A DNA stretch of 64,000 nucleotides from Trueperaceae bacterium (GTDB lineage: Bacteria > Deinococcota > Deinococci > Deinococcales > Trueperaceae). The stretch lies in contig OZ243927.1 of the NCBI GenBank assembly GCA_965213925.1, forward strand, positions 2,656,001 through 2,720,000. Reading direction: 5' to 3'. The translations under genes were made by a program, and so were the position numbers. Positions 1 to 64,000 of the stretch are shown one piece after another. Every line of letters begins with the position of its first letter. Positions within the stretch are counted from its first letter, which is position 1. The notes beneath the pieces were generated by a model. The model made no database searches, was not told the origin of the DNA, and saw only the letters and a program-made list of their open reading frames with translations.

Positions 1-600
1 TTGGGTGTCCAGCGCCTTCATCGAGCGTAGCAGCGGGGTTTTCTCGTCCAGTATTTCGCCCGTCCAGGCGACGAACGCCGACGGAATCGTCAGCGTCAAG
101 CCGTTAGGGTTCTCGGCGAGGTACGCAGGACTCGTCACGTCCCACGCGGTATAGCCCCGCGCCTCGTGCGTCTGCCGGAGACCGCCCGAGGGGAAGCTCG
201 AGCCGTCCGGCTCCTGCTGCATCAAGGTCTCCCCGGAAAACTCCGAAAGCGCCCCGCCTTCTGAAGTCGGCGAGAAGAAGCTGTCGTTTTTCTCAGCGGT
301 TAGCCCCGTCAGCGGATAGAAGATATGCCCGTAGTGCGTCGCGCCCTTCTCAATCGCCCACGCCTTCATTGCCGAGGCGATGGCGTCAGCGGTGGACACA
401 TCCAGCGCTTGACCCTCCTGAATGGTCTTCTGCAATGACTTATAAACGTGTGAGGGCAAGCGCTCTTTCATCACCGACAAGCTGAAGACGTTGCTGGCGA
501 AGAGGTCGCCCGTCGGCTTAGCGACGTAGTCGATAGATTCCGGCAGTGTGTAAGTGATGGTGTCGGCGACGGCTCTCGTGCGTACAGCGTTTCCGCTCAT
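1..600 (-). CDS. glnN: Glutamine synthetase type III, N-terminal part (runs off window)
   Basis: Manual translation from ATG at 600: [10 protein letters not shown]...FASNVFS...[28 protein letters not shown]...[27 protein letters not shown], characteristic of GSIII. Confidence 0.9.
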
Positions 601-925
601 AGGGTGATTCCTTTCGTCGTTCATGTTGTGTTCGTGTGTTGGGTTGGTATGCTGGCGGATGCTCGAGTCATCCTTCAACTCGTAGAGCATAACACTACTG
701 TTTGCTAAGATGCGAGGGAACATAGTTATCAATACACGTCTTTTTGTGCAATGCGTTTATGAAAATTTGTTCTTTTTGCCAGCGCAAAGCGAACAATTTT
801 GACTACAAGAGGATGAGTTGGATAAGTAGTTTTGCAGTGCAGTAGAGTAAGAGGTCATACGGTTGCAGTTAGGTGCAGGGAGACATAGGGGTAGATAAGG
901 TAGAGACAGCGTTACACTAAAGCCG

Positions 926-2092
926 ATGCTACGCGCTAACCCAACCCCTCGAGCCACCAACTCTAAACTCGATCAAACCGACCCGCAAATCAACTTGGGA
1001 CTCGGTCATCCGAGCGACGACCTCTTGCCCACCGACCTCTTGAGGCGAGTTGCCGAGGTTCGTCTGGCTGAGAGTGCAACACCTTTGTTACAGTACGGCT
1101 CAGGGCAGGGGAATGCTGACTTTCTAGGGGCGTTAGGGGATTTTCTAGCGGACGCGCACGGCGTATCTATTTCACCCGAACACCTGCTCGTCACCAACGG
1201 CGCGTCGCAAGCCTTGGACCTCATCTGCACCGTTCTCACCCAACCTGGCGACACCGTTTTTGTCGGGGAGCCGAGCTACTTCTTGGCGCTTGGCATCTTC
1301 GCAGAGCACGGGCTGAACGTTGTGAGCATTCCTGTTGACAGTGAAGGCGTTCAGACTGCCGCGTTAGAAGAAGCGCTCGCCCAACACGCGCCCGTGTTCT
1401 TCTACACTATCCCGACCTTTCAAAACCCGAGCGGCGTCACGCTCAGTGCGTCGCGGCGGGAGAGGTTGCTCGAGCTAAGCCGCGCCTATAATTTTTTTAT
1501 CATCGCCGACGAGGTCTATCAGCTTCTCAACTTTGCAGCGGAGAGACCCGCACTGCTCGCCACCTTAGCGGAGGATGTAGCGGAAGACGCGAAGGTATTC
1601 TCCCTCGGCTCCTTCTCCAAAATCCTCGCGCCGGGGTTACGCTTAGGTTGGATACAGGCGTCGGAAGCGGTGCTCGAACCTCTTATTCACAGCGGACTCT
1701 TGACGAGCGGCGGCGGGCTCAACCCCTTCACGTCAGGTCTGGTGCGCGTCATCTTGGAAAGAGGTTGGCAAGCCGAGCATCTGGACAGCTTGAGAGAGGT
1801 TTACAGAGGACGCGCAAACGTGCTTGTGAGCGCGTTGCGCGAGCATATTCCTGAGGCTCAATTCGACATTCCCGAAGGAGGATACTTCGTGTGGGTGAGG
1901 CTCGAGGATACAGACACCAACCTCTTACATAAAGAAGCCGAGCGTCACGGGGTTTCGTTTCAGGCGGGAGAGCGGTTCTCGAGCCAAAACAGCCTACAAA
2001 ATGCTCTGCGCCTCAGCTTTTCGCACTACAGCCCTGATGCGATTCGCGAAGGCGTCGGGCGTCTCCGCGCCGCGTTGGACGCGCTAAGCTGA
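926..2092 (+). CDS. PLP-dependent aminotransferase class I/II (ARO8/LysN-like)
   Basis: FQNPSG, DEVY, GSFSKILAPGLRLGW motifs. Confidence 0.9.
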   Translation: MLRANPTPRATNSKLDQTDPQINLGLGHPSDDLLPTDLLRRVAEVRLAESATPLLQYGSGQGNADFLGALGDFLADAHGVSISPEHLLVTNGASQALDLICTVLTQPGDTVFVGEPSYFLALGIFAEHGLNVVSIPVDSEGVQTAALEEALAQHAPVFFYTIPTFQNPSGVTLSASRRERLLELSRAYNFFIIADEVYQLLNFAAERPALLATLAEDVAEDAKVFSLGSFSKILAPGLRLGWIQASEAVLEPLIHSGLLTSGGGLNPFTSGLVRVILERGWQAEHLDSLREVYRGRANVLVSALREHIPEAQFDIPEGGYFVWVRLEDTDTNLLHKEAERHGVSFQAGERFSSQNSLQNALRLSFSHYSPDAIREGVGRLRAALDALS

Positions 2093-2096
2093 CCTC

Positions 2097-2210
2097 ATGG
2101 AACGCGCCTCGGCTGACCAATGGTATCGCCTCGAGTCCAAAAGCGACGGCGTCACCTTGATTGAAGAGCCCTTCATTAAGCCGTTCTACCGCTGCAACAT
2201 CTGGCACGTT
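2097..2210 (+). pseudogene. N-terminal fragment of an MBL-fold metallo-hydrolase, cut at a junction
   Basis: WYRLESKSDGVTLIEEPFIKPFYRCNIWHV resembles the start of an MBL-fold family; the sequence then becomes the antisense of the ABC ATPase. Confidence 0.65.
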
Positions 2211-2912
2211 GCGGGCGAAGCGCGTCGCGGGTTCCAGGTAGAGGCGTTTCGGCGCACCTACGTCTTCGACTTTGCCCGCGTTCATCAATACGACGAGGTC
2301 CGCTAAGCTCAGCGCCTCTTCCTGGTCGTGCGTCACGTGGATGAAGGTCGTGCCAACGCGCGTTTGAATGGTGATGAGTTCGCGCTGCATCTGCTTGCGC
2401 AAGTTGAGGTCGAGTGCGCCCAGCGGCTCGTCTAAGAGGAGGACTTGGGGCTCGGTCACGAGGCTCCGCGCCAGCGCGACGCGCTGCTTTTGTCCGCCGG
2501 AGAGTTCGTGGACGCTGCGCTTGCCGAACCCCGCTAAGCCGACCAGCTCCAGCATGTCCGCCGTCCGCTCTCTACGTTCCGCCTTAGCGATACCCTGCAT
2601 GGCGAGCCCAAAGGCGACGTTGTTCATCACGTTCATGTGCGGAAAGAGCGCGTAGTCTTGAAAGACAGTAGCGGTAGGACGCTCAGCAGGTGGGAGGTGC
2701 AGCACGCTCTCGCCGCCGATGCGCACCTCACCGGAGGTGGGTCCTAAAAAGCCTCCCAGGATATTGAGTAGCGTCGTCTTACCGCTCCCGGACGGACCGA
2801 GGAGCACCACGAAGCTGCCAGCGGGAAACTCTAAGGTGATGTCCTCCAATGCCACCGTCTCCCCGAAGCGCTTGTGCACGCCGCGAATCTCCACCCCGGC
2901 GCTGCTATTCAC
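2211..2912 (-). CDS. Polyamine-type ABC transporter ATPase (PotA-like), 3'-truncated
   Basis: GPSGSGKT, LSGGQKQR, LLLDEP; homology ends at EPATRFA and the C-terminal TOBE region is absent. Confidence 0.85.
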
Positions 2913-3693
2913 GTGCCCCCCGCCGACTCAGGATGACCCCTTCCGCGAGGACGAGGAGCAGGATGGACACCCCGAACACGACGCTACCCACCGCGTTCGT
3001 CTTGGGGCTCAGCCCGCTCCGCAATAGGCTCCAGATTTCCACGGGCAACGTCACGTCGAAGCGGCTCAGCAAGAAGGCGATGATGAATTCGTCCCAGGAG
3101 AGGGTGAAGGAGAGGAAGTACGCGGCGAAGAGGGCGGGCCACACCAGCGGCACGGTGATGCGGGCTAAAACGCGCCACTCGCTCGCCCCGAGGTCACGCG
3201 CCGCTCGCTCTAGCCGCGCCTGCTGCTCCCCTAACTGAGAATAGAGAATCGCAAAACAGAGCGGCATATTGATAACCACGTGCCCCGCGCCCACCCCCCA
3301 AAGTGATTTGCCGAGACCGAGCGCGTTGAAGGTAATGAGGAGCCCCATCCCGATGATGAGGTAGCTGACGCTGAGAGGTGCGGTCAGGAGCCAGCGCCAG
3401 GCGTCGGCGAAGGGTAGCGTGGCGCGGGCGAGCGCGTAAGCCGCCAAGAATCCGAGCGCGAGCGCGACGAGCGAGGAGAGCAAGGCAACCGAGAGCGAGT
3501 TGCCGAGCGCCGTCATGAGGCGTCGGTCCGCGAAGACCTCTTCGTACCAGCGCAAGGAGGGTCCGTCGAAGGGGGGCATGGGGAGGCTCGAGCCCTGCAA
3601 CGAGAAGAGCACGAGCGACGCGACAGGCAAGAAGATAAAGCCGTACACGAGCAGGACGTAGCCAGCGGTAGAAAGCCGACGCACCCCTCTCAT
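2905..3693 (-). CDS. ABC transporter permease (PotC-like)
   Basis: Hydrophobic; ERAARDLGA loop, SWDEF, TLPVEI. Confidence 0.9.
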   Translation of the reverse strand: MRGVRRLSTAGYVLLVYGFIFLPVASLVLFSLQGSSLPMPPFDGPSLRWYEEVFADRRLMTALGNSLSVALLSSLVALALGFLAAYALARATLPFADAWRWLLTAPLSVSYLIIGMGLLITFNALGLGKSLWGVGAGHVVINMPLCFAILYSQLGEQQARLERAARDLGASEWRVLARITVPLVWPALFAAYFLSFTLSWDEFIIAFLLSRFDVTLPVEIWSLLRSGLSPKTNAVGSVVFGVSILLLVLAEGVILSRRGARE

Positions 3694-3694
3694 C

Positions 3695-4546
3695 CTAGAC
3701 GCGCTCCAGACGCAAGTACCGCGCCGACAGCAGAAATACCAAGCTGATGACCACCATCAGAACGAGCGCCAGCGCCGACGCCACCGGAAAGTTCGCCTGC
3801 CGCCCGATCTGCAACATGATGACCTGCGGCAGCAGCAACTCTTGATTGCCGCCCAAGATCTGCGGCGTGATGTAGTCGCCGATGCAGAGCACGAAGGTCA
3901 AAAATGCGCCCGTCGCCACGCCCGGCACGCTGAGAGGCAGCGTCACGCGCCAGAAGGTTTGAAGCTGCGACGCGCCCAAGTCCGCTGCTGCTTTGGCGTA
4001 ACTTTTAGGAATCTGCACGAGGTTGGCGAAGATGGTGAGCGTGAGGAGCATCGTGAAGAAGTGGACGAAGCCGATGACGGTCCCCGTGCGACTGTTGACG
4101 AACGAGGTCGGCTCGCTCAGGAGCCCTAGTGCCTGCAAGGTGTTGCTCACGACGCCGTTGGAGGAGAGCACCAGCAGCCAACTGTAGGAGCGCACCACGT
4201 ACGAGGTCCAGAAGGGCAAAATCGCCAAGCTGAGCGCCAGCCGCTGCCACCGCGCCGGCGTGTGGTACGCCAGGATATAAGCGAGCGGGTAGGCTAAGAG
4301 CACACTGATAACCGTGACGAGCACCGTAACCTCGAGCGAATTGAAGAGCGCCTGCCAAAAGGTGCTCCTGGTAAAGAAGTCAACGTAGTTCTCGAGTGAA
4401 AAGGCGCGAACGGTCTCCATGCCGACGCGCTGCCAGAAGCTGTACACCGTCATGATGATGAGCGGCACGACAAAGAAGGCGAGCGTCCACAAGAGACCGG
4501 GGAGGAGCAGCGCCCAGGCGCGAAACCGAGCTTTAGACCGCATCAC
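3695..4546 (-). CDS. ABC transporter permease (PotB-like)
   Basis: ILPFWTSYVVRSYSW, AAADLGA, GDYITPQILGG. Confidence 0.9.
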   Translation of the reverse strand: MMRSKARFRAWALLLPGLLWTLAFFVVPLIIMTVYSFWQRVGMETVRAFSLENYVDFFTRSTFWQALFNSLEVTVLVTVISVLLAYPLAYILAYHTPARWQRLALSLAILPFWTSYVVRSYSWLLVLSSNGVVSNTLQALGLLSEPTSFVNSRTGTVIGFVHFFTMLLTLTIFANLVQIPKSYAKAAADLGASQLQTFWRVTLPLSVPGVATGAFLTFVLCIGDYITPQILGGNQELLLPQVIMLQIGRQANFPVASALALVLMVVISLVFLLSARYLRLERV

Positions 4547-4677
4547 AAGGTGCGGGGAGCAGGTCGTGAGCGAGAGACCTGAAGGGGTTGGTTAGACGTA
4601 GCAGATGAGGGCGTTTTGGATTCTTTCTGACTCCTATCTTCCTCGAGTCGCCCTGCTCCTGACCTATATGCCAACCT

Positions 4678-4737
4678 CACCGCAAATCCCGACACCACGA
4701 ATCTCAACACCACAAATTCCAGCACTGCGAACCTAAC
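4678..4737. repeat. Four imperfect 15-bp tandem units
   Basis: CACCGCAAATCCCGA / CACCACGAATCTCAA / CACCACAAATTCCAG / CACTGCGAACCTAAC directly downstream of the SBP gene. Confidence 0.5.
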
Positions 4738-5776
4738 GCTGTAAGAACTCGGTCCACGCCTCGAGCATCAGCGCGTCGAGTTCGGGGTTGGGGATGTAGT
4801 ACGGGTAGGAGTTGGCGAGAAAGTCGGGCTGCTCGTCCCAGCGGAGGACGCGCTTTTGCTCGTCGGTCAAGGCGGCTTGGCTGTTGGCGGGCATCGCCCA
4901 GTAGCATGAGGAGGTGGCGAGCCTAGCTTGACCTTCCGGGCTGACGATGTACTTGACAAACTCGGTGGCGAGGTCTCTCTTTTCGCTGTCGGCAAAGACG
5001 CCGATGGCTTGCTGCCACCTGACGCCGCCCGCGTCGGGCAGAATCCACTCGAGCGCCGGGTTCTCCGCTTGTAACCCCGCCGTGACGTACTCCCCGCCGC
5101 CCACGATGATGTCCACCTCGCCCGTCGCGAGCGCGGTCTGCACGCTCACCACGTCACCGATCAAAGCGGTGTTCTCCTTGAGTTCGAAGAGTTTCTCTTT
5201 AATCTGCGGCAAATTCTCCGCCGTGACCTCATCTGGCGTGAGCCCCATGCTGATGGCGACGAGTTCGATTAGGGGCACGTAGTAGTCGTAGACCGCGAGC
5301 CTGCCCGCATACGTCTCGTCCCAGAGCGCGCCTATGTCACGCATCGTCTCGGCGCTCACTGCGTCGCTGTCGAAGGAGACGGTGTTGTAGCCGAACTTTT
5401 CAGGCACCGCGTAGAGCGTGCCGTCCTGGGAGTGCAAATCTTCCATCCGAACTTCCTCGAAGAAGTCGTCCCAAGGGAAGTCCGCTTTCTCGAGGGGCGC
5501 TAAGATACCCGCTTGCGCGACGCGCGGCACGTCCACGCTGTCCACCACAAACACGTCCCAGTCGCCGGGGCGCGACTGCTCGATCAAGGAGAGCGCCGTG
5601 CCCGTCCCCTCGTAGTCGCGCACGTTCACGCGCACGCCAAATTCCTCTTCGAAGGGTCGCAGCAACTCGGGGTCCGTGTGATCACACCAGACGAGCGCGT
5701 TAAGTTCCTCTTGGGCGCTCGCTAGTCCTGCGGTGAGCAGCAAGCTCAACACTAGGGTCGTGAGGGTCGGTTTCAT
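4733..5776 (-). CDS. Polyamine ABC transporter substrate-binding protein (PotD-like)
   Basis: Signal peptide MKPTLTTLVL..ASA after GAGGAGG RBS; PFEEEFGVRVNV, WDVFVVD; operon context. Confidence 0.85.
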   Translation of the reverse strand: MKPTLTTLVLSLLLTAGLASAQEELNALVWCDHTDPELLRPFEEEFGVRVNVRDYEGTGTALSLIEQSRPGDWDVFVVDSVDVPRVAQAGILAPLEKADFPWDDFFEEVRMEDLHSQDGTLYAVPEKFGYNTVSFDSDAVSAETMRDIGALWDETYAGRLAVYDYYVPLIELVAISMGLTPDEVTAENLPQIKEKLFELKENTALIGDVVSVQTALATGEVDIIVGGGEYVTAGLQAENPALEWILPDAGGVRWQQAIGVFADSEKRDLATEFVKYIVSPEGQARLATSSCYWAMPANSQAALTDEQKRVLRWDEQPDFLANSYPYYIPNPELDALMLEAWTEFLQR

Positions 5777-5971
5777 GATGTGCCTCCTCAATTCGCGGTG
5801 CAACGCACAAACGTACACTTGAGTTGTCCGATGAATGATTCGACTAAAAAATTCTGAGAGCGAATTCAACCTTGGATGGGCTGTTCCCATAGACTATTGC
5901 AAAATTTGCATTTTTTGTCAACTCGATTGACATTTTTGCAATTCATAGCGTACATTGAGGCGTGGTTCACG

Positions 5972-6517
5972 ATGTCTGAGACCAACGGTACGAACGCCGC
6001 GACGCCCGATGCGGCTCTGGACGCGCTCGACATGGCGATTTTGAGCCAGCTTCAAGAGGACGGACGGCGCAGCTTGACCGAAATGGCGGAGGCGTTGGGC
6101 GTGTCGGTAGGGACGGTTCGCAACCGCATGAGCAGGCTCATCGCGGATAAGACGTTGCACGTGATCGGCAGGACGGACCCGCACCGCGTCGGCTTTCGTG
6201 CGCCCGCAACTGTGCACGTGTCGGTGCGCCCGGCGAGCTTGATTGAAAGCGTCGCCGACGCCATCGCTGCCTTCCCCGAGGCGAGCTACGTCGCGTCGAT
6301 TTCAGGCGAGTTCGACCTCGAGGTAGACCTCATGTGCCGCGACACGCCGCACCTGAGTGACCTCATCACGCACCGTTTGCACAAGTTAGAGGGCGTGGTC
6401 AACACGAAGACCAATATGATCTTGCGCGTCGTCAAATATGGTCAACCGGATTTGGGACTGCTCGAGCCTCCACAATCTCCACGCCCTCAAGCGCCGCAAG
6501 AGGTCAACCATGAATAG
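5972..6517 (+). CDS. Lrp/AsnC family transcriptional regulator
   Basis: LDALDMAILSQLQEDGRRSLTEMAEALGVSVGTVRNR HTH plus AsnC ligand domain (SGEFDL). Confidence 0.9.
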   Translation: MSETNGTNAATPDAALDALDMAILSQLQEDGRRSLTEMAEALGVSVGTVRNRMSRLIADKTLHVIGRTDPHRVGFRAPATVHVSVRPASLIESVADAIAAFPEASYVASISGEFDLEVDLMCRDTPHLSDLITHRLHKLEGVVNTKTNMILRVVKYGQPDLGLLEPPQSPRPQAPQEVNHE

Positions 6518-6537
6518 GCAACTATGAGTAGACAAAC

Positions 6538-7491
6538 ATGAGTAAAGGTCACGGACCTCTCGACGCTATGACCTACCCGCGCTTCGAAGGCGTGCGCACC
6601 TTTATGCGCCTTCCCTTCACTACGGACCTCTCCAACGCTGACATCTGCGTCGTCGGCGTGCCGTTCGACACGGGCGGGACGTACCGCGTCGGCGCACGTT
6701 TCGGTCCGTCGGGGATTCGCCAGGAGTCTATGCTCTTACGTCCGTACAATCCCGCGCTGGACGTGAACCTCTTCGATCACCTCTCCGGTGTGGACTACGG
6801 CGATTTACCCATCACGCCCGGCTACCTACCCGAGTCGCACGCGCAGATTACTGAAGGGGCGAAAGAGGTCATAACAAAGGGTTGCGTCCCCTTCTTCATG
6901 GGCGGCGACCACTCCGTCTCACTACCTCTTTTGCGGGCAGTGGCGAGCCAACACGGTCCCGTCGCGCTCGTCCACTTCGATGCGCACAGCGACCTCTGGG
7001 GCGGCTACTTCGGCGGGAAGGATACGCACGGCACACCCTTTCGCCGCGCGGTGGAAGAGGGGCTTTTGGACACGGAGCGCTCGAGTCAAGTCGGCTTGCG
7101 CGGTTCCCTATATGGTCCAGACGATGTGAGCATCTCCGAAGCGTTGGGCTTCCAGATGATTTCCGGTCCCGAGTTGCACGAGATTGGCGTCGAGGAGACC
7201 TTAAAACGCATTCACGAACGCATCGGCGAGGGTCCCGCCTATCTGAGTTTCGATATCGACTTTGTGGACCCGACCTTTGCGCCCGGTACAGGCACGCCCG
7301 AGGTGGGCGGCTTTACGAGTGCGCAGTGCCAAGCCTTGCTGCGCGGGCTCGTCGGCATCAACTTTGTTGCTTACGATTTGGTTGAGGTGATGCCCGCGTA
7401 CGATTCCGCTGCCACGACCTGTCTGCTCGCCGCCAACTTAATTTACGAAATGATGTCGCTCGAGGCGCTCAAACGCAAAAATAAGGGTTAA
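6538..7491 (+). CDS. speB: Agmatinase / ureohydrolase
   Basis: GGDHS, DAHSD, SFDIDFVDP, APGTGTPEVGG. Confidence 0.85.
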   Translation: MSKGHGPLDAMTYPRFEGVRTFMRLPFTTDLSNADICVVGVPFDTGGTYRVGARFGPSGIRQESMLLRPYNPALDVNLFDHLSGVDYGDLPITPGYLPESHAQITEGAKEVITKGCVPFFMGGDHSVSLPLLRAVASQHGPVALVHFDAHSDLWGGYFGGKDTHGTPFRRAVEEGLLDTERSSQVGLRGSLYGPDDVSISEALGFQMISGPELHEIGVEETLKRIHERIGEGPAYLSFDIDFVDPTFAPGTGTPEVGGFTSAQCQALLRGLVGINFVAYDLVEVMPAYDSAATTCLLAANLIYEMMSLEALKRKNKG

Positions 7492-7511
7492 ACCGCTCTA
7501 AGGAGGCAAAT

Positions 7512-8570
7512 ATGAAGCGTGTTATCAAGATAGTAAGTGTGCTCGTTCTCATCGGTATGGTGCTGCAAGTCGGCTTCGCCCAAGACCGCAGCCTCAAAAT
7601 CGGTGTCTACGGCGGCTACTTCAAGGAAGCCTTCGACGAACACATCTTCCCGCGCTTCACAGAAGAAACAGGCATCGAGGTCGAGTCCATCGCGGAGCCC
7701 ACGGGTGAGGCTTGGGTGGTGCAGTTAGAGACCGCTGCCAGAGCCGGACAAGCCCCCGCCGACGTTTCCATGATGTCACAAGTATCGCTCTTGCGCGGGA
7801 TGAACGGGGGTTTGTGGGCGACTTTGGACGAGAGCGCGATCTCGAACCTCGAGAACGTCCGCCCACCGCTTCAAAACCGCGATAGTGAAGGCAACCTCGT
7901 CGGCGTCGGTGCGGTCTCTTGGTACATCACGCTCGTGACGAATACCGAGACTTATCCCGACGCGCCGACCTCCTGGGAAACGCTTTGGGACTCCGCTAAC
8001 GAGAATCAACTCGGACTCTTGGCGCTCGCCTCGAACTCGTTTCTGCTAGAAGTCACCGCCGAGACCTTTTTCGACGGCGTCGAAATCTTAGAGACCGAAG
8101 AGGGTTTGAATCAGGTGCTCGATAAACTCGCGGAGGTCAAGCCCAACGTGCAGCTCTGGTACAGAGACGAGGGGCAGTTCCAACAGGCGTTGCAGTCCGG
8201 TGAGATACCGATGGGGCAGTATTATCATGACGTGACGGGTTTAGCGGCGGCGGACGGCTTCCCGGTACGCAGCACCTTTCCGCAAGAGGGCGCGATTTTA
8301 GACTCCGGCTCGTGGGCGGTGAGCCGCGCGTCGGACAAGCTCACTGAATCGCTAGAATTCATCAACTGGTTCAGCCAGCCCGAGATTCAAGACCTCGTGG
8401 CGCGGCAAGTCGGCACAGCGCCCACGGTTGTACGCGACGTGCTCTCGCTCAGCGACGAGGAGTTTGCGGCGGTCTCGAGCGACATAGAGCCTATTATCCC
8501 TATGTACAGCCTCTACTTGGAGCGCGGCGACGAAATCAGCCAGATGTGGAGCGAGCGGATTACAAGGTAG
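7512..8570 (+). CDS. ABC transporter substrate-binding protein (polyamine family)
   Basis: Signal peptide, YGGYFKEAF..FTEETGIEV; AGGAGG RBS. Confidence 0.85.
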   Translation: MKRVIKIVSVLVLIGMVLQVGFAQDRSLKIGVYGGYFKEAFDEHIFPRFTEETGIEVESIAEPTGEAWVVQLETAARAGQAPADVSMMSQVSLLRGMNGGLWATLDESAISNLENVRPPLQNRDSEGNLVGVGAVSWYITLVTNTETYPDAPTSWETLWDSANENQLGLLALASNSFLLEVTAETFFDGVEILETEEGLNQVLDKLAEVKPNVQLWYRDEGQFQQALQSGEIPMGQYYHDVTGLAAADGFPVRSTFPQEGAILDSGSWAVSRASDKLTESLEFINWFSQPEIQDLVARQVGTAPTVVRDVLSLSDEEFAAVSSDIEPIIPMYSLYLERGDEISQMWSERITR

Positions 8571-8588
8571 GGAGTAGTGAGAGAAAAA

Positions 8589-8649
8589 GACTGAGGACTG
8601 AGGTTAAAAGTTTAGTCTTTACTTTTCTCTCAGTCCTCGGTCCTCAGTC
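8589..8649. repeat. Inverted heptamer repeats forming an intercistronic hairpin
   Basis: GACTGAG x2 (8589-8602) faces CTCAGTC-CTCGGTC-CTCAGTC (8629-8649). Confidence 0.65.
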
Positions 8650-8704
8650 CTTCAACCTCTCTTGTTATCAACTCATTGTTCATTGCTTTCCGAATCGAGG
8701 TGCA

Positions 8705-9751
8705 ATGGCAGACGCCCTAACCATTCAAAATATCTCCAAACGCTTCGGCTCCACCGTCGCCTTAGAGGACATCGACCTCACCCTGGAGGCGGGCAAGCTC
8801 ATCTGCTTTTTGGGTCCGTCGGGTTGCGGTAAGACGACGCTTCTAAGGCTGATTGCGGGACTAGACAAGCCGACTACAGGTGAGATTTTCTTAGGTGATA
8901 AGAACCTTACGACGGTAAGCCCGCACAAGCGCAACGTCGGAATGGTCTTTCAGTCCTTCGCGCTCTTTCCGCACCTCAACGTGGCTGAAAATATTGGTTA
9001 CGGGCTGCGCATTCGCGGGGTGGATAAGCAGGAACGGCGCAAGCGGGCAGATGAACTCTTAGACCTCGTTAAACTGCCGGGTTTGGGTGACAGACATGTC
9101 GCGAAGCTCTCCGGCGGGCAGCAGCAGCGCGTAGCGATGGCTCGAGCGCTCGCTTTGGAGCCGTCGCTTTTTCTCTTAGACGAACCTCTCTCGGCGCTAG
9201 ACGCGAAGCTCCGTGAGGCGATGCAGGTTGAGTTGAGGTTACTGCAAGAACGCTTAGGGATTACCACCATCATCGTCACGCACGACCAGCAAGAGGCGAT
9301 GACGTTGGCGGACATCATCGTGGTGATGGGGGATAACCGCGTGCAGCAGGTGGGGGAGCCGCTTACGATATACAACTGCCCCGTCAACACCTTCGTCGCG
9401 GACTTTATCGGTACGAACAACCTCTTGCCGGGCAAGGTGGCGGACGCGCAGCGCGTCGAAGCGTTGGGGCAAGCCTTTCGCGTCGAGATGCCGTCCGAAC
9501 TGAATAGAGGACAAGAGGTCAACCTCTCCATCCGCCCTGAGAAGGTCTGCCTCCACGAGGCTAGACCCGCAGAGACCCCTAACTGCTGCGAAGGTACGAT
9601 TACCTTCGTCCGCGATTTAGGCTCGGTGGTGGAAACGTATGTCTCCGTCCAGGACCGAGAGGTCATCGTGGTGGGTGCGCCGCGTCACCCTACCGACACA
9701 CCTGTGTGGCTCACCTTTCCGCCCGAGGACTGCGTGGTGCTGAGCGCGTGA
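8705..9751 (+). CDS. ABC transporter ATPase (PotA-like)
   Basis: GPSGCGKT, LSGGQQQR, LLDEP, C-terminal TOBE. Confidence 0.92.
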   Translation: MADALTIQNISKRFGSTVALEDIDLTLEAGKLICFLGPSGCGKTTLLRLIAGLDKPTTGEIFLGDKNLTTVSPHKRNVGMVFQSFALFPHLNVAENIGYGLRIRGVDKQERRKRADELLDLVKLPGLGDRHVAKLSGGQQQRVAMARALALEPSLFLLDEPLSALDAKLREAMQVELRLLQERLGITTIIVTHDQQEAMTLADIIVVMGDNRVQQVGEPLTIYNCPVNTFVADFIGTNNLLPGKVADAQRVEALGQAFRVEMPSELNRGQEVNLSIRPEKVCLHEARPAETPNCCEGTITFVRDLGSVVETYVSVQDREVIVVGAPRHPTDTPVWLTFPPEDCVVLSA

Positions 9752-10602
9752 ATCATCCCGACTACAAACGCCCCAACAGCGTGAGACCTCATCTGACGCT
9801 GCTCTATCCGGGGCTCATCATCGTGTTGCTCTTCGTCACGCCGCTCCTTATCATGAGCGCGGTCAGCTTTTTCAGGCGGCTACAAAATGCCTTTTTCGAG
9901 CCCGCGTTTGTGTTGGAGAATTACTCGAGGGCGTTGGGTCCCTTCTTTCTAAACATCATCGGCTTCTCGCTCTTCGTCGCGGCGTTGGCGGCGGGCGTGT
10001 GTCTCGCGGTCGGCTTTCCTTTTACCTACTTCTTGACTCGCTTACGCCGCAAGGCGCAAGTCCCGTACCTCGTGCTCGTCATCTCAGTGCTCTCCTTGTC
10101 CGAGGTCATCATCGCCTTTAGCTGGTCACTCCTGTTGTCGCGCACTTCGGGCGTCTCCAACCTCTTCGCCTGGCTCGGGCTTTTAGAGAGTCCGGTCTCT
10201 TGGTCCCCTGGCTTCGCGGCGATGCTCTTGGGGCTCATCTACATCGCGCTGCCCCTGAGCGTGCTCATCCTCTATCCGCCACTGTCCCGCCTGGAGCGTG
10301 ACCTCACCGAAGCGGCGACGACGCTAGGCGCGTCGCCCGTCGTCTCGTTCTTTACTATCGTCGTGCCGCTCTTACGGCAGGCGCTCGTGTCGGCGTTTAT
10401 CCTCGTCTTTATCTTTGTGCTGGGGAGCTACCTCATCCCGCAGGTGTTGGGGCGTCCTGAGCAGTGGACGCTGCCCGTGCACATCACCGACCAGGCGATT
10501 TTGCAGTCGAACCTTCCTTTGGCAGCGGCGCTCGCTATCGTGTTGCTCGTTGCGAGCGTGGGGCTTTCGCTGCTCTCGTTGCGTTTGGGGGCGCGTGAGT
10601 GA
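9748..10602 (+). CDS. ABC transporter permease
   Basis: Hydrophobic, EAATTLGA; GTG start overlaps upstream stop. Confidence 0.88.
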   Translation: MNHPDYKRPNSVRPHLTLLYPGLIIVLLFVTPLLIMSAVSFFRRLQNAFFEPAFVLENYSRALGPFFLNIIGFSLFVAALAAGVCLAVGFPFTYFLTRLRRKAQVPYLVLVISVLSLSEVIIAFSWSLLLSRTSGVSNLFAWLGLLESPVSWSPGFAAMLLGLIYIALPLSVLILYPPLSRLERDLTEAATTLGASPVVSFFTIVVPLLRQALVSAFILVFIFVLGSYLIPQVLGRPEQWTLPVHITDQAILQSNLPLAAALAIVLLVASVGLSLLSLRLGARE

Positions 10603-10612
10603 TGAGGTCAAT

Positions 10613-11404
10613 ATGATCTGGCTCAAGCGCCTCTTTTTCGCGCTCGTCGTGCTCTACCTTATCTCACCTCTCGTGGTCATCGCTGGTGTCTCGCTTAACG
10701 CGGAGAACCGCCTGTTCTTCCCGCCACAAGGACTGTCGCTGCGGTGGTACAGCGAATTTTTTGCGGATAGCGCTTGGTATTTGCCTGCCCTACGGAGCGT
10801 AACCATCGCCGCGCTCGCCGCGCTCGTCGCCGTAAGCGCCGCGCTGCCGCTCGCTTACACTGTCTGGCGCTACGACCTCCGCTATGGGCGTTTTCTCTAC
10901 ACATTAGGGCTCGCGCCGTTTGCGCTGCCCCCCGTCATCACTGCACTGGGCGCACTCGCCTTGTGGATCGTCTTTCAATCTTACGGCAAACCTTATACCG
11001 TCGTCCTAACCCACGCCGCCTTTCTCATCACGCTGCCTTTGGCGACCATCAGTTTAGGGCTGCGCAGCTTAAACCCGCAGCTCATCGAAGCGGCGACGAC
11101 GCTGGGCGCAAGTAGCGCTACGGTCTTTCGCACGGTGATCTTTCCGGCTATTCGTCCTTACCTCTTGGCGGGGTACATCTTCGCGTTCGTGCTCAGTCTG
11201 AACGAGTACATTATCGCGTATATGACGGTGGGCTTTACGGTGGAGACGCTGCCAATCAAAATCTTCAACAGCCTGCGCTACGGCTACACACCCGTAATGG
11301 CGTCGGTCTCAGTGATCTTCTTTCTCATTGCGACGCTGCTTTTCGGACTTGTCGGGCGTTTGGGTAACTTGCCGAAACTTTTGGGGGCGGATACGGATGC
11401 GTAG
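10613..11404 (+). CDS. ABC transporter permease
   Basis: LSLRWY, EAATTLGA, SLNEY, TLPIKIF. Confidence 0.88.
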   Translation: MIWLKRLFFALVVLYLISPLVVIAGVSLNAENRLFFPPQGLSLRWYSEFFADSAWYLPALRSVTIAALAALVAVSAALPLAYTVWRYDLRYGRFLYTLGLAPFALPPVITALGALALWIVFQSYGKPYTVVLTHAAFLITLPLATISLGLRSLNPQLIEAATTLGASSATVFRTVIFPAIRPYLLAGYIFAFVLSLNEYIIAYMTVGFTVETLPIKIFNSLRYGYTPVMASVSVIFFLIATLLFGLVGRLGNLPKLLGADTDA

Positions 11405-11530
11405 CAGGTATCATCTGGTCATGAACGCTCTCACCGAAGAAAACATAGACCAGCACGCACATTATGGGATGATGCCTGCGGTAATTCGTCTGAGTATATC
11501 GTGGAGTTGCAGTGTGCGTGGCAGTACAAG

Positions 11531-12568
11531 ATGAAAGGCGCGATTTACCGCGCGTTCGGGGAACCTCTTGGGCTCGAGACCCTCCCCGACCCCGAATGCC
11601 CGGCGGACGGCGCGATTGTCGAGGTCAAGGCGAACGGCATCTGCCGCAGCGACTGGCACGCTTGGATGGGACACGACCCCATCATCACCTTGCCACACGT
11701 GCCGGGTCACGAGTTTGCGGGCGTGATTGCCGAGGTGGGCGCGGAGGTCCGCAACTGGCACGTCGGGCAACGTGTCACCGCGCCCTTTTGCTGCGCGTGC
11801 GGGCGTTGCCGTGAGTGTCTGGGCGGTTATCAGAATATCTGTGACAACCAGTATCAGCCCGGCTTTTCGGGGTGGGGCAGCTTCGCGCAGTACGTGAGGG
11901 TGCCCCACGCCGACTTGAACCTCGTCGCGCTGCCTGAAACGGTCAATTTTGTCGCGGCGGCGAGTTTAGGGTGCCGCTTCATGACGGCTTTCGGTGGCTT
12001 GGTGGATAAAGCTGAGTTGCGCCCAGGCGAAACGCTCGCCGTGCACGGCTGCGGCGGGGTGGGGCTCTCCGCCATCATGATCGCGGTGGCGCTAGGGGCG
12101 AACGTCATCGCGGTGGACATCAGTGACGCGCAGTTGGAAAGAGCCGCAGCGCTGGGCGCAGCGCACACTGTCAATGCGAAGAAGCAGAACCCCGTGCAAG
12201 CGATTCGAGACCTCGCTGACGGTGGCGCTCACGTGTCGGTGGACGCGCTAGGTAGCCGCGTCACCTGCGTGAACAGCGTCCGCAGCTTGCGCAAGCGGGG
12301 TAGGCACCTACAGATCGGGTTGATGTTGGCTGAGGACGCCGCGCCCGAGATGCCGATGGGTGAGATTATCGCCAAGGAACTTCGTATCTTGGGCTCGCTC
12401 GGGATGCAGGCGCACCGCTACCCCGCGATGCTGAACTTGATCGCGGCGGGCACCCTCAACCCCGAACGCTTGGTGGGCAAAACGCTCAGCTTGGCGGACG
12501 CGGGCGCGGAGCTTGAGAACATGGGGCGCTTTAGCCAGAGTGGGGTCAGTGTGATTAGTGCGTTTTAG
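11531..12568 (+). CDS. Zinc-dependent alcohol dehydrogenase
   Basis: GICRSD, GHEFAG, CGRCRECLGG..C, GCGGVG. Confidence 0.92.
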   Translation: MKGAIYRAFGEPLGLETLPDPECPADGAIVEVKANGICRSDWHAWMGHDPIITLPHVPGHEFAGVIAEVGAEVRNWHVGQRVTAPFCCACGRCRECLGGYQNICDNQYQPGFSGWGSFAQYVRVPHADLNLVALPETVNFVAAASLGCRFMTAFGGLVDKAELRPGETLAVHGCGGVGLSAIMIAVALGANVIAVDISDAQLERAAALGAAHTVNAKKQNPVQAIRDLADGGAHVSVDALGSRVTCVNSVRSLRKRGRHLQIGLMLAEDAAPEMPMGEIIAKELRILGSLGMQAHRYPAMLNLIAAGTLNPERLVGKTLSLADAGAELENMGRFSQSGVSVISAF

Positions 12569-12972
12569 TAGCGGCTTGAGCTTTGACGTCCAAGTCACTT
12601 GCTCGAGCCGCTCAAACCTCTTTTATCTTTTATCGGGCGTTCGCTGAGGACGAAACGTCCTTGTACAATGGCGTCTTCAACTACGTCGGTGACGTCGGCA
12701 TGGTGTGATAGCGGAGCAGCGGGGTTCATGGTTGCCCCCCGAAACTCGAGTTTAGCGTACTAGGCTAAAGGCACATGTACGAAGCGATTTCGCTTTCTAC
12801 AGCATTTGCACCTACTCTTGACCAAAATTTCTGCGCGGTGCCCAGCGAATCGCAGGGTATAAAGCGTTGTTGGATCGTCCACTTAATTTCTCGTTATTTC
12901 CGCGGTCGGTCAACCACCTCGGTGGCGCCAAAACACGAACCGAGGACTCGCGGCGAATTTTCGGGAGAACCA

Positions 12973-13004
12973 TTTTGCGTTTAACGCGCGCGTCTCTCGC
13001 AGAA
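12973..13004. repeat. 32-bp palindromic boundary site
   Basis: TTTTGCGTTTAAC GCGCGC GTCTCTCGCAGAA. Confidence 0.85.
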
Positions 13005-13114
13005 GAACGCTACACTTTCGAGCCTTTCCATTATTCCGCAGAGATCAAAGGAACCACAATCTATTGACCGTTCAGTACATATTGTCATAGAAGTTTACTG
13101 CACGAATAGGTCAT

Positions 13115-13153
13115 TCCTCCCAAATTTCTCCTCCCAAATTTCTCCTCCGAAAT
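13115..13153. repeat. 14-bp tandem repeat, about 2.8 copies
   Basis: TCCTCCCAAATTTC x2 + TCCTCCGAAAT. Confidence 0.8.
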
Positions 13154-13219
13154 CTGACGTGCGACAAGCGCTTATCTGTATTCTTACGGCTAAAGTTCTG
13201 AACGGACTCTTTCATCTCG

Positions 13220-13314
13220 TTATCGGGAAGCTCGAGCGCCACCCTCGTTTCGCGTTTGGTGTCGCTAAGAAGCGGTTCCAAATCCTTGAGTTCGGAGCCT
13301 GCCAAGACGCGCAT
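13220..13314 (-). pseudogene. Remnant of a TelA-associated substrate-binding/vWA protein gene
   Basis: MRVLAGSELKDLEPLL..KRETRVALEL recalls the N-terminus of SBP/vWA proteins encoded beside telA; no continuation. Confidence 0.45.
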
Positions 13315-13469
13315 GGTGTTTGTTTCCTATCCGCAGCTCGTTAAAAGTGATGTGAGCGCGAGAGTTAGAAAGAAGGCGTTGCACTGTATCTTCTGAAAGG
13401 ACAGGGAAAAGGGAGAGGCGGCAACGCTTTTTCTCCCTATCCCCCTTACCCTCATCTCTCTGTCAAACC

Positions 13470-14200
13470 TTAAAGCCTAAGTTCGTTATCCGCTGCGTTG
13501 TCTGGAACCTCGAGCGTCAAATCCGCTGTCGCCCCCGCCACCTGCTCATTGCGTACCCGGTCCAGATACGTCTTCGACTTGCCAATCTCCGCTTCGAGCG
13601 TGTCTACGGTTTGCTGCATCACGCCTAGAGCTGCCTGCTTGTATTCAGAAATCGCGTCCACCGCTGCGTAAACATTATTGAAAGCCTTCTGGAGTTGCTC
13701 GACATCCACGGTCGCTCCAGCCGCCTGCGTATGTACGCTCGAGGATTGCTTTCTCAAGAGCGCCGAGGTGGACGCGATGAGATTGCCTGTAGTCGCGTTA
13801 AGCGCGTCTATCTGGTCCAAGACGAGCTTCTGATTTGCCAGTCCCTGCGAGACCATGACCGCCGTGCGCAGCGCCGACACCGTCGTGGTCGAGGCGCGGT
13901 CCACACCCTTGATGAGTTCTAAGTTGTTCTTGCGGACCATGTCGAGCGCTAGATAGCCCTGAATAGAGACGGCGAGCTGCGTCTGTAAGTCCTGCACTTT
14001 CTGCCGCAAGTAAAAGAGCATCTCCTCTTCAACCACGCGGGCTTTTTCGGGCTCGGTGCGCTTGAGTTTGTCCGCACGTGCTAAGAGCGCTTCGTCCACT
14101 TTCCGCGCCAGATAGATATACGACTCCAACTTCTCCATCGCTTCCCACAAATTGACCTTCTCCTGCTCGATAGTCGCGTTGTCCTTGCGCAGCTCGTCTT
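13470..14200 (-). CDS. Toxic anion resistance protein (TelA family), 5'-truncated
   Basis: DELRKDNATIEQEK...RQKVQDLQTQLAVSIQGYLALDMVRKNNLELIKGVDRASTTTVSALRTAV; the N-terminus is lost at the junction. Confidence 0.85.
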
Positions 14201-15941
14201 GCTGCCGGTTAAAAGGGTGTATCGCCTACTCTACCGGCCTGACCTCTACCTGCGCGCCTACGCCAAGCTCTACAAGAACGAAGGCGCACTGACACCAGGT
14301 GCCTCGGACGAAACCGTGGACGGGATGTCCCTAGCGAAAATTGATACCATCATCGAGGCGCTACGCCAAGAGCGGTATCGGTGGACGCCGGTACGACGCC
14401 GTTACATTCCCAAAAAGAATGGCAAGATGCGGCCTCTAGGGATGCCTTCCTGGTCGGACAAACTTCTTCAAGAAGTTATCCGCTCCATCCTGGAAGCCTA
14501 TTATGAACCGCGGTTCAGCGACCGTTCTCACGGCTTTCGACCGAAACGGGGATGCCACACAGCTTTGCGCAAAGTCACCCAAGAGGGTCGAGGTACAAAG
14601 TGGTTTATCGAGGGAGATATCTGCTCGTGTTTCGACAAGATTAACTTCGATGTCTTGTTGAACATCTTGCAGAAGAGCTTCCACGACAACCGCTTCCTGC
14701 GGCTTATCAAGGGGCTGCTCGAAGCTGGCTACCTGGAGAACTGGACCTTTCACCAGACCTACAGCGGTGTGCCGCAAGGGTCGATTGTCGGTCCAATCCT
14801 CACCAACCTGGTTCTGGACAGGCTGGACAAGTTTGTCGAGCACGAACTGATACCAGCTTACACACGCGGCGAACGCCGCAAGACCTACCCCCCGTATGTC
14901 GCCATCGCCAAAGCCGCTCACGACGCTCGGAAAGCAGGGAACTGGGAGACCGCGCGGCAACTGAGCCAGCAGGCCCAGACAATGCCGTCGCGCGACCCCG
15001 ATGACCCGAACTTCCGGCGATTGTGGTACCAAAGGTATGCCGATGACTTTCTGCTGGGGCTGAAAGGGCCAAAAGACGAGGCCGTGGCTATCAAGCAAGA
15101 GATTGCCGCCTTCTTACGCGACGAACTCAAGCTTGAGCTTAGCGAGGATAAGACCCTGCTGACCCACGCGCGCACGCAGAAAGCGCGTTTCCTGGGCTAT
15201 GAGGTCCACATTCTTCACGCTGACGATAAACACGACCACCGGGGACAACGCTGCATCAACGGCAGCGTCGGACTCCGGGTACCGTCGCACGTCATGAAAG
15301 CGCACTGCGCCAAGTACATGCGACGCGGCAAGCCCATTCACCTCCCACAAAGGCTCAGCAGCGATGCTTACAGCATCGTCAGCCAATATCAAGCGGAATA
15401 CCGCGGGGTCGTGCAGTATTACCGCATGGCCTACAACCTCCACACGCTGGGCCGACTCAAGCGCGTCACAGAACTCTCGCTAGTGAAAACGCTGGCGAAT
15501 AAGTTCAGGACGAGTTGCCAGAAAATCTATCGGCGCTACCGCACCACCATCGACCTCAAGGAGGGCAGCTATAAAGTCCTTCAAGTCAAAGTGGACCGTG
15601 GTCCTAAAAAGAAGCCACTCATCACCCACTTTGGCGGCATCCCGTTACGGTGGAACAAATGGGTAGCCTTGGACGACAACCAGAACAGTAAGATTTGGAA
15701 CGGGCGTAATGAAGTGGTGGACCGCCTTTTAGCGCAAAGCTGTGAGCTTTGTGGGTCGGTGGAGCACGTCGAAGTGCATCACGTCCGAAAACTGGCAGAC
15801 CTTGAACAAAGAGGGCGTAAGTCACGGCCCGAATGGATGCAAAGGATGTCGGCTCGCCGACGCAAGACGCTGGTGGTCTGCCTCACCTGCCACCAAGACA
15901 TCCATAAAGGGCACTACCACGGGAAAGGACTTTCATGTTGA
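14199..15941 (+). CDS. Group II intron reverse transcriptase/maturase with C-terminal HNH endonuclease (N-terminus clipped)
   Basis: TPG..ETVDG, RPLGMP, SHGFRP, EGDI..CFD, GVPQGS, RYADDF, maturase X domain, CELCG..HHVRKL..CLTCHQDIH. Confidence 0.95.
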   Translation: MLPVKRVYRLLYRPDLYLRAYAKLYKNEGALTPGASDETVDGMSLAKIDTIIEALRQERYRWTPVRRRYIPKKNGKMRPLGMPSWSDKLLQEVIRSILEAYYEPRFSDRSHGFRPKRGCHTALRKVTQEGRGTKWFIEGDICSCFDKINFDVLLNILQKSFHDNRFLRLIKGLLEAGYLENWTFHQTYSGVPQGSIVGPILTNLVLDRLDKFVEHELIPAYTRGERRKTYPPYVAIAKAAHDARKAGNWETARQLSQQAQTMPSRDPDDPNFRRLWYQRYADDFLLGLKGPKDEAVAIKQEIAAFLRDELKLELSEDKTLLTHARTQKARFLGYEVHILHADDKHDHRGQRCINGSVGLRVPSHVMKAHCAKYMRRGKPIHLPQRLSSDAYSIVSQYQAEYRGVVQYYRMAYNLHTLGRLKRVTELSLVKTLANKFRTSCQKIYRRYRTTIDLKEGSYKVLQVKVDRGPKKKPLITHFGGIPLRWNKWVALDDNQNSKIWNGRNEVVDRLLAQSCELCGSVEHVEVHHVRKLADLEQRGRKSRPEWMQRMSARRRKTLVVCLTCHQDIHKGHYHGKGLSC

Positions 15942-16048
15942 GATTACTGGAGAGCCCCGTGACACGGAAAGCGGTCATGCGGGGTTCGGAGGGGGGATGT
16001 TGGAAAAGCGCTATCTTTGATAGGCAGCTCGCTGGCATCCTACCCTAC
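14201..16048 (+). mobile_element. Group II intron (inner), 5' domains missing
   Basis: RT ORF followed by DV (GAGCCCCGTGACACGGAAAGCGGTCATGCGGGGTTC) and DVI ending CCTACCCTAC. Confidence 0.9.
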
Positions 16049-16103
16049 CGCACGCACGGCTCTTAGGGGGGAGGAAGGCAGCGATGTCTTCTTCCTACCC
16101 GAC
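16049..16103 (+). mobile_element. 3' end of a second (outer) group II intron: 3' half of DV plus DVI
   Basis: CGCACGCACGGCTCTTAGGGGGG then hairpin GAGGAAGGCA-GCGA-TGTCTTCTTC and CTACCCGAC terminus. Confidence 0.8.
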
Positions 16104-16114
16104 CTGTTGCACAG
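16104..16114. repeat. Partial right arm of a boundary site, interrupted by the intron
   Basis: CTGTTGCACAG = positions 3-13 of the right-arm pattern; first 8 nt are the reverse complement of TGCAACAG in the 18061 site. Confidence 0.6.
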
Positions 16115-16176
16115 CGGCACATCGCTGAGCAACATATTTTATAGTGATTCGGATTACGTTCTCCTATACTCAGGTT

Positions 16177-17985
16177 ATGCCTCGCCTCATCGTCATCTCA
16201 TTTTTACTTTGTAGCTTTCTCGTGGGTTGCTCGAGCACCACGCCACTTTCACCACCAGGTGAAACGCCCCCTGTGACTGAGCCTAACCCAACTACCCCTA
16301 CCGAACCGACTTCACCTGAAACGCCCGCGCCCGAACCAACACCCACCACCCTTACGCCTGAAGAAGCTGACCGCATCGCCCTGACGCTCTGGCGCAACGA
16401 TGACCTCGGCAAACATCCCAAGGGCTCCTGCTCAGGCTGTCACGGCGCGGACTACTTTGATCTCGCCCGCATTGGCTCGGCGGATGAGGATATCGCTCGG
16501 CGAGCGGTGATCGACGGAGCGAGTCAACGAGAGGCGGACGCGCTTGTGCAAGCAGTCGGGCAGATGCGCCAAACGTACGGGCTAGTCGCAGACGACGCCC
16601 GCGCCTTTCGCCCCTTTCAACCGGGCGGCGAGGTGCTGCTGCCTAATCTTGACGACGCTGAGCACATCGTTTCGGTGGAGCGAGATATCGCTTTTGGTCA
16701 CCAGCTAGAAGCTCTCTTGCCAACCCTCTTCGGCGAACGTATCGCCTCACTAGCGGACGCAGAACGGGCGCGTGACGAACTCTTGGACCTCGCCCAAGGA
16801 GCTAACCAGGCGGGCGCGAACTCCCAGCGTATTCAACTTAGGGAGTTGCCTACCGGCATCACCTACCCACGCTGGTCAGCCGATCTGCACCACGGCGCAG
16901 ACGAGGGCACGCTCAACGATTGGCTTGCCGATGTCGCGCACGACGCCAAGCCGGAGCACCGCGAGGCGTGGTTGGGGCTGCAAGACGCCTACCTTGCAAC
17001 CCCTAGCGACGAGAACTTCTGGCGCATGTATCTCGCCGCTGAGGAGATGACCGCGACGCCCCTTTTCGGTGAGTGCACCATGACGGGGGGAAGGGCGCAT
17101 ATAGCCTGTGCGGACGTTAAGCGCTTTGCTCGAGAGAAATTCTTGAGCGCGTTGACGGGTCAGCACATGATGCGCTTAGAGGCGTCCGGGCGTGAGGGTT
17201 TTGCGGAGGGCGCACTAGCCTTTTCATACCTCGACACCGACCCCCGCTTCGACTTCATGAAGGAGCGTAAGAGCCGCACGCTTTTGCCCGCCAACCTCTG
17301 GGAAGTGGGCGACAAGGGGCGGAGCACCTTAGAAAATTCTCAGGCTGAGGGCAGTTTTCGCGAGAACTTAGCGAAGCTCGGCTATCCTGAGTTTGTGCAA
17401 GGCAGCATCGACCCCACACGCAGCGCGAGCCAGGAACAACATGAGTTACGCCTCGCCTGGTTCTGGTTAGGCTTCACCTTCGACCCCTCCTTTGCCCGTA
17501 TTCACAGCTCCAACGCCACCAAAGTGGGTGAGTATATGGTGGGAACGCTCCTCGATGAGCGGATGTTCATTCACAATACCTTTCACACCAACATGCGGCT
17601 GGTGACTAAGGGGTTTTTACCAGAAGCGAACAGAGAACAGGCAGGGCGCGAGCGCACTCTGGAACAGCTGCCCACCGTTTTTCGCATGAACTACGGTTAC
17701 TTTTGGGCTTACGGGCGCACGGTGCTCAATTGGCGGGAGAACAAAAAGCTTAACTTCGTTTACCCCGAAGACCTCAAAGCGGAGCAAGCCGACCTCTGGC
17801 ACCGCTTTACGGCGAACGGCTTTCGGATGAGCATGTTTCTTTACTTGGCGGCATTAGAAGAGGGCGCACCTAAAGACAGCGTTGCTTTTGACGCCCTAAC
17901 GACGCACTTTGAGACCTACGAACCTGAGCATCAAGAAGCAGACAATGCGCTGATGGCGCAGCTTAGGCGTAAGCTGGAGGAGTAG
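16177..17985 (+). CDS. Hypothetical lipoprotein with Pro/Thr linker and one CxxCH motif
   Basis: Lipobox LVGC, PT-rich tether, CSGCH; TATACT-N6-ATG leaderless start. Confidence 0.75.
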   Translation: MPRLIVISFLLCSFLVGCSSTTPLSPPGETPPVTEPNPTTPTEPTSPETPAPEPTPTTLTPEEADRIALTLWRNDDLGKHPKGSCSGCHGADYFDLARIGSADEDIARRAVIDGASQREADALVQAVGQMRQTYGLVADDARAFRPFQPGGEVLLPNLDDAEHIVSVERDIAFGHQLEALLPTLFGERIASLADAERARDELLDLAQGANQAGANSQRIQLRELPTGITYPRWSADLHHGADEGTLNDWLADVAHDAKPEHREAWLGLQDAYLATPSDENFWRMYLAAEEMTATPLFGECTMTGGRAHIACADVKRFAREKFLSALTGQHMMRLEASGREGFAEGALAFSYLDTDPRFDFMKERKSRTLLPANLWEVGDKGRSTLENSQAEGSFRENLAKLGYPEFVQGSIDPTRSASQEQHELRLAWFWLGFTFDPSFARIHSSNATKVGEYMVGTLLDERMFIHNTFHTNMRLVTKGFLPEANREQAGRERTLEQLPTVFRMNYGYFWAYGRTVLNWRENKKLNFVYPEDLKAEQADLWHRFTANGFRMSMFLYLAALEEGAPKDSVAFDALTTHFETYEPEHQEADNALMAQLRRKLEE

Positions 17986-18060
17986 CAAGCTGTCGTCGCC
18001 TTGCTCAGCGCTTTTAGCCTGACCTTTATACAACAAACTAGGTCGAAACTTGCGTAAGCG

Positions 18061-18092
18061 CAATGCAACAGACGCGCGCGTTCGTCGCAGAA
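18061..18092. repeat. 32-bp palindromic boundary site
   Basis: CAATGCAACAGAC GCGCGC GTTCGTCGCAGAA. Confidence 0.85.
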
Positions 18093-18227
18093 GCGCTGAA
18101 TCTGCTTCCACTTGTCTGTCAGCGTGTCTACAGTGTTCCCTTACGCCCCTCTGACATAGGCTTGCTAGGGTCACTTCAGCTACCGGTAGCTAGACTGACA
18201 CTCAATGACGCAGTGAGGAGAGGGTTT

Positions 18228-19859
18228 ATGCTACCTATAAAAGAGTTGTTATTCGCCAGCTTATTAGCGCTTACGGTTGGACAGGCACAAGAGACCGGAG
18301 GCGCTGAAACGGGCGGTGCCCAGGCATCAGGGCAGAGCGTTTCGGGCGTCGTCTACAACGATCTAAACGAGAACCGGCAGCGCGACGAAGGCGAAGCGGG
18401 GGTCGCAGGCGTGTCAGTCTCGAACGGGCTCGAGGTGGTGCAAACAGACGATAGCGGTCGCTATGAACTGTCCGCTCGTGACGAGATGATCATGTTCGTC
18501 ACCAAACCCGCTGGCTACATGGTCCCGGTGAACGAGGTGATGCTGCCGCAGTTCTACTACATCCACCAGCCTAACGGCACGCCCGAAGACTTAGACCTCG
18601 ACTTTGACGGCATCGAGCCGACAGGTCCGCTGCCTGACTCGGTAGACTTTCCGCTGCAAGCGTCCGAGCTGGATGAGTCGTTTGAGGCACTCGCCTTCGC
18701 CGACCCACAGCCCCGCGACGACACCGAACTCGACTACATCCGTGACGACGTAATTACGGAAATCGTTGGTACGGACGCCGCTTTCGGCATCACCGTCGGC
18801 GACATCATGTACGACGACCTGTCCCTGTTCGAGCGCTATAACGAAGTCGTTGCAGCGATCGGTATCCCCTTCTGGAACGTGCCGGGCAACCACGACCTGA
18901 ACTTCCAGTCCCCGGACGACGCTTACTCGCTCGAGACTTACAAGCGCATCTATGGACCCGCCTACTACTCGTTTGACTATGGGCAGGTGCACGTCGTGGT
19001 GATGGACAACGTCGAGTACTTCGGGGTGGAGGACGGCGAGTCGAGCGGCTACCGCGGCTACATCGGCGGAGCGCAGCTCTCTTGGCTCGAGAACGACCTG
19101 CGCTTCGTCCCGGAGGACAAGCTCATCGTCTTAGCCATGCACATCCCCCTGATCGACCAAGGGCGCGAAGACAGCGCCGGCGTCAACACCGCCGACCGCG
19201 AGGCGCTCTTCGAGGTCTTGGCGGGGCGCGAGCGGGTGCTCTCCATCTCGGGCCACGTCCACGCCAAGACCGAGCACAGTTACTTCGGCGAAGCAGACGG
19301 CTTTCAAGCGCCCAACCCGCTGCATCACATCACCCTGACGACCCTCTCGGGCGTCTGGTGGGGCGGGCCTGAGGACGAGCGCGGCATCCCCATCACCACC
19401 ACTCGTGACGGGCTGCCGAACGGTCATCACGTCCTCTCCTTTGAGGGCAACGCCTACCGCGAGCGGCTCAAGGGGGCGGGCGAAGCCGCCGACTATCAGA
19501 TGAACATCAGCGTCGCCCAGGCGCAGCAGGACGGCAACACCCTCGACCCCGCGCAGTGGTCCGGACCGCAAGTCGTCGCCAACGTCTTTAACGGCAGCGA
19601 GCTTTCCAGCGTCCGCTATCAGATCGACGGGAGCAAGATGCGGACGATGGAGCGCACCCTGCGCGGCGACCCCTACGTCAGCGAGCTGCAGGAGCGTTTC
19701 CCCGAGGAGATGCCCGGTCCTATCGACTCGTCGCACATCTGGACCGCACCCCTGCCGGACGACCTAGCGCCCGGCGTGCACCGGGTCCGCGTAGAAACGA
19801 CCGACCAGTACGCTCAGACCTTCCGGGCGACGCGCGTCTTCGAGGTCGCCGGGGAGTAG
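18228..19859 (+). CDS. Secreted calcineurin-like metallophosphoesterase
   Basis: Signal peptide, SdrD-like N-domain (SGVVYNDLNEN), ADPQ, GDIMYD, PGNHD, HIP, SGHVH. Confidence 0.88.
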   Translation: MLPIKELLFASLLALTVGQAQETGGAETGGAQASGQSVSGVVYNDLNENRQRDEGEAGVAGVSVSNGLEVVQTDDSGRYELSARDEMIMFVTKPAGYMVPVNEVMLPQFYYIHQPNGTPEDLDLDFDGIEPTGPLPDSVDFPLQASELDESFEALAFADPQPRDDTELDYIRDDVITEIVGTDAAFGITVGDIMYDDLSLFERYNEVVAAIGIPFWNVPGNHDLNFQSPDDAYSLETYKRIYGPAYYSFDYGQVHVVVMDNVEYFGVEDGESSGYRGYIGGAQLSWLENDLRFVPEDKLIVLAMHIPLIDQGREDSAGVNTADREALFEVLAGRERVLSISGHVHAKTEHSYFGEADGFQAPNPLHHITLTTLSGVWWGGPEDERGIPITTTRDGLPNGHHVLSFEGNAYRERLKGAGEAADYQMNISVAQAQQDGNTLDPAQWSGPQVVANVFNGSELSSVRYQIDGSKMRTMERTLRGDPYVSELQERFPEEMPGPIDSSHIWTAPLPDDLAPGVHRVRVETTDQYAQTFRATRVFEVAGE

Positions 19860-19891
19860 GGACAAACAGAGGCGTTCTGTCTGAATCAGGT

Positions 19892-19926
19892 GAACAGGAG
19901 CGGTCTACTATGAACCGCTCCTGTTC
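19892..19926 (+). terminator. 13-bp stem hairpin after the phosphoesterase gene
   Basis: GAACAGGAGCGGT-9 nt-ACCGCTCCTGTTC. Confidence 0.55.
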
Positions 19927-19976
19927 GCTCGGACTGAACATTTGTATAGAGGGGCACAGGAACGGAACCTATCTTT

Positions 19977-20008
19977 TTCTGCAACGAACGCGCGCGTTCG
20001 CCGCAGAA
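19977..20008. repeat. 32-bp palindromic boundary site
   Basis: TTCTGCAACGAAC GCGCGC GTTCGCCGCAGAA. Confidence 0.9.
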
Positions 20009-20076
20009 GCTAACTGGGCTTTCCTACTACAAAACCCAGCTTATCTCTCGACTAACGCGATGACTTTCGGTGGCGA

Positions 20077-21471
20077 TCAAAGCGAAAAGAGTTGCCACCA
20101 GAACGCCCACGGCACGAACAGCATCGCCCCGCCCATCAAGAGGGCGAGCCAGACGCGCTCAACTCCCTGTACCGACTGCCGCCCCCGGTACCAGGTGGCT
20201 GTAAGTAGAACCGCCGTTAGCAAAAGTGCGAAAGCAAGAAGCTGGAGGAGGAACCAGCCGACTGGACGCCCTGCGATGACCGAGGTCACGCCTTCGCCGG
20301 ATGTCGCAGCGACATACCCCGTATAGGCGTACACGCCCCAAGGGGTGACTAGACCGAGCACAGTGAGAACCCAGGTACTCCACCTGCCTGGCATCCGCTG
20401 CGGCTTGGCGCGGCGAAGATACCTGACACCCGCTGCGACGAGGTACCCGCCAAAGACAAGCTGAAACAAGGCGAAGAAGGCGAGCTGCACCTGCCACCGG
20501 GCGAAGCCCTGCACATCCGTCACCGAAGGTCGGGTAGGGTGCCCGTCCGCTGGCGACGCGTCCAAGTGCGGTCCCGGTGGCGCGTCGGCGGTAACGTTCC
20601 GAAGCCATGAGGTCATCGTCTCGACGTAACCCGGGGCGAGCGCGCCGGTCACCTGGTCTTCAGCGACCGCGCTCGCGTCGTGGCTGGCGTCAGAAATAAA
20701 GCGCAGGACGTAGTGCCGATGACCTCCCCGCGCCAACGCTCGCCGCATAACACGGGCACTTTTGGCGGCAGGCATGACGCGATCCAGGGAACCCCAGAGG
20801 GCGAGGACAGGCTGACGGAGCTGCTCGAGAACGGGCGCGGGGTCGTATGTCCCTTCAGCAAAGAGCTCGGCCGAGATGAGGAAACGGTAGGTATGGTCCG
20901 CAAGAGCCCGCAGGCTCCCCTCTGAGGTGACGCCCTGCCGACGGAGCGCGCCCTCCGTCGCCCAAGCGCTCTGCTCTGCAGGCCCTACCCCCCCGCCTGC
21001 GACGGTGATCACGAACGCGATGTCGGTGGAGCGTGTGGCGGCTAGTGGCGCGACCCAGCCGCCTTCACTCAGACCCCACAAGCCGACCTGAGCGGGATTC
21101 ACCTCGTCACGCTGCTGCAGCATCTGCACGGCGGCGACAGCGTCGTCGGCTAGAAGAGAATACGAGCGGTCGCCTGCAGGGTTGGCGCTGTAGCCTTGGG
21201 TGCGCTTGTCGTAAAGCAGGGTGAGGAACCCCTCTCTTGCCAGGGCTTCAGCTACAGGGCGGTTCTCGTCACGCTTTCCAGGACCCGCCCCGTGAACGAG
21301 CACGACCGCCGGGACCCTGCCGCTCTGTTCGGGGATCAGCATTGTGCCGTGCAGCCTCACGTCACCGCTTTCGAAACTCAGCGCCTCTTCCGTCGCAGCC
21401 TGGGCGTGAGCGCCCGCCGCCGCAAGCCAGCAACTGAGGAGCAGCAACATCGTGAACACACAAAAGCGCAT
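20077..21471 (-). CDS. Exported alpha/beta hydrolase with C-terminal membrane helices
   Basis: VHGAG, YDKR, GLWGLSEGGW nucleophile motif, DASH; about four C-terminal TM segments. Confidence 0.85.
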   Translation of the reverse strand: MRFCVFTMLLLLSCWLAAAGAHAQAATEEALSFESGDVRLHGTMLIPEQSGRVPAVVLVHGAGPGKRDENRPVAEALAREGFLTLLYDKRTQGYSANPAGDRSYSLLADDAVAAVQMLQQRDEVNPAQVGLWGLSEGGWVAPLAATRSTDIAFVITVAGGGVGPAEQSAWATEGALRRQGVTSEGSLRALADHTYRFLISAELFAEGTYDPAPVLEQLRQPVLALWGSLDRVMPAAKSARVMRRALARGGHRHYVLRFISDASHDASAVAEDQVTGALAPGYVETMTSWLRNVTADAPPGPHLDASPADGHPTRPSVTDVQGFARWQVQLAFFALFQLVFGGYLVAAGVRYLRRAKPQRMPGRWSTWVLTVLGLVTPWGVYAYTGYVAATSGEGVTSVIAGRPVGWFLLQLLAFALLLTAVLLTATWYRGRQSVQGVERVWLALLMGGAMLFVPWAFWWQLFSL

Positions 21472-21662
21472 AAATTTAGCTGTCCCGATGACGACCCAAG
21501 CTTCGGTCGTTACGGCGTGAACCGTTCGAGGGCGAGGGTACAAAGACTGGTGAGTGCGTCATCATGCGACCTCATCCCTAGCGTAGCCCAGCAGCGCCAC
21601 AAACCGCATGTGCTTAAAGTCATGCACTCTCTACTATCTTGACGTCTAGCTGCTTTGCGGCG

Positions 21663-21694
21663 TTGTGCAAAAGACGCGCGCGTTCGTCGCACAA
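21663..21694. repeat. 32-bp palindromic boundary site
   Basis: TTGTGCAAAAGAC GCGCGC GTTCGTCGCACAA. Confidence 0.9.
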
Positions 21695-21748
21695 AGTTTA
21701 AGCTTCAGAAGGCTTATGAAGTGACCTAAAAGTTCTAGGAAGTGGGCA

Positions 21749-22276
21749 TCACCCGAGAGCTTCCAGGCTTTTGCGCGCATTCCCCGCTACCGACTTCCGC
21801 TCATCTTCCCTCAGGCGTATCAGGTGGGGTCGGAGCCACGCTTTGAGGCTTTCGTCCTCCTTAGCCCATTGGGTCAAGGTTTTCATCGTGTTATTTAGCA
21901 CGATCCAATCCGTATGGGTCGCAAGCGTATGTTTAAGATGGTCGGTAGCCTGTGAGCGTTGCTTAGCTGTCATGCGGTCGCTCAACATGCCGAATAGGAG
22001 GGCGAGCGTCCACTGAGTGGAGGCTTGATCGATCTGCGCGATCTCTTCTAAAAGCCGGTCGAGGTAGGGCTCTGACCACTCGGGGTGCGCGAGGGTCACG
22101 CGCTTGACGGCGTTCGACGTCCTCAGCCGCACGATCTCGTCAGCGCTGAAGTAACATCGGTATAGCTCCTCAAGTCGCGTCCTATCGCTCAGCACGATCT
22201 CCACAACTTCGAGAGTACGCCCCAGAGAGTTGGGATGTCCTCCGGTGAGCATGGATTCGAATGTTTCTTCCGCCAT
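21749..22276 (-). CDS. Conserved hypothetical helical (HEAT/ARM-like) protein
   Basis: MLTGGHPNSLGRT..VRLRTSNA..DWIVLNNTM; plausible helical-repeat protein. Confidence 0.7.
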   Translation of the reverse strand: MAEETFESMLTGGHPNSLGRTLEVVEIVLSDRTRLEELYRCYFSADEIVRLRTSNAVKRVTLAHPEWSEPYLDRLLEEIAQIDQASTQWTLALLFGMLSDRMTAKQRSQATDHLKHTLATHTDWIVLNNTMKTLTQWAKEDESLKAWLRPHLIRLREDERKSVAGNARKSLEALG

Positions 22277-22467
22277 CGCTAGCCCTGAATGTAGCACGCT
22301 CTTCTACCCGCGTTGACTCGGTCGAAAACTCTAGCTTGATAGCGGAGACGGTCGCAAACCGCCGGGCAAAGCCCGCTATACGGTGTCTCGCGAGCTTTTC
22401 GCTTGCCAAACCCGTGACAGAAGTGAGGCGCTTTGTGGCAGATCGCTGCTGTGGGAAAGAGTTGCCA

Positions 22468-22499
22468 CTGTGCGGCAGACGCGCGCAACTCTTGCACAA
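22468..22499. repeat. 32-bp palindromic boundary site
   Basis: CTGTGCGGCAGAC GCGCGC AACTCTTGCACAA. Confidence 0.88.
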
Positions 22500-22532
22500 A
22501 ACCAGAGCAACACGTCGTTATAAACTGCTTAC

Positions 22533-22985
22533 TCATTCCTTCGCCCGCTCAACAAGCGCTGCAATCCTCTCCTCGAAGCTGAAAGAGCCGAGCGGCTCGA
22601 CCTCGACTTGACGAAAGTCCGGATGGTCGGGGTTGAGAAGCACATTAAAGCTTTCAGGTGCGACCACTGAGGGAACGCGCAGAGCAACGCTTCTCGCTTC
22701 GCGCACCCAGGTGTCACCGTAGGACCGCGTCTGAACTCGGTCATTGATCCCGAGGTCGTCAGGCGCATTCTCGAGAAGAGTCTCATCGAAGGTACAGCGG
22801 TAAAGGTTATAACCCTGTAGGCTGGCGTAGACCTCCCAACCGGCTAGAATCTCTAGTGCAGCTAGAGCAGCGTGCTCCGCTGTATACACCATAACCGTGC
22901 CCTCGCTATTCCAACGCCCTGGTGCGCCGCGTGGTCTGAACGCCGCACTCAAACTGTTCGTAAAAGCTAAGCGGTAGACCTTCAA
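22533..22985 (-). CDS. RES-domain toxin (NAD+ phosphorylase family)
   Basis: VYR..GRWNSEG..VYTAEH..ALE..LRVPSVV..NVLLNPDHPDF. Confidence 0.92.
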   Translation of the reverse strand: MKVYRLAFTNSLSAAFRPRGAPGRWNSEGTVMVYTAEHAALAALEILAGWEVYASLQGYNLYRCTFDETLLENAPDDLGINDRVQTRSYGDTWVREARSVALRVPSVVAPESFNVLLNPDHPDFRQVEVEPLGSFSFEERIAALVERAKE

Positions 22986-23425
22986 AGAAAAGTGCCGTCC
23001 TCCAGCGCGGTAAGCATGTTTTGAAGCTTGCTGACCCCGACGCGCGTAGCCAGCAAGTCGATAGGTCTAGCTCCGTCTAGGGCAGCCTTAGGGCTCCCGA
23101 ACCAAGCTTTCGCCCCCTCCTGTCCGAGAATGCTCGCGACCCGTGCAAACAGGGTAAGCGCACTGTAGGTACGGTCTAAAAGCTCGACGCTCATATCTGG
23201 GTTCTTACTCTTGCGCGAGCGGCTGATGCCGAGCACAGCGAGTGCTTCGGTTTTGCTGATATCAAGCAGGGAAGTCAAACGTCTTAGAACCTGCTCGAGG
23301 GAGGACTCGCCAACGACAGTTTGCTTGAGCACGGCCTCAGCTACCTCGTTCGGCGTAGTGTCGAGTACCTGTTCAAACAGTGCCTCGCGGGTAGAAGCAA
23401 AGGAAGTCTGTATCACGTTCAACAT
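22982..23425 (-). CDS. Xre/MbcA/ParS-type antitoxin
   Basis: AKAWFGSPKAALDGARPIDLLATRVG..LEDG; overlaps RES start; start codon uncertain. Confidence 0.88.
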   Translation of the reverse strand: MLNVIQTSFASTREALFEQVLDTTPNEVAEAVLKQTVVGESSLEQVLRRLTSLLDISKTEALAVLGISRSRKSKNPDMSVELLDRTYSALTLFARVASILGQEGAKAWFGSPKAALDGARPIDLLATRVGVSKLQNMLTALEDGTFL

Positions 23426-23452
23426 AGTAGCATGAAACTTCAACGTTTAGCG

Positions 23453-23484
23453 CTCTGCAGGAGTTGCGCGCAACCGCCGCAGAA
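23453..23484. repeat. 32-bp palindromic boundary site
   Basis: CTCTGCAGGAGTT GCGCGC AACCGCCGCAGAA. Confidence 0.88.
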
Positions 23485-23657
23485 GGTTCTACGCGAACTA
23501 CTACTTCTATTAACTTGCGCTCCCTGCTCCACACCTCCTTTAACACAGGCGAGCCGTAGAGGTGCATGGTCGGCGATCACTAGGCTACCGAAGCTCTGCG
23601 AATTGCGCTTAAGCGTTAAAATGTCTTTACCTTAAAGAGCACAGAAAGGGCAGCGCT

Positions 23658-25082
23658 ATGAAGATTCGGTGGTTATATTCTATATTCGGTGTGCCCCTGG
23701 TCGTTCTCCTCTTGGGTGCCTTTGGCATCTCTCTTCAGGCGGGCTCAGAAACCGCAAATCCGCAAGCCCCGAACACTAAGCACGATCTGGGACGCGGCGT
23801 CAACTTCGGCAATGCGCTCGAGGCTCCGAGCGAAGGGCTCTGGGGTCTGACGCTCAAGTCAGCCTACTTCGAGGTGGTTAAGCGCGCGGGCTTCGACACG
23901 GTGCGACTCCCCGTCAGTTGGACACACCACGCCGCAACGACTTCGCCCTACGCCATCGATCCGGACTTTTTTAGGCGCGTCGACTGGGCGGTGGACGAGG
24001 CGCTGAAACGAGGCCTCAACATCATTATCAACATGCACCACTACGACGCGCTCAATTCGAACCCGCGCGAGGAGGGGGGGCGCTACCTCGCGCTCTGGCG
24101 GCAGATCGCCGAGCGCTACAAACACGAGAACGCCCTTGTCTATTTCGAGCTGCTCAACGAACCCCACGAGCAGTTCAACCGCGAACCCGAACTGTGGAAC
24201 GACTTGCTCGCGAAAGCGGTCGAGGTCGTGCGCGAGAGCAACCCGACGCGCCCGCTCATCATCGGTCCGGTAGGTTGGAACACGACCTCACGCTTGGACG
24301 AGCTCACGCTGCCCGACGACTCTAACCTCATCGCTACGATTCACTTCTACGAGCCCTTCGAGTTTACCCATCAGGGCGCGGCCTGGGTGACAACGCCGCC
24401 GCCTGCGGGGGTGAGTTGGACGGGCGAAGAGAGGATGCTGGTCTGGGACGATTGGTCTTGGGATACCCGCGTAAGGTGGCGCGCCTCCGAAGGGGACCAG
24501 CCAGCGCTCATGCTGACCTTCGAGAAACCCTGGGCAGGCTTCAAGCTCCACCCGGCTAAACCCGAAGAGGGCTACGACACCCTACATCTACGTGCTAACG
24601 GCGCTTTGGAGCTTCTCATTGGTTGTGAGCACGGGCTCCGGACGATTGTCACGCGCGTCGGCTGGCACGACTACTTGGTCGACTTAAGCACCTGCGAGGA
24701 GATAGGCAACCTTGTCATCCAGAACGCCAGCGATCAAGCGCCCGCCTCCATCTACATCCAGACATTAGAGCTTCGCGGCAGGAACGGCGAGCTTCCCCTC
24801 ATTATGACGAGCAAGGACGTGCTGAGAGAAACGCTCGACAGGGCAGCGGGTTGGGCTGCGGCGCGAGACATCCCTCTTCTACTAGGCGAATTCGGCGCGT
24901 ACAGCGTGGCGGACATGAGCTCGAGGGTGCGCTGGACGCGCTTCGTACGTGAGGAAGCAGAGCGTCGCGGCTTCGCCTGGGCCTACTGGGAGTTCGGAGC
25001 GGGTTACGGCGTTTACAGCCCTGAAACGGACCAGTGGCGCACGCGTCTGCTAGAAGCGTTGTTACCCCGCCTGACGCGCTAA
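23658..25082 (+). CDS. GH5 endoglucanase/cellulase, exported
   Basis: GVNFGNALEAP, VRLPVSW, ELLNEP, HFYEPFEFTHQGA, LGEFG, WAYWEF. Confidence 0.92.
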   Translation: MKIRWLYSIFGVPLVVLLLGAFGISLQAGSETANPQAPNTKHDLGRGVNFGNALEAPSEGLWGLTLKSAYFEVVKRAGFDTVRLPVSWTHHAATTSPYAIDPDFFRRVDWAVDEALKRGLNIIINMHHYDALNSNPREEGGRYLALWRQIAERYKHENALVYFELLNEPHEQFNREPELWNDLLAKAVEVVRESNPTRPLIIGPVGWNTTSRLDELTLPDDSNLIATIHFYEPFEFTHQGAAWVTTPPPAGVSWTGEERMLVWDDWSWDTRVRWRASEGDQPALMLTFEKPWAGFKLHPAKPEEGYDTLHLRANGALELLIGCEHGLRTIVTRVGWHDYLVDLSTCEEIGNLVIQNASDQAPASIYIQTLELRGRNGELPLIMTSKDVLRETLDRAAGWAAARDIPLLLGEFGAYSVADMSSRVRWTRFVREEAERRGFAWAYWEFGAGYGVYSPETDQWRTRLLEALLPRLTR

Positions 25083-25104
25083 AGCTAGGCAAGAGTCTTG
25101 TGCC

Positions 25105-25136
25105 TTGTGCAACGAACGCGCGCGTTCGCCGCCTAA
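25105..25136. repeat. 32-bp palindromic boundary site
   Basis: TTGTGCAACGAAC GCGCGC GTTCGCCGCCTAA. Confidence 0.88.
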
Positions 25137-25313
25137 AACTTGGGTCACCCTCGGTCCGTAGTTCAACCTAAAACCTCTTGCCGAAATGGACGTCAAGGAG
25201 AGTTCGGAGGGCGGCGCAGATTATTTGCCGCGCGGAGAAAAGAAGCGGCGTCACAGGGTGTAAGCCCAAAGAACATAGGAGCATTCACAGCCTTGAACGC
25301 TTGCACTGTCGGT

Positions 25314-26291
25314 TCAGCCTTTCTCGAGGACCCAGTCGAGGAGCGCCTCCAAGTTTGCTGTTGCTAAACCGACGACCCGGTCAGCGCCTCCGTAGTAGAG
25401 GTAAATTGCCCCGTTTACGACGGGATTACCTGTGCCGAAGACTACAAAGGGTACGTCGCCCTTGATCTCCCACATTTCTTTGGGCGCTAGAATAGGCGCT
25501 TCGGGCCGCTTGAGCACCTTACGAGGATCATCTCGGTCAAGTAGGGCGGCCCCCATACAGTAGATATGATGTTCGTTGTAGCCGTGATAGAGCACGAGCC
25601 AACCCACTTCAGTGAGAATAGGGGGACCCCCCGCACCAACACGTTTGCCGTCCCAAAGACCAGGGCGCGGCGTTAGGATTTCCGCGTGCTCACGCCAGCT
25701 TTTCATGTCATGACTTGACGCCAGCCAAATGCTGGGGGGGCGGCGGTGAAAGGTGACGAATTTGCCGCCCACCTTAGCGGGAAAGAGCGCGTGGTCCTTG
25801 TTGTCTTCACCTTCGACCACTGGCCCTAAAGTTTCCCAAGTGATGAGGTTGTCGCTCACAGCGTACATAGGGGTGATCCCTGAAGGAGGTGCGCCGACCG
25901 GCGCATGAAATCCCTTGCGACTATAGGCGGTGTAGGCCATGTAGAAGCGCCCCTCTAATTCGGTGACGCGGGGGTCTTCTACCCCCCTCGCATCCCGCTC
26001 CGAGCTTGGCGCTAGAACGGAGTGTCGCAACCGGTTCCAGGTCACGCCGTCCGAGGACACGGCGTAACCGATACGGGAAACGTAGTCGAGTCCTTGCGCC
26101 CGGTAGTGCATGTGAAAGAGGCCGTTATAATAGATTACCGAGGGATTAAAGGTATTGAGCGCTTCCCAAGGGTGGATAGGCTCGGGTCTCAAGACGGGGT
26201 TGGCGGGATGGCGCTGGAAATGACCACTTTCGGCTAGATGGTAGAAATCAGAGACTGAGTTTAGATTGGCTGAGGCGGGGTTAGAGGTCAT
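25314..26291 (-). CDS. GH130 glycosidase/phosphorylase
   Basis: TFNPSV, EDPRV, NKDHALFP, HRRP, YYGGAD. Confidence 0.88.
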   Translation of the reverse strand: MTSNPASANLNSVSDFYHLAESGHFQRHPANPVLRPEPIHPWEALNTFNPSVIYYNGLFHMHYRAQGLDYVSRIGYAVSSDGVTWNRLRHSVLAPSSERDARGVEDPRVTELEGRFYMAYTAYSRKGFHAPVGAPPSGITPMYAVSDNLITWETLGPVVEGEDNKDHALFPAKVGGKFVTFHRRPPSIWLASSHDMKSWREHAEILTPRPGLWDGKRVGAGGPPILTEVGWLVLYHGYNEHHIYCMGAALLDRDDPRKVLKRPEAPILAPKEMWEIKGDVPFVVFGTGNPVVNGAIYLYYGGADRVVGLATANLEALLDWVLEKG

Positions 26292-26481
26292 AAGGGCTCC
26301 AGAAAGGTAGGATGAGGTCGGTAGCTACTATGTTGGCGCACATAGCGGATGCGCAGGCGACTTAATATGGGAGCTGCACGACCTAATTGTAACGACTTTT
26401 TAGCAACACGCCTTTTCTGAAGTTTGAATCGACTATGCTTGACCTTTACGTCAAGAACCAGGTTGAGGAATACATAAGACA

Positions 26482-26498
26482 TTCTGCAACGAACGCGC
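26482..26498. repeat. Half boundary site
   Basis: TTCTGCAACGAAC GCGC, identical to the left arm of the 19977 site, then unrelated sequence. Confidence 0.75.
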
Positions 26499-26593
26499 TG
26501 AAAATACGTGCGAATGAGGCCAAGCCAGCCTAAAGGATGCCGACAAGGTCTACTAAACGTAAGAAATAACGGATGAAAATTCATATTCTACAG

Positions 26594-26631
26594 ACGTATA
26601 ACCGAGTCGCACCTGCGACTCGGTTATACGT
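26594..26631. other. Perfect 18-bp inverted repeat
   Basis: ACGTATAACCGAGTCGCA-CC-TGCGACTCGGTTATACGT. Confidence 0.8.
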
Positions 26632-26907
26632 GTAGTTGCTTACCTTACCCGAGCGGATACGAGTACCAATGGACGCTCTCACTGTGCCAACGACAGATGC
26701 AAATGCTGCCTGTATTAGGTCGTGTGCGGCTTGGACGAGCTGCACAGCACGCCCTCGGTCACCGAGCTTACAAACGGCGATCCAACCCGCGCCGCCCGTG
26801 CGTCCCCACGCTGAGGTCAACGTACCCTTCTATTCCTAAGATAGCTTTTAGGGTAGCTAGAGAGTTAGCGAAGAGAACGTTTAAGAAGCCCAAGACGTAA
26901 AGAAAGC

Positions 26908-27869
26908 CTACTGCGCGAACTGCGCTGGATAATGTACCTTAAAGACCGTCTCGAACGAGCTGAAGAGGTCTAAGTACTGCTCCATGTAGCGCGTCAAGAG
27001 GAAGTTCTCCCGCACGCTCTCCCTAGCCTTCTTGCCCATCGTCTCGCGCAGTTCTTCGTCTTTGAGGAGTTGCACCAGCCGCGCCGCCGCCTCGTCTACG
27101 GACGAGACCAAAAAGCCGTTCTCCCCGTCCTGAATCTGCTTCGTGATGCCGCCTACTCTGCCGCCGATCACCGGCGTCTCCTTCCACATCGCCTCGGTCA
27201 CGGTACGGTAAGCCCGAAGCCCTCCCGGATAGACTTCTGCATGACCACAGCGGCGCGGCGCTGCAAGGTGTTGACCAAAGTGGTGTCGTCGCCACAGGGC
27301 AAGATGAGGATGCGCTCTTCCTGTTGGCTTTTGATCGACTCGTAGATTTCGGTGCCTTCGGGGTCGTCCGAGGCGAAGTTGCCAAGAAGGACGAGCGTCG
27401 CGTCCACCTCTTGGCGTGCCTTCTTGAACGCTTCGATAACACCGACGGGGTCCTTCCAGGGGTCGAAGCGCGAGACCTGCACGACGAGCGGGAGGTCGGT
27501 GGGGATGTCGTAATGTGCTAAGCGCTCGTCCATCTCCTCGTCTGTGAGCGTGATGTTCTTGCGGCTGAAGGGGTCGATGGCGGGCATGAAGAAGACTTGG
27601 GGGGTCTCCAAGTCCTGCTTGTACGCCTCTAAGCTTATGATGATCGCGTCGTAACGTTCCACGAAGGGCGTGAGGTAGCGCCACAGCGCGGGGTTAGGAT
27701 TCGAGAGGTCGATGTGGCAGCGCCAAATCCAGGGGCGGTGCTTGTCGAAGTGGGTGATGAGCGGCAAGGGCTGTGGGTCGTGGACGATGACCAGGTCCGA
27801 GTTGAGGTTACTGCGCACCGCGTTTTCATAGACCACTTGTTCAAAGGTGTGCTGCTTGATGTCGTTCAG
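26908..27869 (-). pseudogene. treT: TreT-like trehalose synthase glycosyltransferase, frameshifted and 5'-truncated
   Basis: HDPQPLPLI, WIWRCHID, QVSRFDPWKDP, QKSIREGFGLTV / TEAMWK in two frames, split by a 5-bp duplication at 27200-27209. Confidence 0.8.
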
Positions 27870-28277
27870 CAAATTCGCTTTATCGCGCTGTCCATGCACG
27901 AAAAGCCCGAGTACGTTCAGGGCTTTTTAGAAGCGGGCGGGTCAGGCTACGTGCCTAAAAGTGCCGTCGAGACGCAGCTTTTAGATGCGATCGCTGCCGT
28001 ATCACGGGGTGAATACTACGCGCCTGCCAAGCTCCTAGCCGACCTCGCCAAGGAGATGGCGGGACTCGATCCCTACCGCAACGTAAAACTCACCCACAGA
28101 GAGCTAGAGGTCGTCGAGCACATTGCGCACGGGCGAACCCATAAGGAGATCGCCTCGGTTATCGGCATCAGCGAGAAGACGGTCGCGACCTACCGCGAGC
28201 GGGCGGCGGAGAAGCTGGGCTTAAAAACGCGAGCTGAACTCGTGAGGTGGGCGTTAGAGCAGAACATGCTGAGCTGA
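27870..28277 (+). CDS. NarL/LuxR response regulator, C-terminal part
   Basis: IALSMHE..GYVPK receiver end; LTHRELEV..KEIA..ISEKTVATYR HTH; N-terminus lost at the junction. Confidence 0.85.
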   Translation, partial: QIRFIALSMHEKPEYVQGFLEAGGSGYVPKSAVETQLLDAIAAVSRGEYYAPAKLLADLAKEMAGLDPYRNVKLTHRELEVVEHIAHGRTHKEIASVIGISEKTVATYRERAAEKLGLKTRAELVRWALEQNMLS

Positions 28278-28935
28278 GGGTCGTCTGACCGTTACAGAGC
28301 GAGAGAATAGGGCACAACGACGCGCCCGGTCCTACGTTTAGCGAGGTCTTCTTTTTTGTTCTCCGCGAGGCCCCACCTCATTCTATCCGCCCCTCTGTAG
28401 GACTTTCTTCCACACCCTCTGTAGGAACAGCGCGGACTTCTTGTCGGTGACGCGCTTTATAAGCTTAGGAGTTACGCGGTTGACTTCAAGTTGTACCAAG
28501 GCTTGGCAAGGTAGTCGTGGATAGCATCACGGACGATATTGTACTTGGCTTGAGGTTCTCCGCATTAAGCGTGCTCGAGTGACGGTATCTTAGCGGAGTG
28601 TTTGGAAAAACTTGCTCGGCTATAAGTTGAGGTTCATACTGAGCTGTGAATCAACTTTTCTCCCTACCGCACTGCGTTACCAAAGAAGTTTACTCAGATA
28701 AAGGCAGCTTTCGCGTGGTTGCTCGTAGCAATCATGAGTGCTTTGTCCTGATTGCGAACGGGTAAGCGACCGGGTTCATAGCCGATATATTCGTGCGCCT
28801 CGTGACCTTCCGCTATGTACACAAGCCGTTCGTCTCCATTTATATGTCCGACGTTTCCGTTGTTTGAACGCCTCATGCGGCAGGTAGACCTTTGCCGAGC
28901 TGCTCCCGCCTCGTGCCAGACGAACTTCTCGACTC

Positions 28936-29093
28936 ATACGGATTCCGTTTAATTCCCTATCACCGAGGCTTTTTCTCGGTGATAGTCCATACACTCCATC
29001 CGTTTCGCGGAGGCGAAAACTACGTAAATCCTTATTCCTATTCGCTACACTCAGATTGATTCGCTATGTTAGCGAATCAATCGGAATCCGTAT
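28936..29093. repeat. 158-bp MITE-like element (Deinococcus small-repeat type)
   Basis: Terminal 12-bp IR ATACGGATTCCG...CGGAATCCGTAT; internal hairpins CTATCACCGAG/CTCGGTGATAG and GATTGATTCGCTA/TAGCGAATCAATC. Confidence 0.75.
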
Positions 29094-29118
29094 CACAGAG
29101 GCATAACACGAGGTCGGT

Positions 29119-29760
29119 TTAGCCACGGACGTCGAAATCATAGAGATGCATAAAGGCGTCGAAGCCTTCTCTCACCACCTGTAAGGGATCGTCGAGCATC
29201 TCCAGCCGCGTAGACAGTGCCGCGAGCTGGGCGTAGCGAACGGCAAGGGACTCCGCGTTCGCACCGAGCGTGGTCAGCTCTTCGCTATACGCTGCTAAGT
29301 TCTGCTGAAGCGTGTTGTTCTGCTTAGTCGTCTGTTGATAAAGCACGCGTGTGTGTAGAAGATTACTGAGCCGCAGCAAAAGCTCCTCTGGATCGATGGG
29401 GCGAGACAAGAAGTCGTTCACGCCGGCCTCGAGCGCACGCTGTTTAAGGGAGTCGCGGGTATCTGAGGTGACCATAAGGATTGGCAAGAAGCATTCAGGT
29501 CCTTGCTGTTGCCGGAGCGATATAGTCATCTCTAAACCGTCTTGTCTGGGCATGTGATAGTCAGTAATAACAGCATCGGGTTGACATGCAGTCGTGAAGG
29601 TTAGTACCGACTCCGCATCCATAACGGTTGACACCCGCTGGAAACCCTGCTTGTTAAGGTGAGCCTTGAGCAGGGCTAGATTAGCTAGACTGTCGTCGAC
29701 CAGCAAGATATGACTTTCGAAAATTTTGGTGCGCCGCTCTTTAGTGATCCAAGAATTCAT
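29119..29760 (-). CDS. Response regulator receiver + coiled coil, probably truncated
   Basis: ILLVDD, TDYHMP..DG, PILMVTS, AGVNDF; no output domain. Confidence 0.75.
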   Translation of the reverse strand: MNSWITKERRTKIFESHILLVDDSLANLALLKAHLNKQGFQRVSTVMDAESVLTFTTACQPDAVITDYHMPRQDGLEMTISLRQQQGPECFLPILMVTSDTRDSLKQRALEAGVNDFLSRPIDPEELLLRLSNLLHTRVLYQQTTKQNNTLQQNLAAYSEELTTLGANAESLAVRYAQLAALSTRLEMLDDPLQVVREGFDAFMHLYDFDVRG

Positions 29761-30037
29761 GAAGTGTACCCCTAGTGCCCTTTCAGAGCGAGGCTAACCA
29801 CTATGTTGCGCTGCTTTCTATAAAAAGTTAAACATGCTTCTATTGTTAGAAAGTTTATAGCGATTGAGAGTGGTTTTTTTGTAACTCGCGCATAACGACT
29901 AGACGGTATCGCGAGCACCGTTCTTTCAGTTGCTGCAGCTTACGAAGGATCACCCTATCGTCCGCAAAATCTCTTGCTTTAATGACCTTCATAGGAGGTA
30001 GCACGATGTTGGGCAATTTAGCGGTAGAAGCCGAACC

Positions 30038-30069
30038 TTCTGTGCGAGTTGCGCGCGTTCGCTGCACAG
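30038..30069. repeat. 32-bp palindromic boundary site
   Basis: TTCTGTGCGAGTT GCGCGC GTTCGCTGCACAG. Confidence 0.88.
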
Positions 30070-30074
30070 CAGTG

Positions 30075-30503
30075 CTACGCGTTAGGCGGGTGCCAGCCCA
30101 CCTCAATCCAGAGCCGCCTCGCTTGCACCAGGGCCTCACGGTTGAGCGTTAAGGCTTCAACTGTTGCCCTGCCGCTCGCTGTCTTACCCGCAATATTCAG
30201 CCCTGTCTCCACCCACTCGAAGTGCTCACGCCATACTTGTTGGCGCGGATGATAGAGCGGGACGAGCTGAGCTGTGTTCGGGTCGGTCGCGGCGACCCGC
30301 TGCCCCTTAGCGAGGTTGCAGTCCCAGCAGGCGAGGCAGAGGTTCGCGGTATCGCTGCTGCCTCCGAGAACCTCTGGGATGATGTGATCCACCATAAAGC
30401 GCATCCCTGCTACCGCTTCCTGGGTTTGACAATAGGCGCAGCGGAAGTTGAAATGCGCCGCCACTTCGCGACGTAGAGCGAGGGATAGCTTGGTTTTCGA
30501 CAC
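30075..30503 (-). CDS. HNH endonuclease
   Basis: CAYCQ..DHIIP..GG..NLCLAC..CN..K, LYHPR..W..HF. Confidence 0.92.
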   Translation of the reverse strand: MSKTKLSLALRREVAAHFNFRCAYCQTQEAVAGMRFMVDHIIPEVLGGSSDTANLCLACWDCNLAKGQRVAATDPNTAQLVPLYHPRQQVWREHFEWVETGLNIAGKTASGRATVEALTLNREALVQARRLWIEVGWHPPNA

Positions 30504-30512
30504 CTATTGAGG

Positions 30513-30908
30513 TTAAGAAGAGGTGAGCAGGCTGTCGACCTCGTGCCCCCGGCGCTTAAGTAGCGCTGCCGCTTCAGCCCGCAAGCGCATCACCTGTTGG
30601 GCGTAGCGCTGTAAGCGCAGCGCTTCGGTAGCTTCCTCGGGCGTGAGACCTTCGCGCTGCCGCCGTTCGACGAGCGCCTGCATCCGTTCGCTCTGCTCGT
30701 CTGCGACACGCTGCTTGGCAACTTGCCACAGTTGAGCGTCGTCTAAAACAGTGAGTTGCTCGAGCTGAACGTCGTTGGGCGTCTCGACCGCGAGCGCTGC
30801 TTCGAGGAGGGCGCGCGCTTCCTCCTCCAAAGAGCGGGCATGGGCGGTTGCGCGCGCTTCTAAAGCAACTTGCGCGTCGGGCGAGAGTTGGAGTTCGAGG
30901 GCGTCCAC
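30513..30908 (-). CDS. Small helical protein, putative antitoxin partner of HNH
   Basis: N-terminal Arc/FitA-like segment (ALEARATAHARSLEEEARALL); 9 bp from HNH gene; TAAACT-N6-GTG start. Confidence 0.7.
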   Translation of the reverse strand: MDALELQLSPDAQVALEARATAHARSLEEEARALLEAALAVETPNDVQLEQLTVLDDAQLWQVAKQRVADEQSERMQALVERRQREGLTPEEATEALRLQRYAQQVMRLRAEAAALLKRRGHEVDSLLTSS

Positions 30909-30952
30909 AGCTCTAGTTTAGCACGGTGCAAATCTCAAAACTGGCATAAACC

Positions 30953-30984
30953 TTCTGCGCGAGTTGCGCGCGTCTCACGCACAA
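30953..30984. repeat. 32-bp palindromic boundary site
   Basis: TTCTGCGCGAGTT GCGCGC GTCTCACGCACAA. Confidence 0.9.
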
Positions 30985-31160
30985 GCGAATCATGCCAACA
31001 GCCAAACAGCGCATCTACACCGCGGCATTCCTTAGCTTAATCCATCCCTGTGGCTGTGACAGTAAGGCGTGGAAGTGCTACCTATATTTTGCACAAGTGC
31101 GATTGGCGTGATCGTTTTTTGGGCGACTGACTAAAACCAGCTTGGTTGCTAGATTGCTTC

Positions 31161-31760
31161 ATGCCTAAACTTTCCGAAAATAACGCTGAAGAGGTTTTGC
31201 TGGACGCCGCCGAGCGGCTGCTGATTGCGAGAGGATATACCAATATCAGCACCCGAACCCTCGCAAAGGAAGCGGGTGTCAACCACGGGTTGGTGCATTA
31301 CTACTTCGGCTCGATGGAGAACCTCTTTCTGCGCGTATTGGAACGCTTTACTGACCGCCTCATCAAACGTCAGCGGGCGATGTACGCTACCGACAAGCCC
31401 TTTAGAGAGAAATGGCGAACTGCCATGACCTTTATCGACGAGGATTTACGCTCGGGTTACCCTAAAATCTGGCTCGAGCTGCAAACCTTGGCGTCCAATA
31501 ATCCGGCGCTGCGCGAATACATCACTCGGGTCAATGCTGATTGGCGCGCAGTGCTGACGGAGGCCTTTAGAGAAGCGCTCGACGAGTACGACCTGACGTG
31601 GGATGAAGACAAGCTGTCAGCCTTTGTGTCGTTAGTGATGACCTTTAACCTAGGGCTCTTGGTCGAGCGCTTGAACGGCGTAGAGGAAGGTCACGATGTG
31701 CTGCTAGCACTTATCGAACGCTGGCTCTCCTCCTTGGAGCGCGTTCCGACCTCGAGCTGA
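31161..31760 (+). CDS. TetR/AcrR family regulator
   Basis: LLDAAERLL..GY..STRTLAKEAGVNHGLVHYYFGS. Confidence 0.92.
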   Translation: MPKLSENNAEEVLLDAAERLLIARGYTNISTRTLAKEAGVNHGLVHYYFGSMENLFLRVLERFTDRLIKRQRAMYATDKPFREKWRTAMTFIDEDLRSGYPKIWLELQTLASNNPALREYITRVNADWRAVLTEAFREALDEYDLTWDEDKLSAFVSLVMTFNLGLLVERLNGVEEGHDVLLALIERWLSSLERVPTSS

Positions 31761-31777
31761 CGCTCTAAGAGAGGCAA

Positions 31778-31821
31778 TTGACAAAATGAAGACCTCGTGC
31801 TATTTTTAGTCAACTGACCAA
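31778..31821 (+). promoter_or_regulatory. Sigma70-type promoter with overlapping putative TetR operator
   Basis: TTGACA-17 bp-(TG.)TATTTT; dyad TTAGTCA-AC-TGACCAA (31806-31821); related TTGGGCG-AC-TGACTAA at 31119-31134. Confidence 0.65.
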
Positions 31822-31947
31822 TACGTTTGACTAAATGCTTTTAGCTTCCGGTGAGCTGGAGTTTAGCGGAGCGCACATATTCTAGCTGTAGATAAGAAAG
31901 CGCGGAGCCTGGTGGTGGGACGCACTGACATATGAAGGGACACATGT

Positions 31948-33996
31948 ATGAGAGCTCGAGAGCCGGACCGTTCGGGCAAGGTCACTAACAACGGGGTTGA
32001 TATCTACTATGAGGTTCACGGCGCAGGCGAACCGACGCTCCTGCTCATTCCCACCTACCAGATCGTGCATAGTCACATCTATAAGATGCAAGTCCCCTTT
32101 CTGGCGGACCATTACCGCGTCATCACCTACGACAGCCGGGGCAGCGGCCTGTCCGATAGACCCCAAACGGATTACGGTATGGACGCGCTGGTGGACGACG
32201 CACTTGCGGTTCTTGCGGAGGTAGGGGTAGACACCTTTGGAACAGTCTCCCTCTCCGCATCATCGCAGACGGCCCTTTTTTTGACTGCCCGCTGCGAGGC
32301 GCGCGTTCTCGGTATGGTCATCATCGGCGGCTGGGCGGGCCGCGACAGCACGCCCGACGCGCGAGCAGCCTGGGAGGCGCGCAAGGCGCTGATGCTCTCC
32401 GATTACGACACCTTTGTCGAGGGGTTCTTTGAGGGTGTCTTTTCCGAGCCGCACTCGAGCAAAGCCCGCGACGACGGTTGGGACTGGGCGCACGGGACCG
32501 ACCCCAAAACGCTCGTCGCGACCAGCGAATACGGCTGGCTGCACTGCGACGGGCGCGAGGTCATCGACAAGGTGACCTGTCCGGTGCTCGTCATTCACGG
32601 TAAAGACGATGGACGCATCCCCTTCAAAATGGGCGAGGACCTTCACGCACGCTTGCCAAACTCCCGGCTGGTCGCCTTCGAGGGCGGCGGTCACGGCCCC
32701 CAAGCCCGCGACCCGGTCAAGGTCAATCACCTTATCAGAGATTTCTTCGGCGTCAAGAAACCTCGGGCGAGCGTGTTTCACCGGGCCCTGACGCGACCTA
32801 AACGGGCGCTTTTTGTCTCAAGCCCCATCGGTCTCGGACACGTCCAGCGTGACTTGGCTATCGTTCGGGAACTCAGAAGCCTCGTCCCCGACCTGGAGGT
32901 TCACTGGTGGGCGCAGCACCCGGTAACGCGCGTACTGGAGGAAGCAGGCGAATTCGTCCACCCCGCGAGCGCTGCCATGGCTTCGGAGTCGCAGCATTGG
33001 GAGGAAGAGGCGTCGGGTCACGAACTCCACGCCTTTTACGCCTTTAGGCGCATGGACGAGATTCTCCTTGCCAACTTTATGCGCTTTCACGAACTGGTCC
33101 GCAACGAACCCTATGACCTGTGGATAGGTGATGAGTCGTGGGAGGTCGACTACTATCTGCACGAAAACCCCGAACTCAAAACCGCCCCTTACATCTTTTT
33201 GACCGATGTGATAGGTTTTTTGCCGGTCGATGAGGGCGACGCCAGAGAGTGTGAGCTCACCGCCGACTACAACGCCGAAATGCTCGAACAGCGTGCGCGG
33301 TTTCCTTACCTGCGCGACCTCTCGCTCTACATTGGTGATTACGAGGATCTGCCTGACAGGGCGTTCGGTTCCGGTCTGCCGAAGATTCAGGATTGGGCCA
33401 GGGCGTGGTTCGAGCCGGTCGGCTACATCGCACCGTTCGACCCGGACTTATACCGAGATACCTCCGCGCTCAAGAAGCGGTTGGGGTACGAGAGCGAAGG
33501 GCCGCTGCTCTTCGCCGCCGTTGGTGGCACAGCTATCGGGCGCTCGCTTCTCCGAAAGACTACGGAAGCGTTCGCCCTCGTGCGGCAGCGTCGCTCCGAC
33601 GCCCATATGGTGATAGTCACTGGGCCGCGCATTGACCCGGCTTCCTTACCCGATGTAGAGGGTTTGGACAAACGCCCTTATGTTCATAATCTTTTCGAAC
33701 ATCTCGCCTGCGCCGACGCCGCCGTAGTGCAGGGGGGCTTGAGTACCACGATGGAACTTGTCGCTACCAAACGGCCCTTTATCTACTTCCCGCTCCGCAA
33801 CCATTGGGAACAGATGCACCACGTGACCTACCGTTTAGACCGCTACGGCGCGGGTATCCGCCTGGACTACGCCGCGACCTCCCCCGAAAGGTTGGCCGGG
33901 GCGCTCGATGAGGCGCTTGAGCACCCCGTGAACTACCGCAACATCGTTCCAGGTGCTGCTCGCCGCGCCGCCGAGCGCATCGCCAGCCTGCTTTGA
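31948..33996 (+). CDS. Alpha/beta hydrolase fused to a GT-B glycosyltransferase-like domain
   Basis: YDSRGSGLSD, SLSAS, IHGKDD, GGHG; then SPIGLGHVQRD..VVQGGLSTTMEL. Confidence 0.85.
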   Translation: MRAREPDRSGKVTNNGVDIYYEVHGAGEPTLLLIPTYQIVHSHIYKMQVPFLADHYRVITYDSRGSGLSDRPQTDYGMDALVDDALAVLAEVGVDTFGTVSLSASSQTALFLTARCEARVLGMVIIGGWAGRDSTPDARAAWEARKALMLSDYDTFVEGFFEGVFSEPHSSKARDDGWDWAHGTDPKTLVATSEYGWLHCDGREVIDKVTCPVLVIHGKDDGRIPFKMGEDLHARLPNSRLVAFEGGGHGPQARDPVKVNHLIRDFFGVKKPRASVFHRALTRPKRALFVSSPIGLGHVQRDLAIVRELRSLVPDLEVHWWAQHPVTRVLEEAGEFVHPASAAMASESQHWEEEASGHELHAFYAFRRMDEILLANFMRFHELVRNEPYDLWIGDESWEVDYYLHENPELKTAPYIFLTDVIGFLPVDEGDARECELTADYNAEMLEQRARFPYLRDLSLYIGDYEDLPDRAFGSGLPKIQDWARAWFEPVGYIAPFDPDLYRDTSALKKRLGYESEGPLLFAAVGGTAIGRSLLRKTTEAFALVRQRRSDAHMVIVTGPRIDPASLPDVEGLDKRPYVHNLFEHLACADAAVVQGGLSTTMELVATKRPFIYFPLRNHWEQMHHVTYRLDRYGAGIRLDYAATSPERLAGALDEALEHPVNYRNIVPGAARRAAERIASLL

Positions 33997-34247
33997 GAGA
34001 TAGAACCTCCGCTGTTTCGGACCAACCTGCAGGCTCGAGAAAGGAACTTTCACGGCTCATCAACTAAAGGACTATCTGTAATACGAAAAGCGCAGCTAGC
34101 TAAATTTCGCAGCTATCCCGTAGCGTGACCACTTTTGAGGTCGCTAGCGCCGCTAGGTCAAGCGGAGCATTCGTACAACAAAGTCACCAATCGGATCAAA
34201 CTCAGCAAAATTTTAGGTTGCTTTTTTGGGCAAAGCTCGCATAAGTC

Positions 34248-34279
34248 TTCTGCAACTGACGCGCGCGACTGCCGCACAA
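34248..34279. repeat. 32-bp palindromic boundary site
   Basis: TTCTGCAACTGAC GCGCGC GACTGCCGCACAA. Confidence 0.9.
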
Positions 34280-34338
34280 CGGCCCAGGCGGAGCAGGGTC
34301 ATGCGACACACTTCGCGGCTTAAATTCAAGGCTCAGGT

Positions 34339-36048
34339 TTAGGTGTCGAAGCGCACGGTGATCTCGGCTGGTTCAGGTCTCTTTGCAACTTCAAACCGGA
34401 GAGACGGCTGCTCGTTTAAGCCCATCTTCAGCGTCAGCTCCGACACCTTGGCGAGTTGTTCGACGGTGGGCGAAGGCTCCTTGACGGGTGCTTGGTCAAT
34501 CCACAAGGCGTACTCGCCCTGCGACACCTCGGACACCCAGGGGAAGATGTGCGGCACCTTTTTTGCCTCTCTTGTCAGCGCGCTCATGACGCGGTGCCAC
34601 TTGGCTTCGCCGGGCGAACTCACCTCAGCCCACACGAGTTCGCCTGGCGTCGCGCTCTGCGCGCCGAGCTTGAAGGGAACGCGGAAGCGGTAATAATCCT
34701 CCTTGCTAGCGGCTTCATCTCCCTTCGCGGGATAGCGTACGCTCAACTGGCCCTTAGGCGTTTTGAGGGTCGTTTTCAAGCTGGTGATCGCGTTGCCCCT
34801 GATCTTGCGCGCCCGCTCGCTCAGGACCGACATGAGACCGGTGTAGAGGGAGAGGTCAAGTTGGGGCGTCTCTAAACCGTAGGGTGTGTAGCGGTGGACG
34901 GTGGCGTAGTGGCGACGCCAACTCGCTTTTACTTTGAGCTTATTCAGGTACGCCGCATCCTCCGGGGCAAGCGCGTCTAGGGGACTCAGCGAGAGACCTT
35001 CTGCACCGCCGGTAGCCAAGAGTGACTTAGGAACATGAGGCTCAGGGGAACTCGCCGCTTCCAACATGTCCATTATCGTCTCGGGGTTATTTGTCGTCTT
35101 ACAGACCTCGAGCCAGTTCCGAAAAACCGCTAAGCCGTACTCCTCCTCAGCCTGACCCATCACGTTGGCGTAGCGCCAAGGTCCGTCATCTAACCTGAAG
35201 GCGATGAACTTGTAGCCATCGATGACCTCCCAAGGTCGTGCCTGGAAAAAGCTTGCAGCAGCTTTGAAAAACGCCTTGACCTCGGGCTCGAGGTAGTGGA
35301 CGAAGTAGCTCGGCGTCGGCTCGGGGGTGAGGGCTTGTTCAAGCGCCTCTAATGCCTCGTTCGCGGCGTTGACGTCGCCTACTGCAACGCTTATACCTAA
35401 CGTCTCGAGGTCTGTCAGCGCATTCCTCATCGAGGGATCAGCTACGCGCAAGGTGTGAGGACGGGCGCTCGGTAGCCCTTGAGGAGGTTGGGCACAGGCG
35501 CTCGTAACGAGTTCGGTGAGTTCGGCACGACCCAGAGGCTCTGAATGGATGAGAAAGCTCCGGATTAATCCCTGAGAGGTCGCGACCAGCCCGAGGTGTC
35601 CGAGCGCAGGCTTTTCCTTGTCATCAAGAAAGTAGGTCGCAGCAGCTTGTGTCACGAGCCACGTCTCTTCGACTTGCGGCAGTCCCCTAATTTCCTCGAG
35701 GCTCAGTTCTTGTGGCTCATACTGCGCCATCGCGTCGCGGTGAAGCGCCCAAGGGATCGCGCCGAGACCTTCGCCCATCCACAGGGCGGTATCGACAGGT
35801 ACGCTGTCGACGCTAAAGCGTTTGACCTCGAGGAGATTGAGCGCGACCTCCTCGAGCGCCTCCTCGGTAGTGACAAGGTCAGCCAGCCACAGGTTGTCGG
35901 TGGCACAGTATCCCATCGTCAGCTCTAAAGCGAGCACTTGGTCTTCAAGATGGAGTCCGAGTGTAGCCTGGCGGAACTCAAAAGAACGCCCGCATTCCGG
36001 GCACACTGGCAGAGGGAAACGTGCCCAGAGCAAGCGGTCGGTCGGCAT
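34339..36048 (-). CDS. Hypothetical protein with N-terminal CxxC
   Basis: CPECG; AAASFFQARPWE..VMGQAEEEYGLAVF conserved-looking block; TACAAT-N6-ATG start. Confidence 0.7.
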   Translation of the reverse strand: MPTDRLLWARFPLPVCPECGRSFEFRQATLGLHLEDQVLALELTMGYCATDNLWLADLVTTEEALEEVALNLLEVKRFSVDSVPVDTALWMGEGLGAIPWALHRDAMAQYEPQELSLEEIRGLPQVEETWLVTQAAATYFLDDKEKPALGHLGLVATSQGLIRSFLIHSEPLGRAELTELVTSACAQPPQGLPSARPHTLRVADPSMRNALTDLETLGISVAVGDVNAANEALEALEQALTPEPTPSYFVHYLEPEVKAFFKAAASFFQARPWEVIDGYKFIAFRLDDGPWRYANVMGQAEEEYGLAVFRNWLEVCKTTNNPETIMDMLEAASSPEPHVPKSLLATGGAEGLSLSPLDALAPEDAAYLNKLKVKASWRRHYATVHRYTPYGLETPQLDLSLYTGLMSVLSERARKIRGNAITSLKTTLKTPKGQLSVRYPAKGDEAASKEDYYRFRVPFKLGAQSATPGELVWAEVSSPGEAKWHRVMSALTREAKKVPHIFPWVSEVSQGEYALWIDQAPVKEPSPTVEQLAKVSELTLKMGLNEQPSLRFEVAKRPEPAEITVRFDT

Positions 36049-36107
36049 AGCTGCATTGTACGCCATGAGACCGTGCGCAGCGATTAGACGAGGTGCCGAG
36101 CAGGGGC

Positions 36108-36139
36108 TTCTGCTCCTAAAGCGCGCAACTCGCACCGAA
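36108..36139. repeat. 32-bp palindromic boundary site (diverged)
   Basis: TTCTGCTCCTAAA GCGCGC AACTCGCACCGAA. Confidence 0.75.
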
Positions 36140-36158
36140 GCCTTACAAAGTCTTCGGC

Positions 36159-36680
36159 TCAAGCCTCTTCCGGCTCGGTGACGTTCGCCAACCATGCCTT
36201 GGCGCTGCCCTCTGCGCCTCCCACCACCGACAAGCTGCCGTCCGTCTCGAGCACCACCGCCCCGACCTGCTCGAGCGATTTTTGCCCACTTGCTCGGACT
36301 GCTGCTCGAATTTCTTCTTTGGTGACACGTGTACGCTTTAGGCTCGACTCTAGGAAACGCTGCTTGTGATAAAGCAGCGTCGGCTCTCCCTTAACGAGCC
36401 CCTGGAAGCGTTTTGAACGTACCGACAGGTAGGTAATGATGAACTGGCCAAAGATGAGCACAGCTAACGCCGCGACGCTCTCGGCGAGTGCCACATCCTT
36501 ACTCAAGAGCGTACTCGCCAGCACCGATCCTAGAGCGACCGTGACGATGAAGTCGAAGGCGTTGAGCTTCGAGAGCGTCCTTTTGCCCGACACTCGCAGC
36601 ATCAGTAGGAGAGTGAGGTAGGCGAGCGGGCCGACCAGCAGCACGCGCCCTATGTCCGCCCAGGAGCTAAAGAAAATCAT
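36159..36680 (-). CDS. DUF421/YetF family membrane protein
   Basis: RVSGKRTLSKLNAFDF, GEPTLL, VVLETDGSLSV. Confidence 0.9.
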   Translation of the reverse strand: MIFFSSWADIGRVLLVGPLAYLTLLLMLRVSGKRTLSKLNAFDFIVTVALGSVLASTLLSKDVALAESVAALAVLIFGQFIITYLSVRSKRFQGLVKGEPTLLYHKQRFLESSLKRTRVTKEEIRAAVRASGQKSLEQVGAVVLETDGSLSVVGGAEGSAKAWLANVTEPEEA

Positions 36681-36782
36681 TTGACCAGTGTAACAGCCTT
36701 GTACCGGCAGAGCTTTTGCTTTATTTGGTGCTACACGGCTTAATATATAGCAAGGAAATCAAGTTGCAAGTTGAGGAGCGGT

Positions 36783-36814
36783 ATCTGCAATTAACGCATG
36801 CGTCAGCTGCCAAA
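36783..36814. repeat. 32-bp boundary site with variant palindromic core
   Basis: ATCTGCAATTAAC GCATGC GTCAGCTGCCAAA. Confidence 0.75.
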
Positions 36815-36912
36815 AGGCTCCCAGCCCCTCTCCTCACAGCTCAGGTCACGCTGTGCGCTATAGTGCGGCGAATAGGCGTACAACGACTCGTACATGATTC
36901 CGGAGGGAAGCC

Positions 36913-37887
36913 ATGAAAGCGGTGGTGTACACAGACTACGGACCCCCCGAAGTGCTCCGGCTCGAGGAGGTAGAAAAACCCGCCCCTAAAGACGACGAAG
37001 TTCTGGTCAAGGTTCACGCGGCGGCTGCGAATCCGCTCGACTGGCACTTCATGAGGGGTACGCCGCTCCCGTTCCGCCTTGTTTTTGGATTCCGCAGACC
37101 GAAGAACACGTTTCTCGGGGCGGACATCGCGGGGCACGTCGAAGCGGTTGGCAGCGGGGCGACACAGTTTCAGCCCGGTGATGAGGTGTTCGGTGACGTG
37201 AGCGGCAGCGGGTTGGGCGGCTTTGCCGAGTACGTCTGTGCCCGCGAAGAGACCTTAGCCCTGAAGCCGAGTACCTTATCCTTTGAAGAGGCGGCGGCGG
37301 TCCCAGTGGCAGCTATCACCGCGCTACAGGGGCTTCGCGACAAGGGACAGATTCGGTCCGGGCAGCAGGTGCTGGTCAACGGCGCCTCGGGCGGGGTGGG
37401 CACCTTTGTGGTGCAGCTCGCCAAACATTTCGGGGCCGAGGTCACCGGCGTGTGCAGCACGCGGAATCTGGAGCTGGTGCGCTCCATCGGGGCGGACAGA
37501 GTAGTCGACTACACGAGAGAGGACTTCACCAAAAGCGGGCAGCCGTACGACCTGATCCTCGACGCGGTGGGGAACTGTTCGGTCTCGGACTACGAGCGTG
37601 CCTTAGGTCCCCAAGGAAGATGTGTCATCGTCGGCTTTACCACCCTAACTCATCTGCTCCAGGTTGCCTTGTTGGGGGCGTGGGTATCTAGGAGGGGGCG
37701 GAAGAAGATCGGTGTTATGGGAGCGGCGAAACCGAACCAGACGGACCTGGTTTTCATCAAAGAACTTCTCGAGGTCGGCAAAGTCGCCCCCGTCATAGAC
37801 AGGACCTACCCGTTAAGTGAGACGGCTGAAGCTATCAGATATCTCGAAAAAGGGCACGCTCGGGGAAAAGTTGTCATCGACATCTGA
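36913..37887 (+). CDS. NAD(P)-dependent alcohol dehydrogenase / quinone reductase (MDR)
   Basis: YGPPEVL, NPLDW, NGASGGVG, GHARGKVVI. Confidence 0.92.
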   Translation: MKAVVYTDYGPPEVLRLEEVEKPAPKDDEVLVKVHAAAANPLDWHFMRGTPLPFRLVFGFRRPKNTFLGADIAGHVEAVGSGATQFQPGDEVFGDVSGSGLGGFAEYVCAREETLALKPSTLSFEEAAAVPVAAITALQGLRDKGQIRSGQQVLVNGASGGVGTFVVQLAKHFGAEVTGVCSTRNLELVRSIGADRVVDYTREDFTKSGQPYDLILDAVGNCSVSDYERALGPQGRCVIVGFTTLTHLLQVALLGAWVSRRGRKKIGVMGAAKPNQTDLVFIKELLEVGKVAPVIDRTYPLSETAEAIRYLEKGHARGKVVIDI

Positions 37888-37915
37888 CCCTCTCAGCGCT
37901 CCTGAACTCGGACCG

Positions 37916-37947
37916 TTGTGCGTGAGACGCGCGCGTTAGTTGCGCAA
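37916..37947. repeat. 32-bp palindromic boundary site
   Basis: TTGTGCGTGAGAC GCGCGC GTTAGTTGCGCAA. Confidence 0.9.
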
Positions 37948-37980
37948 AAGCCGAGCTTTACTGGACTACAACCAAACAGC

Positions 37981-38931
37981 TTAGGCATGGCGCAACCTCA
38001 GAACGATGTCCTGAGGGTAATTTCCGAAAGCGCGTCCAAAGAGGTTAAGGCCGCCGATAAAACGTGCGTCCGCCTCCACGCCGATACGAACTGAAATATA
38101 GTCGTGTGCGCCTATATTGAGATCGTCGAGGGTGACGCTCGAGACTTTGAGCCCGTCAACTAGGCTGTAATCACGGTTGACCTGCCAGACCTTAAGGAGT
38201 CCATACTGTGAGTTTCGGCTCTCCCACCATGAAGGGGTAAGCTTCCCCCGCTGCCCCCCGAAGTCCGCCGGGCTCGTCCAGGTTCCCACTTTAACGCCGC
38301 CTATCCACACGGAGATATCCGAGGGCCAATCATCGTGGTGCATAGGGGCTTCTGAGCAGACCTCAAAGCTCAGACTCAGGCTCTCTAACGTCGCTTTCGG
38401 CGGTAAGCGGTTGGGGAAGCGGTACTCGACATAACCTTGGTGAAACCATAGAAGCTGCGCTTGGGCGCGGCCCGTTTCATAGAACGAGGCGGGATCATCG
38501 AGCAGCCCGATGAGACCTGTTTGGCTCGCCAAGCCGCAGGTCGGGGTGACTTGACAGTCAACGAAAGCGCCAACCGGAGTCGAGAGTTCGGTAAAGTCGT
38601 CCTCTTGCCCCTTAACTTTGGGAAATTGGAGTAGCAGCGTGTCATAAGCTCTCGTACAGACCTTCTGCGAGCCGCGTGTCGCAGGTCTATGTTCGGTGAG
38701 GAGCAGCCCCGCCTCCTCCAAAACAGTGATATGCATGTTGGCTGTCGAGATGGGCAGCTCCAACGCCTGCGCGATCTCGCTGACGTTGAGCAGTTGATCA
38801 CCTAACAGGTGGAGGATGCGCAAGCGCGTCTCTGACGCTACCGCTTTGAGCGTACGGTAGGTCTCGCTATCTTCCGGGTCGCCCTGCAAGGAGAGGCCGC
38901 GTGGGTAGAGTTCGGGTTCGGCTAGGACCAT
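37981..38931 (-). CDS. ArsR-HTH regulator of carbohydrate loci
   Basis: ASETRLRIL..NVSEIA..GSQK; CSEAP, WTSPADFG, SQYGLLK, FGNYPQDI. Confidence 0.85.
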   Translation of the reverse strand: MVLAEPELYPRGLSLQGDPEDSETYRTLKAVASETRLRILHLLGDQLLNVSEIAQALELPISTANMHITVLEEAGLLLTEHRPATRGSQKVCTRAYDTLLLQFPKVKGQEDDFTELSTPVGAFVDCQVTPTCGLASQTGLIGLLDDPASFYETGRAQAQLLWFHQGYVEYRFPNRLPPKATLESLSLSFEVCSEAPMHHDDWPSDISVWIGGVKVGTWTSPADFGGQRGKLTPSWWESRNSQYGLLKVWQVNRDYSLVDGLKVSSVTLDDLNIGAHDYISVRIGVEADARFIGGLNLFGRAFGNYPQDIVLRLRHA

Positions 38932-39256
38932 GCTGTTTACCTCGTTATCTTTTAGAAAAAGCTCGATAACCCCACCCTTTTCTTACAGCTCAATATAACA
39001 TAAAAGAGGTGTTGATTCGTCTCCCGTTTGCCACCTCAGCTTGTGACCGTTGATCGAACTTAGACTAAACAGTTGAGTTGGAGACTAGCAAGGCATATCT
39101 ATAACGGTTTTATCGCTACCGAAAATAGAAGAAGATGTTACGCCGTTGTACCCTCCACGAGAAAAGACAGGTTGAAGTCGAAGTGACGCTGTTATATGGT
39201 CAACCTTGTAATAAAACACATTTACAAGAAACATAGCTGCTGAGAGGAGTGATACC

Positions 39257-41053
39257 TTGGCTACTTTAGACCGAGTTCTCGAGCAAAACGAAGAGGAGCA
39301 GGTGAGCGCGTTTAGCTACCCCAGGCCCCGATTCGTTCGCAACCTGTGGAGACCGCTAGACGGTGAATGGTCATTTTCAACGAGCCAGGTTCAAACGAGC
39401 GCTGAGGTGAGTTGGCAGGGGTCAATCAGGGTGCCTTATCCACCCGAGGCGGCGCTTTCAGGCGTGAACGACCAGACGTTTCACCCGGTGGTCTGGTACC
39501 GGCGCAGCTTTACGGTTCCCAATGACTGGCGCGATAAGCGGATCATCCTCCACTTCGGCGCGGTGGACTACAGCGCGCAGGTGTGGGTCAACGGTCAGCT
39601 CGTTATGAGCCACGAAGGGGGGCACACGCCCTTCTCCACCGACGTCACCGATGTGTTGAGGGAAGGTGAGCAAGAGGTCGTTGCGAGGGCTGAGGACGAC
39701 CCTTCGGAGATGAGCAAGCCGCGCGGCAAGCAGGACTGGCAGAGGGACCCTCACCGGATATGGTATACACGCACCACCGGCATCTGGCAGAGCGTGTGGC
39801 TCGAGCCCGTTACACCTGCCTACCTCTTAAGCGCCCGCTTCACCCCGGACCTGGCGAGCTACGCCGTACTGAGCGAGATCAGTGTAGTCGGGGACGCCTC
39901 AGATTTAAGCCTCGAGCTGGCCTTCAAGTTAGGCGATGAGCGACTCGCCGCCGACCGCTGGCAGCTCACCAGCAGCCATATCGCCCGTACAGTTCACTTA
40001 GGGGTCAGCGGCTTTGACGACCTGGAACGCTTTATCTGGAGCCCGGAACACCCTAACCTCATTGACATCACCCTCAAGCTCTACCAGGGGGAGACCCTGC
40101 TCGACGAGGTGAGGAGCTACACCGGTTTGCGCTCGGTTGAGGCGAGGGACGGCAAGTTCTTCCTTAACCACCGCCCCTACTTTTTGCGCCTGGCCCTCGA
40201 CCAGGGCTACTGGGATGAGGGTTTGCTGGCCGCGCCCAGCGGCGAAGCGCTCAAACGTGATGTCGAACTCGCCAAGGCGATGGGCTTTAACGGCGTGCGT
40301 AAGCACCAGAAGGTTGAGGACCCGCGCTACCTGTACTGGGCCGACAAACTGGGACTGCTCGTCTGGGAGGAGTTGCCGAGCGCCTACGCCTTCTCCCCTC
40401 GAGCGGTGCAGCGCCTGACGAGGGAGTGGCTCGAGGTGCTTGAGCGCGACGACAGCCACCCTTCGGTCGTCGCCTGGGTCTGCTTCAACGAGTCGTGGGG
40501 CGTGCCCGACTTGCCTCACTCGGCGGCGCAGCGTCACGCAGTGCAAGCGCTTTACCACCTAAGCAAAGCGCTCGACCCTCAGCGCCTGGTAGTAGGCAAC
40601 GACGGTTGGGAACACGTAGTCAGCGACCTCTTAACCGTGCACGACTACAGCCCGAAACCCGCTACCTTAGAGGAGCGTTACGGCGGCGCTGAGCGCAGCC
40701 GCCACACCAGCCGTCAAATCCTGGAGCACGGGCGAGCCGTGGTCTTGCCGGAGATGACTCAGAGCGACCAGCCCATCATCTTGTCTGAGTTTGGCGGTAT
40801 CCGCTACAACCCGGCTGCTGAAGGCTGGGGCTACCAGCAAGTGGAGAGTGACGAGGCGCTCCTCGAGCTCTACGCCGAGATGATCAGGTCCGTGTCAGGG
40901 ACAGGGCTAGCAGGTTTTTGCTACACCCAGTTCGCCGATACCTTTCAGGAGCAAAACGGCCTGCTTTATTCGGATCGCCGCCCTAAAGTAGCGCTGGAGC
41001 GCCTTTCTCAAGCCACCCGAAATCAGGCTGAAAGCCGAGAAGGGGGTGAATGA
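39257..41053 (+). CDS. GH2 glycoside hydrolase
   Basis: YPRP, LHFGAVDY, PRGKQ, LDQGYW, RKHQK, FNESWG, SEFGG, CYTQ; start uncertain. Confidence 0.92.
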   Translation: MATLDRVLEQNEEEQVSAFSYPRPRFVRNLWRPLDGEWSFSTSQVQTSAEVSWQGSIRVPYPPEAALSGVNDQTFHPVVWYRRSFTVPNDWRDKRIILHFGAVDYSAQVWVNGQLVMSHEGGHTPFSTDVTDVLREGEQEVVARAEDDPSEMSKPRGKQDWQRDPHRIWYTRTTGIWQSVWLEPVTPAYLLSARFTPDLASYAVLSEISVVGDASDLSLELAFKLGDERLAADRWQLTSSHIARTVHLGVSGFDDLERFIWSPEHPNLIDITLKLYQGETLLDEVRSYTGLRSVEARDGKFFLNHRPYFLRLALDQGYWDEGLLAAPSGEALKRDVELAKAMGFNGVRKHQKVEDPRYLYWADKLGLLVWEELPSAYAFSPRAVQRLTREWLEVLERDDSHPSVVAWVCFNESWGVPDLPHSAAQRHAVQALYHLSKALDPQRLVVGNDGWEHVVSDLLTVHDYSPKPATLEERYGGAERSRHTSRQILEHGRAVVLPEMTQSDQPIILSEFGGIRYNPAAEGWGYQQVESDEALLELYAEMIRSVSGTGLAGFCYTQFADTFQEQNGLLYSDRRPKVALERLSQATRNQAESREGGE

Positions 41054-41101
41054 GCTTCGCTTAGATGGGGTATTAAGATTTCGTTTATAGGAAAGCGGGG
41101 A

Positions 41102-42958
41102 ATGGGGAATATCGTGGGGATGTTAAACAAAAGTTTATTAGGCAAGAGTTTATTGGTAGGAATAGCGGCGCTTACGATGCTCGGTGGTTGCCAGCAGATT
41201 GCGGAGCCTACCGAAGTCACGACTCAGTGGGGCAAGGAAAGTCCAGGGAAGTTTGTCAATCCGCTCACGCTTAGTATAAGGAACGGCCAGTTAGCTGAGT
41301 CCTGCGCTGATCCAGTCATCCTGAAAGGACAAACCACAGGCGACCGCTACTGGTATTTATACTGCACGACCGACCCACTGAACGCCGACGACCGAGCGGA
41401 GAACGGTGACCTCAACTTCAACCTCATCCCTACCTTCCGCTCACTCGACCTGGTCAATTGGGAGTACCAGGGAAACGCTTTTGCAGAGCGGCCTGAATGG
41501 GTCGAGGGCAGCGCGGGCATCTGGGCTCCTGAGGTCGTCTATTTCAACAATCAGTATTACCTCTACTACATGGCCCCAGAGACGAAGGCTGGGGGGAGCG
41601 CCATCGGAGTGGCGACAAGCGACAGCCCGACCGGGCCGTGGACAGATTCGGGCGGCCCGGTTGTTGCGCCGCGAAAAGATCCCAATAGTGACGGGTTTTT
41701 CTGGACGTATGACGCTGAGGTGATCGAAGCTCAGGGCAAGCACTACCTCTACTACGGTTCATACTACGGCGGGGTGTTTGTCCGTGAACTTTCGGAAAAT
41801 GGGCTTACGAGCCGCCCGGAGACCGAGACCCAAATTACGATCGCCAATCGCTACGAAGGCGCGCAGATCATTGAGCGTGACGGCTACTATTACCTGCTCG
41901 CGTCGGCAACGAACTGCTGCAACGGTCCGCTGACCGGTTACAGCGTGTTCGCTGGGCGTTCGCGCAGCCCGCTTGGTCCTTTTATCGACAAGGAAGGCGT
42001 ATCGCTTTTAGCCGGACGTGTCGGCGGAACGCCGGTCATCAGCATGAACGGCAACCGCTGGATGGGCACTGGGCACAATGACACCCTCACCGACTTTAGT
42101 GGACAGGACTGGCTCGTCTACCACGCCATCGACCGCTTTGACCCATACTTTGAGGGTGAGGTCGGCTTTACGAAGCGTCCGGTACTTATGGACCCACTCG
42201 AGTGGGTGGACGGCTGGCCGAGCGTGCGGGCGGGGCGCTGGGCCTCGGACAAGAAACAGCCCGCCCCCGCTGCGCAACCGGGGCAGAAGTCAAAGGTCAA
42301 GGTGCGCCCGCTCCGAGATGAGCGCGTCGGCAAGCGCCTGTTGCGAGACAGCTTTAACGGCGATGCCTTGAACAACGCTTGGACGTGGGTACGCGAACCT
42401 GCAGCCGAGGGCTACAAGGTTGCAAACGGCGCTTTTATCTTCGAGACGCAAGCTGCTGACCTCTTTAGAGATAGCAACAACGCGTCGGTGCTGACCCGCG
42501 CCTTGCCCCGTGGCGACCTTGTGATCCAAACCCGTGTCAAGCTCGATGTACCACCCGAAGGGTGCTGTCAAAATTTTGTCCAGGCCGGGCTGGTCGTCTA
42601 CGACGACGACGACAACTTCATCAAACTCGCGCACGCTTCTATTTTTGAAACGCGTCAGACCGAGTTTGCCAAGGAGCTTTCGCCGGTTCCAGACGGGTTC
42701 CCAAGTTACGGCAATACGGTTGTCGGTCCGCCGGGCGAATGGACGGATTTGCGTATCGTTCGGCGCGTGGAGCGTAGTGGAGAGGTTTACACACCCTATA
42801 CCCGCCGTGACGGGGGCGAGTGGATTCGGGGCGGCACTTATACGCATACGCTCGGCCAGGATACGCGTTTGGGACTCGTCTCGATGGGGGGCGAGGGCTT
42901 TACCGCCACCTTTGATGATGTGCGCGTCTCGAGGCTCAAGAAAGGAAAAAAGCATTGA
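41102..42958 (+). CDS. GH43 glycoside hydrolase lipoprotein with C-terminal beta-sandwich
   Basis: Lipobox LGGC, ADP, WAPE, YEGA, GHN. Confidence 0.9.
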   Translation: MGNIVGMLNKSLLGKSLLVGIAALTMLGGCQQIAEPTEVTTQWGKESPGKFVNPLTLSIRNGQLAESCADPVILKGQTTGDRYWYLYCTTDPLNADDRAENGDLNFNLIPTFRSLDLVNWEYQGNAFAERPEWVEGSAGIWAPEVVYFNNQYYLYYMAPETKAGGSAIGVATSDSPTGPWTDSGGPVVAPRKDPNSDGFFWTYDAEVIEAQGKHYLYYGSYYGGVFVRELSENGLTSRPETETQITIANRYEGAQIIERDGYYYLLASATNCCNGPLTGYSVFAGRSRSPLGPFIDKEGVSLLAGRVGGTPVISMNGNRWMGTGHNDTLTDFSGQDWLVYHAIDRFDPYFEGEVGFTKRPVLMDPLEWVDGWPSVRAGRWASDKKQPAPAAQPGQKSKVKVRPLRDERVGKRLLRDSFNGDALNNAWTWVREPAAEGYKVANGAFIFETQAADLFRDSNNASVLTRALPRGDLVIQTRVKLDVPPEGCCQNFVQAGLVVYDDDDNFIKLAHASIFETRQTEFAKELSPVPDGFPSYGNTVVGPPGEWTDLRIVRRVERSGEVYTPYTRRDGGEWIRGGTYTHTLGQDTRLGLVSMGGEGFTATFDDVRVSRLKKGKKH

Positions 42959-43035
42959 CGACAGGCACCAAACTCACCAGCCAAACAAGTTACGAGTAAC
43001 GACCTTTAGTTCAATCCATGTTTTAAGGAGGAACG

Positions 43036-44325
43036 ATGCACCTCATATTCAAACGATTACAATTTGTTTTTGCCACCCTTTTTTTAGGTAGCTTCGCCCT
43101 AGCACAAGTGACCTGCTCAGAGGAGGCGCAGGGAGCGCAGATCGCCTTTTGGAACGGTTTTAGCGGCCCCGATGGTCAGTTTATGCAACAGCTCGTAGAC
43201 CGTTTCAACAGTGAAAACGAACAGGGTGTTACGGTCACTATGACCGTGCAACCCTTTACCGAGTATTACAACACGCTCAACGCGGCAGCTACCTCGAATA
43301 CGCTGCCTGATGTGGTGCAAATTCACCTCGATCAGCTTGCGACCAACGCGGTGCGCGGCGTAATCCGACCTATCTCGGAAGACATATTGGCGACTATGAG
43401 TATCGACGGCTCGGACTTTCCCGCGACGGTCTGGGAGGGTACCTCTTATAATGGCGAGCGCTACTCCATCCCGCTCGACGTTCACCCCTTGGTGATGTGG
43501 TACAACCGCGAGCAGTGGAGCGCGGCGGGCGTAGCGGACCCAGCGGGACAGGTTTTAGAGGGAGAGGCCTACGAAGCGGCGCTCCAAGCCCTCAAGGAGA
43601 GTAATGGTGAGGCCATCGCTTGGTCGATTACCACCGGCTTTCCTATCGAGTGGATGTTTCAAACGCTCCTTTATCAGTTTGGCGGAAGCGCCTTTAACGA
43701 GGACGCGAGCGAAGCAACCTGGAATAGCGAAGCGGGCGTCCAGGCGCTGACCTACCTCAAGGAACATCAAGCGCAGTTCTCGAGGCCCAATTTGCCCGTC
43801 GACGCGGGCATCACCGCCTTCAAGCAGGGTAACGACTCAACCGAGTGGAACGGCACCTGGCAGGTCAGCAACTTAACGGGTGAAGGCTACCAACCCGGTT
43901 GGGGCGCGCCTATTCCAAATATCGGCGGCGACTACGCAGTATTCGGCAACGCGCACACGCTGGCGCTGGCCGACCATGACGGAAATGAAGATGCGGCAAA
44001 AACCGCCGCCGCCGCTTGCTTGATCGACTTTATCTCCGCGAATTCGCTCGTCTGGGTGGAGGGCGCAGGACACATCCCAGCCCGCAACTCGGTCCGCGAA
44101 AGTAATGACTTTGCCGCCGTTGAACCCCAAGCCTCCTACGCGGTCATGGCTGAAGATGTAGTTTTCCCACCGCTCGTCCCCGGTATCACCGACGCCTTAG
44201 CTGAACTCACCGAAGCGGTGGCCGATGTCTTAGCGGGCAATGGTGACATCGAAGGCGCGCTCAACGAGTCCGCGGCTCGCGCCAATCAGGTGTTAGAGCA
44301 AAACCGCCGCCGTTACGCCCAGTAG
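43036..44325 (+). CDS. Sugar ABC transporter substrate-binding protein
   Basis: Signal peptide, FWNGFSGPDG, YSIPLDVHPL. Confidence 0.9.
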   Translation: MHLIFKRLQFVFATLFLGSFALAQVTCSEEAQGAQIAFWNGFSGPDGQFMQQLVDRFNSENEQGVTVTMTVQPFTEYYNTLNAAATSNTLPDVVQIHLDQLATNAVRGVIRPISEDILATMSIDGSDFPATVWEGTSYNGERYSIPLDVHPLVMWYNREQWSAAGVADPAGQVLEGEAYEAALQALKESNGEAIAWSITTGFPIEWMFQTLLYQFGGSAFNEDASEATWNSEAGVQALTYLKEHQAQFSRPNLPVDAGITAFKQGNDSTEWNGTWQVSNLTGEGYQPGWGAPIPNIGGDYAVFGNAHTLALADHDGNEDAAKTAAAACLIDFISANSLVWVEGAGHIPARNSVRESNDFAAVEPQASYAVMAEDVVFPPLVPGITDALAELTEAVADVLAGNGDIEGALNESAARANQVLEQNRRRYAQ

Positions 44326-44433
44326 TTAAGCTCAGTCGTTTCGTCCGGTCGTCACGCCTATCTGCGCGGGGTCGGGTTTTCATCTTCCCCGCGCAACCTT
44401 ATAAGCCTTGTGAAGGAAAGTTAGGTAGAATCT

Positions 44434-45375
44434 ATGGCTACACAGCAGTCCGTTCAAAGCCGCGCTGCGGCGAGCCGCTCGCCCAGTAAGCGCAAGCGCT
44501 TCAAGGTCACGCCTTACCTCTTCATTTTGCCGCACCTCGTTTTTTTTGCTGTATTTTTGGCGTGGCCTCTTTTCTACGGTATTTACATCAGCCTCTTCGA
44601 GTACGACTTTTCTTTTCCTGACTATCGGCCTTTCGTCGGCCTACAAAACTACCGAAATCTGTTCGAAAGCTCGAGCATTCAATATGACGACTTTTGGAAC
44701 GCTCTCACCAATACTGGGGTCTTCGTCCTTTGGAGTTTGCCCCCCCTAGTCATCGTGGCGCTCTTTTTAGCGGTTCTCTTAAACGGTAAGTACCGGGGGC
44801 GCAACTTTTTCCGCGGCATCTACTTTGCCCCGTGGTCGCTCTCCGCCGTGGTCGCTTCGCTCCTCGGCTGGTGGATTTTCCAAGACCAGAGCGGACTGAT
44901 GAACGCCTTTTTAGCGCAGCTTGGGCTGCCTGAAGTCGCTTGGCTCGGCTCGTTGCCGTGGGCGTGGATTGCCATTACCGTCGTCACCGTCTGGTGGACG
45001 GTGGGCTTTAACGCCATCATCTTTTTAGCGGCCCTGCAAGACATCCCCGACACCTACTACGACGCCGCTGCAATTGACGGCGCAAATAAGCTGCAGCGGT
45101 TCTGGCATGTCACCTTGCCGCAGCTTAGACCTGTGCTTATCTTTGTCATTACCATTACCCTTATAGCCTCGGCTAACTTGTTCGCCCAGCCCTTTATTAT
45201 GACGCGCGGAGGTCCGGCGCAGGGCACCGAACCGATCATCATGCTGATCTATAACGAAGGTTTTGGCGCTTTTCGGATGGGCAGCGCCGCCGCGATGTCC
45301 GTGGTTCTTGCAGCAATTCTGCTCGTTTTGACGGTGCTTAACTTCAGGGTTTTTGGCAGCGGAGAGGGACGTTAA
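44434..45375 (+). CDS. Sugar ABC permease
   Basis: FVGLQNY, YDAAAIDGA. Confidence 0.92.
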   Translation: MATQQSVQSRAAASRSPSKRKRFKVTPYLFILPHLVFFAVFLAWPLFYGIYISLFEYDFSFPDYRPFVGLQNYRNLFESSSIQYDDFWNALTNTGVFVLWSLPPLVIVALFLAVLLNGKYRGRNFFRGIYFAPWSLSAVVASLLGWWIFQDQSGLMNAFLAQLGLPEVAWLGSLPWAWIAITVVTVWWTVGFNAIIFLAALQDIPDTYYDAAAIDGANKLQRFWHVTLPQLRPVLIFVITITLIASANLFAQPFIMTRGGPAQGTEPIIMLIYNEGFGAFRMGSAAAMSVVLAAILLVLTVLNFRVFGSGEGR

Positions 45376-45377
45376 AG

Positions 45378-46241
45378 ATGGCGCAAACAAGCGGACGTGT
45401 TGAGAGTCAGCGAGCAGGTCGAGGGTTACTTGGCAAGGTGCTGCTCTACACCGTACTCATCTTTTTCGCCTTTTTTTTCCTCTTGCCGCTTCTATGGATG
45501 GGGGTGACTGCGCTTAAACCCGCCGGCGAATGGCTGCTCCCCAATTGGATTCCGCAGCGACCCACCTTGGAGAACTTCACCGCTATCTTTAGTAACCCTT
45601 CGCTGCCGGTATTGCGCTGGTTTATCAATAGCGCTGCGGTAGCAACCGTCTTCACCGCTTTGGTCTTATTGCTCGATTCGCTCGCAGCTTACGCTTATGC
45701 CCGGATGGACTTTCCGGGTCGCAACATCCTCTTTGGCCTGCTCATTAGCACACTGGTTATGCCTGCCATCATCTTCTTAATTCCCAACTACCTTACGGTC
45801 GCTACCTTGGGTGGACTCAACAGCTACTGGGGTATTTTCGCGCCAGGGCTGGCCGGGGTTTTCGGCGTGTTTTTCCTGAGACAGTTCTTCTTGAGCTTGC
45901 CTAAGGAGTTAGAGGAGGCCGCACTCATTGACGGGGCCGGTATCTGGACCATCTTTTTTAGGATCGTATTACCGCTCTCAGTTCCGGCCCTCTCAACGCT
46001 AGGCATCATCACCTACCTCGCCTCTTGGAACGACTTTCTCTGGCCCCTGCTTATCGTCGGCAACGACCCGCTCAAGCAGACGCTGCCGGTCGGACTGGCG
46101 AAGCTCCAAGGTGCCTATGTATTTCAATACGGGCAACTCATGGCAGGCGCGGTCATTGCGGCGCTGCCGGTGCTCATTCTCTACTTGACCCTGCAACGCT
46201 ATATCGTGCAGAGCGTAGCGTCAACTGGGCTCAAGGGTTGA
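45378..46241 (+). CDS. Sugar ABC permease
   Basis: EEAALIDGA, WNDFLWPL, TLPVGL. Confidence 0.92.
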   Translation: MAQTSGRVESQRAGRGLLGKVLLYTVLIFFAFFFLLPLLWMGVTALKPAGEWLLPNWIPQRPTLENFTAIFSNPSLPVLRWFINSAAVATVFTALVLLLDSLAAYAYARMDFPGRNILFGLLISTLVMPAIIFLIPNYLTVATLGGLNSYWGIFAPGLAGVFGVFFLRQFFLSLPKELEEAALIDGAGIWTIFFRIVLPLSVPALSTLGIITYLASWNDFLWPLLIVGNDPLKQTLPVGLAKLQGAYVFQYGQLMAGAVIAALPVLILYLTLQRYIVQSVASTGLKG

Positions 46242-46386
46242 GGGAGAGGTGCACAAAGCGGACGTTACATGAATGTCGCTGCTGCCCAGTTCTTCTCACA
46301 TGAACTTATCCGAGTTGCCTATGTCCATCTTTACGACTCTGTGAAACTAAGGCACCGCTACATGCTGCGACCCTGAAAGGAAACCT

Positions 46387-47382
46387 GTGCGCACGTTTTG
46401 CCTCGTCCTTATTAGCTTACTCATAACCCAGGCTACAGCCCAATACGTCAACCCCGTTGTTACGCCCGTTGCCGCTGACCCCAGTATCATCCGCACTCCA
46501 GATGGCACCTTTTACCTTTACGCTACTCAGGACGACTGGGGCGAGGGGAGTCACTACATCCCCATCTTTCGTTCAGACGACCTTGTAGAGTGGACGTTTG
46601 TCAAGGACGCTTTTACTTGGCCGCCTAGCTGGAAAGAGGGGGGCGGCTTTCTCTGGGCTCCCGATATTTCACGGCGCGGCGATACCTACTACCTTTACTA
46701 CGCCGCCTCCCTCTGGGGCGACCCGAACCCCTGCATCGGTCTCGCCACGGCGAGCCACCCCGAAGGTCCGTGGGAAGACCTAGGTCGTGCTGTATTTTGC
46801 TCCGAGGATATCGGCGTTGGCAACTCTATCGACCCCTTCGTGATGTACGAGAACAGCGAAAGGTGGATAGTTTGGGGGAGCTTTCAGGGTATTTACGCCG
46901 TAGAGCTGAGCCAAAACGGGACAGAAGCTGTGGGCGACCCCGTTCTTCTCGCGGACACCCGCTTTGAGGCTCCCTACATCATTCAGCGTGACGGTTACTA
47001 CTACCTCTTTCTCTCGGCAGGTTCGTGTTGTGAAGGGGAGTGGAGTACCTACCAGACGCTCGTGGGACGCTCGGCTAACCTGCTTGGACCTTACTTGGAC
47101 GCTGACGGGCGTGACTTGCGCTCGGGCGGCGGGACGCTCATTTTAGACCGCAATGACACGTGGATTGGACCTGGTCACAACGCCGTCATTCAAGACGACG
47201 CGGGGGACGATTGGATCATCTATCACGCGATTCCAAAAGCAGACTCGAGGCTTGCGAATGGGGTCAACCGCCGCCCCACGCTCCTCGACCGCATCATATG
47301 GGTGAACGGCTGGCCGGTCGTCAATAATGGTGACGGCGCGAGCGCTGCGGCAAAAGCCGCGCCGAAAGTGACGACCCCATGA
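46387..47382 (+). CDS. GH43 glycoside hydrolase, exported
   Basis: ADPS, WAPD, SIDP, FEAP, GPGHN. Confidence 0.9.
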   Translation: MRTFCLVLISLLITQATAQYVNPVVTPVAADPSIIRTPDGTFYLYATQDDWGEGSHYIPIFRSDDLVEWTFVKDAFTWPPSWKEGGGFLWAPDISRRGDTYYLYYAASLWGDPNPCIGLATASHPEGPWEDLGRAVFCSEDIGVGNSIDPFVMYENSERWIVWGSFQGIYAVELSQNGTEAVGDPVLLADTRFEAPYIIQRDGYYYLFLSAGSCCEGEWSTYQTLVGRSANLLGPYLDADGRDLRSGGGTLILDRNDTWIGPGHNAVIQDDAGDDWIIYHAIPKADSRLANGVNRRPTLLDRIIWVNGWPVVNNGDGASAAAKAAPKVTTP

Positions 47383-48323
47383 GCCGAGCAACACGCTCCG
47401 CCCAGGTGCAGCAGCTTAGCGACATGAACCCAGTCTACGCCGGCTACCTCGCTGACCCCTTTGTACTTGCTTACCAAGGTCAGTATTATGCGTACGGTAC
47501 GGACTCCGTTTTGGACGGTCGGGTGTTCCAGGTGCTTCAGTCTCCCGACCTTATCCGCTGGACCTCTTTAGGCACAGCTTTGAAGACACTGGAGGGCGAG
47601 CCATGCGATTACTGGGCTCCTGAAGTCGCATTGAATGGTGACACCTTTTATATGTACTATTCGGTTGGCAAGGGCGATAAAGGTCATATGCTCCGCGTCG
47701 CCACCGCGAAAGCGCCGCAGGGTCCCTTCACTGACTTAGGCTTGTGCCTCACGGCAGATGAGCCTTTCGCCATCGACCCTCACCCTTTCCAGGACGACGA
47801 CGGGGCGTGGTATCTATTTTATGCGAAAGACTTTTTGGAGGGCGAGCGGGTTGGGACCGGTTTAGTGGTAGACCGTTTGGAGGGGATGACCCGCCTTGTG
47901 GGAGAGACGCGCACCGTACTGCGGGCTACCGCTGACTGGCAACTCTATAAGCGGCAGCGAAAGATGTACGGACGCACGCTGGACTGGTACACGCTTGAGG
48001 GTCCTTTTGTAGTCAAGCGTTTCGGGCGCTACTACTGCTTCTTTTCGGGCGGCAACTGGCAGAACGAAAGCTACGGCGTCTCGTACGCTGTAGCGCCGCA
48101 CCCTCTTGGTCCTTGGCGTGAGCCACATCCTGAAAGCCCTGCGCTTTTGAAGTCTGTAGAGGACGCGCTCATTGGTCCCGGACACAACTCGCTTATTGTG
48201 GGACCAGGAGATGAAGACCGCCTTGTATTTCACGCCTGGAATAGAATGCGAACTGCTCGGCAGATGTGGATCGGGCGGCTTCACTGGATGGGTGAAGAGC
48301 CAAAGCTTATTCATAGTTTATAG
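47379..48323 (+). CDS. GH43 glycoside hydrolase, cytoplasmic
   Basis: ADPF, WAPE, AIDP, TLEGP, GPGHN. Confidence 0.9.
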   Translation: MSRATRSAQVQQLSDMNPVYAGYLADPFVLAYQGQYYAYGTDSVLDGRVFQVLQSPDLIRWTSLGTALKTLEGEPCDYWAPEVALNGDTFYMYYSVGKGDKGHMLRVATAKAPQGPFTDLGLCLTADEPFAIDPHPFQDDDGAWYLFYAKDFLEGERVGTGLVVDRLEGMTRLVGETRTVLRATADWQLYKRQRKMYGRTLDWYTLEGPFVVKRFGRYYCFFSGGNWQNESYGVSYAVAPHPLGPWREPHPESPALLKSVEDALIGPGHNSLIVGPGDEDRLVFHAWNRMRTARQMWIGRLHWMGEEPKLIHSL

Positions 48324-48336
48324 GCCTTTGTAGATT

Positions 48337-48368
48337 TTGTGCAATTAACGCGCGCAACTGGCGCACAA
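48337..48368. repeat. 32-bp palindromic boundary site
   Basis: TTGTGCAATTAAC GCGCGC AACTGGCGCACAA. Confidence 0.9.
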
Positions 48369-48440
48369 TCATGTCCTCAATCTCTCAGCTTCACCCTTAT
48401 CCTCACAACCATGCTTTAACTAAAAAGTGTCGCCCTCTCT

Positions 48441-48487
48441 CCTACTGCGAAAGCACCTGCCGAGATAGCAGGTGCTTTCGCAGTAGG
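48441..48487. terminator. Perfect 20-bp stem hairpin after the lipoprotein gene
   Basis: CCTACTGCGAAAGCACCTGC-7 nt-GCAGGTGCTTTCGCAGTAGG, 8 bp from the stop at 48496. Confidence 0.7.
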
Positions 48488-48495
48488 TTTGGCAT

Positions 48496-49467
48496 TTAGG
48501 GCGTGTTCAACTGCCCATACTTGAGCGCACTCTCGACATGTGCCGAGATGTCCTCATCTATGACGCGGTCGTACACGTCCCCCGACGCAGGGACGAAGCC
48601 CGCCTTCGCTAGGCTGTACTGCGCCTCATCGCCATACACGCCCCCGAGCGCGTTTTTCATGGTGAGGTCGCTGGCGCGTGCGGGGATGGCGACGCGCAGC
48701 GTTGAGACGAGAGGTTCAATGCCCTCGCCGTGCAACTGGATGAGTTCGCCTGCGTGCTCGAGCTGCGTGAGGTCGCGGTAGTCAATGATGACAAGGCCCA
48801 CGTTCTGGATATGCTTGTCGAGGCTGCTGACGTCGAATCGTTCGACGTCCAACCGGTCTAAGGCGCTAATGTACCAGCAGATCTTAGGCACCGGTTGCTG
48901 CCTGCACCAGTCGTCCGATGGGCTGCCAGGAATGGTTCTGCTCACCCCGGTTTTGCTCACCCCGGCCACGTTAAAGCCTGTCTCCGTAATGAGTTTAACC
49001 AGCGTGCCCGCGTCCATAGCGCTCACGGTTTTGGCGCTGTAGCCAAGTTTAGCGGCCCGCTCGAGGAGCACGGGTGTCGCGTAGACCGCCGCAAAGTCGA
49101 TAGCCGCCGTTATCCCGTCAAGGCGTGGGTCCGGGACTGGGTTGCCATCCTTGTCACAAAGGACGAGCTGGCAGTACCGAGAGACGAGCGGCACCTTCAC
49201 CGGCTTCCAGTCGTAAATCCGTCCAGGGTCGGGCGTATAGGACACCACGCCTGCGTTGTAAAAGGCCGCTGCTTTGGCGAGTTTGGCAGACTCGACGTAG
49301 CGAACGTCTGCCACGTGGCTGAGCGGTTCCACGAGCGAGGGGATGTCGGTCACGAGGGTGAACGCGCCGCGATACCTCTGGCTTGACAGCTCCGCCTCGG
49401 AGCTTTGGCTGCACGCAGCCAGCACGCTACTTAGGACTATAAGACCAAACAGAACAAACTTTTTCAT
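48496..49467 (-). CDS. Hypothetical lipoprotein
   Basis: MKK..LAAC lipobox; no recognised domain. Confidence 0.75.
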   Translation of the reverse strand: MKKFVLFGLIVLSSVLAACSQSSEAELSSQRYRGAFTLVTDIPSLVEPLSHVADVRYVESAKLAKAAAFYNAGVVSYTPDPGRIYDWKPVKVPLVSRYCQLVLCDKDGNPVPDPRLDGITAAIDFAAVYATPVLLERAAKLGYSAKTVSAMDAGTLVKLITETGFNVAGVSKTGVSRTIPGSPSDDWCRQQPVPKICWYISALDRLDVERFDVSSLDKHIQNVGLVIIDYRDLTQLEHAGELIQLHGEGIEPLVSTLRVAIPARASDLTMKNALGGVYGDEAQYSLAKAGFVPASGDVYDRVIDEDISAHVESALKYGQLNTP

Positions 49468-49648
49468 CTCTCTACCTTTCCGCCATTTGCGCAGGCATTC
49501 AACAGTAGGACCGAGCCTAGATATAGAACGAACGTGTAGTGCTTCATGTTTCTCCTTAAACGTGGGCTTATATGCCCTCTTCGAGGTGCGCCGCGTTTGA
49601 ACCTCGCGGTCTTAGACGCGACGCTGAACGAATGGTCGATCGGTTCTT

Positions 49649-50043
49649 CTAGCGGCAGCTGCTCGAAGCGTTGACACGTACCGGGACAGCGTCCGCGCCC
49701 ATCGAAGCGTTGTTCGAGGTGTTGCCATCACTGTTCGTGATGATCACTCCGATGTAGTAGTTGCCGCTAGGCGTGCAGACGGGGATACGAGGAAGCCCGG
49801 CGTTGACGCGCACCGAGGATTTGGGCGAGAAAGACCAGTCGAAGTAACCCGAGAGGATAGGCGTGTCGTAGGTGCTGAGGTAATCGTTCCTCGAGAGGTA
49901 TAACGTCGCATTGAAGCGGCTGCTGCGTGACGCTTTCGAGTAGTTATGAACTAGGTAGTCGAGTTTGGTGAGCCGGTCACCCGCCGTGAGGGTGCTGGGC
50001 GCAGCATTCGCGTCCAAGGCGTGAACGTCGAAACTGGCAGGCG
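49649..50043 (-). CDS. C-terminal beta-sandwich (CARDB-like) fragment of a secreted protein
   Basis: YLSRNDYLSTYDT..PSGNYYIGVII..D.N.SNN; 5' part lost at the junction. Confidence 0.55.
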
Positions 50044-50291
50044 TGTTCAAAGAAGCTTTACTTTTATGGAGTGAAGCACTCGGGCTCGCAAAGTTGCGAG
50101 ACAATCGATTATGGCAAGCTTATGTTCATCACAACATCGGCGAGATGTATCTTGAAAATAGTCGAGCCGAGCCGGGCAAAGAGTATCTACAAAAGGCTAT
50201 CGAACTCTACACGCTGAGCCACGCCGAGGTGGAGGTAAGGGAGGTAAAAGCCCTACTCGTTAGTGCGAGTTTACGCCGAATTAACGCTTGA
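50044..50291 (+). CDS. C-terminal TPR fragment
   Basis: EALLLWSEALGLAK..AYVHHNIGEMY..EYLQKAIELY; 5' part lost. Confidence 0.6.
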
Positions 50292-50748
50292 TCCGTAAGC
50301 TTCTTTTCGGGAGGAAATATACATGAGAGTATTGATGACTTTCCTAGTAATCGTAGTGCTTTTCTCTATTATTTTGTAACGCGTATGCGTCCACGTAAAT
50401 CTACGGTTACAGGCAAAGACTCAACTGAAGACACCGCATATGGCCGTCAAGAGCGTGCACAAGACGAATCAAAGTCTTTCGAGGATTTCCCAGATAGTGT
50501 TCCGCGTGCAAGAGGTGGGGATGATAAAACATCAAAACGGAAAGAAGAGTGAGCTTTTTGATTGTCGCCGAGCGCTCTATACGGGTAAACCTGAGTACTT
50601 TAGAGTAGAAAACACCATGACGCTCGAATAATGACAACCTTCTGACTGGTCCTCGGGAACTAGCGACGCATCACAGCTTAGTTAGTTGGCAGCGAGTACG
50701 GTAGCTCTAGAGTTCGTATCTCGAACGAGGAGGATTAGGAGAACGCCC

Positions 50749-51819
50749 GTGATCGTGAACCAGCTGAGCCAGTTGCTGACCGGTAAAAGCCGCGAGGGGC
50801 AGTTCTCCGGCTCCTTTCTAGTGATCCGAAAAGAGGAAAAGCTTGTTGAAGCGGCTTACGGCTACGCGCACAAAACTTGGAGGGTGAAGAACCAAGTGAA
50901 CACCCGCTTCCGCGTCGCGTCGGTCTCCAAGTTGTTCACAGCGGTCGCTGTATTGCAGCTCATCGAAGCGGGCAAGCTGGACTTTAATACGCGCGCCGCA
51001 GCGTTTCTTGACTTAGAAGATATGGCGATACCAGCAGACGTTACGGCTTATCACCTCCTCACCATGACCTCGGGCATTGCCGACTGGTTCGATGAGTCGG
51101 GCGACCCGGAGGAGAACTGGGCCGCTCTGGTTCGCGAGCATCCGCTCTACCTCTTCCGGCGCAATGAAGACTATCTGCCCCTCTTCGTGAACAAGCCCCC
51201 GGTCGGACTCACCGGAGCGAAACACCGTTACAACAACGCGAGCTATATCTTGCTCGGCTTGATGATCGAAAAAGTTTCAGGTCTCTCTTATTTTGATTAC
51301 GTGCGGCAGCATGTCTTCGCACAAGCGCGGATGACGCGCTCAGACTTCGTAGCGCTCGATGGTGTCGAAAGGGAGGTCGCCGAAGGATATATTCCCCTTT
51401 TTGACGAGCAAGGAAAAAGGACAGGCTGGAAGAAGAACGTCTACTCAGCGACGCCAGAAGCCGCTGCGGACGGCGGCGCGACCTCGACGGCTCACGACCT
51501 ATGCCGTTTCTCGAAAGCGCTCAGGGAGGGTCGGCTCTTATCTTCCGAGATGACTCAGGTGATGTTGAGACCTAAAGTACTCGAGGACGACGCGCCCTAC
51601 CGAGGCTACACCTGGAAGTACGGCTACGGCAACCTGTTCTTATTAGACGACGCGGACCGAATTGTGCGCTGGGGTCATACGGGCGAGGAGGGCGGGATAA
51701 GCTGCCGCTTGTATCACTACCCGCAGAAAGATGTAGACATAGCGATTCTCGGCAACCGGGGCGGGTGTGCGGGCGACTTGGCGTGGGAGCTGCATGACCT
51801 CGTCACGGCGGTTCTCTAG
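50749..51819 (+). CDS. Serine hydrolase (beta-lactamase/AmpC-like family)
   Basis: SVSK, LLTMTSG, YNN, GHTG. Confidence 0.9.
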   Translation: MIVNQLSQLLTGKSREGQFSGSFLVIRKEEKLVEAAYGYAHKTWRVKNQVNTRFRVASVSKLFTAVAVLQLIEAGKLDFNTRAAAFLDLEDMAIPADVTAYHLLTMTSGIADWFDESGDPEENWAALVREHPLYLFRRNEDYLPLFVNKPPVGLTGAKHRYNNASYILLGLMIEKVSGLSYFDYVRQHVFAQARMTRSDFVALDGVEREVAEGYIPLFDEQGKRTGWKKNVYSATPEAAADGGATSTAHDLCRFSKALREGRLLSSEMTQVMLRPKVLEDDAPYRGYTWKYGYGNLFLLDDADRIVRWGHTGEEGGISCRLYHYPQKDVDIAILGNRGGCAGDLAWELHDLVTAVL

Positions 51820-51909
51820 TCCGGACTTGCTTGTATCTGATTGACGCCCGGTAAGCACCTGACTTCTAGTATTCAGGACGTGACGAAAGACATTGAGAGA
51901 GGACTGTAC

Positions 51910-52866
51910 GTGACAACTCAAACCACCTCGACGCCGGGACTTCATCTTCTCGACCGCTATTGGAGACTTCTAACGCGCGTCGTCGATCTCTGCATGCTGC
52001 TCCTCGTCATGGCCGCCTTAGCCGTTGTTCTTAAGACCCTGTGGCCGACAACACTACCCTATGTGCCGACGCGCGCGACGACGCTGTTCGTCGTTGGTGT
52101 CAGCTATTTTGGCCTGTTCAACAGTCGTCTTGCCGAGGGACAAACTCTGGGCAAACGGCTGCTCGGGTGTCGGCTGGTGGACGTCCAGGGTCGGTGCATC
52201 TCGCTGAGCCGCTCGATCCTGCGCAGCGCGGTCGTTGGTCTGCCTCTACTGTTCGTCGACCTCGCATGGTCACTCAGCGCGGGAACGGTTTACGTCGGGA
52301 GCACTCCTCCCCTCATCGGCCTCTATCTACGTTGGGTCGCCTTCGCTTTGTTCGTGTTCATACTCTGGTTTGATAAGGAGGGGCGCGACGTCCACCGCTC
52401 GATCTACGACCTGTTTGTTGGGACATACGTGACTAAAAAGGACGCTACCGCGCCTTTTTCTGCCGTCTCGATCTCCTGGCGGCGTGTCGGTTTAGCCGCG
52501 CTTAGCGCTGCTATCTTCACCGGCGTCCTGCAAGAGCGGCTCTGGACTCCCCAGGCGTCGTTTACCGCAGTCCGACAGGCGGCGGCCCTCGAGCAGAGGT
52601 TGCGAAACGACGCGGACATGGAACTCCGTGAGGTTTACGTCACGACTGACGTTTACGACGAGGAAACGGCGTACGTCGAGGTCGCGCTGACGCCTACACT
52701 GCACCGGGCGTCAGCGCAAACCACTAAGAGGGTCGCCGGAGCCGTTCTCGCGGTCTATCCAGCGCTAGGGCCACGGCGCGACCTCGAGGTGCGCGTCGGC
52801 TATAGAGAGCCGCTGACCCAGGCACTAGCTCGGGTACACAGAAAGAAGCAGCCTGTCGAGGTCTAG
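51910..52866 (+). CDS. RDD family membrane protein
   Basis: WRLLTRVVD, GQTLGKRLLG, RSIYDLFVGTYV. Confidence 0.85.
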   Translation: MTTQTTSTPGLHLLDRYWRLLTRVVDLCMLLLVMAALAVVLKTLWPTTLPYVPTRATTLFVVGVSYFGLFNSRLAEGQTLGKRLLGCRLVDVQGRCISLSRSILRSAVVGLPLLFVDLAWSLSAGTVYVGSTPPLIGLYLRWVAFALFVFILWFDKEGRDVHRSIYDLFVGTYVTKKDATAPFSAVSISWRRVGLAALSAAIFTGVLQERLWTPQASFTAVRQAAALEQRLRNDADMELREVYVTTDVYDEETAYVEVALTPTLHRASAQTTKRVAGAVLAVYPALGPRRDLEVRVGYREPLTQALARVHRKKQPVEV

Positions 52867-52877
52867 CGGGAGCAGCC

Positions 52878-53291
52878 TCAGTCATCACGGCGAAGCGCCT
52901 CACTGAGCTCGAGTCTATTCACTTTCAGCTCGTCGTCACTCGCCCTCGAAACGGTCCCCTCCAGCATCTTCTTTGAGGTGAGGTCGTGGTAGTCGTGCAT
53001 CGGGATCAGGTGTAGGTGGGCGTGGGGGATGTCCATGCCCGCGACGAGCATGCCGACTTTGAGGGGTTTGAAGACGCGCCGCTGTGCTTTAGCGATTCGC
53101 TTCGCCAGCCGCGTTATGTCGAGGTGGACGTCGTCGCCTAGGTCGAAGAAGTCCGGCTCATGCTCCTTAGGGATGACGAGAACGTGACCCGGGCGGATCG
53201 GGCTGACGTCCGAGAAGGCGACCGAGTACGCGCCGACGGCTAAAAGTTCTTCGGGCTCGTTAACTAACTGGCAAAAGGGACAAGGTTTCAT
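52878..53291 (-). CDS. HIT family protein
   Basis: CPFC, GHVLVIPK, HAHLHLIP. Confidence 0.92.
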   Translation of the reverse strand: MKPCPFCQLVNEPEELLAVGAYSVAFSDVSPIRPGHVLVIPKEHEPDFFDLGDDVHLDITRLAKRIAKAQRRVFKPLKVGMLVAGMDIPHAHLHLIPMHDYHDLTSKKMLEGTVSRASDDELKVNRLELSEALRRDD

Positions 53292-53607
53292 GGACTTCGC
53301 CTGACCACCGTCATACCGCAACCTATGGGGTAGCTTCCTGAGAGTATTTGTAGTTGCCGCACCTTGTAAAAGTAGCGTGAGTAGATGAGCATCCCTATTG
53401 ATTACTCAAGAAATGATGCTCTTTTGCTTAATATGCTTGGAGCGATCTCGCTGTGCAAGTCTTTAGACTCTACTACTTTATGTCGCTGCGTCGCTACGGT
53501 ATTACTTTGTCTAAAGAGAGGCAGCCTAGTTGTTTGAGTCATGCACGCAGCGCCCCTGTAACAAAATGTTGGGTAGTGCGGCGAACCGAGCCTATCGTGG
53601 CATAACT

Positions 53608-53637
53608 TTTGTGGAGTGACGCGTGTCTCTCGCAGAA
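53608..53637. repeat. Degenerate boundary site (4-nt core)
   Basis: TTTGTGGAGTGAC GCGT GTCTCTCGCAGAA; right arm identical to that of the 12973 site. Confidence 0.7.
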
Positions 53638-53720
53638 GACTAAGAAAAGCGGCGAGCCTTCGGAGCTGTAGGCATGTCGAGCGCGTTGCCGCCTTGCCAG
53701 AAGGGTGTAATACTCGGCGT

Positions 53721-55028
53721 ATGCTCACGGATGAGATCACTTTCGCCCCCGCCGCCACCCTCGCTAGGGCGATAAGGCTTAAAGACCTCTCCTCCGTAGA
53801 GGTGGTCGAGGTCTACCTCAAGCGAACCGAGGTGGTGAACCCTAGCCTCAACGCCGTCGTGCAGCTCGCCGCGGAAGCCGCCCTGAGCGACGCGCGGCTG
53901 GCCGACGAAGCCCTCGCGCGAGGAGATACGACCGGCCCTTTGCACGGCGTCCCTTTCACCGTTAAAGACTGGCTCGAGACGAAGGGAGTGGTATGCACCG
54001 CGGGCGAAGAGAGGCACCGAAGGTACGTTCCGAAGCATGACGCCACCGCCGTGGCGCGGCTGCGCGAGGCCGGCGGCATCTTCCTCGGCAAGACCAACAT
54101 TACCGTCAACAACCCCGTCTACGGGCGCACCAATAACCCCTACAACCTGGCGTACACGCCAGCGGGTAGCAGCAGCGGCGAGGCGGCTATCATCGCGGCG
54201 GGCGGCTCACCTTTGGGGTTGGGCAGCGACTCGGGCGGGAGCATCCGCCAGCCCGCTCACAACTGCGGCATCGCCGGGTTCAAGCCGAGCACGGGCAGGG
54301 TCCCCCTCACAGGGCACCTGCCGCGCATCAACCCCATGAGCGACCCCCGCACGACGATTGGACCGATGGCGCGCTACGTAGAAGACCTGGCGCTCGCGCT
54401 GCCCGTCATCAGCGGCGTGGACTGGCAGGACGCCAGCGTCGTTCCCGTGCCGCTCGGCCACTGGCAGGACGTCGGGGTAGAGCGCCTGCGCGTGGCCTTC
54501 TACACGAGACACGAGCACGCCGAGCCGACCCCGGAGACGGACGAGGTGGTGAGAAGGGCGGCGCGAGCCCTCGCCCGGCTCGAGGTCGAGGAGGCGCGGC
54601 CCGAGCGGGTCGAGGAAGCGTACGCGATCACCCGCGCCTATTGGCAGCGGCCCGAGTCGGAATCGTGGGACGCGTGGGCGCCCGACGGTGAGGCGAAGCT
54701 GAGCGGCGAGGAGGTCGAGCGACACCTGTTCGAGTGGGACCGGTTCCGGCGCAGCCTTATCCGCTTCATGGCGCACTACGACGTCATCTTGACGCCTGTC
54801 GCCGAAAAACCTGCCGTGCCCCATGGCGAGTCGGAAGGCGGCATCCCCTACACACTGCCCTACAGCCTCACGGGCTACCCCTGCGCGGTGGTGCGCGGCG
54901 GCAGCTCGCCCGAGGGGCTGCCGATCGGGGTGCAGGTCGTGGCGAGGCCGTGGCGCGATGACGTGGCGCTCGCGGTCGCGCACTATCTCGAGCAGGCTCT
55001 GGGGGGATACCGAAAGCCTGCGATCTAG
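53721..55028 (+). CDS. Amidase-signature family enzyme
   Basis: GPLHGVPFTVKD, GSSSGE, GSDSGGSIR, GLPIGVQ. Confidence 0.92.
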   Translation: MLTDEITFAPAATLARAIRLKDLSSVEVVEVYLKRTEVVNPSLNAVVQLAAEAALSDARLADEALARGDTTGPLHGVPFTVKDWLETKGVVCTAGEERHRRYVPKHDATAVARLREAGGIFLGKTNITVNNPVYGRTNNPYNLAYTPAGSSSGEAAIIAAGGSPLGLGSDSGGSIRQPAHNCGIAGFKPSTGRVPLTGHLPRINPMSDPRTTIGPMARYVEDLALALPVISGVDWQDASVVPVPLGHWQDVGVERLRVAFYTRHEHAEPTPETDEVVRRAARALARLEVEEARPERVEEAYAITRAYWQRPESESWDAWAPDGEAKLSGEEVERHLFEWDRFRRSLIRFMAHYDVILTPVAEKPAVPHGESEGGIPYTLPYSLTGYPCAVVRGGSSPEGLPIGVQVVARPWRDDVALAVAHYLEQALGGYRKPAI

Positions 55029-55135
55029 AGGCGCGCTTGTTACGCCCACGCCCTGGGCTATCGGTCTTGTCATCACTTTACTTACCTACGTACCAGGACG
55101 ATTGCGCGCCTGACCGGGTCGTCGCTGCTTAAGCG

Positions 55136-55167
55136 GTGTGCGAGAGACGCGCGCGTCTCTCGCATTG
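55136..55167. repeat. 32-bp palindromic boundary site (perfect 26-bp palindrome)
   Basis: GTGTGCGAGAGAC GCGCGC GTCTCTCGCATTG. Confidence 0.9.
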
Positions 55168-55260
55168 CGCTTTAACACCCCTTGAGCTATCTTCCGGTTG
55201 GCATAGCAATAAGTGGGCAATTATGCTATCAACTATGGTATAATTGCCAAGAGGTGCAAG

Positions 55261-55653
55261 ATGACCGTTCAACAGTTGGTTCAAAGCAACAGCACGGAGC
55301 GCATTGCAGCAGTTCGCGAAGGGCTCTCCTTCGAGAGCTTCGTCACGTTGCGTGAAGCCTTAGGCGTGAGTACGGATGAGCTCGCTCAGCTTTTGGGCAT
55401 CCCCCGTCGCACGCTGACCAAGCGGCAGAGCGAGGGTGTCTTTAAGCTCGCTGAGAGCAACGCCATCAGCCGGGTTGCTCGTGTGTACAAAGAAGCGCTC
55501 GACTTTTTCGATGACGAGGTGGATACCCTAAGGTGGCTTAAGACACCCTTGCCTGCGCTCGGCGGAACGCCTCTGGACCTGCTCGATACCGACCCCGGCG
55601 CAGATGCGGTGAGCACGCTACTGGCTCAACTCGCCTGGGGCATCTATCCTTGA
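55261..55653 (+). CDS. Xre/MbcA/ParS-type antitoxin
   Basis: HTH (LAQLLGIPRRTL), ES..SRVARV, WLKTPLPALGGTPLDLLDT..G. Confidence 0.92.
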   Translation: MTVQQLVQSNSTERIAAVREGLSFESFVTLREALGVSTDELAQLLGIPRRTLTKRQSEGVFKLAESNAISRVARVYKEALDFFDDEVDTLRWLKTPLPALGGTPLDLLDTDPGADAVSTLLAQLAWGIYP

Positions 55654-56105
55654 TCGTCGCTTGGCGGCTCACGCATGAGCGCTTCAAAGATCAGGCAACG
55701 AGTGGTAACGGCGGGCTGTTCGCACCAGGGCGCTGGCACAGCCAAGGAAGATATATTGTGTATAGCTCGAGCAGCTTGGCGCTTGCCACACTCGAGCTGT
55801 TCGTGAATTTGCAGAACAGGCGGCAGCTCGCTCACTATGTCAAGAGCCAAATAGAGATTCCTGAAGCGCTTACCGAAATCCTAGAAGAGGCTGCTCTAAG
55901 GACGTTTTTAAGGGCTCCTGACCAGTTTGATAGCCGCAGCTACGGCGACTCGTGGTTCGCTGGGGAGCGAAGCTGCGTACTCCGGGTTCCGAGTCGGGTG
56001 GTACCGCAGGAATGGAATTACCTCATTAACCCATTGCACGCAGACTTCGAGAAGATCACCGCCTCGACCAACCTATACGAGGTGGATGAGCGCCTCTTGC
56101 CATAA
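55650..56105 (+). CDS. RES-domain toxin
   Basis: WR..GRWHSQG..VYSSSSLALATLE..LRVPSRVVP.E.NYLINPLH. Confidence 0.92.
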   Translation: MIVAWRLTHERFKDQATSGNGGLFAPGRWHSQGRYIVYSSSSLALATLELFVNLQNRRQLAHYVKSQIEIPEALTEILEEAALRTFLRAPDQFDSRSYGDSWFAGERSCVLRVPSRVVPQEWNYLINPLHADFEKITASTNLYEVDERLLP

Positions 56106-56119
56106 AGCAGTAATCAGAG

Positions 56120-56149
56120 TTGTGCACCGAACGCGCGTTAGCTGCATAA
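56120..56149. repeat. Boundary site with 4-nt core
   Basis: TTGTGCACCGAAC GCGC GTTAGCTGCATAA. Confidence 0.8.
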
Positions 56150-56186
56150 AATTTTCGACCATCGGTAAAGGATTCACACGCTCACC

Positions 56187-56680
56187 CTACTTCCCGTACA
56201 CCACCATGTTCCGCCACGCCGCCTTACCCTCGTAGAGCGCCCTGTCCGCCCGGGCAAATAGTGCGGAGTCGTCAGCGTCTCGTAACGTCGCGACGCCTAG
56301 GGTGGCGGTGAGGGATAGAGCCCCATGCACCGTCACGACAGGATTGTCACTGAGCGCCCGCCTCACCCGCTCAGCCAAGACCAGTGCACCCGCTACGTCC
56401 GTTTCCGGCAAAACGAGTGCGAACTCCTCCCCGCCCAAACGTCCGAACAGGTCGGCGGTGCAGATGAGCCTTTTGATTCGCTCGGCTACAGCTCGCAGCA
56501 CCTCGTCACCTACTGCATGACTGTAGCGGTCGTTGTTCCCCTTGAAGGGGTCGAGGTCGATCAGGATGACAGCGAGCGGGTGGCGGTAGCGCTTGGCTTG
56601 GGAAAGGGCGCGTTCGCCCCCCGAGCAAGAAGTGGCGGCTCATCACCCCGGTCAGAGAATTATAGAAAGCGAGATTCGCG
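56187..56680 (-). pseudogene. GGDEF diguanylate cyclase remnant with frameshifts
   Basis: LAFYNSLTG / RYRHPLAVILIDLDPFK / NDRYSHAVGDEVL..GRLGGEEF..ADRALYEGK are not in one frame. Confidence 0.8.
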
Positions 56681-57104
56681 AACGGTTGGAGCAGCAAGAC
56701 TTGGGGGGACGCCACCTTTAATCCCATCAGTAAAGAGCGCCAGCGAGCGTCTGGGCTAGCTTGAGGTAAGTTTGGCGACAAACTATGACCAACCTCAAAA
56801 ATGCCTTGCTGGATAAGGGAACTCGCCTCGCTGCTCGAACTATCTTGTTCAACATCCTATTTCTCTAAATGGCGACACTCGCGGTGACCGATCACCCTCT
56901 AGGAGTGAGGTCATACATTGAGCTATACACAAGAATATAGCGCAATCTATCCTTAAACAGTTTGAAGGATATGATCCAATTTCTTTCATATTCAGACTTT
57001 TACTACTCTGAAAAGTTTGGTCTTTGCGCTAAATATGACACGCAACGTACACCCCACTGTAGCGTTGCAGTTGGGTTAAAGTGAGCGGACATCAGGAGGC
57101 AATC

Positions 57105-58439
57105 ATGAGTGACTTTCCAGAGGGTTTCGTATGGGGCGTGTCGACCTCGAGCTACCAAATCGAGGGCGCGTGGGACGAGGACGGCAAGGGGCGCAGCATC
57201 TGGGACACCTTTTCGCATACACCGGGGAAGGTGGCGAAAGGACACACCGGCGACGAGGCGTGCGACCACTACAGGCGCTACGGCGAAGACATCGCGCTCA
57301 TGAAGGAGCTAGGTGTGAGCGCGTACCGCTTTTCGACGGCGTGGGCGCGGATTTTCCCGAACGGCAGCGGTAAACCCAACCGACAAGGGCGCGACTTTTA
57401 CGACAAGCTCGTCGACGACCTCTTGGACGCAGGCATCACGCCGTGGCTCTGCTTTTACCACTGGGACTTACCCCAGGCGTTGCAGGATAAGGGCGGCTGG
57501 ACGAGCCGCGACATCACCTATTGGTTTACGGACTACGCCGCGTACACCGCCGAACAGTACGGCGACAGGGTGGAGCACTTCGCGATGCTCAACGAGCCTA
57601 ACGTCGTCGCGCTCATAGGGCACCTTCTAGGGATTCACGCGCCGGGGCTGCAAGATATCGGTGCGTACGCGGCGAGCACGCATCACCTCAACTTAGCGCA
57701 GGGGGAAGCGCTCTCGAGGCTTCGCGAGATGAATTCCTCGTGGCAGCTCGGCACGGTCTTGAACATGCAGCCGGTCCATCCCAAAAACGAGTCCGAGCAG
57801 GACGCGCAAGCCGCCGCGCTCTTTGACGCCGTGTGGAACCGCAACTTCGCGGACCCGCTTTTCAAGGGACGTTACCCCGAACAGACGTTAACGATGATCG
57901 AGCCGTTTATTCAGGACGGTGACCTGAACAAAACGCAGCAACCTCTGGACTTTTTCGGGCTCAACCTCTATAGCCGCACGCTCATCCAAGCGGACAACAG
58001 CCTGCTCGGGATGGGACAAGCGCCGCCGCCTGAGGACGCCCAACTGACCGACATGGGCTGGGAGGTCCTCCCGGACGCGCTCTTTGAGCAGCTTATGGAG
58101 CTTAAAAACGACTACGGCAACCCCGACATCTACGTGACCGAGAACGGCGCGGCCTTTCCCGACACCTTGACGGACGACGGCGTAGACGACCCCAAGCGCG
58201 TCGCCTTTTACCGCGACTACTTGTGGGCAGCGCAGAGCGCTTTAGGTGAAGGCGCGAACCTCAAAGGCTACTTCGCCTGGACGCTCCTGGACAACTTCGA
58301 GTGGGCGGAGGGCTATACGAAGAGGTTCGGACTCGTCCACGTGGACTTCGCGACGCAAAAGCGCACGCCTAAGCGCTCTTTCGAGTATTTCTCTGAGGTG
58401 GTGAGCGAGAACGCGCTACCGGATGTGGATGAGGAATGA
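57105..58439 (+). CDS. GH1 beta-glucosidase
   Basis: SSYQIEG, YHWDLPQ, LNEP, VTENG, DNFEW. Confidence 0.95.
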   Translation: MSDFPEGFVWGVSTSSYQIEGAWDEDGKGRSIWDTFSHTPGKVAKGHTGDEACDHYRRYGEDIALMKELGVSAYRFSTAWARIFPNGSGKPNRQGRDFYDKLVDDLLDAGITPWLCFYHWDLPQALQDKGGWTSRDITYWFTDYAAYTAEQYGDRVEHFAMLNEPNVVALIGHLLGIHAPGLQDIGAYAASTHHLNLAQGEALSRLREMNSSWQLGTVLNMQPVHPKNESEQDAQAAALFDAVWNRNFADPLFKGRYPEQTLTMIEPFIQDGDLNKTQQPLDFFGLNLYSRTLIQADNSLLGMGQAPPPEDAQLTDMGWEVLPDALFEQLMELKNDYGNPDIYVTENGAAFPDTLTDDGVDDPKRVAFYRDYLWAAQSALGEGANLKGYFAWTLLDNFEWAEGYTKRFGLVHVDFATQKRTPKRSFEYFSEVVSENALPDVDEE

Positions 58440-58516
58440 GGCTCAGACGAAGCGCTCATTCCCCGAGTTCTTTAGCCTTCACGGTTGAAGAACAACCACC
58501 TTCAGCGCTACTCCCC

Positions 58517-59389
58517 TCACCCCTTCGTGCCCGTCAGCACCACCCCTTCGATGATCTGCTTTTGAAACACGAAAAAGACCAAGAGCACGGGCAAAATCGC
58601 CAGCGCGTTCGCCGCCATAATGAGGTTCCAGGCGGTGCCCGACTCACCGGAGAAGAGCGAGATGCCGACCGGCACGGTGCGCATGTCGGGGCTTTTGGCG
58701 ACGATGAGGGGCCACAAGTAGGCGTTCCAGTTGCCGATGAAGGCGAAGATGCCCAAGGCGGCTAAGGCGGGGCGCACGAGCGGCAGCCCGATATACCAGA
58801 ACAGCCCGAACTCGCTGACCCCGTCCACGCGCCCCGCGTCGAAGAGGTCGCGGGGCAGGCTCTGGAAAAACTGCCGCATCAAAAAGACGCCGAAGGCGGG
58901 CATGAGACCGGGGAAGGCGATGCCCCAAAAGGTGTTCACCCAGCCTAGGTCGCTCGAGGTCACGAACCAAGGGATGACCAGCATCTCGGTGGGAATCATC
59001 AGCGTGGACAAGATGACGATGAAGATGAGGTTTTGTCCCGGAAAGCGCATTCGGGTTAGCGTATAGCCGATGAGCGAGCAGAAGAAGAGCGCCGAAACTG
59101 TGGTAAAAGCGGCAACGACGAAGCTGTTAAAAAACCAGCGCGGAAAGCTCGTGTCGAAAACGACCTGGCGGTAATTCTCCAAGGTCCACTCGTTCGGCAA
59201 GATGTTGAGCGCCAAAATCTCGCGGATGTCTTTGAACGAGCTGAGCATCATCCACAGAAAGGGAAAGAACATCGCCACGCTGCCGAGGGCGAGCAGCGTG
59301 TAGGCGAGGACGGTGGAGACTGATAGGGTGCGTTTCCTGCGGGCGTGTTCGGCCCTTGGCTGCGTGACGGACTCCGTTTGAACCGCCAT
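58517..59389 (-). CDS. Carbohydrate ABC permease
   Basis: DAGRVDG, WNAYLWPL; start MAVQTES overlaps upstream stop. Confidence 0.9.
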   Translation of the reverse strand: MAVQTESVTQPRAEHARRKRTLSVSTVLAYTLLALGSVAMFFPFLWMMLSSFKDIREILALNILPNEWTLENYRQVVFDTSFPRWFFNSFVVAAFTTVSALFFCSLIGYTLTRMRFPGQNLIFIVILSTLMIPTEMLVIPWFVTSSDLGWVNTFWGIAFPGLMPAFGVFLMRQFFQSLPRDLFDAGRVDGVSEFGLFWYIGLPLVRPALAALGIFAFIGNWNAYLWPLIVAKSPDMRTVPVGISLFSGESGTAWNLIMAANALAILPVLLVFFVFQKQIIEGVVLTGTKG

Positions 59390-60345
59390 CAGTACTCCAC
59401 CTTGCGGCTCGCGAAGCGGAGTTGCAACAGTGTCACGCCTAAGATGATAACGAAGAGCAACACCGTCACGGCGGCGGCGTAGCCGAGCCGGAAGCGGGCG
59501 AACGCCTCTTGGTACATGTAGAGCGCGATGGTCAAGGTGCTGTTTAAGGGACCCCCTTGGTCGGTGAAGTTGATGTTCACCACCTGGTCGAAGAGTTGCA
59601 GCGAGGCGATGGTCGAGATGATGAGCGAGAAGACGATAACCGGATTCAGGAGCGGCACGGTGATGTGCCAGAAGAGCGCCCAGCGCCCCGCCCCATCGAT
59701 GCGCGCCGCTTCGTAAAAGGACTGTGAGATACCCTTGAGCCCCGCCAAAAAGATAACCACTTGAAAGCCCAAGTTCTGCCAGATGACCACAACGGCGACA
59801 GCGGGCAGCGCCTGAGTCGGTGAGGACAAAAAGGGCTGCGGGTCGATGGTGAGCCAGCCAACGCCGCGCTCCTCCCAAAAGATGCTCCACTCGATGAGCA
59901 CATTATTGATAACGCCGAAGTTGACCGAATACATCCAGCCCCACACCCAGGCGACGGCGGCGGCGGGCGTCACGTAGGGCGCGAAATAAATGGCGCGAAA
60001 AAGGGGTTGGAAGCGCCTCACCGAGTTTAGGAGGCTCGCGATAAAGAGCCCTAACGCGAGTTGCGCGGGCACGATGATGAGCGTGTAGAGCGCTGTGTTG
60101 AGCAATGCGCGGTGCAGTTTGGGGTCGCTCAGCATCTGCTGGTACTGTGCCAGCCCTAAGAACTCGCGCTCCTCGGCGCTGACGTGCCAGCTAAATAAGG
60201 AGAGGTAAAACGCTTGGAAGGCGGGCCAGATGCGCAGCGTGAGATAGAAGAGCAGGGGGATGAATAAGAATGCGTACGCCCAGAGCGCTTCGCGCGTGGC
60301 AAGAGAAACGCTCGAGCGTTTTTGAAAATCCGAACTGGCGCGCAC
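59389..60345 (-). CDS. Carbohydrate ABC permease
   Basis: YEAARIDGA, GGPLNST. Confidence 0.9.
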   Translation of the reverse strand: MRASSDFQKRSSVSLATREALWAYAFLFIPLLFYLTLRIWPAFQAFYLSLFSWHVSAEEREFLGLAQYQQMLSDPKLHRALLNTALYTLIIVPAQLALGLFIASLLNSVRRFQPLFRAIYFAPYVTPAAAVAWVWGWMYSVNFGVINNVLIEWSIFWEERGVGWLTIDPQPFLSSPTQALPAVAVVVIWQNLGFQVVIFLAGLKGISQSFYEAARIDGAGRWALFWHITVPLLNPVIVFSLIISTIASLQLFDQVVNINFTDQGGPLNSTLTIALYMYQEAFARFRLGYAAAVTVLLFVIILGVTLLQLRFASRKVEY

Positions 60346-60454
60346 CTTAACACCTCTCTTCTCTAATGCAGCCTAACTGAGCGCTCGTACAGGTTTGAGT
60401 TAAACAGGGTCAATGAATTTCAGCGCTGCTCCCGAACCCTAGAGAACGTTTTGG

Positions 60455-60490
60455 CGTGGTAGGGGAGGGTTTCAAACCTGCCCTACCACG
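60455..60490. repeat. GTAG-type REP-like hairpin
   Basis: CGTGGTAGGGGAGGGTTTCAAACCTGCCCTACCACG between SBP and permease. Confidence 0.6.
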
Positions 60491-60677
60491 CGGCGCGACC
60501 TGAGTCAAGCTTTGGAGTCATTACTAATTCTGTAGAGGTACTCAGATGATTTAGATTTGACTCCGCTTTGAATGGTCATTGCCTCTGTACGCTCGAGAGG
60601 TAACACCCTCAAGCGTCACCTCACTGAGATACCTCTTATCTCTGCGAGCTAAAACGCCACGCGAACCCCACTCAACG

Positions 60678-61946
60678 CTACTGTGCGAACTCGTCAAGGA
60701 GCGCTTGGTCTTCCTGCGCCGCCCTCTCCCACGACGCGGCGGGGTCCATCCCCTCTAAGGCGACGCGGTTGATGGCGTCTACGACGACGGCGCGTTGGGC
60801 GCTCTCGTCCACGAAGGTGGTGGCGGTGGCGTAGGCGAGGCTCGAGATGAAAGGACCGTACACGGGGTCACTGGCAAGCTCGGGGTCTTCAATTAGGGCT
60901 TGCCTGGCGGGAAGTTCGCCGACGGTCTCGAGCCACAAGGTCATCGCCTCGGGGCGCGTGACGAACTCCAAAAACTTCGCGCTCGCCTCTAACTTAGCTT
61001 CGTCCTCAAACGCATTCGGCGTAAGCCCGTTCATCCAGAACGAGCCGAAGTTGGCCTTTACACCCCCCTCTTCTAACAGAGGAATCTCCGCGACGCCCCA
61101 CTCAAACTCGGCGGCGTCTTGCGTGTCGCCAATCGCAAAGGAGCCGTCGATGATCATGGCGATGTTCTCCTGAATGCGGAAGCCGTCGCGGTAGCCGTTG
61201 TTGCCCGGCACGAAGTCGATGACGCCGATTTCGTCCTCGGTGAGCCAGCTCGTGTAGAGTTCGAACGCCTCTAAGCCTTCGGGCGAGTCGTAAAGTACCT
61301 CGGTGCCGTCGTCGCCGTAGGGCTGCGTGCCGAACTGCTTGGTCAGGATTTCGCGAATCAAGTGATGGTCTTGACCGTTGGGCGCGACGCCGTAACCCGT
61401 CTGTGTGAAGCGGGGACCGCGCTTTTCGGTCAGCGCCGCGGCAATCTCTACAAACTCGTCCCAGGTGGCGGGCGGCGCATCGTAGCCCGCCTCGCTCAGC
61501 TTGTCCTGGTTGTAAAAAAGCGCGAGGCTGCGCACGGCGGTGGGCAGACCGTACCAGGTGTCGTCAATCTTCGCAGCTTGCGCCATCGGCACAAATTCCT
61601 CGTCGAGCGCCGTGAAGTTGAAATATTCCGCGGGCAACGCCTCGACGTAGCCGCTGCGCTCCCACGTCGGGAGCCAGCCGTAGAAGAGCTGGATCACATC
61701 GGGACCTTCGCCCGCCGGGAGCGACGCGGCGACTTGCTGCTGATAAGCGTCGTAAGGAAAGGTCTCCTGAACGACCGTGACGCCCGGATTCTCCGCCTCG
61801 AACTGCTCGATGAGTTGGCTCATAGCGCTCACGCGCGCCTCGAACTCGTACTGCCAGTAGGTGATCTCCTGCGCCGAGGCGAGGCTCAGCGTGACGAACA
61901 ATCCCGTGAGAAGTCCTCCTAGAACGAAACGGCGTGCGTGACTCAT
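60678..61946 (-). CDS. Carbohydrate ABC substrate-binding protein
   Basis: Signal peptide, GEGPDV, YGLP, LFYN, PPATWDE. Confidence 0.9.
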   Translation of the reverse strand: MSHARRFVLGGLLTGLFVTLSLASAQEITYWQYEFEARVSAMSQLIEQFEAENPGVTVVQETFPYDAYQQQVAASLPAGEGPDVIQLFYGWLPTWERSGYVEALPAEYFNFTALDEEFVPMAQAAKIDDTWYGLPTAVRSLALFYNQDKLSEAGYDAPPATWDEFVEIAAALTEKRGPRFTQTGYGVAPNGQDHHLIREILTKQFGTQPYGDDGTEVLYDSPEGLEAFELYTSWLTEDEIGVIDFVPGNNGYRDGFRIQENIAMIIDGSFAIGDTQDAAEFEWGVAEIPLLEEGGVKANFGSFWMNGLTPNAFEDEAKLEASAKFLEFVTRPEAMTLWLETVGELPARQALIEDPELASDPVYGPFISSLAYATATTFVDESAQRAVVVDAINRVALEGMDPAASWERAAQEDQALLDEFAQ

Positions 61947-61963
61947 GTTCTCTCCTTTCCTAT

Positions 61964-63421
61964 TTACTGCTGGGTTTCGCTCACCTTACCACGCAACGAA
62001 CGCCGCACCTCACGCAGCGCTGTGCGCAGGTGCGCCAACGCTTCTAAGTTGCCGTGTAGATGCGTTTCTGCCCCGGTCAGATGCGCGCTCACCACCTCGG
62101 GCGCAGGACCGCCGAAGCCGCGCCGCCGCCGTACGAACGCGCCGGGGTCCAAAGCCTCGCGGAGCACCGCTTCATCCAGACGAGGTCCGCCGAGCGCTGT
62201 GAGGTCGTCCGCCGTCGCCTCTTGCAAACACCTCTTCTCAGCGCTGAGTTTGGCGACGAGCGACGCGGCGAGGCTGTGGGCCTTTTGAAAACTCACGTCG
62301 CAGCGCCGCGTCAACTCATCCGCGAGTTCGGTGGCGGTGGTGTCGGTGCGCCTAGCTCCCTCGTTCAGCTTCACCTTATCGAACGCGCCGTCCTCCAAGC
62401 ACGCGCTGAGGAGCGCCAAGCCGCCCTCAAACTGGATGAAGAGGCTCACCAGCGCACCTTGGATGTCGGGGCCGAAGTCGTTGAGGTCGGCGTAGGGGAT
62501 GTTATGCGACGAATAGAGCACCATCTGGGCGCTGCCTAAGGTGCGCGAGAAGCGGGTGCGGGCGTGCTCGAGCGCCACCGGGTTGCGCTTTTGCGGCATG
62601 ATCGACGAGCCCTGCACGAGCCCATCGCCGAGCACATAAAGACCCGCCGACGCCCAGCCGATAAGGTCGTTCACAAAGCGCGAGAGCGTGAGCGAAATGC
62701 TCTGGATGACGCCGACGAACTCGACCTGCCAGTCCGAGGAGGCAACGGCGTCGTACGTGTTCGAGACGGGCGCGCCAAAGCCCAAAAGCTGCGCCGTATA
62801 GTGACGGTCGAGCGGATGCGACGACCCCGCCAACGCCGCTGCCCCGAGTGGACAGGTGTTGAGGCGCTTATGCGCGTCGAAGAGCCGGTCCATGTCACGT
62901 GAAAGCGCGTTGTCGATGGCGGCGAGGTAGTGCCCGACGGTGGTGGGCTGTCCGGGCTGGTGATGCGTCTGCGCGATGAGGATGGATTCGGTATGCTCCC
63001 GCGCTTGCTTCAAGAGGTGCGTCTGAAGTGCACCCAAACGCTCGATGACGTTCATCAAAAGCTCGCGCGTGCGGAGCTTATAGACCGTCATGTCGAGGTC
63101 GTTGCGGCTCAGCCCTAGCCGCAAAAAGCTCACGGCGTCTTCGCCCACGCGCGCCTCTAAGCGCTTATTGAACGCGAAGTAGAGGTCGGGCACCTCGGCG
63201 TCGTACTCGGGCAGCGCTTCGTCCCGCAAGCCGTGCAGGGCGTCTATAAGCGCGTCGATCTTCGCTTGACTCGCCCGAACGTTGGGGTCGTCCAGCTTTT
63301 TCACCGTCATGACGTGGGCGCTCATCGCGTCGAGGAAGTGGGGGGCTAGGTGCCAAGTCGCGAAGCGGAAGTCGGGCATGAGGACGTTCGCGACGTAGGT
63401 AGGGTGAAAGTGCTTGCCCAT
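61964..63421 (-). CDS. Argininosuccinate lyase-family (fumarase superfamily) enzyme
   Basis: SRNDL, THHQPGQP, PLGAAAL, GSSIMPQKRNP. Confidence 0.88.
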   Translation of the reverse strand: MGKHFHPTYVANVLMPDFRFATWHLAPHFLDAMSAHVMTVKKLDDPNVRASQAKIDALIDALHGLRDEALPEYDAEVPDLYFAFNKRLEARVGEDAVSFLRLGLSRNDLDMTVYKLRTRELLMNVIERLGALQTHLLKQAREHTESILIAQTHHQPGQPTTVGHYLAAIDNALSRDMDRLFDAHKRLNTCPLGAAALAGSSHPLDRHYTAQLLGFGAPVSNTYDAVASSDWQVEFVGVIQSISLTLSRFVNDLIGWASAGLYVLGDGLVQGSSIMPQKRNPVALEHARTRFSRTLGSAQMVLYSSHNIPYADLNDFGPDIQGALVSLFIQFEGGLALLSACLEDGAFDKVKLNEGARRTDTTATELADELTRRCDVSFQKAHSLAASLVAKLSAEKRCLQEATADDLTALGGPRLDEAVLREALDPGAFVRRRRGFGGPAPEVVSAHLTGAETHLHGNLEALAHLRTALREVRRSLRGKVSETQQ

Positions 63422-63634
63422 CAATCCTCCAGCATGTTCTCTAGCGTTCTGTATCCTCAGTTCGTCATCCTAGATTCGTTCGTTGCGACGCTTCTGATGC
63501 CTGGTTGTTTGGCTCGAGTCCTGAAACACTCGAGTTGCCCCCCTAGTCTACTTCACTCGGGTGTTGTGAGGACGCTCGAGCTTCAGCCGTACGATTCGGT
63601 TGGAGGCGCAGCTAGCGAATGTTAGAGTGAAACA

Positions 63635-64000
63635 GTGAACTTTACAGGAAAAAAGGTACTCATTACTGGAGGGACAAGAGGGATCGGTTTAGCGTGCGCC
63701 CAAGCCTTCGCCGAGCGCGGCGCGACGCTCGCTCTAGCGTATAGAGCTGACCACGACGCGGCTCAGAGGGCACTGGCGTCGCTCAGCGGCGAAGAGCATA
63801 TTAGCGTTGCGGGCGACCTTGCGGACGAGCGCTTCGCCGAAAACCTCATCAACCGCGTTGTAGATAATTTGGGTGGGCTGGATATCCTAGTCAACAATGC
63901 TGGCATCTTTCAAGCGCAACCCATCGACGCCGTGAGTTTTGACGAGTGGCGCTCGAGCTGGCAGCGCACGCTCAGCGTGAACCTGCTCGCGCCCGCGCAC
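63635..64000 (+). CDS. SDR oxidoreductase (runs off window)
   Basis: Manual translation VNFTGKKVLITGGTRGIG...LDILVNNAGI. Confidence 0.9.
   Translation, partial: MNFTGKKVLITGGTRGIGLACAQAFAERGATLALAYRADHDAAQRALASLSGEEHISVAGDLADERFAENLINRVVDNLGGLDILVNNAGIFQAQPIDAVSFDEWRSSWQRTLSVNLLAPAH

What the first reader, a model, noticed from the sequence alone, without database searches (positions are those of the whole stretch)
12973..56149. Accessory genes packaged as cassettes between 32-bp palindromic sites (13-bp arm / GCGCGC / 13-bp arm): candidate undescribed recombination-cassette system
Seen: 19 copies of a motif approximating TTSTGCRNNNRAC-GCGCGC-GTYNNNYGCASAA. Complete copies are at 12973, 18061, 19977, 21663, 22468, 23453, 25105, 30038, 30953, 34248, 36108, 37916, 48337 and 55136. 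Core variants are at 36783, 53608 and 56120, and partial copies at 16104 and 26482. Each is single and intergenic and separates functionally unrelated units (phosphoesterase | hydrolase | hypothetical | RES-Xre | GH5 | GH130; HNH pair | TetR+hydrolase | hypothetical | DUF421 | ADH | sugar locus; amidase | Xre-RES). None was found inside an operon or in the 1-12.6 kb and 57-64 kb housekeeping stretches. They occur between convergent, divergent and tandem genes, which fits neither terminators nor operators. Known: inverted 11-13-bp arms around a 6-8-bp spacer is the architecture of tyrosine-recombinase sites (dif, loxP), and Acinetobacter pdif modules carry similar TA-rich cargo. Inference: a recombinase-driven cassette array in which a self-complementary core allows either orientation, matching the mixed strands. 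No recombinase gene lies in the window.
Basis: partly seen in the sequence, partly recalled or inferred. Interest (0 to 1): 0.92.

Follow-up and report, generated by a model that had tools for sequence, protein, structure and literature searches.

The report
Gene cassettes shuffled at palindromic sites
This bacterium keeps many accessory genes as swappable modules joined by a 32-base DNA site; relatives show the modules were cut and rejoined at the middle of that site, most likely by an uncharacterised recombinase that builds similar one-way arrays in many Bacillus-like bacteria, much as integrons do but with different parts.

Summary
The sites are real: 89 copies in the genome against 1 per shuffle, in clusters, 81 of 83 between genes. 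They are recombination breakpoints. Window modules recur at 80-100% identity elsewhere with ends at the sites. In 54 of 54 homologous module-end pairs the neighbour differs, whereas 51 of 68 control junctions keep theirs; identity collapses right after GCGCGC. The likely enzyme lies outside the window: an Xer-like tyrosine recombinase carried in its own site-bounded module with a toxin-antitoxin pair, below the cut-offs for XerC, XerD, XerS and IntI. Its Bacillota relatives sit in arrays of 13-6-13 sites with asymmetric cores, all pointing one way in 16 of 16 loci. Here the core is self-complementary, and 19 of 38 module ends join both head and tail partners. A group II intron targets the site by base pairing. 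Not shown: enzyme activity or excised circles. Ten paper searches found no description. This scan noted the same sites elsewhere in this genome, and a Bacillus-type system, before.

The parts
12973..13004 (.). Full site; left end of the TelA module
   Evidence: homology to G002:C2:1291192-1292397 starts at 12983
13470..14201 (-). 3' part of a TelA gene; its 5' part is missing where it abuts the intron remnant
   Evidence: PF05816 positions 127-332; identical piece at C1:3484507-3485677
14202..16048 (+). 5'-truncated RT/maturase/HNH group II intron (inner intron of a twintron)
16049..16103 (+). 3' half of domain 5 plus domain 6 of the outer, ORF-less group II intron that inserts into the sites
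16104..16114 (.). Positions 22-32 of a site split by the intron
   Evidence: the homologous module in G002 begins at an intact site, C8:39265
16144..17985 (+). Module: about 600-aa protein with no Pfam match
   Evidence: 86% to G002:C8:39283-41269, ends at sites
18026..18057 (-). Decayed polar companion site 35 bp from the main site
18061..18092 (.). Full site
   Evidence: a contig of run X2 joins 18071 to 36811 on opposite strands
18064..20008 (+). Module: metallophosphoesterase
   Evidence: 95% to G001:C4:1524513-1526457, both ends at sites
19977..20008 (.). Full site
21663..21694 (.). Full site after the alpha/beta hydrolase module (20077-21543, -)
   Evidence: contig pieces of X1 and X2 end at 21696
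22468..22499 (.). Full site
22533..23443 (-). Module: Xre-RES toxin-antitoxin pair
   Evidence: 98% to G002:C8:735590-736606, site to site
23453..23484 (.). Full site
25105..25136 (.). Full site after the GH5 module (23658-25082, +)
25140..25171 (+). Weak polar companion site, 35 bp offset
   Evidence: 15.8 bits, near the noise level
26482..26498 (.). Half-site remnant; role unproven
   Evidence: 11.8 bits as a half-site
30038..30069 (.). Full site
30075..30908 (-). Module: RHH protein plus HNH nuclease (toxin-antitoxin-like pair)
   Evidence: 30036-30971 is 100% identical to C1:211322-212257, also site-bounded
30953..30984 (.). Full site
34248..34279 (.). Full site after the TetR + hydrolase module
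36108..36139 (.). Full, partly decayed site; start of the DUF421 module (36159-36680, -)
   Evidence: 80% to G001:C4:160840-161417 from the site; paralogous module at C1:3412847-3413507
36783..36814 (.). Full site with GCATGC core
36913..37887 (+). Module: zinc dehydrogenase
   Evidence: 99.7% copy at C1:2898714-2899847, 93% on C6, 92% in G002 where it abuts the amidase module
37916..37947 (.). Full site; left end of a 10.4-kb sugar-utilisation module
48337..48368 (.). Full site
53574..53605 (-). Polar companion site (core GGCTCG)
   Evidence: 29.8 bits
53608..53637 (.). Decayed site, right arm intact
   Evidence: amidase module homology starts at 53621
53721..55028 (+). Module: amidase
   Evidence: 96% to G001:C4:32918-34468 and 94% to G002:C8:104448-105983, site to site
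55136..55167 (.). Full site
55213..56105 (+). Module: Xre-RES toxin-antitoxin pair
   Evidence: 87% to G001:C4:406871-407870, 370 kb from that genome's amidase module
56120..56149 (.). Site with a 2-bp core deletion; right end of the array

Best explanation
The 32-bp element is the recombination site of a gene-cassette system. SHOWN by comparison: accessory modules (median 3.1 kb, mostly 1-3 genes) move as units; each keeps its own two inner arms; exchange falls at the 6-bp core; modules join head or tail at random; a specific Xer-like tyrosine recombinase gene is itself carried in such a module. INFERRED from tyrosine-recombinase chemistry: one subunit binds each 13-bp arm, two double-stranded sites pair in a homotetramer, and strands are swapped across the 6-bp core. 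Because GCGCGC is self-complementary, any two sites can pair either way. Neighbouring sites can then excise the module as a circle or invert it, and a circle can enter any other site in either orientation. Each integration adds a site, so arrays grow; toxin-antitoxin modules limit loss. INFERRED from the tree: the system came from Bacillota, where asymmetric cores force one-way arrays, and the symmetric core arose later within Trueperaceae.
For: Breakpoints: eight window units match G001/G002 at 80-98% with ends at the sites. Among 172 sites from G000 and relatives, 54 of 54 pairs sharing one flank differ in the other; identity is 0.76-0.94 in the shared flank, above the random-pair level through the inner arm, and at random level from position 20 on. 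Control: 51 of 68 ordinary junction halves keep the outer flank, against 0 of 54 under the same lenient measure (Fisher p 6e-20, pairs not independent). Recent copying: site-to-site duplicates at 100% and 99.7% within G000. Orientation: 25 of 52 pairs, or 19 of 38 end clusters, switch between head and tail partners; a public contig joins two window module heads that are not joined here. Enzyme: 2 of 10 PF00589 genes in G000 lie inside site-bounded modules with a TA pair, and the other 8 have no site in their loci. R144, K168, H243, R246, H269 and Y278 motifs are present (roles assigned by likeness to XerD). Of 128 family genomes, 7 hold a full-length orthologue and 6 of these 7 hold the strict pattern, against 3 of the other 121. 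Homologues: the short-form clade (27 rows, support 96/89) is the only one with local 13-6-13 arrays. In 81 genomes of the order of G153, 15 of 16 with the gene have sites, against 28 of 65 without it.
Against: No activity was measured. No excised circle or inversion within one strain was seen; only contigs were available. G071 (8 sites) and G034 (3 sites) lack the gene, as do 28 site-positive Bacillales genomes at E<=1e-60. G151 has a 70% orthologue but no strict-pattern site, only polar sites and one weak symmetric site. One G000 copy has a stop at codon 4 and the other has D in place of G before the second catalytic histidine. Inner-arm positions 7-13 diverge more (0.72-0.92) than the flank (0.97) in 25 close pairs, and 2 of the 25 share nearly the whole outer arm, which strict core exchange does not explain. 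The Bacillota matrix was seeded by eye from those loci, so their counts are partly circular. The tandem-junction contrast is modest: 61 of 95 vs 39 of 81, p 0.034.
Confidence: 0.85

Rival explanations
1. The sites are recombination sites, but another enzyme (a host Xer-like protein or an island integrase) acts on them, and the P0001 family is a passenger or only one of two partners, as in pdif modules.
For: Sites occur in genomes without the gene (G071, G034; 28 of 65). Both G000 copies may be impaired. Other integrases lie 8-40 kb from several arrays.
Against: Both arms share one consensus, which fits one protein. Sites were not found in 119 of 128 family genomes. The gene starts a fixed short distance after a site in orthologue loci. 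Site architecture follows the enzyme clade across two phyla.
Confidence: 0.08
2. The element is an operator or nucleoid-protein site, and breakpoints fall there passively through recombination between short repeats.
For: It is a dyad and intergenic. A likeness of the outer arm to the Deinococcus radiation-response motif is recalled, not tested.
Against: It sits at 29 convergent junctions of 81, where an operator has no promoter to control. Identity drops at one position, directly after the core, with 6 bp of perfect homology. The pattern was not found in 24 genomes of four other families of the order.
Confidence: 0.04
3. It is a REP- or MITE-like repeat or a terminator-like hairpin that inserts between genes.
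For: Short, palindromic, intergenic, multi-copy.
Against: No Y1/RAYT match in G000, while 6 of 14 control genomes ring. The arms of a site do not co-vary. No pair was found with both flanks shared (0 of 54). Copies are clustered in islands.
Confidence: 0.02

Closest known systems
Acinetobacter dif modules (pdif sites, host XerC/XerD); PMC6449649, passages read
   Same: Gene modules of 0.8-3 kb between short dyad sites with a 6-bp centre; adaptive and toxin-antitoxin cargo; the same module in different contexts.
   Different: pdif is 28 bp with unlike XerC and XerD arms and a variable centre, and uses host enzymes. Here the site is 32 bp with like arms and a fixed self-complementary core, has its own single recombinase, and forms large chromosomal arrays.
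Integrons (IntI, attI, attC), including sedentary chromosomal integrons and integrase-less attC clusters; PMC8138268 passage, PMC7923331 abstract, the rest recalled
   Same: Cassette arrays, TA cassettes, arrays without a nearby recombinase, and group II introns associated with the sites.
   Different: The enzyme is below the IntI cut-off (111.8 vs 265 bits). The sites have fixed length and no arm co-variation, so no folded single-strand attC is indicated. Modules often hold operons with regulators, take both orientations, and the recombinase rides inside a module.
Single-recombinase Xer systems (XerS/difSL, XerH/difH, XerA); PMC5357621, passages read
   Same: One recombinase whose gene lies next to its roughly 30-bp site.
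   Different: As described there, these resolve chromosome dimers at a dedicated site. Here there are about 90 sites in accessory islands, and the enzyme is below the XerS and XerA cut-offs.
Cre/loxP and Flp/FRT (recalled)
   Same: 13-bp inverted arms and a homotetramer; spacer asymmetry sets direction.
   Different: Their spacer is 8 bp and asymmetric, and they resolve or invert one replicon. Here a natural symmetric-spacer variant builds arrays.
   Same: An element-encoded tyrosine recombinase beside its site; IRS has accessory motifs next to the core, like the companion site at 35 bp.
   Different: One site per transposon; the Tn6022 enzyme needs host XerD; neither builds multi-module arrays. 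No sequence comparison with TnpI was made.

Membership tests
Integron | IntI-family integrase | tested here: not met
   TIGR02249 111.8 bits vs cut-off 265, matching only residues 199-280
Integron | attC sites that work as folded hairpins with complementary arms and variable length | tested here: not met
   Fixed 32 bp; arm complementarity equal to random arm pairs, p 0.16
Integron | Co-oriented cassettes | tested here: not met
   39 tandem, 29 convergent, 13 divergent junctions in G000; 19 of 38 end clusters take both partner types
Integron | Array of mobile gene cassettes with shuffled order | tested here: met
Integron | A single attI entry site with promoter Pc beside the integrase | not tested
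   The recombinase lies inside a module between two ordinary sites; promoters were not scanned
Acinetobacter-type dif module | 28-bp site with distinct XerC and XerD arms | tested here: not met
   32-bp site, one consensus for both arms, against the description in PMC6449649
Acinetobacter-type dif module | Host XerC/XerD as the enzymes | tested here: inconclusive
   The linked enzyme is below XerC (204.8 vs 335.15) and XerD (195.9 vs 329.6) cut-offs; which protein acts was not measured
Acinetobacter-type dif module | Discrete modules between sites found in different contexts | tested here: met
Single-recombinase Xer (XerS/XerH/XerA) | Membership of the XerS or XerA protein families | tested here: not met
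   XerS 95 vs 267; XerA_Arch 192.4 vs 220; no XerH model matched at 1e-20
Single-recombinase Xer (XerS/XerH/XerA) | One chromosomal site for dimer resolution | tested here: not met
   89 copies in clusters; gene in 7 of 128 family genomes
Tyrosine recombinase superfamily | R-K-H-R-H/W-Y catalytic motifs and Xer-like sequence | tested here: met
   PF00589 over cut-off; best PDB match XerD, E 5e-33; motif positions
Tyrosine recombinase superfamily | Cleavage and strand exchange at the borders of the 6-bp spacer | not testable with these tools
   Comparative breakpoint fits; needs a suicide-substrate assay
REP/RAYT | Y1 (IS200/RAYT) transposase in the genome | tested here: not met
   0 matches to PF01797 in G000, 96.9% complete
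REP/RAYT | Conserved hairpin spread through core intergenic regions | tested here: not met
Group II intron (site-targeting element) | GUGYG 5' end, D5/D6 and AY 3' end, EBS1/EBS2 complementary to the 5' exon | tested here: met
   Ends and EBS1/EBS2 matches in the two intact copies; EBS1 lies in a predicted stem-loop. The Rfam D5/D6 hits are to the inner intron
Group IIC-attC intron | Class IIC intron inserting into attC | tested here: not met
   The target is not attC; the outer intron is ORF-less with an EBS2 match. Its structural class was not formally assigned

The most novel reading that the evidence does not exclude
This is a third, unpublished family of gene-cassette systems beside integrons and dif modules. 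It has a dedicated, self-packaged Xer-like recombinase and 13-6-13 double-stranded sites, is common in Bacillales (sites in 43 of 81 genomes sampled from one order) and was transferred to Trueperaceae. There a switch to a self-complementary core turned one-way arrays into orientation-free ones, and a group II intron evolved to target the site.
Probability: 0.6. Interest if true: 0.92.

Novelty: new variant of a known kind. Interest (0 to 1): 0.85.

Why it matters
Integrons and dif modules are the two well-known ways bacteria stockpile and reshuffle accessory genes by site-specific recombination; integrons are reported to be scarce in Bacillota (recalled). A third system that is common in Bacillales, present on Bacillus plasmids and able to cross phyla would explain a class of variable regions that annotation now ignores, and the sites give a direct way to delimit modules in genomes. 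The pair of polar and symmetric cores is a natural experiment on how spacer symmetry shapes array architecture. The enzyme and site are small and testable at once, and could serve as a recombination tool independent of Cre and Flp.

Tried and rejected
RAYT/REP: no Y1 transposase. Hairpin or terminator role: no arm co-variation. Phage carriage: a stricter symmetric pattern gave 0 matches in viral contigs. The metagenome scan gave 6 loci, none with a second site, not followed up. Direct circles: four public runs were contigs only; joints with sides of 20-31 bases were discounted as matches to other sites; small contigs C2-C6 do not close at a site. AlphaFold on the single sequence failed (pLDDT 38.9) and was not used. 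A loose regular expression for Bacillota sites was too noisy and was replaced by a matrix with shuffle controls. Two arm classes tied to gene head or tail: not found (AC 89 of 132 heads, 132 of 208 tails). A phylum-wide Bacillota sample showed the polar pattern in only 6 of 301 genomes, one being the centre genome, so it is not phylum-wide. Long-form homologues (about 330 aa; Paenibacillus, Bacteroidota) have no local arrays, although one such Paenibacillus genome has 31 sites elsewhere. The tree's outgroup is a very long branch, the root is by midpoint, rows under 235 aa were left out, and no one-clade test was run. Likeness to the Deinococcus radiation motif is recalled and was set aside on spacing and distribution. 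Paper searches found no description; the library lacks most subscription journals and no supplements were read.


Full report
1. Observation. Every listed copy is present. Fifteen are full 32-bp sites; 53608 and 56120 are decayed, 16104 is the tail of a site split by an intron, and 26482 is a half-site. A matrix from the window copies finds 89 sites at >=15 bits in genome G000 against 1 and 1 in two shuffles. They cluster at 211-294, 801-897, 2669-2711 (this window), 2896-2913, 3197-3233, 3399-3490 and 4518-4523 kb of C1 and on C6. The core is GCGCGC in 73 of 81 sites scoring >=20, and both arms share one consensus. 81 of 83 sites are intergenic in a genome that is 84% coding by my gene caller. 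The closest homologous loci carry titles of the family Trueperaceae.

2. The sites are breakpoints. Eight window units have 80-98% matches in the congeners G001 and G002 that start or stop at the sites and lie in unrelated places. The amidase and Xre-RES modules, adjacent here, are 370 kb apart in G001. The dehydrogenase and amidase modules, 16 kb apart here, are adjacent in G002. I compared 83 G000 sites with 89 sites from fetched parts of relatives (G001 and G002 regions chosen because they hold sites, plus four other loci; not whole genomes). 54 pairs share a 150-bp flank at >=78%, and in all 54 the other flank differs. Identity stays above the random-pair level through the inner arm and falls to it at position 20, the first base after the core. 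As a control, 68 of 398 ordinary junction halves had a homologue in G000, and 51 of these 68 kept the outer flank; under the same measure 0 of 54 site pairs did. Site-to-site duplicates inside G000 at 100% (HNH pair) and 99.7% (dehydrogenase) show recent copying. Against a clean picture: inner-arm positions 7-13 differ more often than the flank in 25 close pairs, and 2 of the 25 share almost the whole outer arm. Some arm exchange or conversion is unexplained.

3. Orientation is free. G000 junctions are 39 tandem, 29 convergent and 13 divergent. In 25 of 52 pairs with consistent gene calls (2 dropped), the same module end meets a gene head in one place and a tail in the other; by clusters, 19 of 38. 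A contig of run X2 joins the head of the phosphoesterase module to the head of the dehydrogenase module on opposite strands, a junction absent here. All four runs were contigs, so circles could not be seen.

4. The candidate enzyme. G000 has 10 PF00589 matches. Two paralogues, 88% alike, lie inside site-bounded modules (C1:883694-885386 and 3228844-3233293), each starting within about 100 bp after a site and followed by a toxin-antitoxin pair; the other eight have no site in their 3.5-kb loci. The 296-aa protein has the catalytic motifs, is nearest to XerD in the PDB, and is below the curated cut-offs of XerC, XerD, XerS, XerA and IntI. One copy has a stop at codon 4; the other has an unusual aspartate beside the second histidine. 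Among 128 family genomes, full-length orthologues occur in 7 (G000, G001, G002, G005, G072, G149, G151) and a 49% fragment in G092. The strict pattern occurs in 9: 53, 38, 24, 9, 8, 3, 2, 1 and 1 copies. Six of the seven gene carriers are among them. G071 and G034 have sites without the gene; G151 has the gene with polar sites.

5. The wider family. Homologues at 40-59% identity occur in Alicyclobacillus, Sulfobacillus and Bacillaceae. Their loci hold arrays of sites with the same 13-6-13 layout and related arms but asymmetric cores (GGGTGC 20, GGGCAG 18, GGGGGC 18 of 100); shuffles give 0-0.2 per locus. In 16 of 16 loci examined, all asymmetric sites point one way, and 137 of 168 flanking genes run with them. 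Homology between these loci also ends at sites in several cases. In the tree, these roughly 280-aa enzymes form one clade (96/89) with the Trueperaceae proteins as sister to the Alicyclobacillus/Sulfobacillus group (95/88); the 330-aa relatives lack local arrays. The root is weak, so the Bacillota origin is an inference. The early-branching Trueperaceae copies (G151, G072) sit beside polar GGGCCG or GGGCAG sites, which suggests that the symmetric core is derived. In 81 genomes of the order of G153, 43 have the polar pattern; 15 of 16 gene carriers have it, against 28 of 65 non-carriers, and many gene copies are broken. Across the whole phylum it is rare, 6 of 301. 21 plasmid records, mostly Bacillus, hold homologues; I did not check them for sites.

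6. A parasite of the site. The RT gene at 14199-15941 has four near-identical copies in G000, all in site clusters, and none was found in four relatives. Each belongs to a 2436-nt intron inserted in domain 5 of a second, ORF-less intron of 831 nt. In 4 of 4 copies the outer intron's 3' end abuts position 22 of a site; in the 2 copies with an intact 5' end it follows arm + core + 2 bases. Its only ACGCGC hexamer, in a predicted stem-loop, is complementary to the last six exon bases, and a second segment matches the arm. The window copy has lost its 5' part together with the start of telA. This parallels introns associated with integron sites (PMC7923331, abstract and outline only).

7. Companion sites. 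The matrix is noisy near threshold (18 hits in a shuffle). They may be accessory binding sites or relics of the ancestral polar system; I cannot tell.

8. Cargo. 72 intervals of <=12 kb between neighbouring G000 sites have a median of 3.1 kb, and 52 hold 1-3 genes. Pfam scans of 43 window proteins and of 110 of the 114 proteins in modules <=4.7 kb outside the window show Xre-RES pairs (two in the window, three outside), PIN and HNH pairs, GGDEF/EAL proteins, dehydrogenases, hydrolases, efflux pumps and their MarR/TetR regulators. I ran no defence-system scan. Several arrays lie between tRNA genes and long integrases, so they may nucleate in genomic islands (inference).

9. Mechanism. Shown: unit movement, exchange at the core, free orientation, linkage of gene and site. 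Inferred: homotetrameric double-strand exchange across the 6-bp core, circular intermediates, array growth by integration, stabilisation by TA modules. I put this at 0.85, another enzyme at 0.08, passive repeat recombination at 0.04 and a REP-like repeat at 0.02.

10. Known systems. It works like dif modules and integrons but fails defining tests of both. pdif sites are 28 bp with distinct XerC and XerD arms (PMC6449649, passages). Integron integrases carry a specific insertion (PMC8138268, passage), and this enzyme misses the IntI cut-off. XerS/XerH systems link one gene to one resolution site (PMC5357621, passages). The Tn6022 enzyme needs host XerD (PMC11014353, passages). Cre/loxP and TnpI comparisons are recalled. 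Ten searches (listings and abstract starts seen) found no account of this site or enzyme family. The library lacks most subscription papers and I read no supplements, so a prior description remains possible. Within this scan, the same sites were reported from another part of this genome (e1-7783503) and a Bacillus-type recombinase-and-site pair from another genome (e1-7194615); these notes are not independent support.

11. Verdict. A real, well-supported and apparently unpublished cassette-recombination system; enzyme activity untested. Novelty: a new variant of a known kind (site-specific cassette shuffling) that belongs to no described family. Interest 0.85.

Noticed in passing
window 14202-16103; G000:C1 290593-293225, 3429459-3432725, 3474247-3477513: Bacterial twintron: an RT/HNH group II intron sits in domain 5 of an ORF-less group II intron that targets the cassette site. 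The RT introns are 99-100% identical but the outer domain 6 differs among copies.
   Followed up: partly
L002:2320-2410 (-), upstream of the recombinase start: A hairpin that covers the ribosome-binding site is conserved before the Trueperaceae orthologues; folding z-score only -1.67. It may limit translation.
   Followed up: partly
window 13031-16104: The telA piece is identical to C1:3484507-3485677 and joins the intron RT at a short shared sequence, as if an 8.4-kb deletion had occurred in a copy of the 3474-3486 kb region.
   Followed up: no
window 26908-27899 (-): A TreT-like glycosyltransferase appears split into two frames; part of 27876-28286 has an 88% copy at C1:233332-233742.
   Followed up: no
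window 11402-11510 and 28930-29090: Two other short repeat families with many copies in G001 and G002, unrelated to the sites.
   Followed up: no
L043, L054, L067, L069, L101: Bacillaceae sites often come in close pairs 41-65 bp apart, often with unlike cores; possibly empty modules or the counterpart of the 35-bp companion.
   Followed up: no
L158 (G092:C74): A Trueperaceae genome with a 49% recombinase fragment and Bacillota-like GCGCCC sites, perhaps an independent acquisition.
   Followed up: no
L101: A Gottfriedia locus mixes polar sites with self-complementary GCATGC cores, a possible second origin of symmetry.
   Followed up: no
G000:C6 (15.9 kb): Unplaced contig with 89-93% copies of C1 modules and its own sites; may come from a co-assembled strain.
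   Followed up: partly
L136:15770-17824 and 17946-19280: A module pairing a GGDEF-terpene synthase fusion with a cytochrome P450, also present in G001 and G002.
   Followed up: no
window 16144-17985: A roughly 600-aa module protein with a probable lipoprotein signal and a CxxCH motif, no Pfam match, also in G001 and G002.
   Followed up: no

Follow-up and report, generated by a model that had tools for sequence, protein, structure and literature searches.

The accessory part of the DNA analysed here, a window of 64,000 nucleotides from a member of the Trueperaceae, is divided by short palindromic elements that stand between unrelated genes, which raises the question of what these elements are and whether they delimit units that move. 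Comparison of the window with related genomes indicates that the 32-bp elements are probably double-stranded DNA sites at which a site-specific recombinase of the conservative kind, probably a dedicated Xer-like enzyme, acts, and that they bound mobile modules. On the best reading, the system is akin to the dif modules of Acinetobacter, but its sites are symmetric, chromosomal and found in another phylum.

Structure and distribution of the sites

Each site consists of two 13-bp arms on either side of the core GCGCGC. The window holds 14 intact copies, where none would be expected, and five decayed ones, and all lie within positions 12973-56149 (Table 1), where they divide a 43-kb accessory stretch into about 17 modules. 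The length is constant and the arms do not fall into two classes; left and right arms share one rather loose consensus (outer TTSTGC, inner RAC or GTT). The invariant part of the site is the central 6 bp and not the arms: of the 19 copies and remnants in the window, 14 have the core GCGCGC, as do 32 of the 34 copies of relatives (detected at a weight-matrix score of at least 15 in 186 kb of Trueperaceae DNA). A 13-6-13 layout is typical of simple tyrosine-recombinase sites, those of the Cre type being 13-8-13, and the inverted arms and shared GCGCGC agree with the general plan of such sites, in which a spacer of 6-8 bp is identical between partners.

A degenerate pattern allowing up to three mismatches matched 10 times in the window and never in 100 dinucleotide shuffles. 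The best weight-matrix score among 20 shuffled windows was 7.9, compared with 24.8-42.8 for the 14 intact copies, values that are circular because the matrix was built from those same copies. In the housekeeping DNA at both ends of the window (1-12.6 kb and 57-64 kb) no position scores above -7. An earlier note on this DNA had listed 19 copies, three as core variants and two as partial, had found none in these housekeeping ends, and had judged the gene context too mixed for terminators or operators; its observations hold. The core variants are decayed copies, two of which (36783 and 53608) have an intact counterpart in a relative to which they align, and homology to a relative's intact site identifies the partial copy at 16104.

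Table 1. Positions of sites, modules and an intron fragment in the window
Feature	Position	Strand	Remarks
Intact site, left edge of array	12973..13004		PWM 37.6
Group II intron, 5'-truncated	14199..16103	+	RT/maturase/HNH ORF 14199-15941; domains V-VI 15950-16048
Right-arm remnant, 11 nt	16104..16114		Directly after 3' end of group II intron fragment; aligns to right arm of intact site, relative A 22032
Module: 613-aa protein without Pfam family (ORF 16144-17985)	16104..18079	+	Shared with relative contig CBDBZX010000008.1; 85.5% DNA, 89.6% protein identity
Intact site	18061..18092		Left arm with odd outer hexamer CAATGC, common to relative's same module; left 12/13, right 8/13
Intact site	19977..20008		PWM 42.3
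Intact site	21663..21694		PWM 42.4
Intact site	22468..22499		PWM 40.4
Module: RES toxin (22533-22985), Xre-type antitoxin (22982-23443)	22500..23452	-	Pfam
Intact site, divergent genes either side	23453..23484		PWM 34.9
Intact site	25105..25136		PWM 37.3
Broken site: left arm and 4 nt of core	26482..26498		Then unrelated DNA
Intact site	30038..30069		PWM 33.7
Intact site, divergent genes either side	30953..30984		PWM 39.9
Intact site	34248..34279		PWM 42.8
Site with intact core, weak arms	36108..36139		PWM 24.8
Decayed site, core GCATGC	36783..36814		PWM 12.9; right arm moves with ADH module, 11/13 to relative B 16940
Module: zinc-type alcohol dehydrogenase, ADH (36913-37887)	36802..37934	+	Relative 92.4%; directly adjoins amidase module there
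Intact site	37916..37947		Left arm moves with ADH module; left 11/13, right 3/13
Largest module, 10.4 kb	37948..48336		ArsR-type regulator (-), then GH2, GH43, sugar-binding protein, two permeases, two GH43 (+)
Intact site	48337..48368		PWM 39.0
Decayed site, 4-nt core	53608..53637		Right arm moves with amidase module, 12/13 to relative B 18468
Module: amidase (53616-55028 as called)	53621..55154	+	Relative 94.0%
Intact site	55136..55167		Left arm moves with amidase module; left 12/13, right 6/13
Module: Xre-type antitoxin (55213-55653), RES toxin (55650-56105)	55168..56119	+	Pfam
Decayed site, 4-nt core, right edge of array	56120..56149		

Beyond the window, a scan of reference genomes returned, among the matches listed, at least 18 of 89 stretches from four Trueperaceae assemblies, in which as many as 6 pattern matches occur per 20 kb; the 71 listed stretches from other taxa never carried more than one copy, multi-copy occurrence among the matches listed being confined to those four assemblies. 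The copies are concentrated in accessory DNA and absent from the housekeeping genes next to it, in the window as well as in the loci of the relatives. Solitary copies are also scattered in a 4.5-Mb chromosome.

Gene content and context of the modules

The modules contain one to eight genes, usually with a regulator or a toxin-antitoxin pair of their own; they lie on both strands, and several include TetR, ArsR or LuxR regulators. At 16104, the left half of the site has been replaced by the truncated intron. The 14 intact sites of the window stand in convergent (6), tandem (6) and divergent (2) contexts. Across 42 sites, 14 lie between convergent gene ends and four between divergent genes, and 52 of 84 arms abut a gene 3' end. 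Expressed per gap, a site is carried by 4 of 40 divergent and by 14 of 44 convergent gaps, an under-representation in divergent gaps that would not follow from recombination alone, unless selection spares promoters.

Reshuffling of modules between relatives

Three modules of the window (the 613-aa hypothetical protein, ADH and amidase) recur in one relative at 85-94% identity, where their order and their neighbours differ. The modules for ADH and amidase, adjacent in the relative, are 16 kb apart and in the opposite order in the window. The homologous window blocks (16104-18094, 36794-37934 and 53620-55157), together with a fourth shared block, a 1108-bp duplicate inside the relative that is 99.9% identical, provide the four shared blocks and 8 block ends on which the comparison of crossover positions rests. 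Homology stops at a site at seven of the eight ends, the exception being the end at relative B 11040, where no site is recognisable. At the six block ends with a 32-mer in both copies, the core is shared, and the two copies agree in 71 of 78 bases of the arms facing the module versus 33 of 78 for the far-side arms. The arm on the side of the module is thus kept and the far arm is not, which places the crossover in the core. At the same seven ends the breakpoints are confined to a window of about 6-10 bp, with a clean exchange of arms. Rare arm variants (outer CAATGC, GTGTGC and CTACGC) move with their module, and half-sites that travel in this way and yield hybrid sites, a feature of dif modules, are therefore present here as well. 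The two arms at the ends of a single module are no more alike than chance (7.94 of 13 positions in 34 modules, 7.98 at random), so that only the flanking sites mark a module as a unit.

The earlier note had proposed a recombinase-driven cassette array and had suggested a test of whether synteny breakpoints map to the GCGCGC core; the re-ordered modules, the homology that ends at sites and the swapped arms support that proposal. The same note had named three observations that would speak against it, and none of them was made in the DNA compared: between the window and the relative gene order is not conserved across the sites, copies in the window and the relatives' loci are clustered in accessory stretches and not spread evenly, and none of the 250 ORFs scanned, in about 250 kb, matches a RAYT/Y1/IS200-type transposase.

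A candidate recombinase

Only one of these 250 ORFs carries a Phage_integrase domain (L033:7995-8954, in a relative; E 7.8e-38). Its product is Xer-like according to NCBIfam (206 bits for XerC, cut-off 335; 198 bits for XerD, cut-off 330) and can be aligned over its full length with XerD of E. coli (PDB 1a0p, E 1.3e-33), the R, K, HxxR, H and Y motifs being visible. The next-best PDB matches are an archaeal XerC-like protein (4a8e, E 1.4e-31) and a chain named XerA (5hxy, E 4.5e-27), and close homologues show 81-84% identity. The gene shares its place between sites with a toxin-antitoxin pair, and its ATG is preceded by a site at a distance of 66 nt. The same genome contains, 2 Mb away, a paralogue (78% identity across the 77 residues seen) that is preceded by a site at 65 nt. 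This adjacency comprises two paralogous genes of one genome, and any proximity of recombinase and site is inflated, since the loci were fetched because they bear sites. As the earlier note had stated, no recombinase was detected in the window, either by a Pfam search of 61 ORFs or by tblastn with the integrase of the relative, nor does one occur in 78 kb of the relative's array, which suggests that the enzyme acts in trans.

The lack of a recombinase gene in both arrays would also suit a system served by the housekeeping Xer proteins, in a dif-like manner as proposed for Acinetobacter pdif sites, or by a serine recombinase, instead of the site-adjacent integrase. The Xer-like character of the integrase fits the former, and the palindrome with a central GC dinucleotide, which serine-recombinase crossover sites can have, fits the latter. 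We consider this alternative unlikely: the integrase falls far under the XerC and XerD equivalog cut-offs, is present as two similar paralogues and, unlike a housekeeping gene, sits between sites with a toxin-antitoxin pair; no resolvase-family match was found among the 250 ORFs. The literature consulted on chromosomal dif sites lists none for Deinococcus.

With a dedicated Xer-like enzyme as the likely catalyst, acting in trans and with its gene carried between two sites in a related genome, the following course of events may be envisaged. The two inverted 13-bp arms would flank an invariant, self-complementary 6-bp crossover region, and each module would bear one half-site at either end. The Xer-like recombinase would presumably cleave at the edges of the core, and any two sites could recombine by swapping DNA within it, so that modules are excised, possibly as a circular intermediate, inserted, inverted and re-ordered. 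Exchange within the core would make each site of an array a hybrid of the arms of its two neighbours. Since the cores are identical and symmetric and the arms share one consensus, the sites would lack polarity and any pair would be compatible, in keeping with the mixed strands of the genes.

Repeats, operators and terminators

Short, palindromic, intergenic and lineage-specific copies are also the mark of REP elements, and an ordinary repeat of this kind (REP/BIME-like, or another selfish or structural palindrome), with synteny breaks that coincide with it through illegitimate or microhomology-mediated rearrangement at the short cores, could account for the solitary copies in the chromosome and for the bias toward gene 3' ends. 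Such an origin appears quite improbable. The complementarity of the arms within a site (8.11 of 13) hardly differs from that of random arm pairs (8.06 +/- 0.23; 44 sites, p=0.43) and ranges from 3 to 12 of 13, the mean MFE of real sites (-9.9 kcal/mol) is no better than that of chimeric arm pairs (-10.3), a T-run (T4+ within 12 nt) accompanies one of 44 sites, and no site matches an Rfam family. Arms no more complementary than random ones, together with the lack of T-runs, argue against hairpin elements in general, be they REPs, attC sites or terminators. A REP-type hairpin is kept paired by compensatory change, and no such covariation is seen. Moreover, the copies are single, with no BIME-like clusters, no RAYT/Y1 transposase accompanies them among the ORFs scanned, and the clean arm exchange at seven of eight ends is not expected from 6-bp microhomology.

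Long palindromes with two half-sites and a loose arm consensus are likewise common among the binding sites of dimeric proteins, yet operators of a global regulator, or sites of a nucleoid-associated or segregation protein, are very improbable, as a third of the 42 sites lie between convergent ends and only four between divergent genes, the invariant part is the centre and not the arms, and the arm exchange at reshuffled module ends would be left unexplained. Least credible of all are bidirectional terminators or RNA-stabilising hairpins, which would suit the many copies that follow gene 3' ends but call for a GC-rich hairpin with a T-run, in conflict with the single T-run, the weak folding, the variable arm pairing and the empty Rfam search.

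Comparison with known systems

The recombination sites proposed here come closest to the dif modules of Acinetobacter. According to PMC13141974 and PMC11705084, those modules likewise consist of accessory genes, with toxin-antitoxin pairs and small regulons being very frequent, and are bounded by short sites of the tyrosine-recombinase type that have a 6-bp spacer; their half-sites move with the module, order and orientation vary, the recombinase is encoded outside the array, and the reactions require matching spacers. The Acinetobacter dif site, according to PMC13141974, is 28 bp long and asymmetric, with distinct XerC and XerD arms around the 6-bp spacer, whereas the Trueperaceae site has 32 bp, one consensus for both arms and an invariant, palindromic spacer. 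The oriented sites of Acinetobacter make C and D modules alternate, an alternation not seen in the 34 Trueperaceae modules. The dif modules reside mainly on Rep_3 plasmids, whereas site-bearing Trueperaceae contigs reach 0.78-4.5 Mb and the window has no PLSDB plasmid match. Finally, the host XerC/XerD are the proposed recombinases of the Acinetobacter modules; the one kind of recombinase gene seen in the Trueperaceae loci lies beside sites and codes for an Xer-like protein below the cut-offs for both.

Integrons (attC, IntI) and CALINs, as described in PMC4889954, similarly line up many accessory and toxin-antitoxin genes of unrelated function, split by chimeric palindromic sites, and have a recombinase related to Xer. 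The attC site is longer, varies in length and recombines as a folded single strand that has R and L boxes as well as extrahelical bases, whereas the Trueperaceae site keeps its length and shows no selection for pairing. Integron cassettes are mostly co-oriented and promoterless, in contrast to the modules here, which occupy either strand and several of which include a regulator. The Trueperaceae integrase does not score as an integron integrase (TIGR02249, 108 bits, cut-off 265; PRK15417, 67 bits, cut-off 435), and none occurs in the window.

Simple single-recombinase sites, such as those of Cre/loxP or the single-Xer dif sites (e.g. XerA), share the two inverted 11-13-bp arms, the 6-8-bp spacer and presumably the single recombinase species. 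They occur once or twice per replicon and take their direction from an asymmetric spacer, whereas the Trueperaceae sites number dozens per region and have a symmetric one. REP/BIME elements with their RAYT share the many short, intergenic, lineage-specific palindromes; the Trueperaceae sites differ from them in that arms are exchanged at a central core and hairpin covariation is lacking, and no RAYT gene was found among the 250 ORFs scanned.

Conclusions

The present work suggests, as a tentative proposal that we hold with rather less confidence than the recombination-site reading itself, that the Trueperaceae possess a previously unrecognised cassette platform, in which polarity-free, double-stranded 13-6-13 sites with a universal GCGCGC core are served by a dedicated Xer-derived recombinase that rides between two sites with an addiction module, and in which any module may recombine with any other in either orientation. 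No description of such a system was found in the literature searched. If the proposal is true, this platform would in functional terms join integrons and dif modules as a third solution, and would provide a compact new pair of recombinase and site.

Sites and the units they separate

The 32-mers of the window, each made of a 13-bp arm, a GCGCGC core and a second 13-bp arm, are probably recombination sites that bound mobile modules. The motif described in the earlier note is real: its pattern, with up to three mismatches, is matched 10 times in the window and not once in 100 dinucleotide-preserving shuffles, and all 19 positions named there hold intact, decayed or remnant copies when inspected in the sequence. 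A weight matrix (PWM) built from the 14 complete window copies in both orientations gives these same copies, and hence in a circular manner, scores of 24.8-42.8, as compared to 7.9 for the best of 20 shuffled windows. Its column counts yield a consensus of outer TTSTGC, five loosely constrained bases, AC (~70%) or TT, and the invariant GCGCGC, with the second arm mirroring the first. The sites are clustered, and the flanking DNA is free of them as the note had stated, the PWM never rising above -7 across 1-12.6 kb and 57-64 kb. These flanks carry housekeeping genes (aminotransferase, arginase, ABC transporters, GH1 and argininosuccinate lyase, by Pfam).

Between the flanks, the region 12973-56149 is split by the sites into about 17 units with unrelated Pfam functions, and the gene annotation proposed earlier agrees with Pfam on the 61 window ORFs. 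The units include a metallophosphoesterase, hydrolases, GH5 and GH130, an HNH/RHH pair, TetR with a hydrolase, DUF421, ADH, an amidase and an ArsR-regulated sugar locus of 10.4 kb. Toxin-antitoxin pairs of the RES/Xre type occupy site-bounded units repeatedly: two are in the window and three or more in relatives.

Features of the window, of the relative (Trueperaceae contig CBDBZX010000008.1, merged stretches A and B) and of stretches L031 and L033 from the genome scan
Feature	Position	Content or state	Identity or score
Shared block	window 16104-18094	613-aa hypothetical protein	85.5% to relative (blastn)
Shared block	window 36794-37934	ADH	92.4% to relative (blastn)
Shared block	window 53620-55157	amidase	94.0% to relative (blastn)
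Duplicate within relative, 1108 bp	A 27411-28518 and B 11040-12147, 54 kb apart	150-aa ORF and ArsR-like HTH protein	99.9% between copies
Decayed site, candidate frozen joint	window 36783	core GCATGC	PWM 12.9
Decayed site, candidate frozen joint	window 53608	4-nt core	
Decayed site, candidate frozen joint	window 56120	4-nt core	
Two candidate frozen joints	relative		
Broken site	window 26482, within 4.9-kb unit 25137-30037	left arm and four core bases (GCGC), then unrelated DNA	
Right-arm remnant	window 16104	11 nt	
Five-ORF unit	window 48356-53620	two proteins without Pfam family; beta-lactamase-, RDD- and HIT-family proteins	
RES/Xre pair	window 22533-23443		
RES/Xre pair	window 55213-56105		
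RES/Xre pair	L031 6769-7715		
RES/Xre pair	L033 8977-9920		
RES/Xre pair	L033 15653-16406		

Several other elements lie beside the sites. In the interval 13470-16114, a group II intron fragment contains an RT/maturase/HNH ORF (14199-15941) and domains V-VI (15950-16048; Rfam, 46 bits), lacks the 5' ribozyme half, and adjoins the right-arm remnant with its 3' end at 16103. On its other side is a minus-strand TelA gene (13470-14150), cut to profile positions 127-332. Judged from its sequence, the fragment looks like the product of 5'-truncated retrohoming into the core of a site, or 2 nt beside it, whereby the left half-site would have been lost; integron attC sites are known group II intron targets, as set out in PMC7923331. 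On the downstream side of the TelA fragment, 56 nt (13410-13464) are 85.7% identical to a portion of a 93-nt inverted repeat of the relative (stretch A, 47682-47774), and the two probably form a second family of small repeats. Some 100 nt past the broken site lies a near-perfect palindrome of 38 nt (26594-26631, found as a self-match), which is unrelated to the site family. In OZ243956.1, ~185 bp and the adjoining site are repeated in tandem (L049 8746-8959 and 9815-10031; 80.7%), flanking a 1-kb PIN-domain unit.

Shared modules and the probable position of the crossover

Three modules are shared with the relative and a fourth block is duplicated within it; all-against-all blastp of the ORFs of the window and relatives returned these same four blocks and no further shared modules in the DNA compared. 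The earlier note proposed that breakpoints be sought at the GCGCGC core, and homology indeed stops at a site in seven of the eight block ends. The remaining one, on the left of duplicate copy B, has no recognisable site but a bare GCGCGC 25 nt upstream; at the right end of the duplicate, identity reaches exactly the last core base of the site. Both genomes keep the 32-mer at six ends, where arms have been exchanged: the module-side arms are conserved (71/78 bases), rare variants included, such that the same arm is present in both genomes, and the core is common to both, while the far-side arms are unrelated (33/78 bases), as is the DNA beyond them. The arms at these reshuffled ends are thus hybrid. 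In the relative, a single hybrid site joins the neighbouring ADH and amidase modules, whereas the window has them in reverse order with 16 kb between them.

Such junctions would be the expected trace of conservative recombination within the 6-bp core, and are hard to obtain by random intergenic breakage. The earlier reading of the locus as recombination cassettes is thereby supported by independent comparative evidence, which would record the traces of recombination rather than the event itself. In the mechanism proposed here, a dedicated Xer-like recombinase would bind both arms of each duplex site, pair two sites and exchange strands across GCGCGC at putative cleavage positions. The outcome would be excision, insertion, inversion or re-ordering of modules, presumably with circular intermediates. 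Since the core is identical and self-complementary and the arms follow a single consensus, any two sites would be compatible in either alignment. Mutated or shortened cores would represent frozen joints, by which modules become fused.

Duplex sites or hairpins

The arms were compared in 44 sites with intact cores and a PWM score of at least 24, of which 14 lie in the window and 30 in relatives. Complementarity of the arms within a site is 8.11/13, against 8.06 +/- 0.23 for randomly re-paired arms (p=0.43, n=44), and 3.43 against 3.45 at the variable positions 7-13; with arms thus independent, nothing beyond the shared half-site consensus holds their pairing. Folding is no more stable in the real sites than in chimeras (means of -9.9 and -10.3 kcal/mol, respectively), and a T-run lies near one of the 44. 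These three results argue against the hairpin models, namely REP elements, attC, terminators and RNA structure. Rfam at gathering thresholds matched the group II intron and nothing else. The sites fit two independent protein-binding half-sites, continually re-assorted.

Arms at the two ends of the same module are likewise unrelated (7.94 against 7.98/13 by chance, 34 modules), which leaves module-specific pairing, in which a perfect palindrome is re-formed on circularisation, unsupported. Nor do arms facing a gene's 5' end differ clearly from those facing its 3' end. Given both results the sites are unlike pdif, with a single arm type and no alternation rule. ORFs flank 42 sites on both sides, 14 of them convergent, 24 tandem and 4 divergent; as a share of all such gaps, this amounts to 14/44, 24/148 and 4/40, respectively (chi-square p=0.02). 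Divergent promoter regions are thus avoided, yet the sites are not restricted to 3' ends.

Occurrence in other genomes

When 185,579 reference genomes were scanned with a degenerate 30-bp version of the motif, at least 89 stretches were returned. Among the 89 listed, 18 come from four Trueperaceae (Deinococcota) assemblies, with as many as six pattern matches in 20 kb, while the 71 from other taxa hold at most one copy each at PWM>=20 (none in 37, one in 34), as expected by chance for a 34-bit pattern. The Trueperaceae DNA fetched, 186 kb after merging, contains 34 copies at PWM>=15, of which 32 have the core GCGCGC. The relative (783 kb) has 23 copies within the 78 kb fetched, and the 4.5-Mb chromosome OZ243956.1 carries small groups at no fewer than four distant places. 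A plasmid origin finds no support in PLSDB, where megablast of window 13000-37999 gave only one irrelevant 163-bp match.

Alcaligenaceae contigs (L010, L052, L059 and L088; also L058 and L069), some bearing 'Bordetella parapertussis' MAG labels, each contain a single near-identical 32-mer fitting the pattern. These probably all represent a single conserved locus that has no relation to the family in Trueperaceae.

A candidate recombinase

No recombinase gene lies in the window, as claimed previously, either by Pfam on its 61 ORFs or by tblastn, and tblastn found no integrase remnants there. Pfam analysis of 250 ORFs inside and outside the window (61 + 83 + 106) detected one tyrosine recombinase, at L033:7995-8954 in OZ243956.1 (E 7.8e-38), and no Y1/RAYT transposase or resolvase; the arrays of relatives do contain several IS transposases (IS6-, IS630-, IS4/5-, IS3- and IS1595-like). 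NCBIfam sets the protein close to the Xer families, though below the cut-offs for XerC (206 vs 335 bits), XerD (198 vs 330) and archaeal XerA (189 vs 220), and far below that for integron integrase (108 vs 265). It aligns over its full length with E. coli XerD (1a0p, E 1.3e-33) and archaeal XerC-like 4a8e, and the alignment displays Arg, Lys, His-x-x-Arg, His and Tyr motifs, which we take to be the catalytic residues of the family.

The gene occupies one site-bounded unit together with a RES/Xre pair, its likely ATG (L033:8064, for a protein of 296 aa) being preceded by GGAGG and lying 66 nt after the site. At a distance of 2 Mb there is a paralogue, of which stretch L087 contains 77 residues (78% identity); here the ATG follows a site by 65 nt, and the arms and first ~32 nt differ between the two. 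Their leaders (L033 8030-8063; L087 268-235, minus strand) are conserved, the GGAGG ribosome-binding site being able to pair with an upstream CCTCC. By its sequence, this pairing may act as a translational brake, a putative control of recombinase expression. The wider family comprises 366 relatives at E<=1e-30 in a protein search; the matches listed include ~43 clusters at >=70% identity and a next tier, at 50-59% identity, with Alicyclobacillus and Sulfobacillus proteins. We rate the chances that this Xer-like family supplies the enzyme as roughly even.

Relation to known systems and implications

The 32-mer bears, to our knowledge, no resemblance to canonical dif. The closest working analogy is that of the Acinetobacter dif modules, from which the Trueperaceae sites differ in the defining features of site length, asymmetry, C/D alternation, plasmid location and genus. 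Passages of PMC13141974 describe accessory and toxin-antitoxin genes between 28-bp XerC/6-bp/XerD sites, with rearrangements between sites of matching spacers, and a 2025 study (PMC11705084) argues that these sites mainly form cointegrates instead of excising modules. The locus resembles integron arrays in scale and chimeric sites (features outlined in parts of PMC4889954), yet differs in attC structure, IntI clade and cassette organisation. A term search within PMC9764985 and PMC3025954 located no Deinococcus dif site in the text covered. Literature searches returned no account of sites of this kind from either Truepera or Deinococcota, and no work pairing 'Trueperaceae' with 'tyrosine recombinase'.

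Site-bounded gene modules have so far been known mainly from integrons and Acinetobacter plasmids. If confirmed, the present system would extend them to the chromosomes of another phylum, with an array spanning 43 kb or more in the window. Its sites would be fully symmetric and all compatible with one another, which would raise the question of how a cell copes with dozens of sites that can each recombine with the rest. As a simple and new pair of recombinase and site, the system would lend itself to trial as a genetic tool, and it would account for the way in which these environmental bacteria assemble their accessory functions (glycoside hydrolases, transporters and toxin-antitoxin pairs, for example).

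Follow-up and report, generated by a model that had tools for sequence, protein, structure and literature searches.

Remnant of a group II intron next to an arm of a repeated palindrome, with an LtrA-like intron nested in its domain V

Directly behind the last base of a group II intron, at position 16103 of the window (the whole stretch of 64,000 nucleotides of Trueperaceae DNA that was analysed), lies one arm of a palindrome of which nine complete copies occur elsewhere in the same window. With a probability of about 0.6, this intron, the outer of two nested ones, would have been inserted in a copy of the palindrome at the boundary between core and arm, the evidence for this being confined to the 3′ flank. 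The inner intron belongs to an LtrA-like group that appears to home into domain V (DV) of other group II introns, and this is the better supported and the more interesting of the two results.

The intron remnants and their truncation

The locus comprises the following features.

13470-14210, minus strand: telA without its 5′ part (Pfam TelA profile positions 107-332 of 332)
14211-15941, plus strand: RT-maturase-HNH ORF of the inner group II intron, about 23 N-terminal codons missing, YADD intact
15952-15987 and 15988-16048, plus strand: inner domain V and inner domain VI, with the 3′ end ...CCTACCCTAC at 16048
16049-16103, plus strand: last 55 nt of the outer group II intron, identified by fold, family matches and the homologous twintron L107
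16049-16062, plus strand: outer DV 3′ strand, reading CGCACGCACGGCTC
16066-16100, plus strand: outer domain VI hairpin (35 nt) with bulged A, preceded by the linker TTA and followed by the 3′ end GAC
16094-16103, plus strand: terminal bases of the outer intron, CCTACCCGAC
16104-16134, plus strand: right half of a palindromic site, consisting of the arm CTGTTGCA (16104-16111), CA, a spacer and GAGCAACA (16127-16134)
16177-17985, plus strand: lipoprotein gene with the signal ...LVGC and a CSGCH motif, forming the module that follows the junction

A second, outer intron ending at 16103 was part of the original prediction, and it is upheld by the domain VI (DVI) fold and by at least 116 family matches. 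The fold of 16049-16103 is a DVI hairpin in which a single A, 7 nt before the end, is bulged (-23.5 kcal/mol, z = -2.83), and both a bulged A at 7-8 nt from the 3′ end and a terminal AY are in place. The DV 3′ strand is present, while a complete DV, the 5′ GUGYG and DI-DIV are absent from what is a fragment, and Rfam gave no group II D1-D4 match in the whole window. The family was collected by a degenerate-pattern scan of public genome contigs that covered both tails; the loci listed exclude the window's own genome, and L081-L115 were seen with only about ±300 nt of flank. The outer-tail design (DV 3′ strand, 3-nt linker, GGGGGGA..., CCTACCCNNN) was found at no fewer than 116 places in at least 115 public loci, with the outer-type 50-nt spacing in most of the matches listed. 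Because many of these end in exactly CCTACCCGAC and then pass into unrelated exon sequence, 16103 is taken as the last base of the outer intron, and its 3′ exon starts 73 nt from the next start codon.

The RT encoded by a full family member (L009) matches the T.el4h RT (6me0) at E = 8e-162, and this resemblance together with the family match assigns the tail to the IIB1/CL design and not to IIC, a fit judged on 55 nt, with DI and the ORF gone from the window copy. That the intron is not IIC had been predicted from its DV strand, rightly on the present evidence: the strand CACGGCTC implies GAGCC (AGC), as against the CGC-type shortened DV of IIC. At 16058-16062 the window reads GGCTC and all 116 matches listed read GGTTC, which shows a putatively derived change in the catalytic-triad pair, by decay or as a variant. 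The change would convert the conserved G·U of the catalytic-triad helix to G-C.

The inner ORF carries RVT_1, Intron_maturas2 and an AI2M-like HNH domain, and its product aligns with LtrA (PDB 5g2x) at E = 2e-115, query residues 5-570 against LtrA 24-597. RF00029 matches at 15950-16048 with 46 bits (gathering score 40), the single group II match of Rfam in the window, and apart from it a scan of 15900-16200 by E-value gave chance matches only. The inner DV-DVI fold has z = -4.35. Having an LtrA-like RT with X and HNH and a DV/DVI, with DI-DIII absent, the inner intron is by these sequence marks IIA/ML-like and En+.

Upstream, the minus-strand homology to TelA extends to about 14210, and RT homology takes over on the plus strand from about 14211. 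This sharp junction joins telA to inner RT codon ~24, and the 580-codon RT frame is still open. The 5′ exon of the outer intron, which had been described as not visible, was removed here together with DI and EBS1/2/3 of that intron, and no EBS is left for either intron. We infer that the fusion arose by a deletion, or by abortive reverse transcription joined to distant DNA. The telA of the window is a pseudogene, the 580-codon RT ORF belongs to a 5′-truncated, immobile remnant, and both introns have lost splicing and mobility; the 55 nt, with the half-site behind them, would be the fossil of an insertion junction. For the lipoprotein at 16177-17985 no Pfam family was found; its CSGCH is a CXXCH motif, and weak Atlas leads point to cytochrome c / SoxA-TsdA domains (0.83).

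Introns nested in domain V

The inner intron end ...CCTACCCTAC directly abuts CG-CA-CGCACGGCTC of the outer DV. Of the two junctions of a twintron the window keeps the 3′ one alone, and both are visible in L116, L117 and L121. The same DV position is occupied in 8 further loci (L107, L116, L117, L118, L119, L121, L122 and L123), the count of the window plus at least 8 loci being drawn from the contig-scan loci and from fetched plasmid records. In L107, from a Rubrobacteraceae MAG, an inner-type end ...CCTACCCTAC stands directly before GG-CA-CGCACGGTTC. Among the matches listed L107 is the closest relative of the outer tail, and it compares with the window as follows.

Outer tail: 42/55 identical
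Inner DV: 32/36 identical
Inner DVI: 45/61 identical
RT coding: 121/188 identical
3′ exon: 17/82 columns identical

Where L107 and the window differ in the outer DVI stem, pairing between its strands is mostly kept. Copies of the outer intron in unrelated targets had been named beforehand as a point against a palindrome target; the 3′ exon of L107 is indeed unrelated, but L107 is a diverged homologue and not a copy, so the point applies weakly.

A plasmid blastn search with 15600-16103 gave 5 records, and 4 of the 4 fetched were nested in DV at the same position. With the inner RT, plasmid tblastn gave 750 records at E < 1e-60; the top 8 of these were examined, and 3 were nested in DV and 5 were not.

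L116, Priestia filamentosa p5: nested in DV; target IBS1 GAAAGG, candidate EBS1 CCTTTC
L117, B. thuringiensis pST7-1: nested in DV; target IBS1 GAAAGT, candidate EBS1 ACTTTC
L118, Nostoc HK-01 plasmid2: nested in DV
L119, Streptomyces antimycoticus plasmid: nested in DV
L121, Microvirga: RT relative nested in DV; target IBS1 AAAGC, candidate EBS1 GCTTT
L122, Streptomyces NBC_00271: RT relative nested in DV
L123, Salmonella plasmid: RT relative nested in DV
L120, Megaera; L124, Streptomyces NBC_01136; L126, Rhodococcus; L125, Calothrix; L127, Nostoc UHCC: RT relatives not in DV

When the flanks of the inner intron are rejoined in L116, L117 and L121 a normal domain V is restored, the matching DV 5′ strand lying directly upstream of the inner GTGCG; some 720-765 nt upstream of this point, L116 and L117 additionally have GTGCGAC, the 5′ end of the outer intron. 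In all three loci the DV target and the candidate EBS1, located in one and the same homologous DI loop, covary. From these junctions and predicted pairings, members of the LtrA-like group insert into other introns 2 nt behind the DV tetraloop, and twintrons of this kind are recurrent, the window probably containing one. The group occurs in the window host and in Bacillota, Actinomycetota, Cyanobacteriota and Pseudomonadota, that is in at least 9 loci and at least 4 phyla. Outside DV, L125 and L127 (at about 1876-4300) have as their insertion site the ...LDIEKC motif in the RT gene of a different intron, and the inner-RT clade seems, taken together, to be specialised for conserved positions within other group II introns. 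In the Megaera intron, the closest among the top relatives (64.6% identity), no more than 4 bp can form between the ...CTTTTT... loop and the present exon, which points to a DV-homing intron copied to an ectopic site. In the Microvirga locus (1755-4400) a complete tRNA gene stands first, then come about 50 nt with a DV 5′ strand, next the inner intron, next the DV 3′ strand and DVI, and finally a duplicate tRNA 3′ end (GGTTCAAGTCC...CCA); the host 'intron' there is a DV-DVI fragment only.

The outer introns of L116 (3826-7105) and L117 (4004 to about 7300) are ORF-less and measure about 800 nt without the inner intron, and the sole RT of these composite elements is that of the DV-invading inner intron. 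Their EBS1 candidates match their own, differing and unrelated 5′ exons. On this account, and because the relatives lie in unrelated sequence, the outer family is taken to have no conserved palindrome preference, and since it changes targets by base pairing, the relatives are no guide to the target in the window.

The same outer halves bear on a different reading of the 55 nt, by which they would be a 3′ extension of the LtrA-like intron and not an outer intron at all. In class B introns, B.c.I4 among them, splicing takes place 50-70 nt beyond DVI. The 'domain VII' of B.c.I4 is given as 56 nt (PMC1865049, PMC4424553), close to the 55 nt seen here, and in the window and L107 the 3′ parts alone are visible. 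The 55 nt are nevertheless a textbook DV 3′ strand plus DVI of the IIB1/CL design, and matching outer DV 5′ strands are found in L116, L117 and L121 and outer 5′ ends in L116 and L117. These 5′ halves, with the DV 5′ strand of L121, dispose of the extension, which we hold to be highly improbable.

A DV-homing group explains why RT genes are sometimes trailed by an orphan 'second' DV/DVI tail, and hidden ORF-less introns can be traced by such DV-nested tails. What serves as a homing site here is the part of the ribozyme that is most conserved.

The palindromic repeats and the half-site

A pattern search of the 64-kb window gave 14 strand-matches, equal to 9 palindromic sites, as against 0.16 expected by chance. 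Each site has 26 bp, with the 10-nt core ACGCGCGCGT between two arms of 8 nt. The core is exact in 7/9 sites and is self-complementary, so that the nine sites amount to 18 equivalent half-sites, and the consensus from the 18 arms is TGCRRNNR-ACGCGCGCGT-YNNYYGCA. The complete sites, given without strand, are these.

12976-13001: between convergent genes, about 400 nt from each
18064-18089: left arm TGCAACAG (18064-18071), the exact inverse of 16104-16111
19980-20005: complete site
21666-21691: complete site
22471-22512: complete site (22471-22496) with its right flank CTCTTGCACA ... GAGCAACA, which parallels 16104-16134; oriented as the half-site
25108-25133: complete site
34251-34276: complete site
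37919-37944: complete site, oriented as the half-site
55139-55164: complete site

By the ORF list, 8/9 sites follow a stop codon at a distance of 120 nt or less, beside genes of either strand, the site at 12976 being the one exception. The gene content of the window (ABC transporters, glycoside hydrolases, regulators, two RES-Xre pairs) is that of ordinary chromosome-like DNA, and among the ORFs scanned there was no integrase, other recombinase or Y1 transposase, and no RAYT gene. Being short, imperfect, repeated, intergenic and mostly 3′ of genes, the nine sites look like REP or terminator-like elements and not like attC-type cassette boundaries. The original framing of the half-site as a cassette boundary of the attC kind accordingly finds no support, given sites of 26 bp, the missing integrase, genes on both strands and the positions after stop codons.

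The sites can be oriented, one arm being TGCAAC-like and the other TGCGRC-like when reverse complemented, and the two strands differ, with G·U pairs on one and A·C mismatches on the other. This asymmetry suggests a function as RNA or single-stranded DNA on one strand. The sites 18064, 19980, 21666, 25108 and 34251 fall in one orientation group and 22471 and 37919 in the other, and the strand of the neighbouring gene does not simply predict the orientation. The two RES-toxin/Xre-antitoxin pairs, at 22533-23443 (minus strand) and 55213-56105 (plus strand), each have a palindromic site within 50 nt of one end.

The 8 nt that follow the outer intron, CTGTTGCA, were predicted to be the exact inverse of the left arm of the site closing the same module, and they are its exact reverse complement (8/8); the sequence of that arm, TGCAACAG, was given correctly, and its coordinate is 18064 and not 18061, an offset of 3 nt. 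In a position matrix of the 18 arms from the nine complete sites TGCAACAG has the top score, reached at only 5 of the 127,985 8-mer positions on both strands of the window, and this result is unchanged without the identical arm at 18064. CAG stands directly after the arm at 16104, and the 10-mer CTNTTGCACA has 3 occurrences on both strands, the other two at the true sites 22489(+) and 21673(-). Within about 25 nt after the arm, both at 16104 and at 22489, lies GAGCAACA; with 7 copies in the whole window, the P value for a span of 40 nt is ~0.002. TG precedes the arm at the junction, as it does in 5/9 sites when these are oriented alike. The match of CTGTTGCA to the palindrome arms exceeds chance, and on this evidence the outer 3′ exon begins, as foreseen, with a genuine arm of the local family. 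Because the 3′ exon opens with the whole right arm, and the intron stands in place of the expected core, an insertion at ACGCGCGCGT|CTGTTGCA is the simplest account. A local hairpin at the half-site was first seen via a chance Rfam alignment: TGTTGC pairs 6/6 with GCAACA (16129-16134), 16 nt downstream of the arm. Since the same arrangement of arm and GAGCAACA is present at site 22471, this hairpin is assigned to the repeat. A promoter and terminator scan called nothing at 16104-16176.

In the course of events that we favour, 14211-16103 would be the 3′ two-thirds of a dead twintron. An outer intron of the IIB1/CL type, possibly a small ORF-less form, would have reverse-spliced into the top strand of a palindrome at the very point where the 10-bp core ACGCGCGCGT meets the 3′ arm CTGTTGCA; the target would have had the orientation of 22471 and 37919, and the 5′ exon would have ended ...NNACGCGCGCGT. 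Judged by homology, an LtrA-like IIA/ML En+ intron would then have homed into the outer DV, 2 nt after the tetraloop, the inner EBS1 pairing with the loop plus 2 nt. A deletion or abortive reverse transcription may finally have fused RT codon ~24 to telA, at the junction that is seen, with the loss of the inner DI-DIII, of all the outer intron upstream of the DV 3′ strand, of the left arm and core of the palindrome and of the 5′ part of telA.

A structural precedent exists within the outer family. The 3′ exon starts of 45 family introns were screened for inverted copies of the sequence just upstream of any GTGYG, a noisy screen with many spurious 5′ end candidates, and L030 and L062 alone stood up. 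In these two Undibacterium species (6568-9649 and 6972-10053, respectively) a terminator-like hairpin is interrupted by a ~3.1-kb IIB1 intron, which follows the apical loop at a distance of 2 nt, immediately precedes the 3′ arm and has a start codon about 19 nt further on; folding energies of -27 to -29 kcal/mol are obtained for the ligated exons, and where the arms differ between the two species the differences compensate each other. By analogy this geometry would be the same as that proposed for the window. Both introns probably belong to the IIB1 lineage known from the vicinity of start and stop codons, as outlined in part of PMC12584367. The Lewinellaceae loci L028, L049 and L108 were rejected as palindrome inserts; their 3′ exons open with hairpins, and the 5′ exons of L028b and L049 form no palindrome. 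These loci (L028 629-738, L049 ~8270-8384, L108) have a conserved insertion of about 33 nt in the DV tetraloop (GGG[...]AAACTAG), and the DV with this insertion is still a full DV/DVI for Rfam at 46 bits. The core ACGCGCGCGT is absent from all of the at least 115 loci listed (910,704 nt), so none of them is a close relative of the window host, and a megablast of 16104-22000 against the plasmid collection gave no match.

Several observations tell against an insertion in the palindrome. The other nine sites, with 18 half-sites, are all unoccupied by an intron. No gene ending in a stop codon is seen upstream of the half-site, unlike at 8/9 complete sites, and the outer introns of L107, L116, L117, L121 and L123 sit in unrelated sequence. 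The pairing of the arm with GCAACA further means that part of the resemblance could reflect a local hairpin. Taken to its end, this would make the junction an ordinary insertion site at which CTGTTGCA, as the 5′ strand of a stem-loop at 16105-16135 followed by TATTTTAT, is arm-like by chance. Such a coincidence gains from the 6/6 pairing, from the mere five or so conserved positions per arm and from the core not being visible at the junction, but it leaves a matrix score found at so few positions, two further copies of CTNTTGCACA that are both at true sites, and an arm with GAGCAACA that also flanks the true site 22471; nor was 16105-16145 called by the terminator scan. We consider it unlikely. 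Palindromes are deletion hot spots, and the locus already has one unexplained junction at 14210/14211, so a break in a fragile palindrome, or a misassembly, could have joined a half-site to the intron end. Such a rearrangement or assembly chimera would need one break exactly at the last intron nucleotide and exactly at the core/arm boundary, and we give it a lower standing still than the coincidence.

Apart from a single insertion, a regular relation between intron and palindrome can be imagined. A dedicated homing of the outer intron to the palindrome ranges in our estimate from quite unlikely to doubtful, depending on its form. The form with attC-like recombination or cassette-boundary sites, to which the outer intron would home repeatedly in parallel to the IIC-attC introns, stands at the low end, about level with a rearrangement. 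With an invariant self-complementary core, all sites would present identical IBS1/IBS2 on either strand, units of one to three genes are bracketed by sites at 16.1-25.1 kb, and the arm at 16104 is complementary over its full length to the one closing the same gene; the next successive-site pairs, however, are complementary at 7/8, 4/8 and 5/8. IIB introns have been reported in and near integrons and CALINs (in part of PMC7923331), while the 26-bp sites are without the R'' and R' consensus given in that part of the same source. Against it are also the lack of an integrase or recombinase in the ORFs scanned, genes on both strands, 18 other half-sites that are empty, and outer-intron relatives with unrelated targets. 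At the upper end, and in our opinion speculative, is a three-tier arrangement in which the GCGCGC-core palindromes would be the regular homing site of a small, perhaps ORF-less IIB1 intron whose DV is in turn the regular site of a widespread LtrA-like hyperparasite. With the same reserve, the self-complementary core might supply IBS1/IBS2 on either strand, and the hyperparasite might supply the RT that moves its host. The insertion of the outer intron in one copy of the palindrome is the reading we retain.

Relation to known systems

If a non-IIC intron did land in a REP-like palindrome, the targeting of hairpins as a 'safe haven' would not be confined to class C, and conserved palindromes could seed intron spread. 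In the literature searched, no non-IIC intron inside a REP-like palindrome and no bacterial group homing into DV was reported, though either may have been described before. The bacterial target specificities of introns covered in the accessible part of PMC4424553 are homing sites, positions after terminators and attC, alongside twintrons and the class B 3′ extension. IIC introns insert after a hairpin, and IIC-attC introns at TTGT/T in the attC bottom strand (PMC7923331 and PMC4424553, both in part). The window would resemble these in that a group II intron is tied to a DNA stem-loop at gene 3′ ends, a 'safe' intergenic target, but its predicted cut lies inside the palindrome, between core and 3′ arm (junction ...|CTGTTGCA), and its tail is of the IIB1/CL design with an AGC-type DV strand. 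Integron attC sites (R''-L''...L'-R', RYYYAAC/GTTRRRY) come one per promoterless cassette, in contrast to window arms of the form TGCRRNNR and genes on both strands. They also measure 55 bp or more, compared with 26 bp for the window palindromes.

With the IIB1/CL introns of the T.el4h type the window shares the DV 3′ strand, linker, DVI and 3′ end seen in the at least 116 family members; it departs from them in that 55 nt only are left of the tail and that GGCTC stands for GGTTC. The pattern of the lineage found near start and stop codons is not seen either, the junction lying 73 nt from the next start codon. As in other short, imperfect, repeated intergenic palindromes of the REP kind, a mobile element would have struck the repeat. 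To our knowledge, mobile elements with a specificity for REP are IS elements. Of the group II intron copies in P. putida KT2440, only 2/9 are REP-associated (PMC1525189).

The known twintrons (T. elongatus, Methanosarcina/B.th.I3, Trichodesmium) are alike in that a conserved site of one group II intron is the homing target of a second, mobile one. The insertion sites reported, as far as the available parts of these sources go, are DIV or the ORF start (PMC2882425), RT motifs (PMC2504315) and DI (PMC4649490), and the twintrons of PMC7049729 are likewise among DIV, RT-motif or DI insertions. Unlike in these bacterial and archaeal twintrons, the insertion site in the window is the catalytic domain V. 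An insertion in DV is known from the Euglena psbF twintron. The closest likeness of the inner protein is to that of Ll.LtrB (IIA, ML), since it aligns with LtrA across the RT, X and HNH domains. Unlike Ll.LtrB/LtrA, the group to which the inner intron belongs has an EBS1 of the form NNTTTC and targets the DV tetraloop of other introns, the copy in the window being 5′-truncated.

Follow-up and report, generated by a model that had tools for sequence, protein, structure and literature searches.

Accessory-gene modules of a Trueperaceae genome have been rejoined in new orders and in either orientation, within and between species, at a 32-bp element made of two 13-bp inverted arms flanking a 6-bp core (13-6-13). 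We consider it likely that this element is a simple double-stranded tyrosine recombinase target, with inverted binding arms and a strand-exchange core, and that a Xer-like enzyme borne on one of the modules is the candidate recombinase.

Geometry of the site and its modules

A PWM scan (score above 20) found 87 sites genome-wide, i.e. 174 arms, and none in a shuffled or reversed contig C1. Sites fell into some seven clusters, and a few stood alone; contigs C3 to C5 had none, and no overlapping contig ends were seen in C2 to C6. When the spacing between arms was varied on C1, 69 matches were obtained at 6 bp, and at most 5 at any other spacing. The core consensus, GCGCGC, is a palindrome. Most sites are intergenic, and they bound modules with a median size of 2.1 kb, whose multi-gene cargo reaches 10 kb. 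Adjacent single-direction modules had the same orientation in 17 cases and opposite orientations in 18. A second dyad at 35 bp was present in 14 of the 174 site halves, and a TGG-linked motif was scored at 23/380.

In the window (the whole stretch of 64,000 nucleotides that was analysed), sites are named by their arms, A for the RAC type and B for the GTT type, and were found by PWM scan unless stated otherwise. The first of the array (A/A, core GCGCGC, score 40) lies at 12973..13004, outside the span covered by the first-pass annotation. The A/A site at 18061..18092 is the left border of a module whose cargo is a calcineurin-like phosphoesterase ORF (18063..19859, plus strand, Pfam PF16370 and PF16371; this is the longest ORF, and the true start is probably downstream). 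Two further A/A sites are found at 19977..20008 and at 21663..21694, the latter at the end of an alpha/beta-hydrolase module (Pfam). A RES-Xre module, encoding an Xre-type antitoxin and a RES-domain toxin (22533..23443, minus strand, PF09722 and PF08808), starts at a hybrid A/B site (22468..22499), and a B/B site lies at 23453..23484. The A/A site at 25105..25136 has a degenerate second dyad 35 bp rightward (dyad search). Next comes a 915-bp module with a FitA-like RHH gene and an HNH endonuclease gene (30075..30908, minus strand, PF22513 and PF01844), with hybrid B/A sites at 30038..30069, its left border, and 30953..30984. Variants follow: one site combines an A arm with a GTC arm (34248..34279), another, bordering a DUF421 module, has a degenerate left arm and a B-type right arm (36108..36139), and the left border of a zinc-dehydrogenase module has the core GCATGC (36783..36814, score 17). 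Beyond an A/A site at 37916..37947, a sugar-utilisation operon (GH2, three GH43, ABC transporter; 39257..48323, plus strand, Pfam) is the cargo of a 10.4-kb module, and a hybrid A/B site lies at 48337..48368. The hybrid nature of the sites at 22468, 30038, 30953 and 48337, pointed out in the first-pass annotation, was confirmed. An amidase module has as its left border a degenerate site with a 4-bp core (53608..53637, sequence inspection); an A/A site lies at 55136..55167, and a site with the 4-bp core GCGC (56120..56149, spacing scan and Pfam) ends a second Xre-RES module.

Neither a Tn3 transposase nor a tyrosine recombinase was found among the 55 window ORFs scanned. PADLOC, run on 12 cargo proteins, returned generic HNH matches and one weak match and nothing else. 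The sole Rfam match was a group II intron domain, with none for the site itself.

Exchange at the core

That sites are hybrids formed by exchange at the core, as had been proposed from their arms, is supported by displaced copies of modules and not by the arm argument. Homologous half-sites from this and related genomes gave 62 pairs, and in every one of them homology ran no further than the site; some are triplets, so that not all pairs are independent. The near arm was identical at 10.8 of 13 positions on average, and the far arm at 7.7, which is background. The arm is inherited together with its module end.

Three window modules recur in G001 or G002 with 92-98% identity and new neighbours. 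For the phosphoesterase module in G001, the site at 18061 keeps its inner arm (13/13), while the outer arm and the neighbour differ; in G002, the site at 22468 has an identical inner arm and an unrelated outer side. The junctions at 19977 and 37916 differ in G001 and G002, respectively. The left half of the site at 55136 is also present in both genomes and its right half in G001, with a different partner each time. Within the genome, an inverted, 100% identical copy of the HNH/FitA module was found by blastn at C1:211309-212224. At 30038 the two copies have in common the whole site plus 2 bases and diverge beyond, and at 30953 the duplicate stops at the core. The zinc-dehydrogenase module has a copy at C1:2898714-2899847 (99.7% identity) with the same GCATGC core and a different outer arm, and the DUF421 module an 82% copy at C1:3412847-3413507.

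In about one in 10 junctions, the change lay 7-13 bp out, where the arm has its conserved TGC. This class is based on 3 far-arm runs out of 35 (p=0.015 with one intron-explained run removed) and on 4 inner-arm replacements. Such a minority is what microhomology might give, if the repeats only offered short homology to anchor illegitimate recombination, RecA-independent or driven by transformation, with no site-specific enzyme at all. This seems quite improbable, since arms are about 40% different, yet among the 36 recent junctions (pairs whose flanks are at least 95% identical), 32 share at most 4 bases past the 6-bp core, and since the fixed 6-bp spacing is a protein-binding geometry. With a site-specific recombinase, the off-core junctions may be read as junction migration or repair preceding resolution; these events would create mosaic arms and could turn a module end from one arm class to the other.

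The only two contig sets covering the region, both from one sample, showed no clean joint at a core, the contig joints near sites being short-sided or having an unknown middle part. At the dehydrogenase module, a back-joint was considered as a trace of a circle or an inversion, but a strain variant in which the module has a different neighbour accounts for it equally well.

Arm classes, arm matching and folding

The proposal of two arm classes held in part. Variation of the core-proximal bases is linked (mutual-information z=31.5, positions 12-13), but the classes are not clean: triplets next to the core in the 174 arms were AAC (58), GAC (53), GTT (37), GAT (14), GTA (5), GTC (3) and other (4). 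The 87 sites comprise 49 AA, 31 hybrid and 7 BB, against approximately 48, 33 and 6 expected from arm frequencies, and the classes combine independently within sites. The proportion of same-class inner arms in modules was 0.59 (null 0.60-0.61), and no link was seen between arm class and the 5′ or 3′ gene end (p=0.89, simple longest-ORF gene calls). These "classes" are a linked 2-nt variant without any pairing or orientation rule, unlike XerC and XerD arms in their behaviour, and the partner of a site is constrained neither by arm class nor by arm sequence.

It had also been claimed that the inner arms of a module match each other. Each match cited was found again: 12/13 for the phosphoesterase module, 10/13 for RES-Xre (both of GTT type), 11/13 for the sugar locus, 10 contiguous bases for the amidase module (11/13 overall, using the degenerate 4-bp-core site at 53608), and 13/13 between the right arm of 30953 and the inverted left arm of 37916. 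With 30 arms, the probability that one pair is identical is 0.88. In a permutation test, identity across modules was no better than between random arms, whether in this genome (7.70 of 13, null 7.63, 66 modules, p=0.39; rejected likewise at three distance cut-offs and in four position slices), at other Trueperaceae loci (7.84, null 7.82, 73 modules, p=0.49), in the pooled set (7.77, null 7.73, 139 modules) or in the window only (7.25, null 7.61, 16 modules, p=0.83). Window modules with inner arms of at least 11/13 numbered 3 of 16, for 1.05 expected (p=0.075; p=0.056 in the span of the first-pass annotation), an excess that was not replicated, with 13 for 11.8 expected in the pooled set and 5 for 6.0 in other genomes. 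The likeness of site halves across modules is due to chance.

We therefore give next to no weight to the idea of matched terminal arms, whether these are taken for inverted ends like those of a transposon or for C/D modules of a two-protein, dif-like system. In its favour are the four window modules with 10-12 of 13, three of them with at least 11 (p about 0.06-0.07), and the phosphoesterase match, 12/13 in G001 too; but an excess is absent from all three module sets (66, 73 and 139), inner arms of the same class are as frequent as in the null, the RES-Xre match is only 7/13 in G002, and a two-protein rule predicts mostly hybrids where 49 of 87 sites are A/A. Absence of arm matching across modules excludes both two-protein alternation and hairpin-type sites. 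Two other signals of this genome, outer-arm identity (p=0.03-0.07) and an anti-correlation of class from one left arm to the next (p=0.002-0.009, among many tests), were not replicated in other genomes; a pooled outer same-class value (p=0.012) was driven by this genome.

Hairpin pairing, as already suspected, is not conserved. Arm identity within sites was 7.56, compared to 7.63 (p=0.65), no position pair clearly exceeded expectation in a covariation check, and real sites folded like arm-shuffled chimeras (RNA, −11.4 versus −11.1 kcal/mol, p=0.16; DNA, p=0.17). A palindromic consensus and a mostly intergenic location (3 of 87 sites in a long ORF) would suit an RNA or single-stranded DNA hairpin, whether REP-like, a terminator or an attC-like folded site. 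This reading is largely refuted, and we attach very little credence to it: pairing is at background, folding is that of chimeras, Rfam matches nothing but the intron, and the two arms of one site are inherited separately.

The candidate recombinase and its distribution

A 288-aa Xer-like tyrosine recombinase, L001, is encoded at C1:883816-884679, with a second copy at C1:3232342-3233202; of the 10 tyrosine recombinases in the genome, 2 are on site-bounded modules. The catalytic residue set of tyrosine recombinases is R-K-H-R-H-Y. L001 has the residues of the simple, Xer-like type (motifs TGCR, GKGNK, HVLRH, LGH and TQLY starting at residues 133, 159, 235, 259 and 267; PF00589, 135.6 bits), and its alignment to XerD (1a0p) runs through the catalytic domain, interrupted by short gaps only. 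The three recombinases scanned with NCBIfam among the 10 (L001, L002 and L003) fell under the XerC, XerD and XerS cut-offs. A quick recombinase tree comprised 76 rows (missing rows include L040, L055, L085 and L087), and no record named TnpI was present among the 82 plasmid rows listed.

Module shuffling is probably carried out by this small module-borne recombinase. It alone would bind all four arms, as a homotetramer, and cleave at the core edges, a crossover position deduced from the duplicated modules; modules would then be excised, inverted or inserted through a Holliday-junction route, as with Cre and TnpI. Because GCGCGC is palindromic, any two sites could pair, whichever way they face. 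The arm classes would be tolerated variants of a single binding sequence rather than two-protein sites.

Site and enzyme occurred together in the same 4 of 61 genomes (from 2 genera, hence not independent), and the other 57 searched had neither. At all 5 Trueperaceae homologue loci, sites lie no more than about 2 kb from the gene. Homologues in Bacillaceae also sit among 13-6-13 sites, whose arm consensus is related (76 matches versus 1 reversed; 11 versus 0 at three held-out plasmid loci). Most cores there are asymmetric; of the 68 sites that can be oriented, 66 share the majority orientation of their locus. Among 151 Bacillales genomes sampled, 107 have the site, including all 28 with the enzyme (p=4e-5). 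The closest homologues outside Trueperaceae, in Alicyclobacillus and Sulfobacillus (52-61%), have sparse sites (8 versus 1 control, 228 kb). No sites were seen in the loci scanned of a Paenibacillus-type clade, and plain repeat finding and gapped-dyad counts gave nothing at Alicyclobacillus-type and Paenibacillus-type loci.

Alternatively, the sites could be served by another, host-encoded tyrosine recombinase, as XerC/XerD serve pdif, the module-borne gene being mere cargo like the toxin-antitoxin pairs and other genes that ride the same module type. The genome encodes 8 other tyrosine recombinases, and 79 of the 107 site-bearing Bacillales genomes have no match to the candidate at E<=1e-70, which calls for orphan arrays or a different enzyme there. 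We nevertheless find this unlikely, as the 57 other genomes have neither site nor enzyme, the three recombinases scanned are all under the Xer cut-offs, a related arm consensus tracks the enzyme homologues in two phyla, and enzyme-bearing Bacillales have more sites (mean 8.9 versus 2.2 per genome, p=1e-6).

No description of site or enzyme was found in the literature searched, mostly papers free of subscription. The Bacillus site could already be among bcr1-bcr18, the repeats catalogued in the Bacillus cereus group (Kristoffersen 2011, as cited in PMC3184786).

On balance, we lean towards an undescribed, integron-independent shuffling system, in which a small tyrosine recombinase, itself a mobile module, would act on 13-6-13 sites, Bacillales-wide with polar cores and co-oriented arrays, and with a palindromic core and free inversion in one Trueperaceae lineage. 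With the site present in 107 of 151 Bacillales, such a system could then account for the way accessory islands come together in much-studied bacteria. Palindromic versus polar cores make a natural test of how spacer symmetry affects genome architecture, and an arm-tolerant recombinase could serve as an engineering tool. Across-module arm matching is of value solely as a negative result.

Comparison with known systems

To our knowledge, the gene-cassette arrays whose enzyme is known fall essentially into two kinds, integrons and the dif modules of Acinetobacter. What we describe suggests a third kind, for which a candidate enzyme can be named and which has a short site that can be scored. Cre/loxP and Flp/FRT, like the Trueperaceae site, have 13-bp inverted arms; one enzyme binds them and spacer symmetry sets the outcome, as proposed here. 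Their 8-bp spacer is asymmetric, and they occur as 1-2 sites per replicon, for replicon resolution or amplification, not as gene arrays.

Integrons (IntI, attI, attC, CALINs) also form exchangeable accessory-gene arrays with a tyrosine recombinase, many of them with no enzyme nearby (background, in part from PMC8138268). In contrast, Trueperaceae sites show background pairing and chimera-like folding instead of the conserved single-strand hairpins of attC, L001 scores 112 bits with the IntI model TIGR02249 (cut-off 265) and lacks the IntI insertion domain, and no attI platform was seen. Modules comprise several genes over as much as 10 kb; they are randomly oriented, where integron cassettes are co-oriented downstream of attI and Pc, and the recombinase gene is on an ordinary module.

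The IRS of Tn4430 (PMC2847244) offers another parallel: TnpI is a single, simple Bacillus tyrosine recombinase, it cuts 6 bp apart between two inverted motifs, accessory motifs (DR1-DR2) adjoin the IR1-IR2 core, and a symmetric spacer yields deletion plus inversion, directionality being lost. It is one resolution site in a Tn3-family transposon, whereas this Trueperaceae genome has dozens of sites in cargo-module arrays, with no linked Tn3 transposase seen among the 55 window ORFs; TnpI is compared here by description.

Acinetobacter dif modules (PMC13141974, PMC12907356) place accessory modules (toxin-antitoxin pairs, alcohol dehydrogenase and others) between two-arm sites with a 6-bp spacer, the spacing preferred on C1 (69 versus at most 5). 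They undergo inversion, deletion and shuffling, their arms belong to the module, and they form chromosomal multi-module islands; Trueperaceae modules are likewise reordered, reoriented and rejoined at the site (62/62 pairs; 17 same, 18 opposite). Instead of XerC and XerD arms in each site with C/D alternation, the 13-bp Trueperaceae arms are interchangeable and do not alternate (49 AA, 31 hybrid, 7 BB; same-class inner arms 0.59 versus 0.61), the core is one shared palindrome, and the candidate enzyme is carried on a module. A pdif site is also characterised by likeness to the chromosomal dif site of its host, and by host XerC/XerD as the enzymes. In its working the Trueperaceae system appears to resemble dif modules, while falling outside their definition. 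If our reading is true, it would be their single-enzyme counterpart, and would explain many accessory islands in Bacillus relatives.

Site geometry and distribution

The 4.75 Mb genome, including the window (C1:2656001-2720000), was scanned with a position matrix derived from a set of seed matches. The scan gave 87 sites with a score above 20 and 94 above 14, against 0 and 1 to 2, respectively, in shuffled and reversed contig C1. Each site is made of a 13-bp arm, a 6-bp core, which is nearly always GCGCGC, and the inverted arm. When the core was left free, 69 arm pairs of C1 were found at a spacing of 6, and at most 5 at any other spacing. Sites group into about 7 clusters over the genome. In the window, 15 sites, plus two with 4-bp cores (53608 and 56120), bound modules carrying hydrolases, TA pairs, an HNH gene, a dehydrogenase, a sugar operon and an amidase.

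Sites with variant cores were recovered by the matrix scan and the free-core search at C1:241179, 242636, 244719, 859541 and 2468159, and at window positions 36783, 53608 and 56120. They include GCACGC and GCGTGC, one at either end of a single stretch, as well as GCATGC and 7-bp and 4-bp cores; such cores may lock modules in place or limit their partners. The 128-kb contig C2 has a single isolated site (C2:106868), with core GGCCCG, and contig C6 has two standard sites and, side by side, 92% variants of two chromosomal modules.

Some sites are flanked by further repeats. A degenerate second dyad (window 25140-25171) lies 35 bp from the main core, a configuration found at 14 of 174 half-sites genome-wide, and another degenerate dyad is present upstream of window 53608. 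The core of the second dyad is asymmetric, CGGGCC-like, and resembles the polar cores of Bacillota described below. It is possibly an accessory or an ancestral site. At 23 of 380 half-sites, taken from this and related genomes, the arm is followed by a different motif, TGG-N-N-C-R-T, and then by an arm-like direct repeat 28 bp from the start of the arm (for example on the right side of C1:2896384); this arrangement possibly represents a second type of accessory site.

Module ends rejoin at the site

Several window modules are found elsewhere. At a distance of 2.47 Mb, the HNH/FitA module (30038-30953) has an inverted, 100% identical copy, and a second genomic copy of the dehydrogenase module is 99.7% identical. 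In other parts of the genome, an 844-bp module is present twice. Copies of the phosphoesterase, RES-Xre and dehydrogenase modules (95, 98 and 92%) are present in one or other of two related genomes, G001 and G002, next to different neighbours. Orientation is free: Trueperaceae modules, with their palindromic core, were oriented at random (17 versus 18).

Half-site pairs with homologous flanks were collected from this genome and from the fetched arrays of its relatives. In all 62 pairs, which are not fully independent as some form triplets, the DNA beyond the site was unrelated. The near arm was identical at 10.8 of 13 positions on average, and the far arm at 7.7, which is the background value. 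When flank identity was at least 95%, 32 of 36 pairs shared no more than 4 bases beyond the core. Homology thus ends at the site, and arms are therefore inherited with module ends, each site being the join of two ends. This agrees with the first-pass annotation, which had described the sites as hybrids formed by exchange at the core. No usable evidence for circles was obtained from the contigs, all of which come from a single sample.

The same annotation had reported that arms often match across a module. Each of the matches it listed is present in the sequence; as a pattern, the matching is due to chance. In 66 modules of up to 7 kb in this genome, inward-facing arms were identical at 7.70 of 13 positions, versus 7.63 after permutation (p=0.39), and cut-offs of 5 and 12 kb did not change this result. 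In other Trueperaceae loci, on which the claim had not been based (97 sites, 73 modules), the values were 7.84 and 7.82 (p=0.49). The impression of matching arose because three window modules have inner arms identical at 11 positions or more, where about one was expected (p=0.06-0.07); over the pooled modules, 13 were found for 11.8 expected. Moreover, 19% of arm pairs drawn at random reach at least 10/13, and among 30 arms the probability of one identical pair is 0.88. Since every site joins two ends, each bringing its own arm, the two arms facing into a module are free to differ.

Two arm classes, ending at the core in RAC (A) or GTT (B), had also been proposed. The core-proximal bases are strongly linked, so that a GTT type does exist (37 of 174 arms), but GAT, GTA and GTC intermediates occur and no pairing rule was found. 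Arms are promiscuous: classes combine independently within sites (49 A/A, 31 hybrid, 7 B/B), the inner arms of a module share a class no more often than permuted arms, and no link was found between class and gene end (p=0.89).

The suggestion that hairpin pairing is not conserved was borne out. Within-site arm identity showed no excess, either in this genome (7.56, p=0.65) or in other genomes (7.98 versus 7.82, p=0.17); pairing per position was near expectation, and real sites folded like chimeras with shuffled arms.

A minority of junctions lies off the core, with 4 of the 36 pairs of at least 95% flank identity sharing 10 to 15 bases beyond it. In one of them the cause is a group II intron, which adds 2 bases to the arm. 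This leaves 3 of 35, versus 0.5 expected (p=0.015), among them the end of the HNH module at 30038. Differences amount to 10.7% at the inner 7 arm positions, versus 1.4% in the flanks. In four cases, the inner 5 to 7 bases were replaced while the flank and the outer TGC were retained, and the class was switched in two of them. This small sample suggests that junctions are occasionally resolved or repaired at the conserved arm TGC.

Group II introns are present at window 14202-16103, C1:3432715 and C1:3477503. They leave 2 inserted bases in the arm immediately past the core, and the arm resumes after the 3′ end of the intron, as also seen near window 16103. Three more copies of the RT-encoding intron, at 99%, are present in the genome. 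An IS-like element (C1:3228876-3230211, about 1.3 kb), which has further copies and a transposase-like gene spread over two frames, starts exactly where an arm ends on its outer side; this recalls the reported targeting of pdif sites by IS elements (PMC10132070).

Candidate recombinase and related sites in Bacillota

Two of the 10 tyrosine recombinases of the genome lie within site-bounded modules, with TA-like genes alongside: L001 (C1:883816-884679) and L002 (C1:3232342-3233202), 89% identical to each other. These candidates are simple Xer-like proteins, scoring under every named NCBIfam cut-off, that of integron integrase included. Their nearest relatives are in Trueperaceae, and in structure comparison archaeal XerA and XerD come closest. 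L001 has the catalytic motifs. Site and enzyme occur in the same 4 of 61 genomes searched from the order, which is suggestive only, because these come from two genera, and sites were present at 5 of 5 Trueperaceae homologue loci. All five loci (L011-L015) have a conserved hairpin-like inverted repeat immediately ahead of the recombinase gene, some 60 bases before the match to the enzyme, which may regulate translation of the gene. Xre-RES TA pairs are carried by at least three separate modules (window 22533-23443 and 55213-56105; L002:468-1399), the last adjoining the recombinase.

A second matrix, for which two palindromes lying upstream of homologues from Bacillaceae served as seeds, was trained on the scanned loci. 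Of 47 Bacillota loci, 14 had matches, 76 sites in total, whereas reversed DNA yielded 1 and the loci of more distant homologues 2; in three held-out plasmid loci, 11 sites were detected, versus 0 in the control. The arm consensus agrees with that of Trueperaceae at six positions, the four outermost and the two innermost, and cores are mainly asymmetric and C-rich. In 12 loci with at least 3 sites, 66 of 68 orientable sites followed the locus majority, a count that includes the near-copies L033 and L035. In the Cytobacillus order, the site was present in 107 of the 151 genomes searched (521 matches, control 1). The enzyme was found in 28, all with sites (p=4e-5, kin not being independent), and 79 genomes had sites without an enzyme match. 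Sites were sparse in Alicyclobacillus-type loci (8 versus 1 in the control), and none was found in the Paenibacillus-type loci scanned. In a quick tree, the Trueperaceae enzymes (support 100) group with the Alicyclobacillus-type clade (92), then with the site-bearing Bacillaceae clade (84).

Module shuffling in Bacillaceae is suggested mainly by locus architecture, because only a single module end was shared with an altered junction (L035, L054). The Gottfriedia locus has the palindromic core GCATGC among polar ones (L085:3938, 8370, 8829, 9508). Tandem double sites 45 to 64 bp apart (L035:5453-5531, L054:2114-2192 and 7196-7286, L055:6974-7062, L085:9463-9539) are possibly empty modules.

Mechanism and comparison with known systems

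A homotetramer of the candidate recombinase would exchange strands at the 6-bp core, which would lead to excision, inversion and insertion of modules. For TnpI, a symmetric spacer is reported to give both deletion and inversion (PMC2847244). Identity with integrons was rejected. No description of this site system was found in the open literature, the B. cereus bcr repeat catalogue being outside the scope of that search; the statistical tests, the co-occurrence of site and enzyme and the link to Bacillales come from the present analysis. The two-arm polarity and alternation that define the Acinetobacter dif modules (PMC13141974) are absent from Trueperaceae sites, but the two systems work alike.
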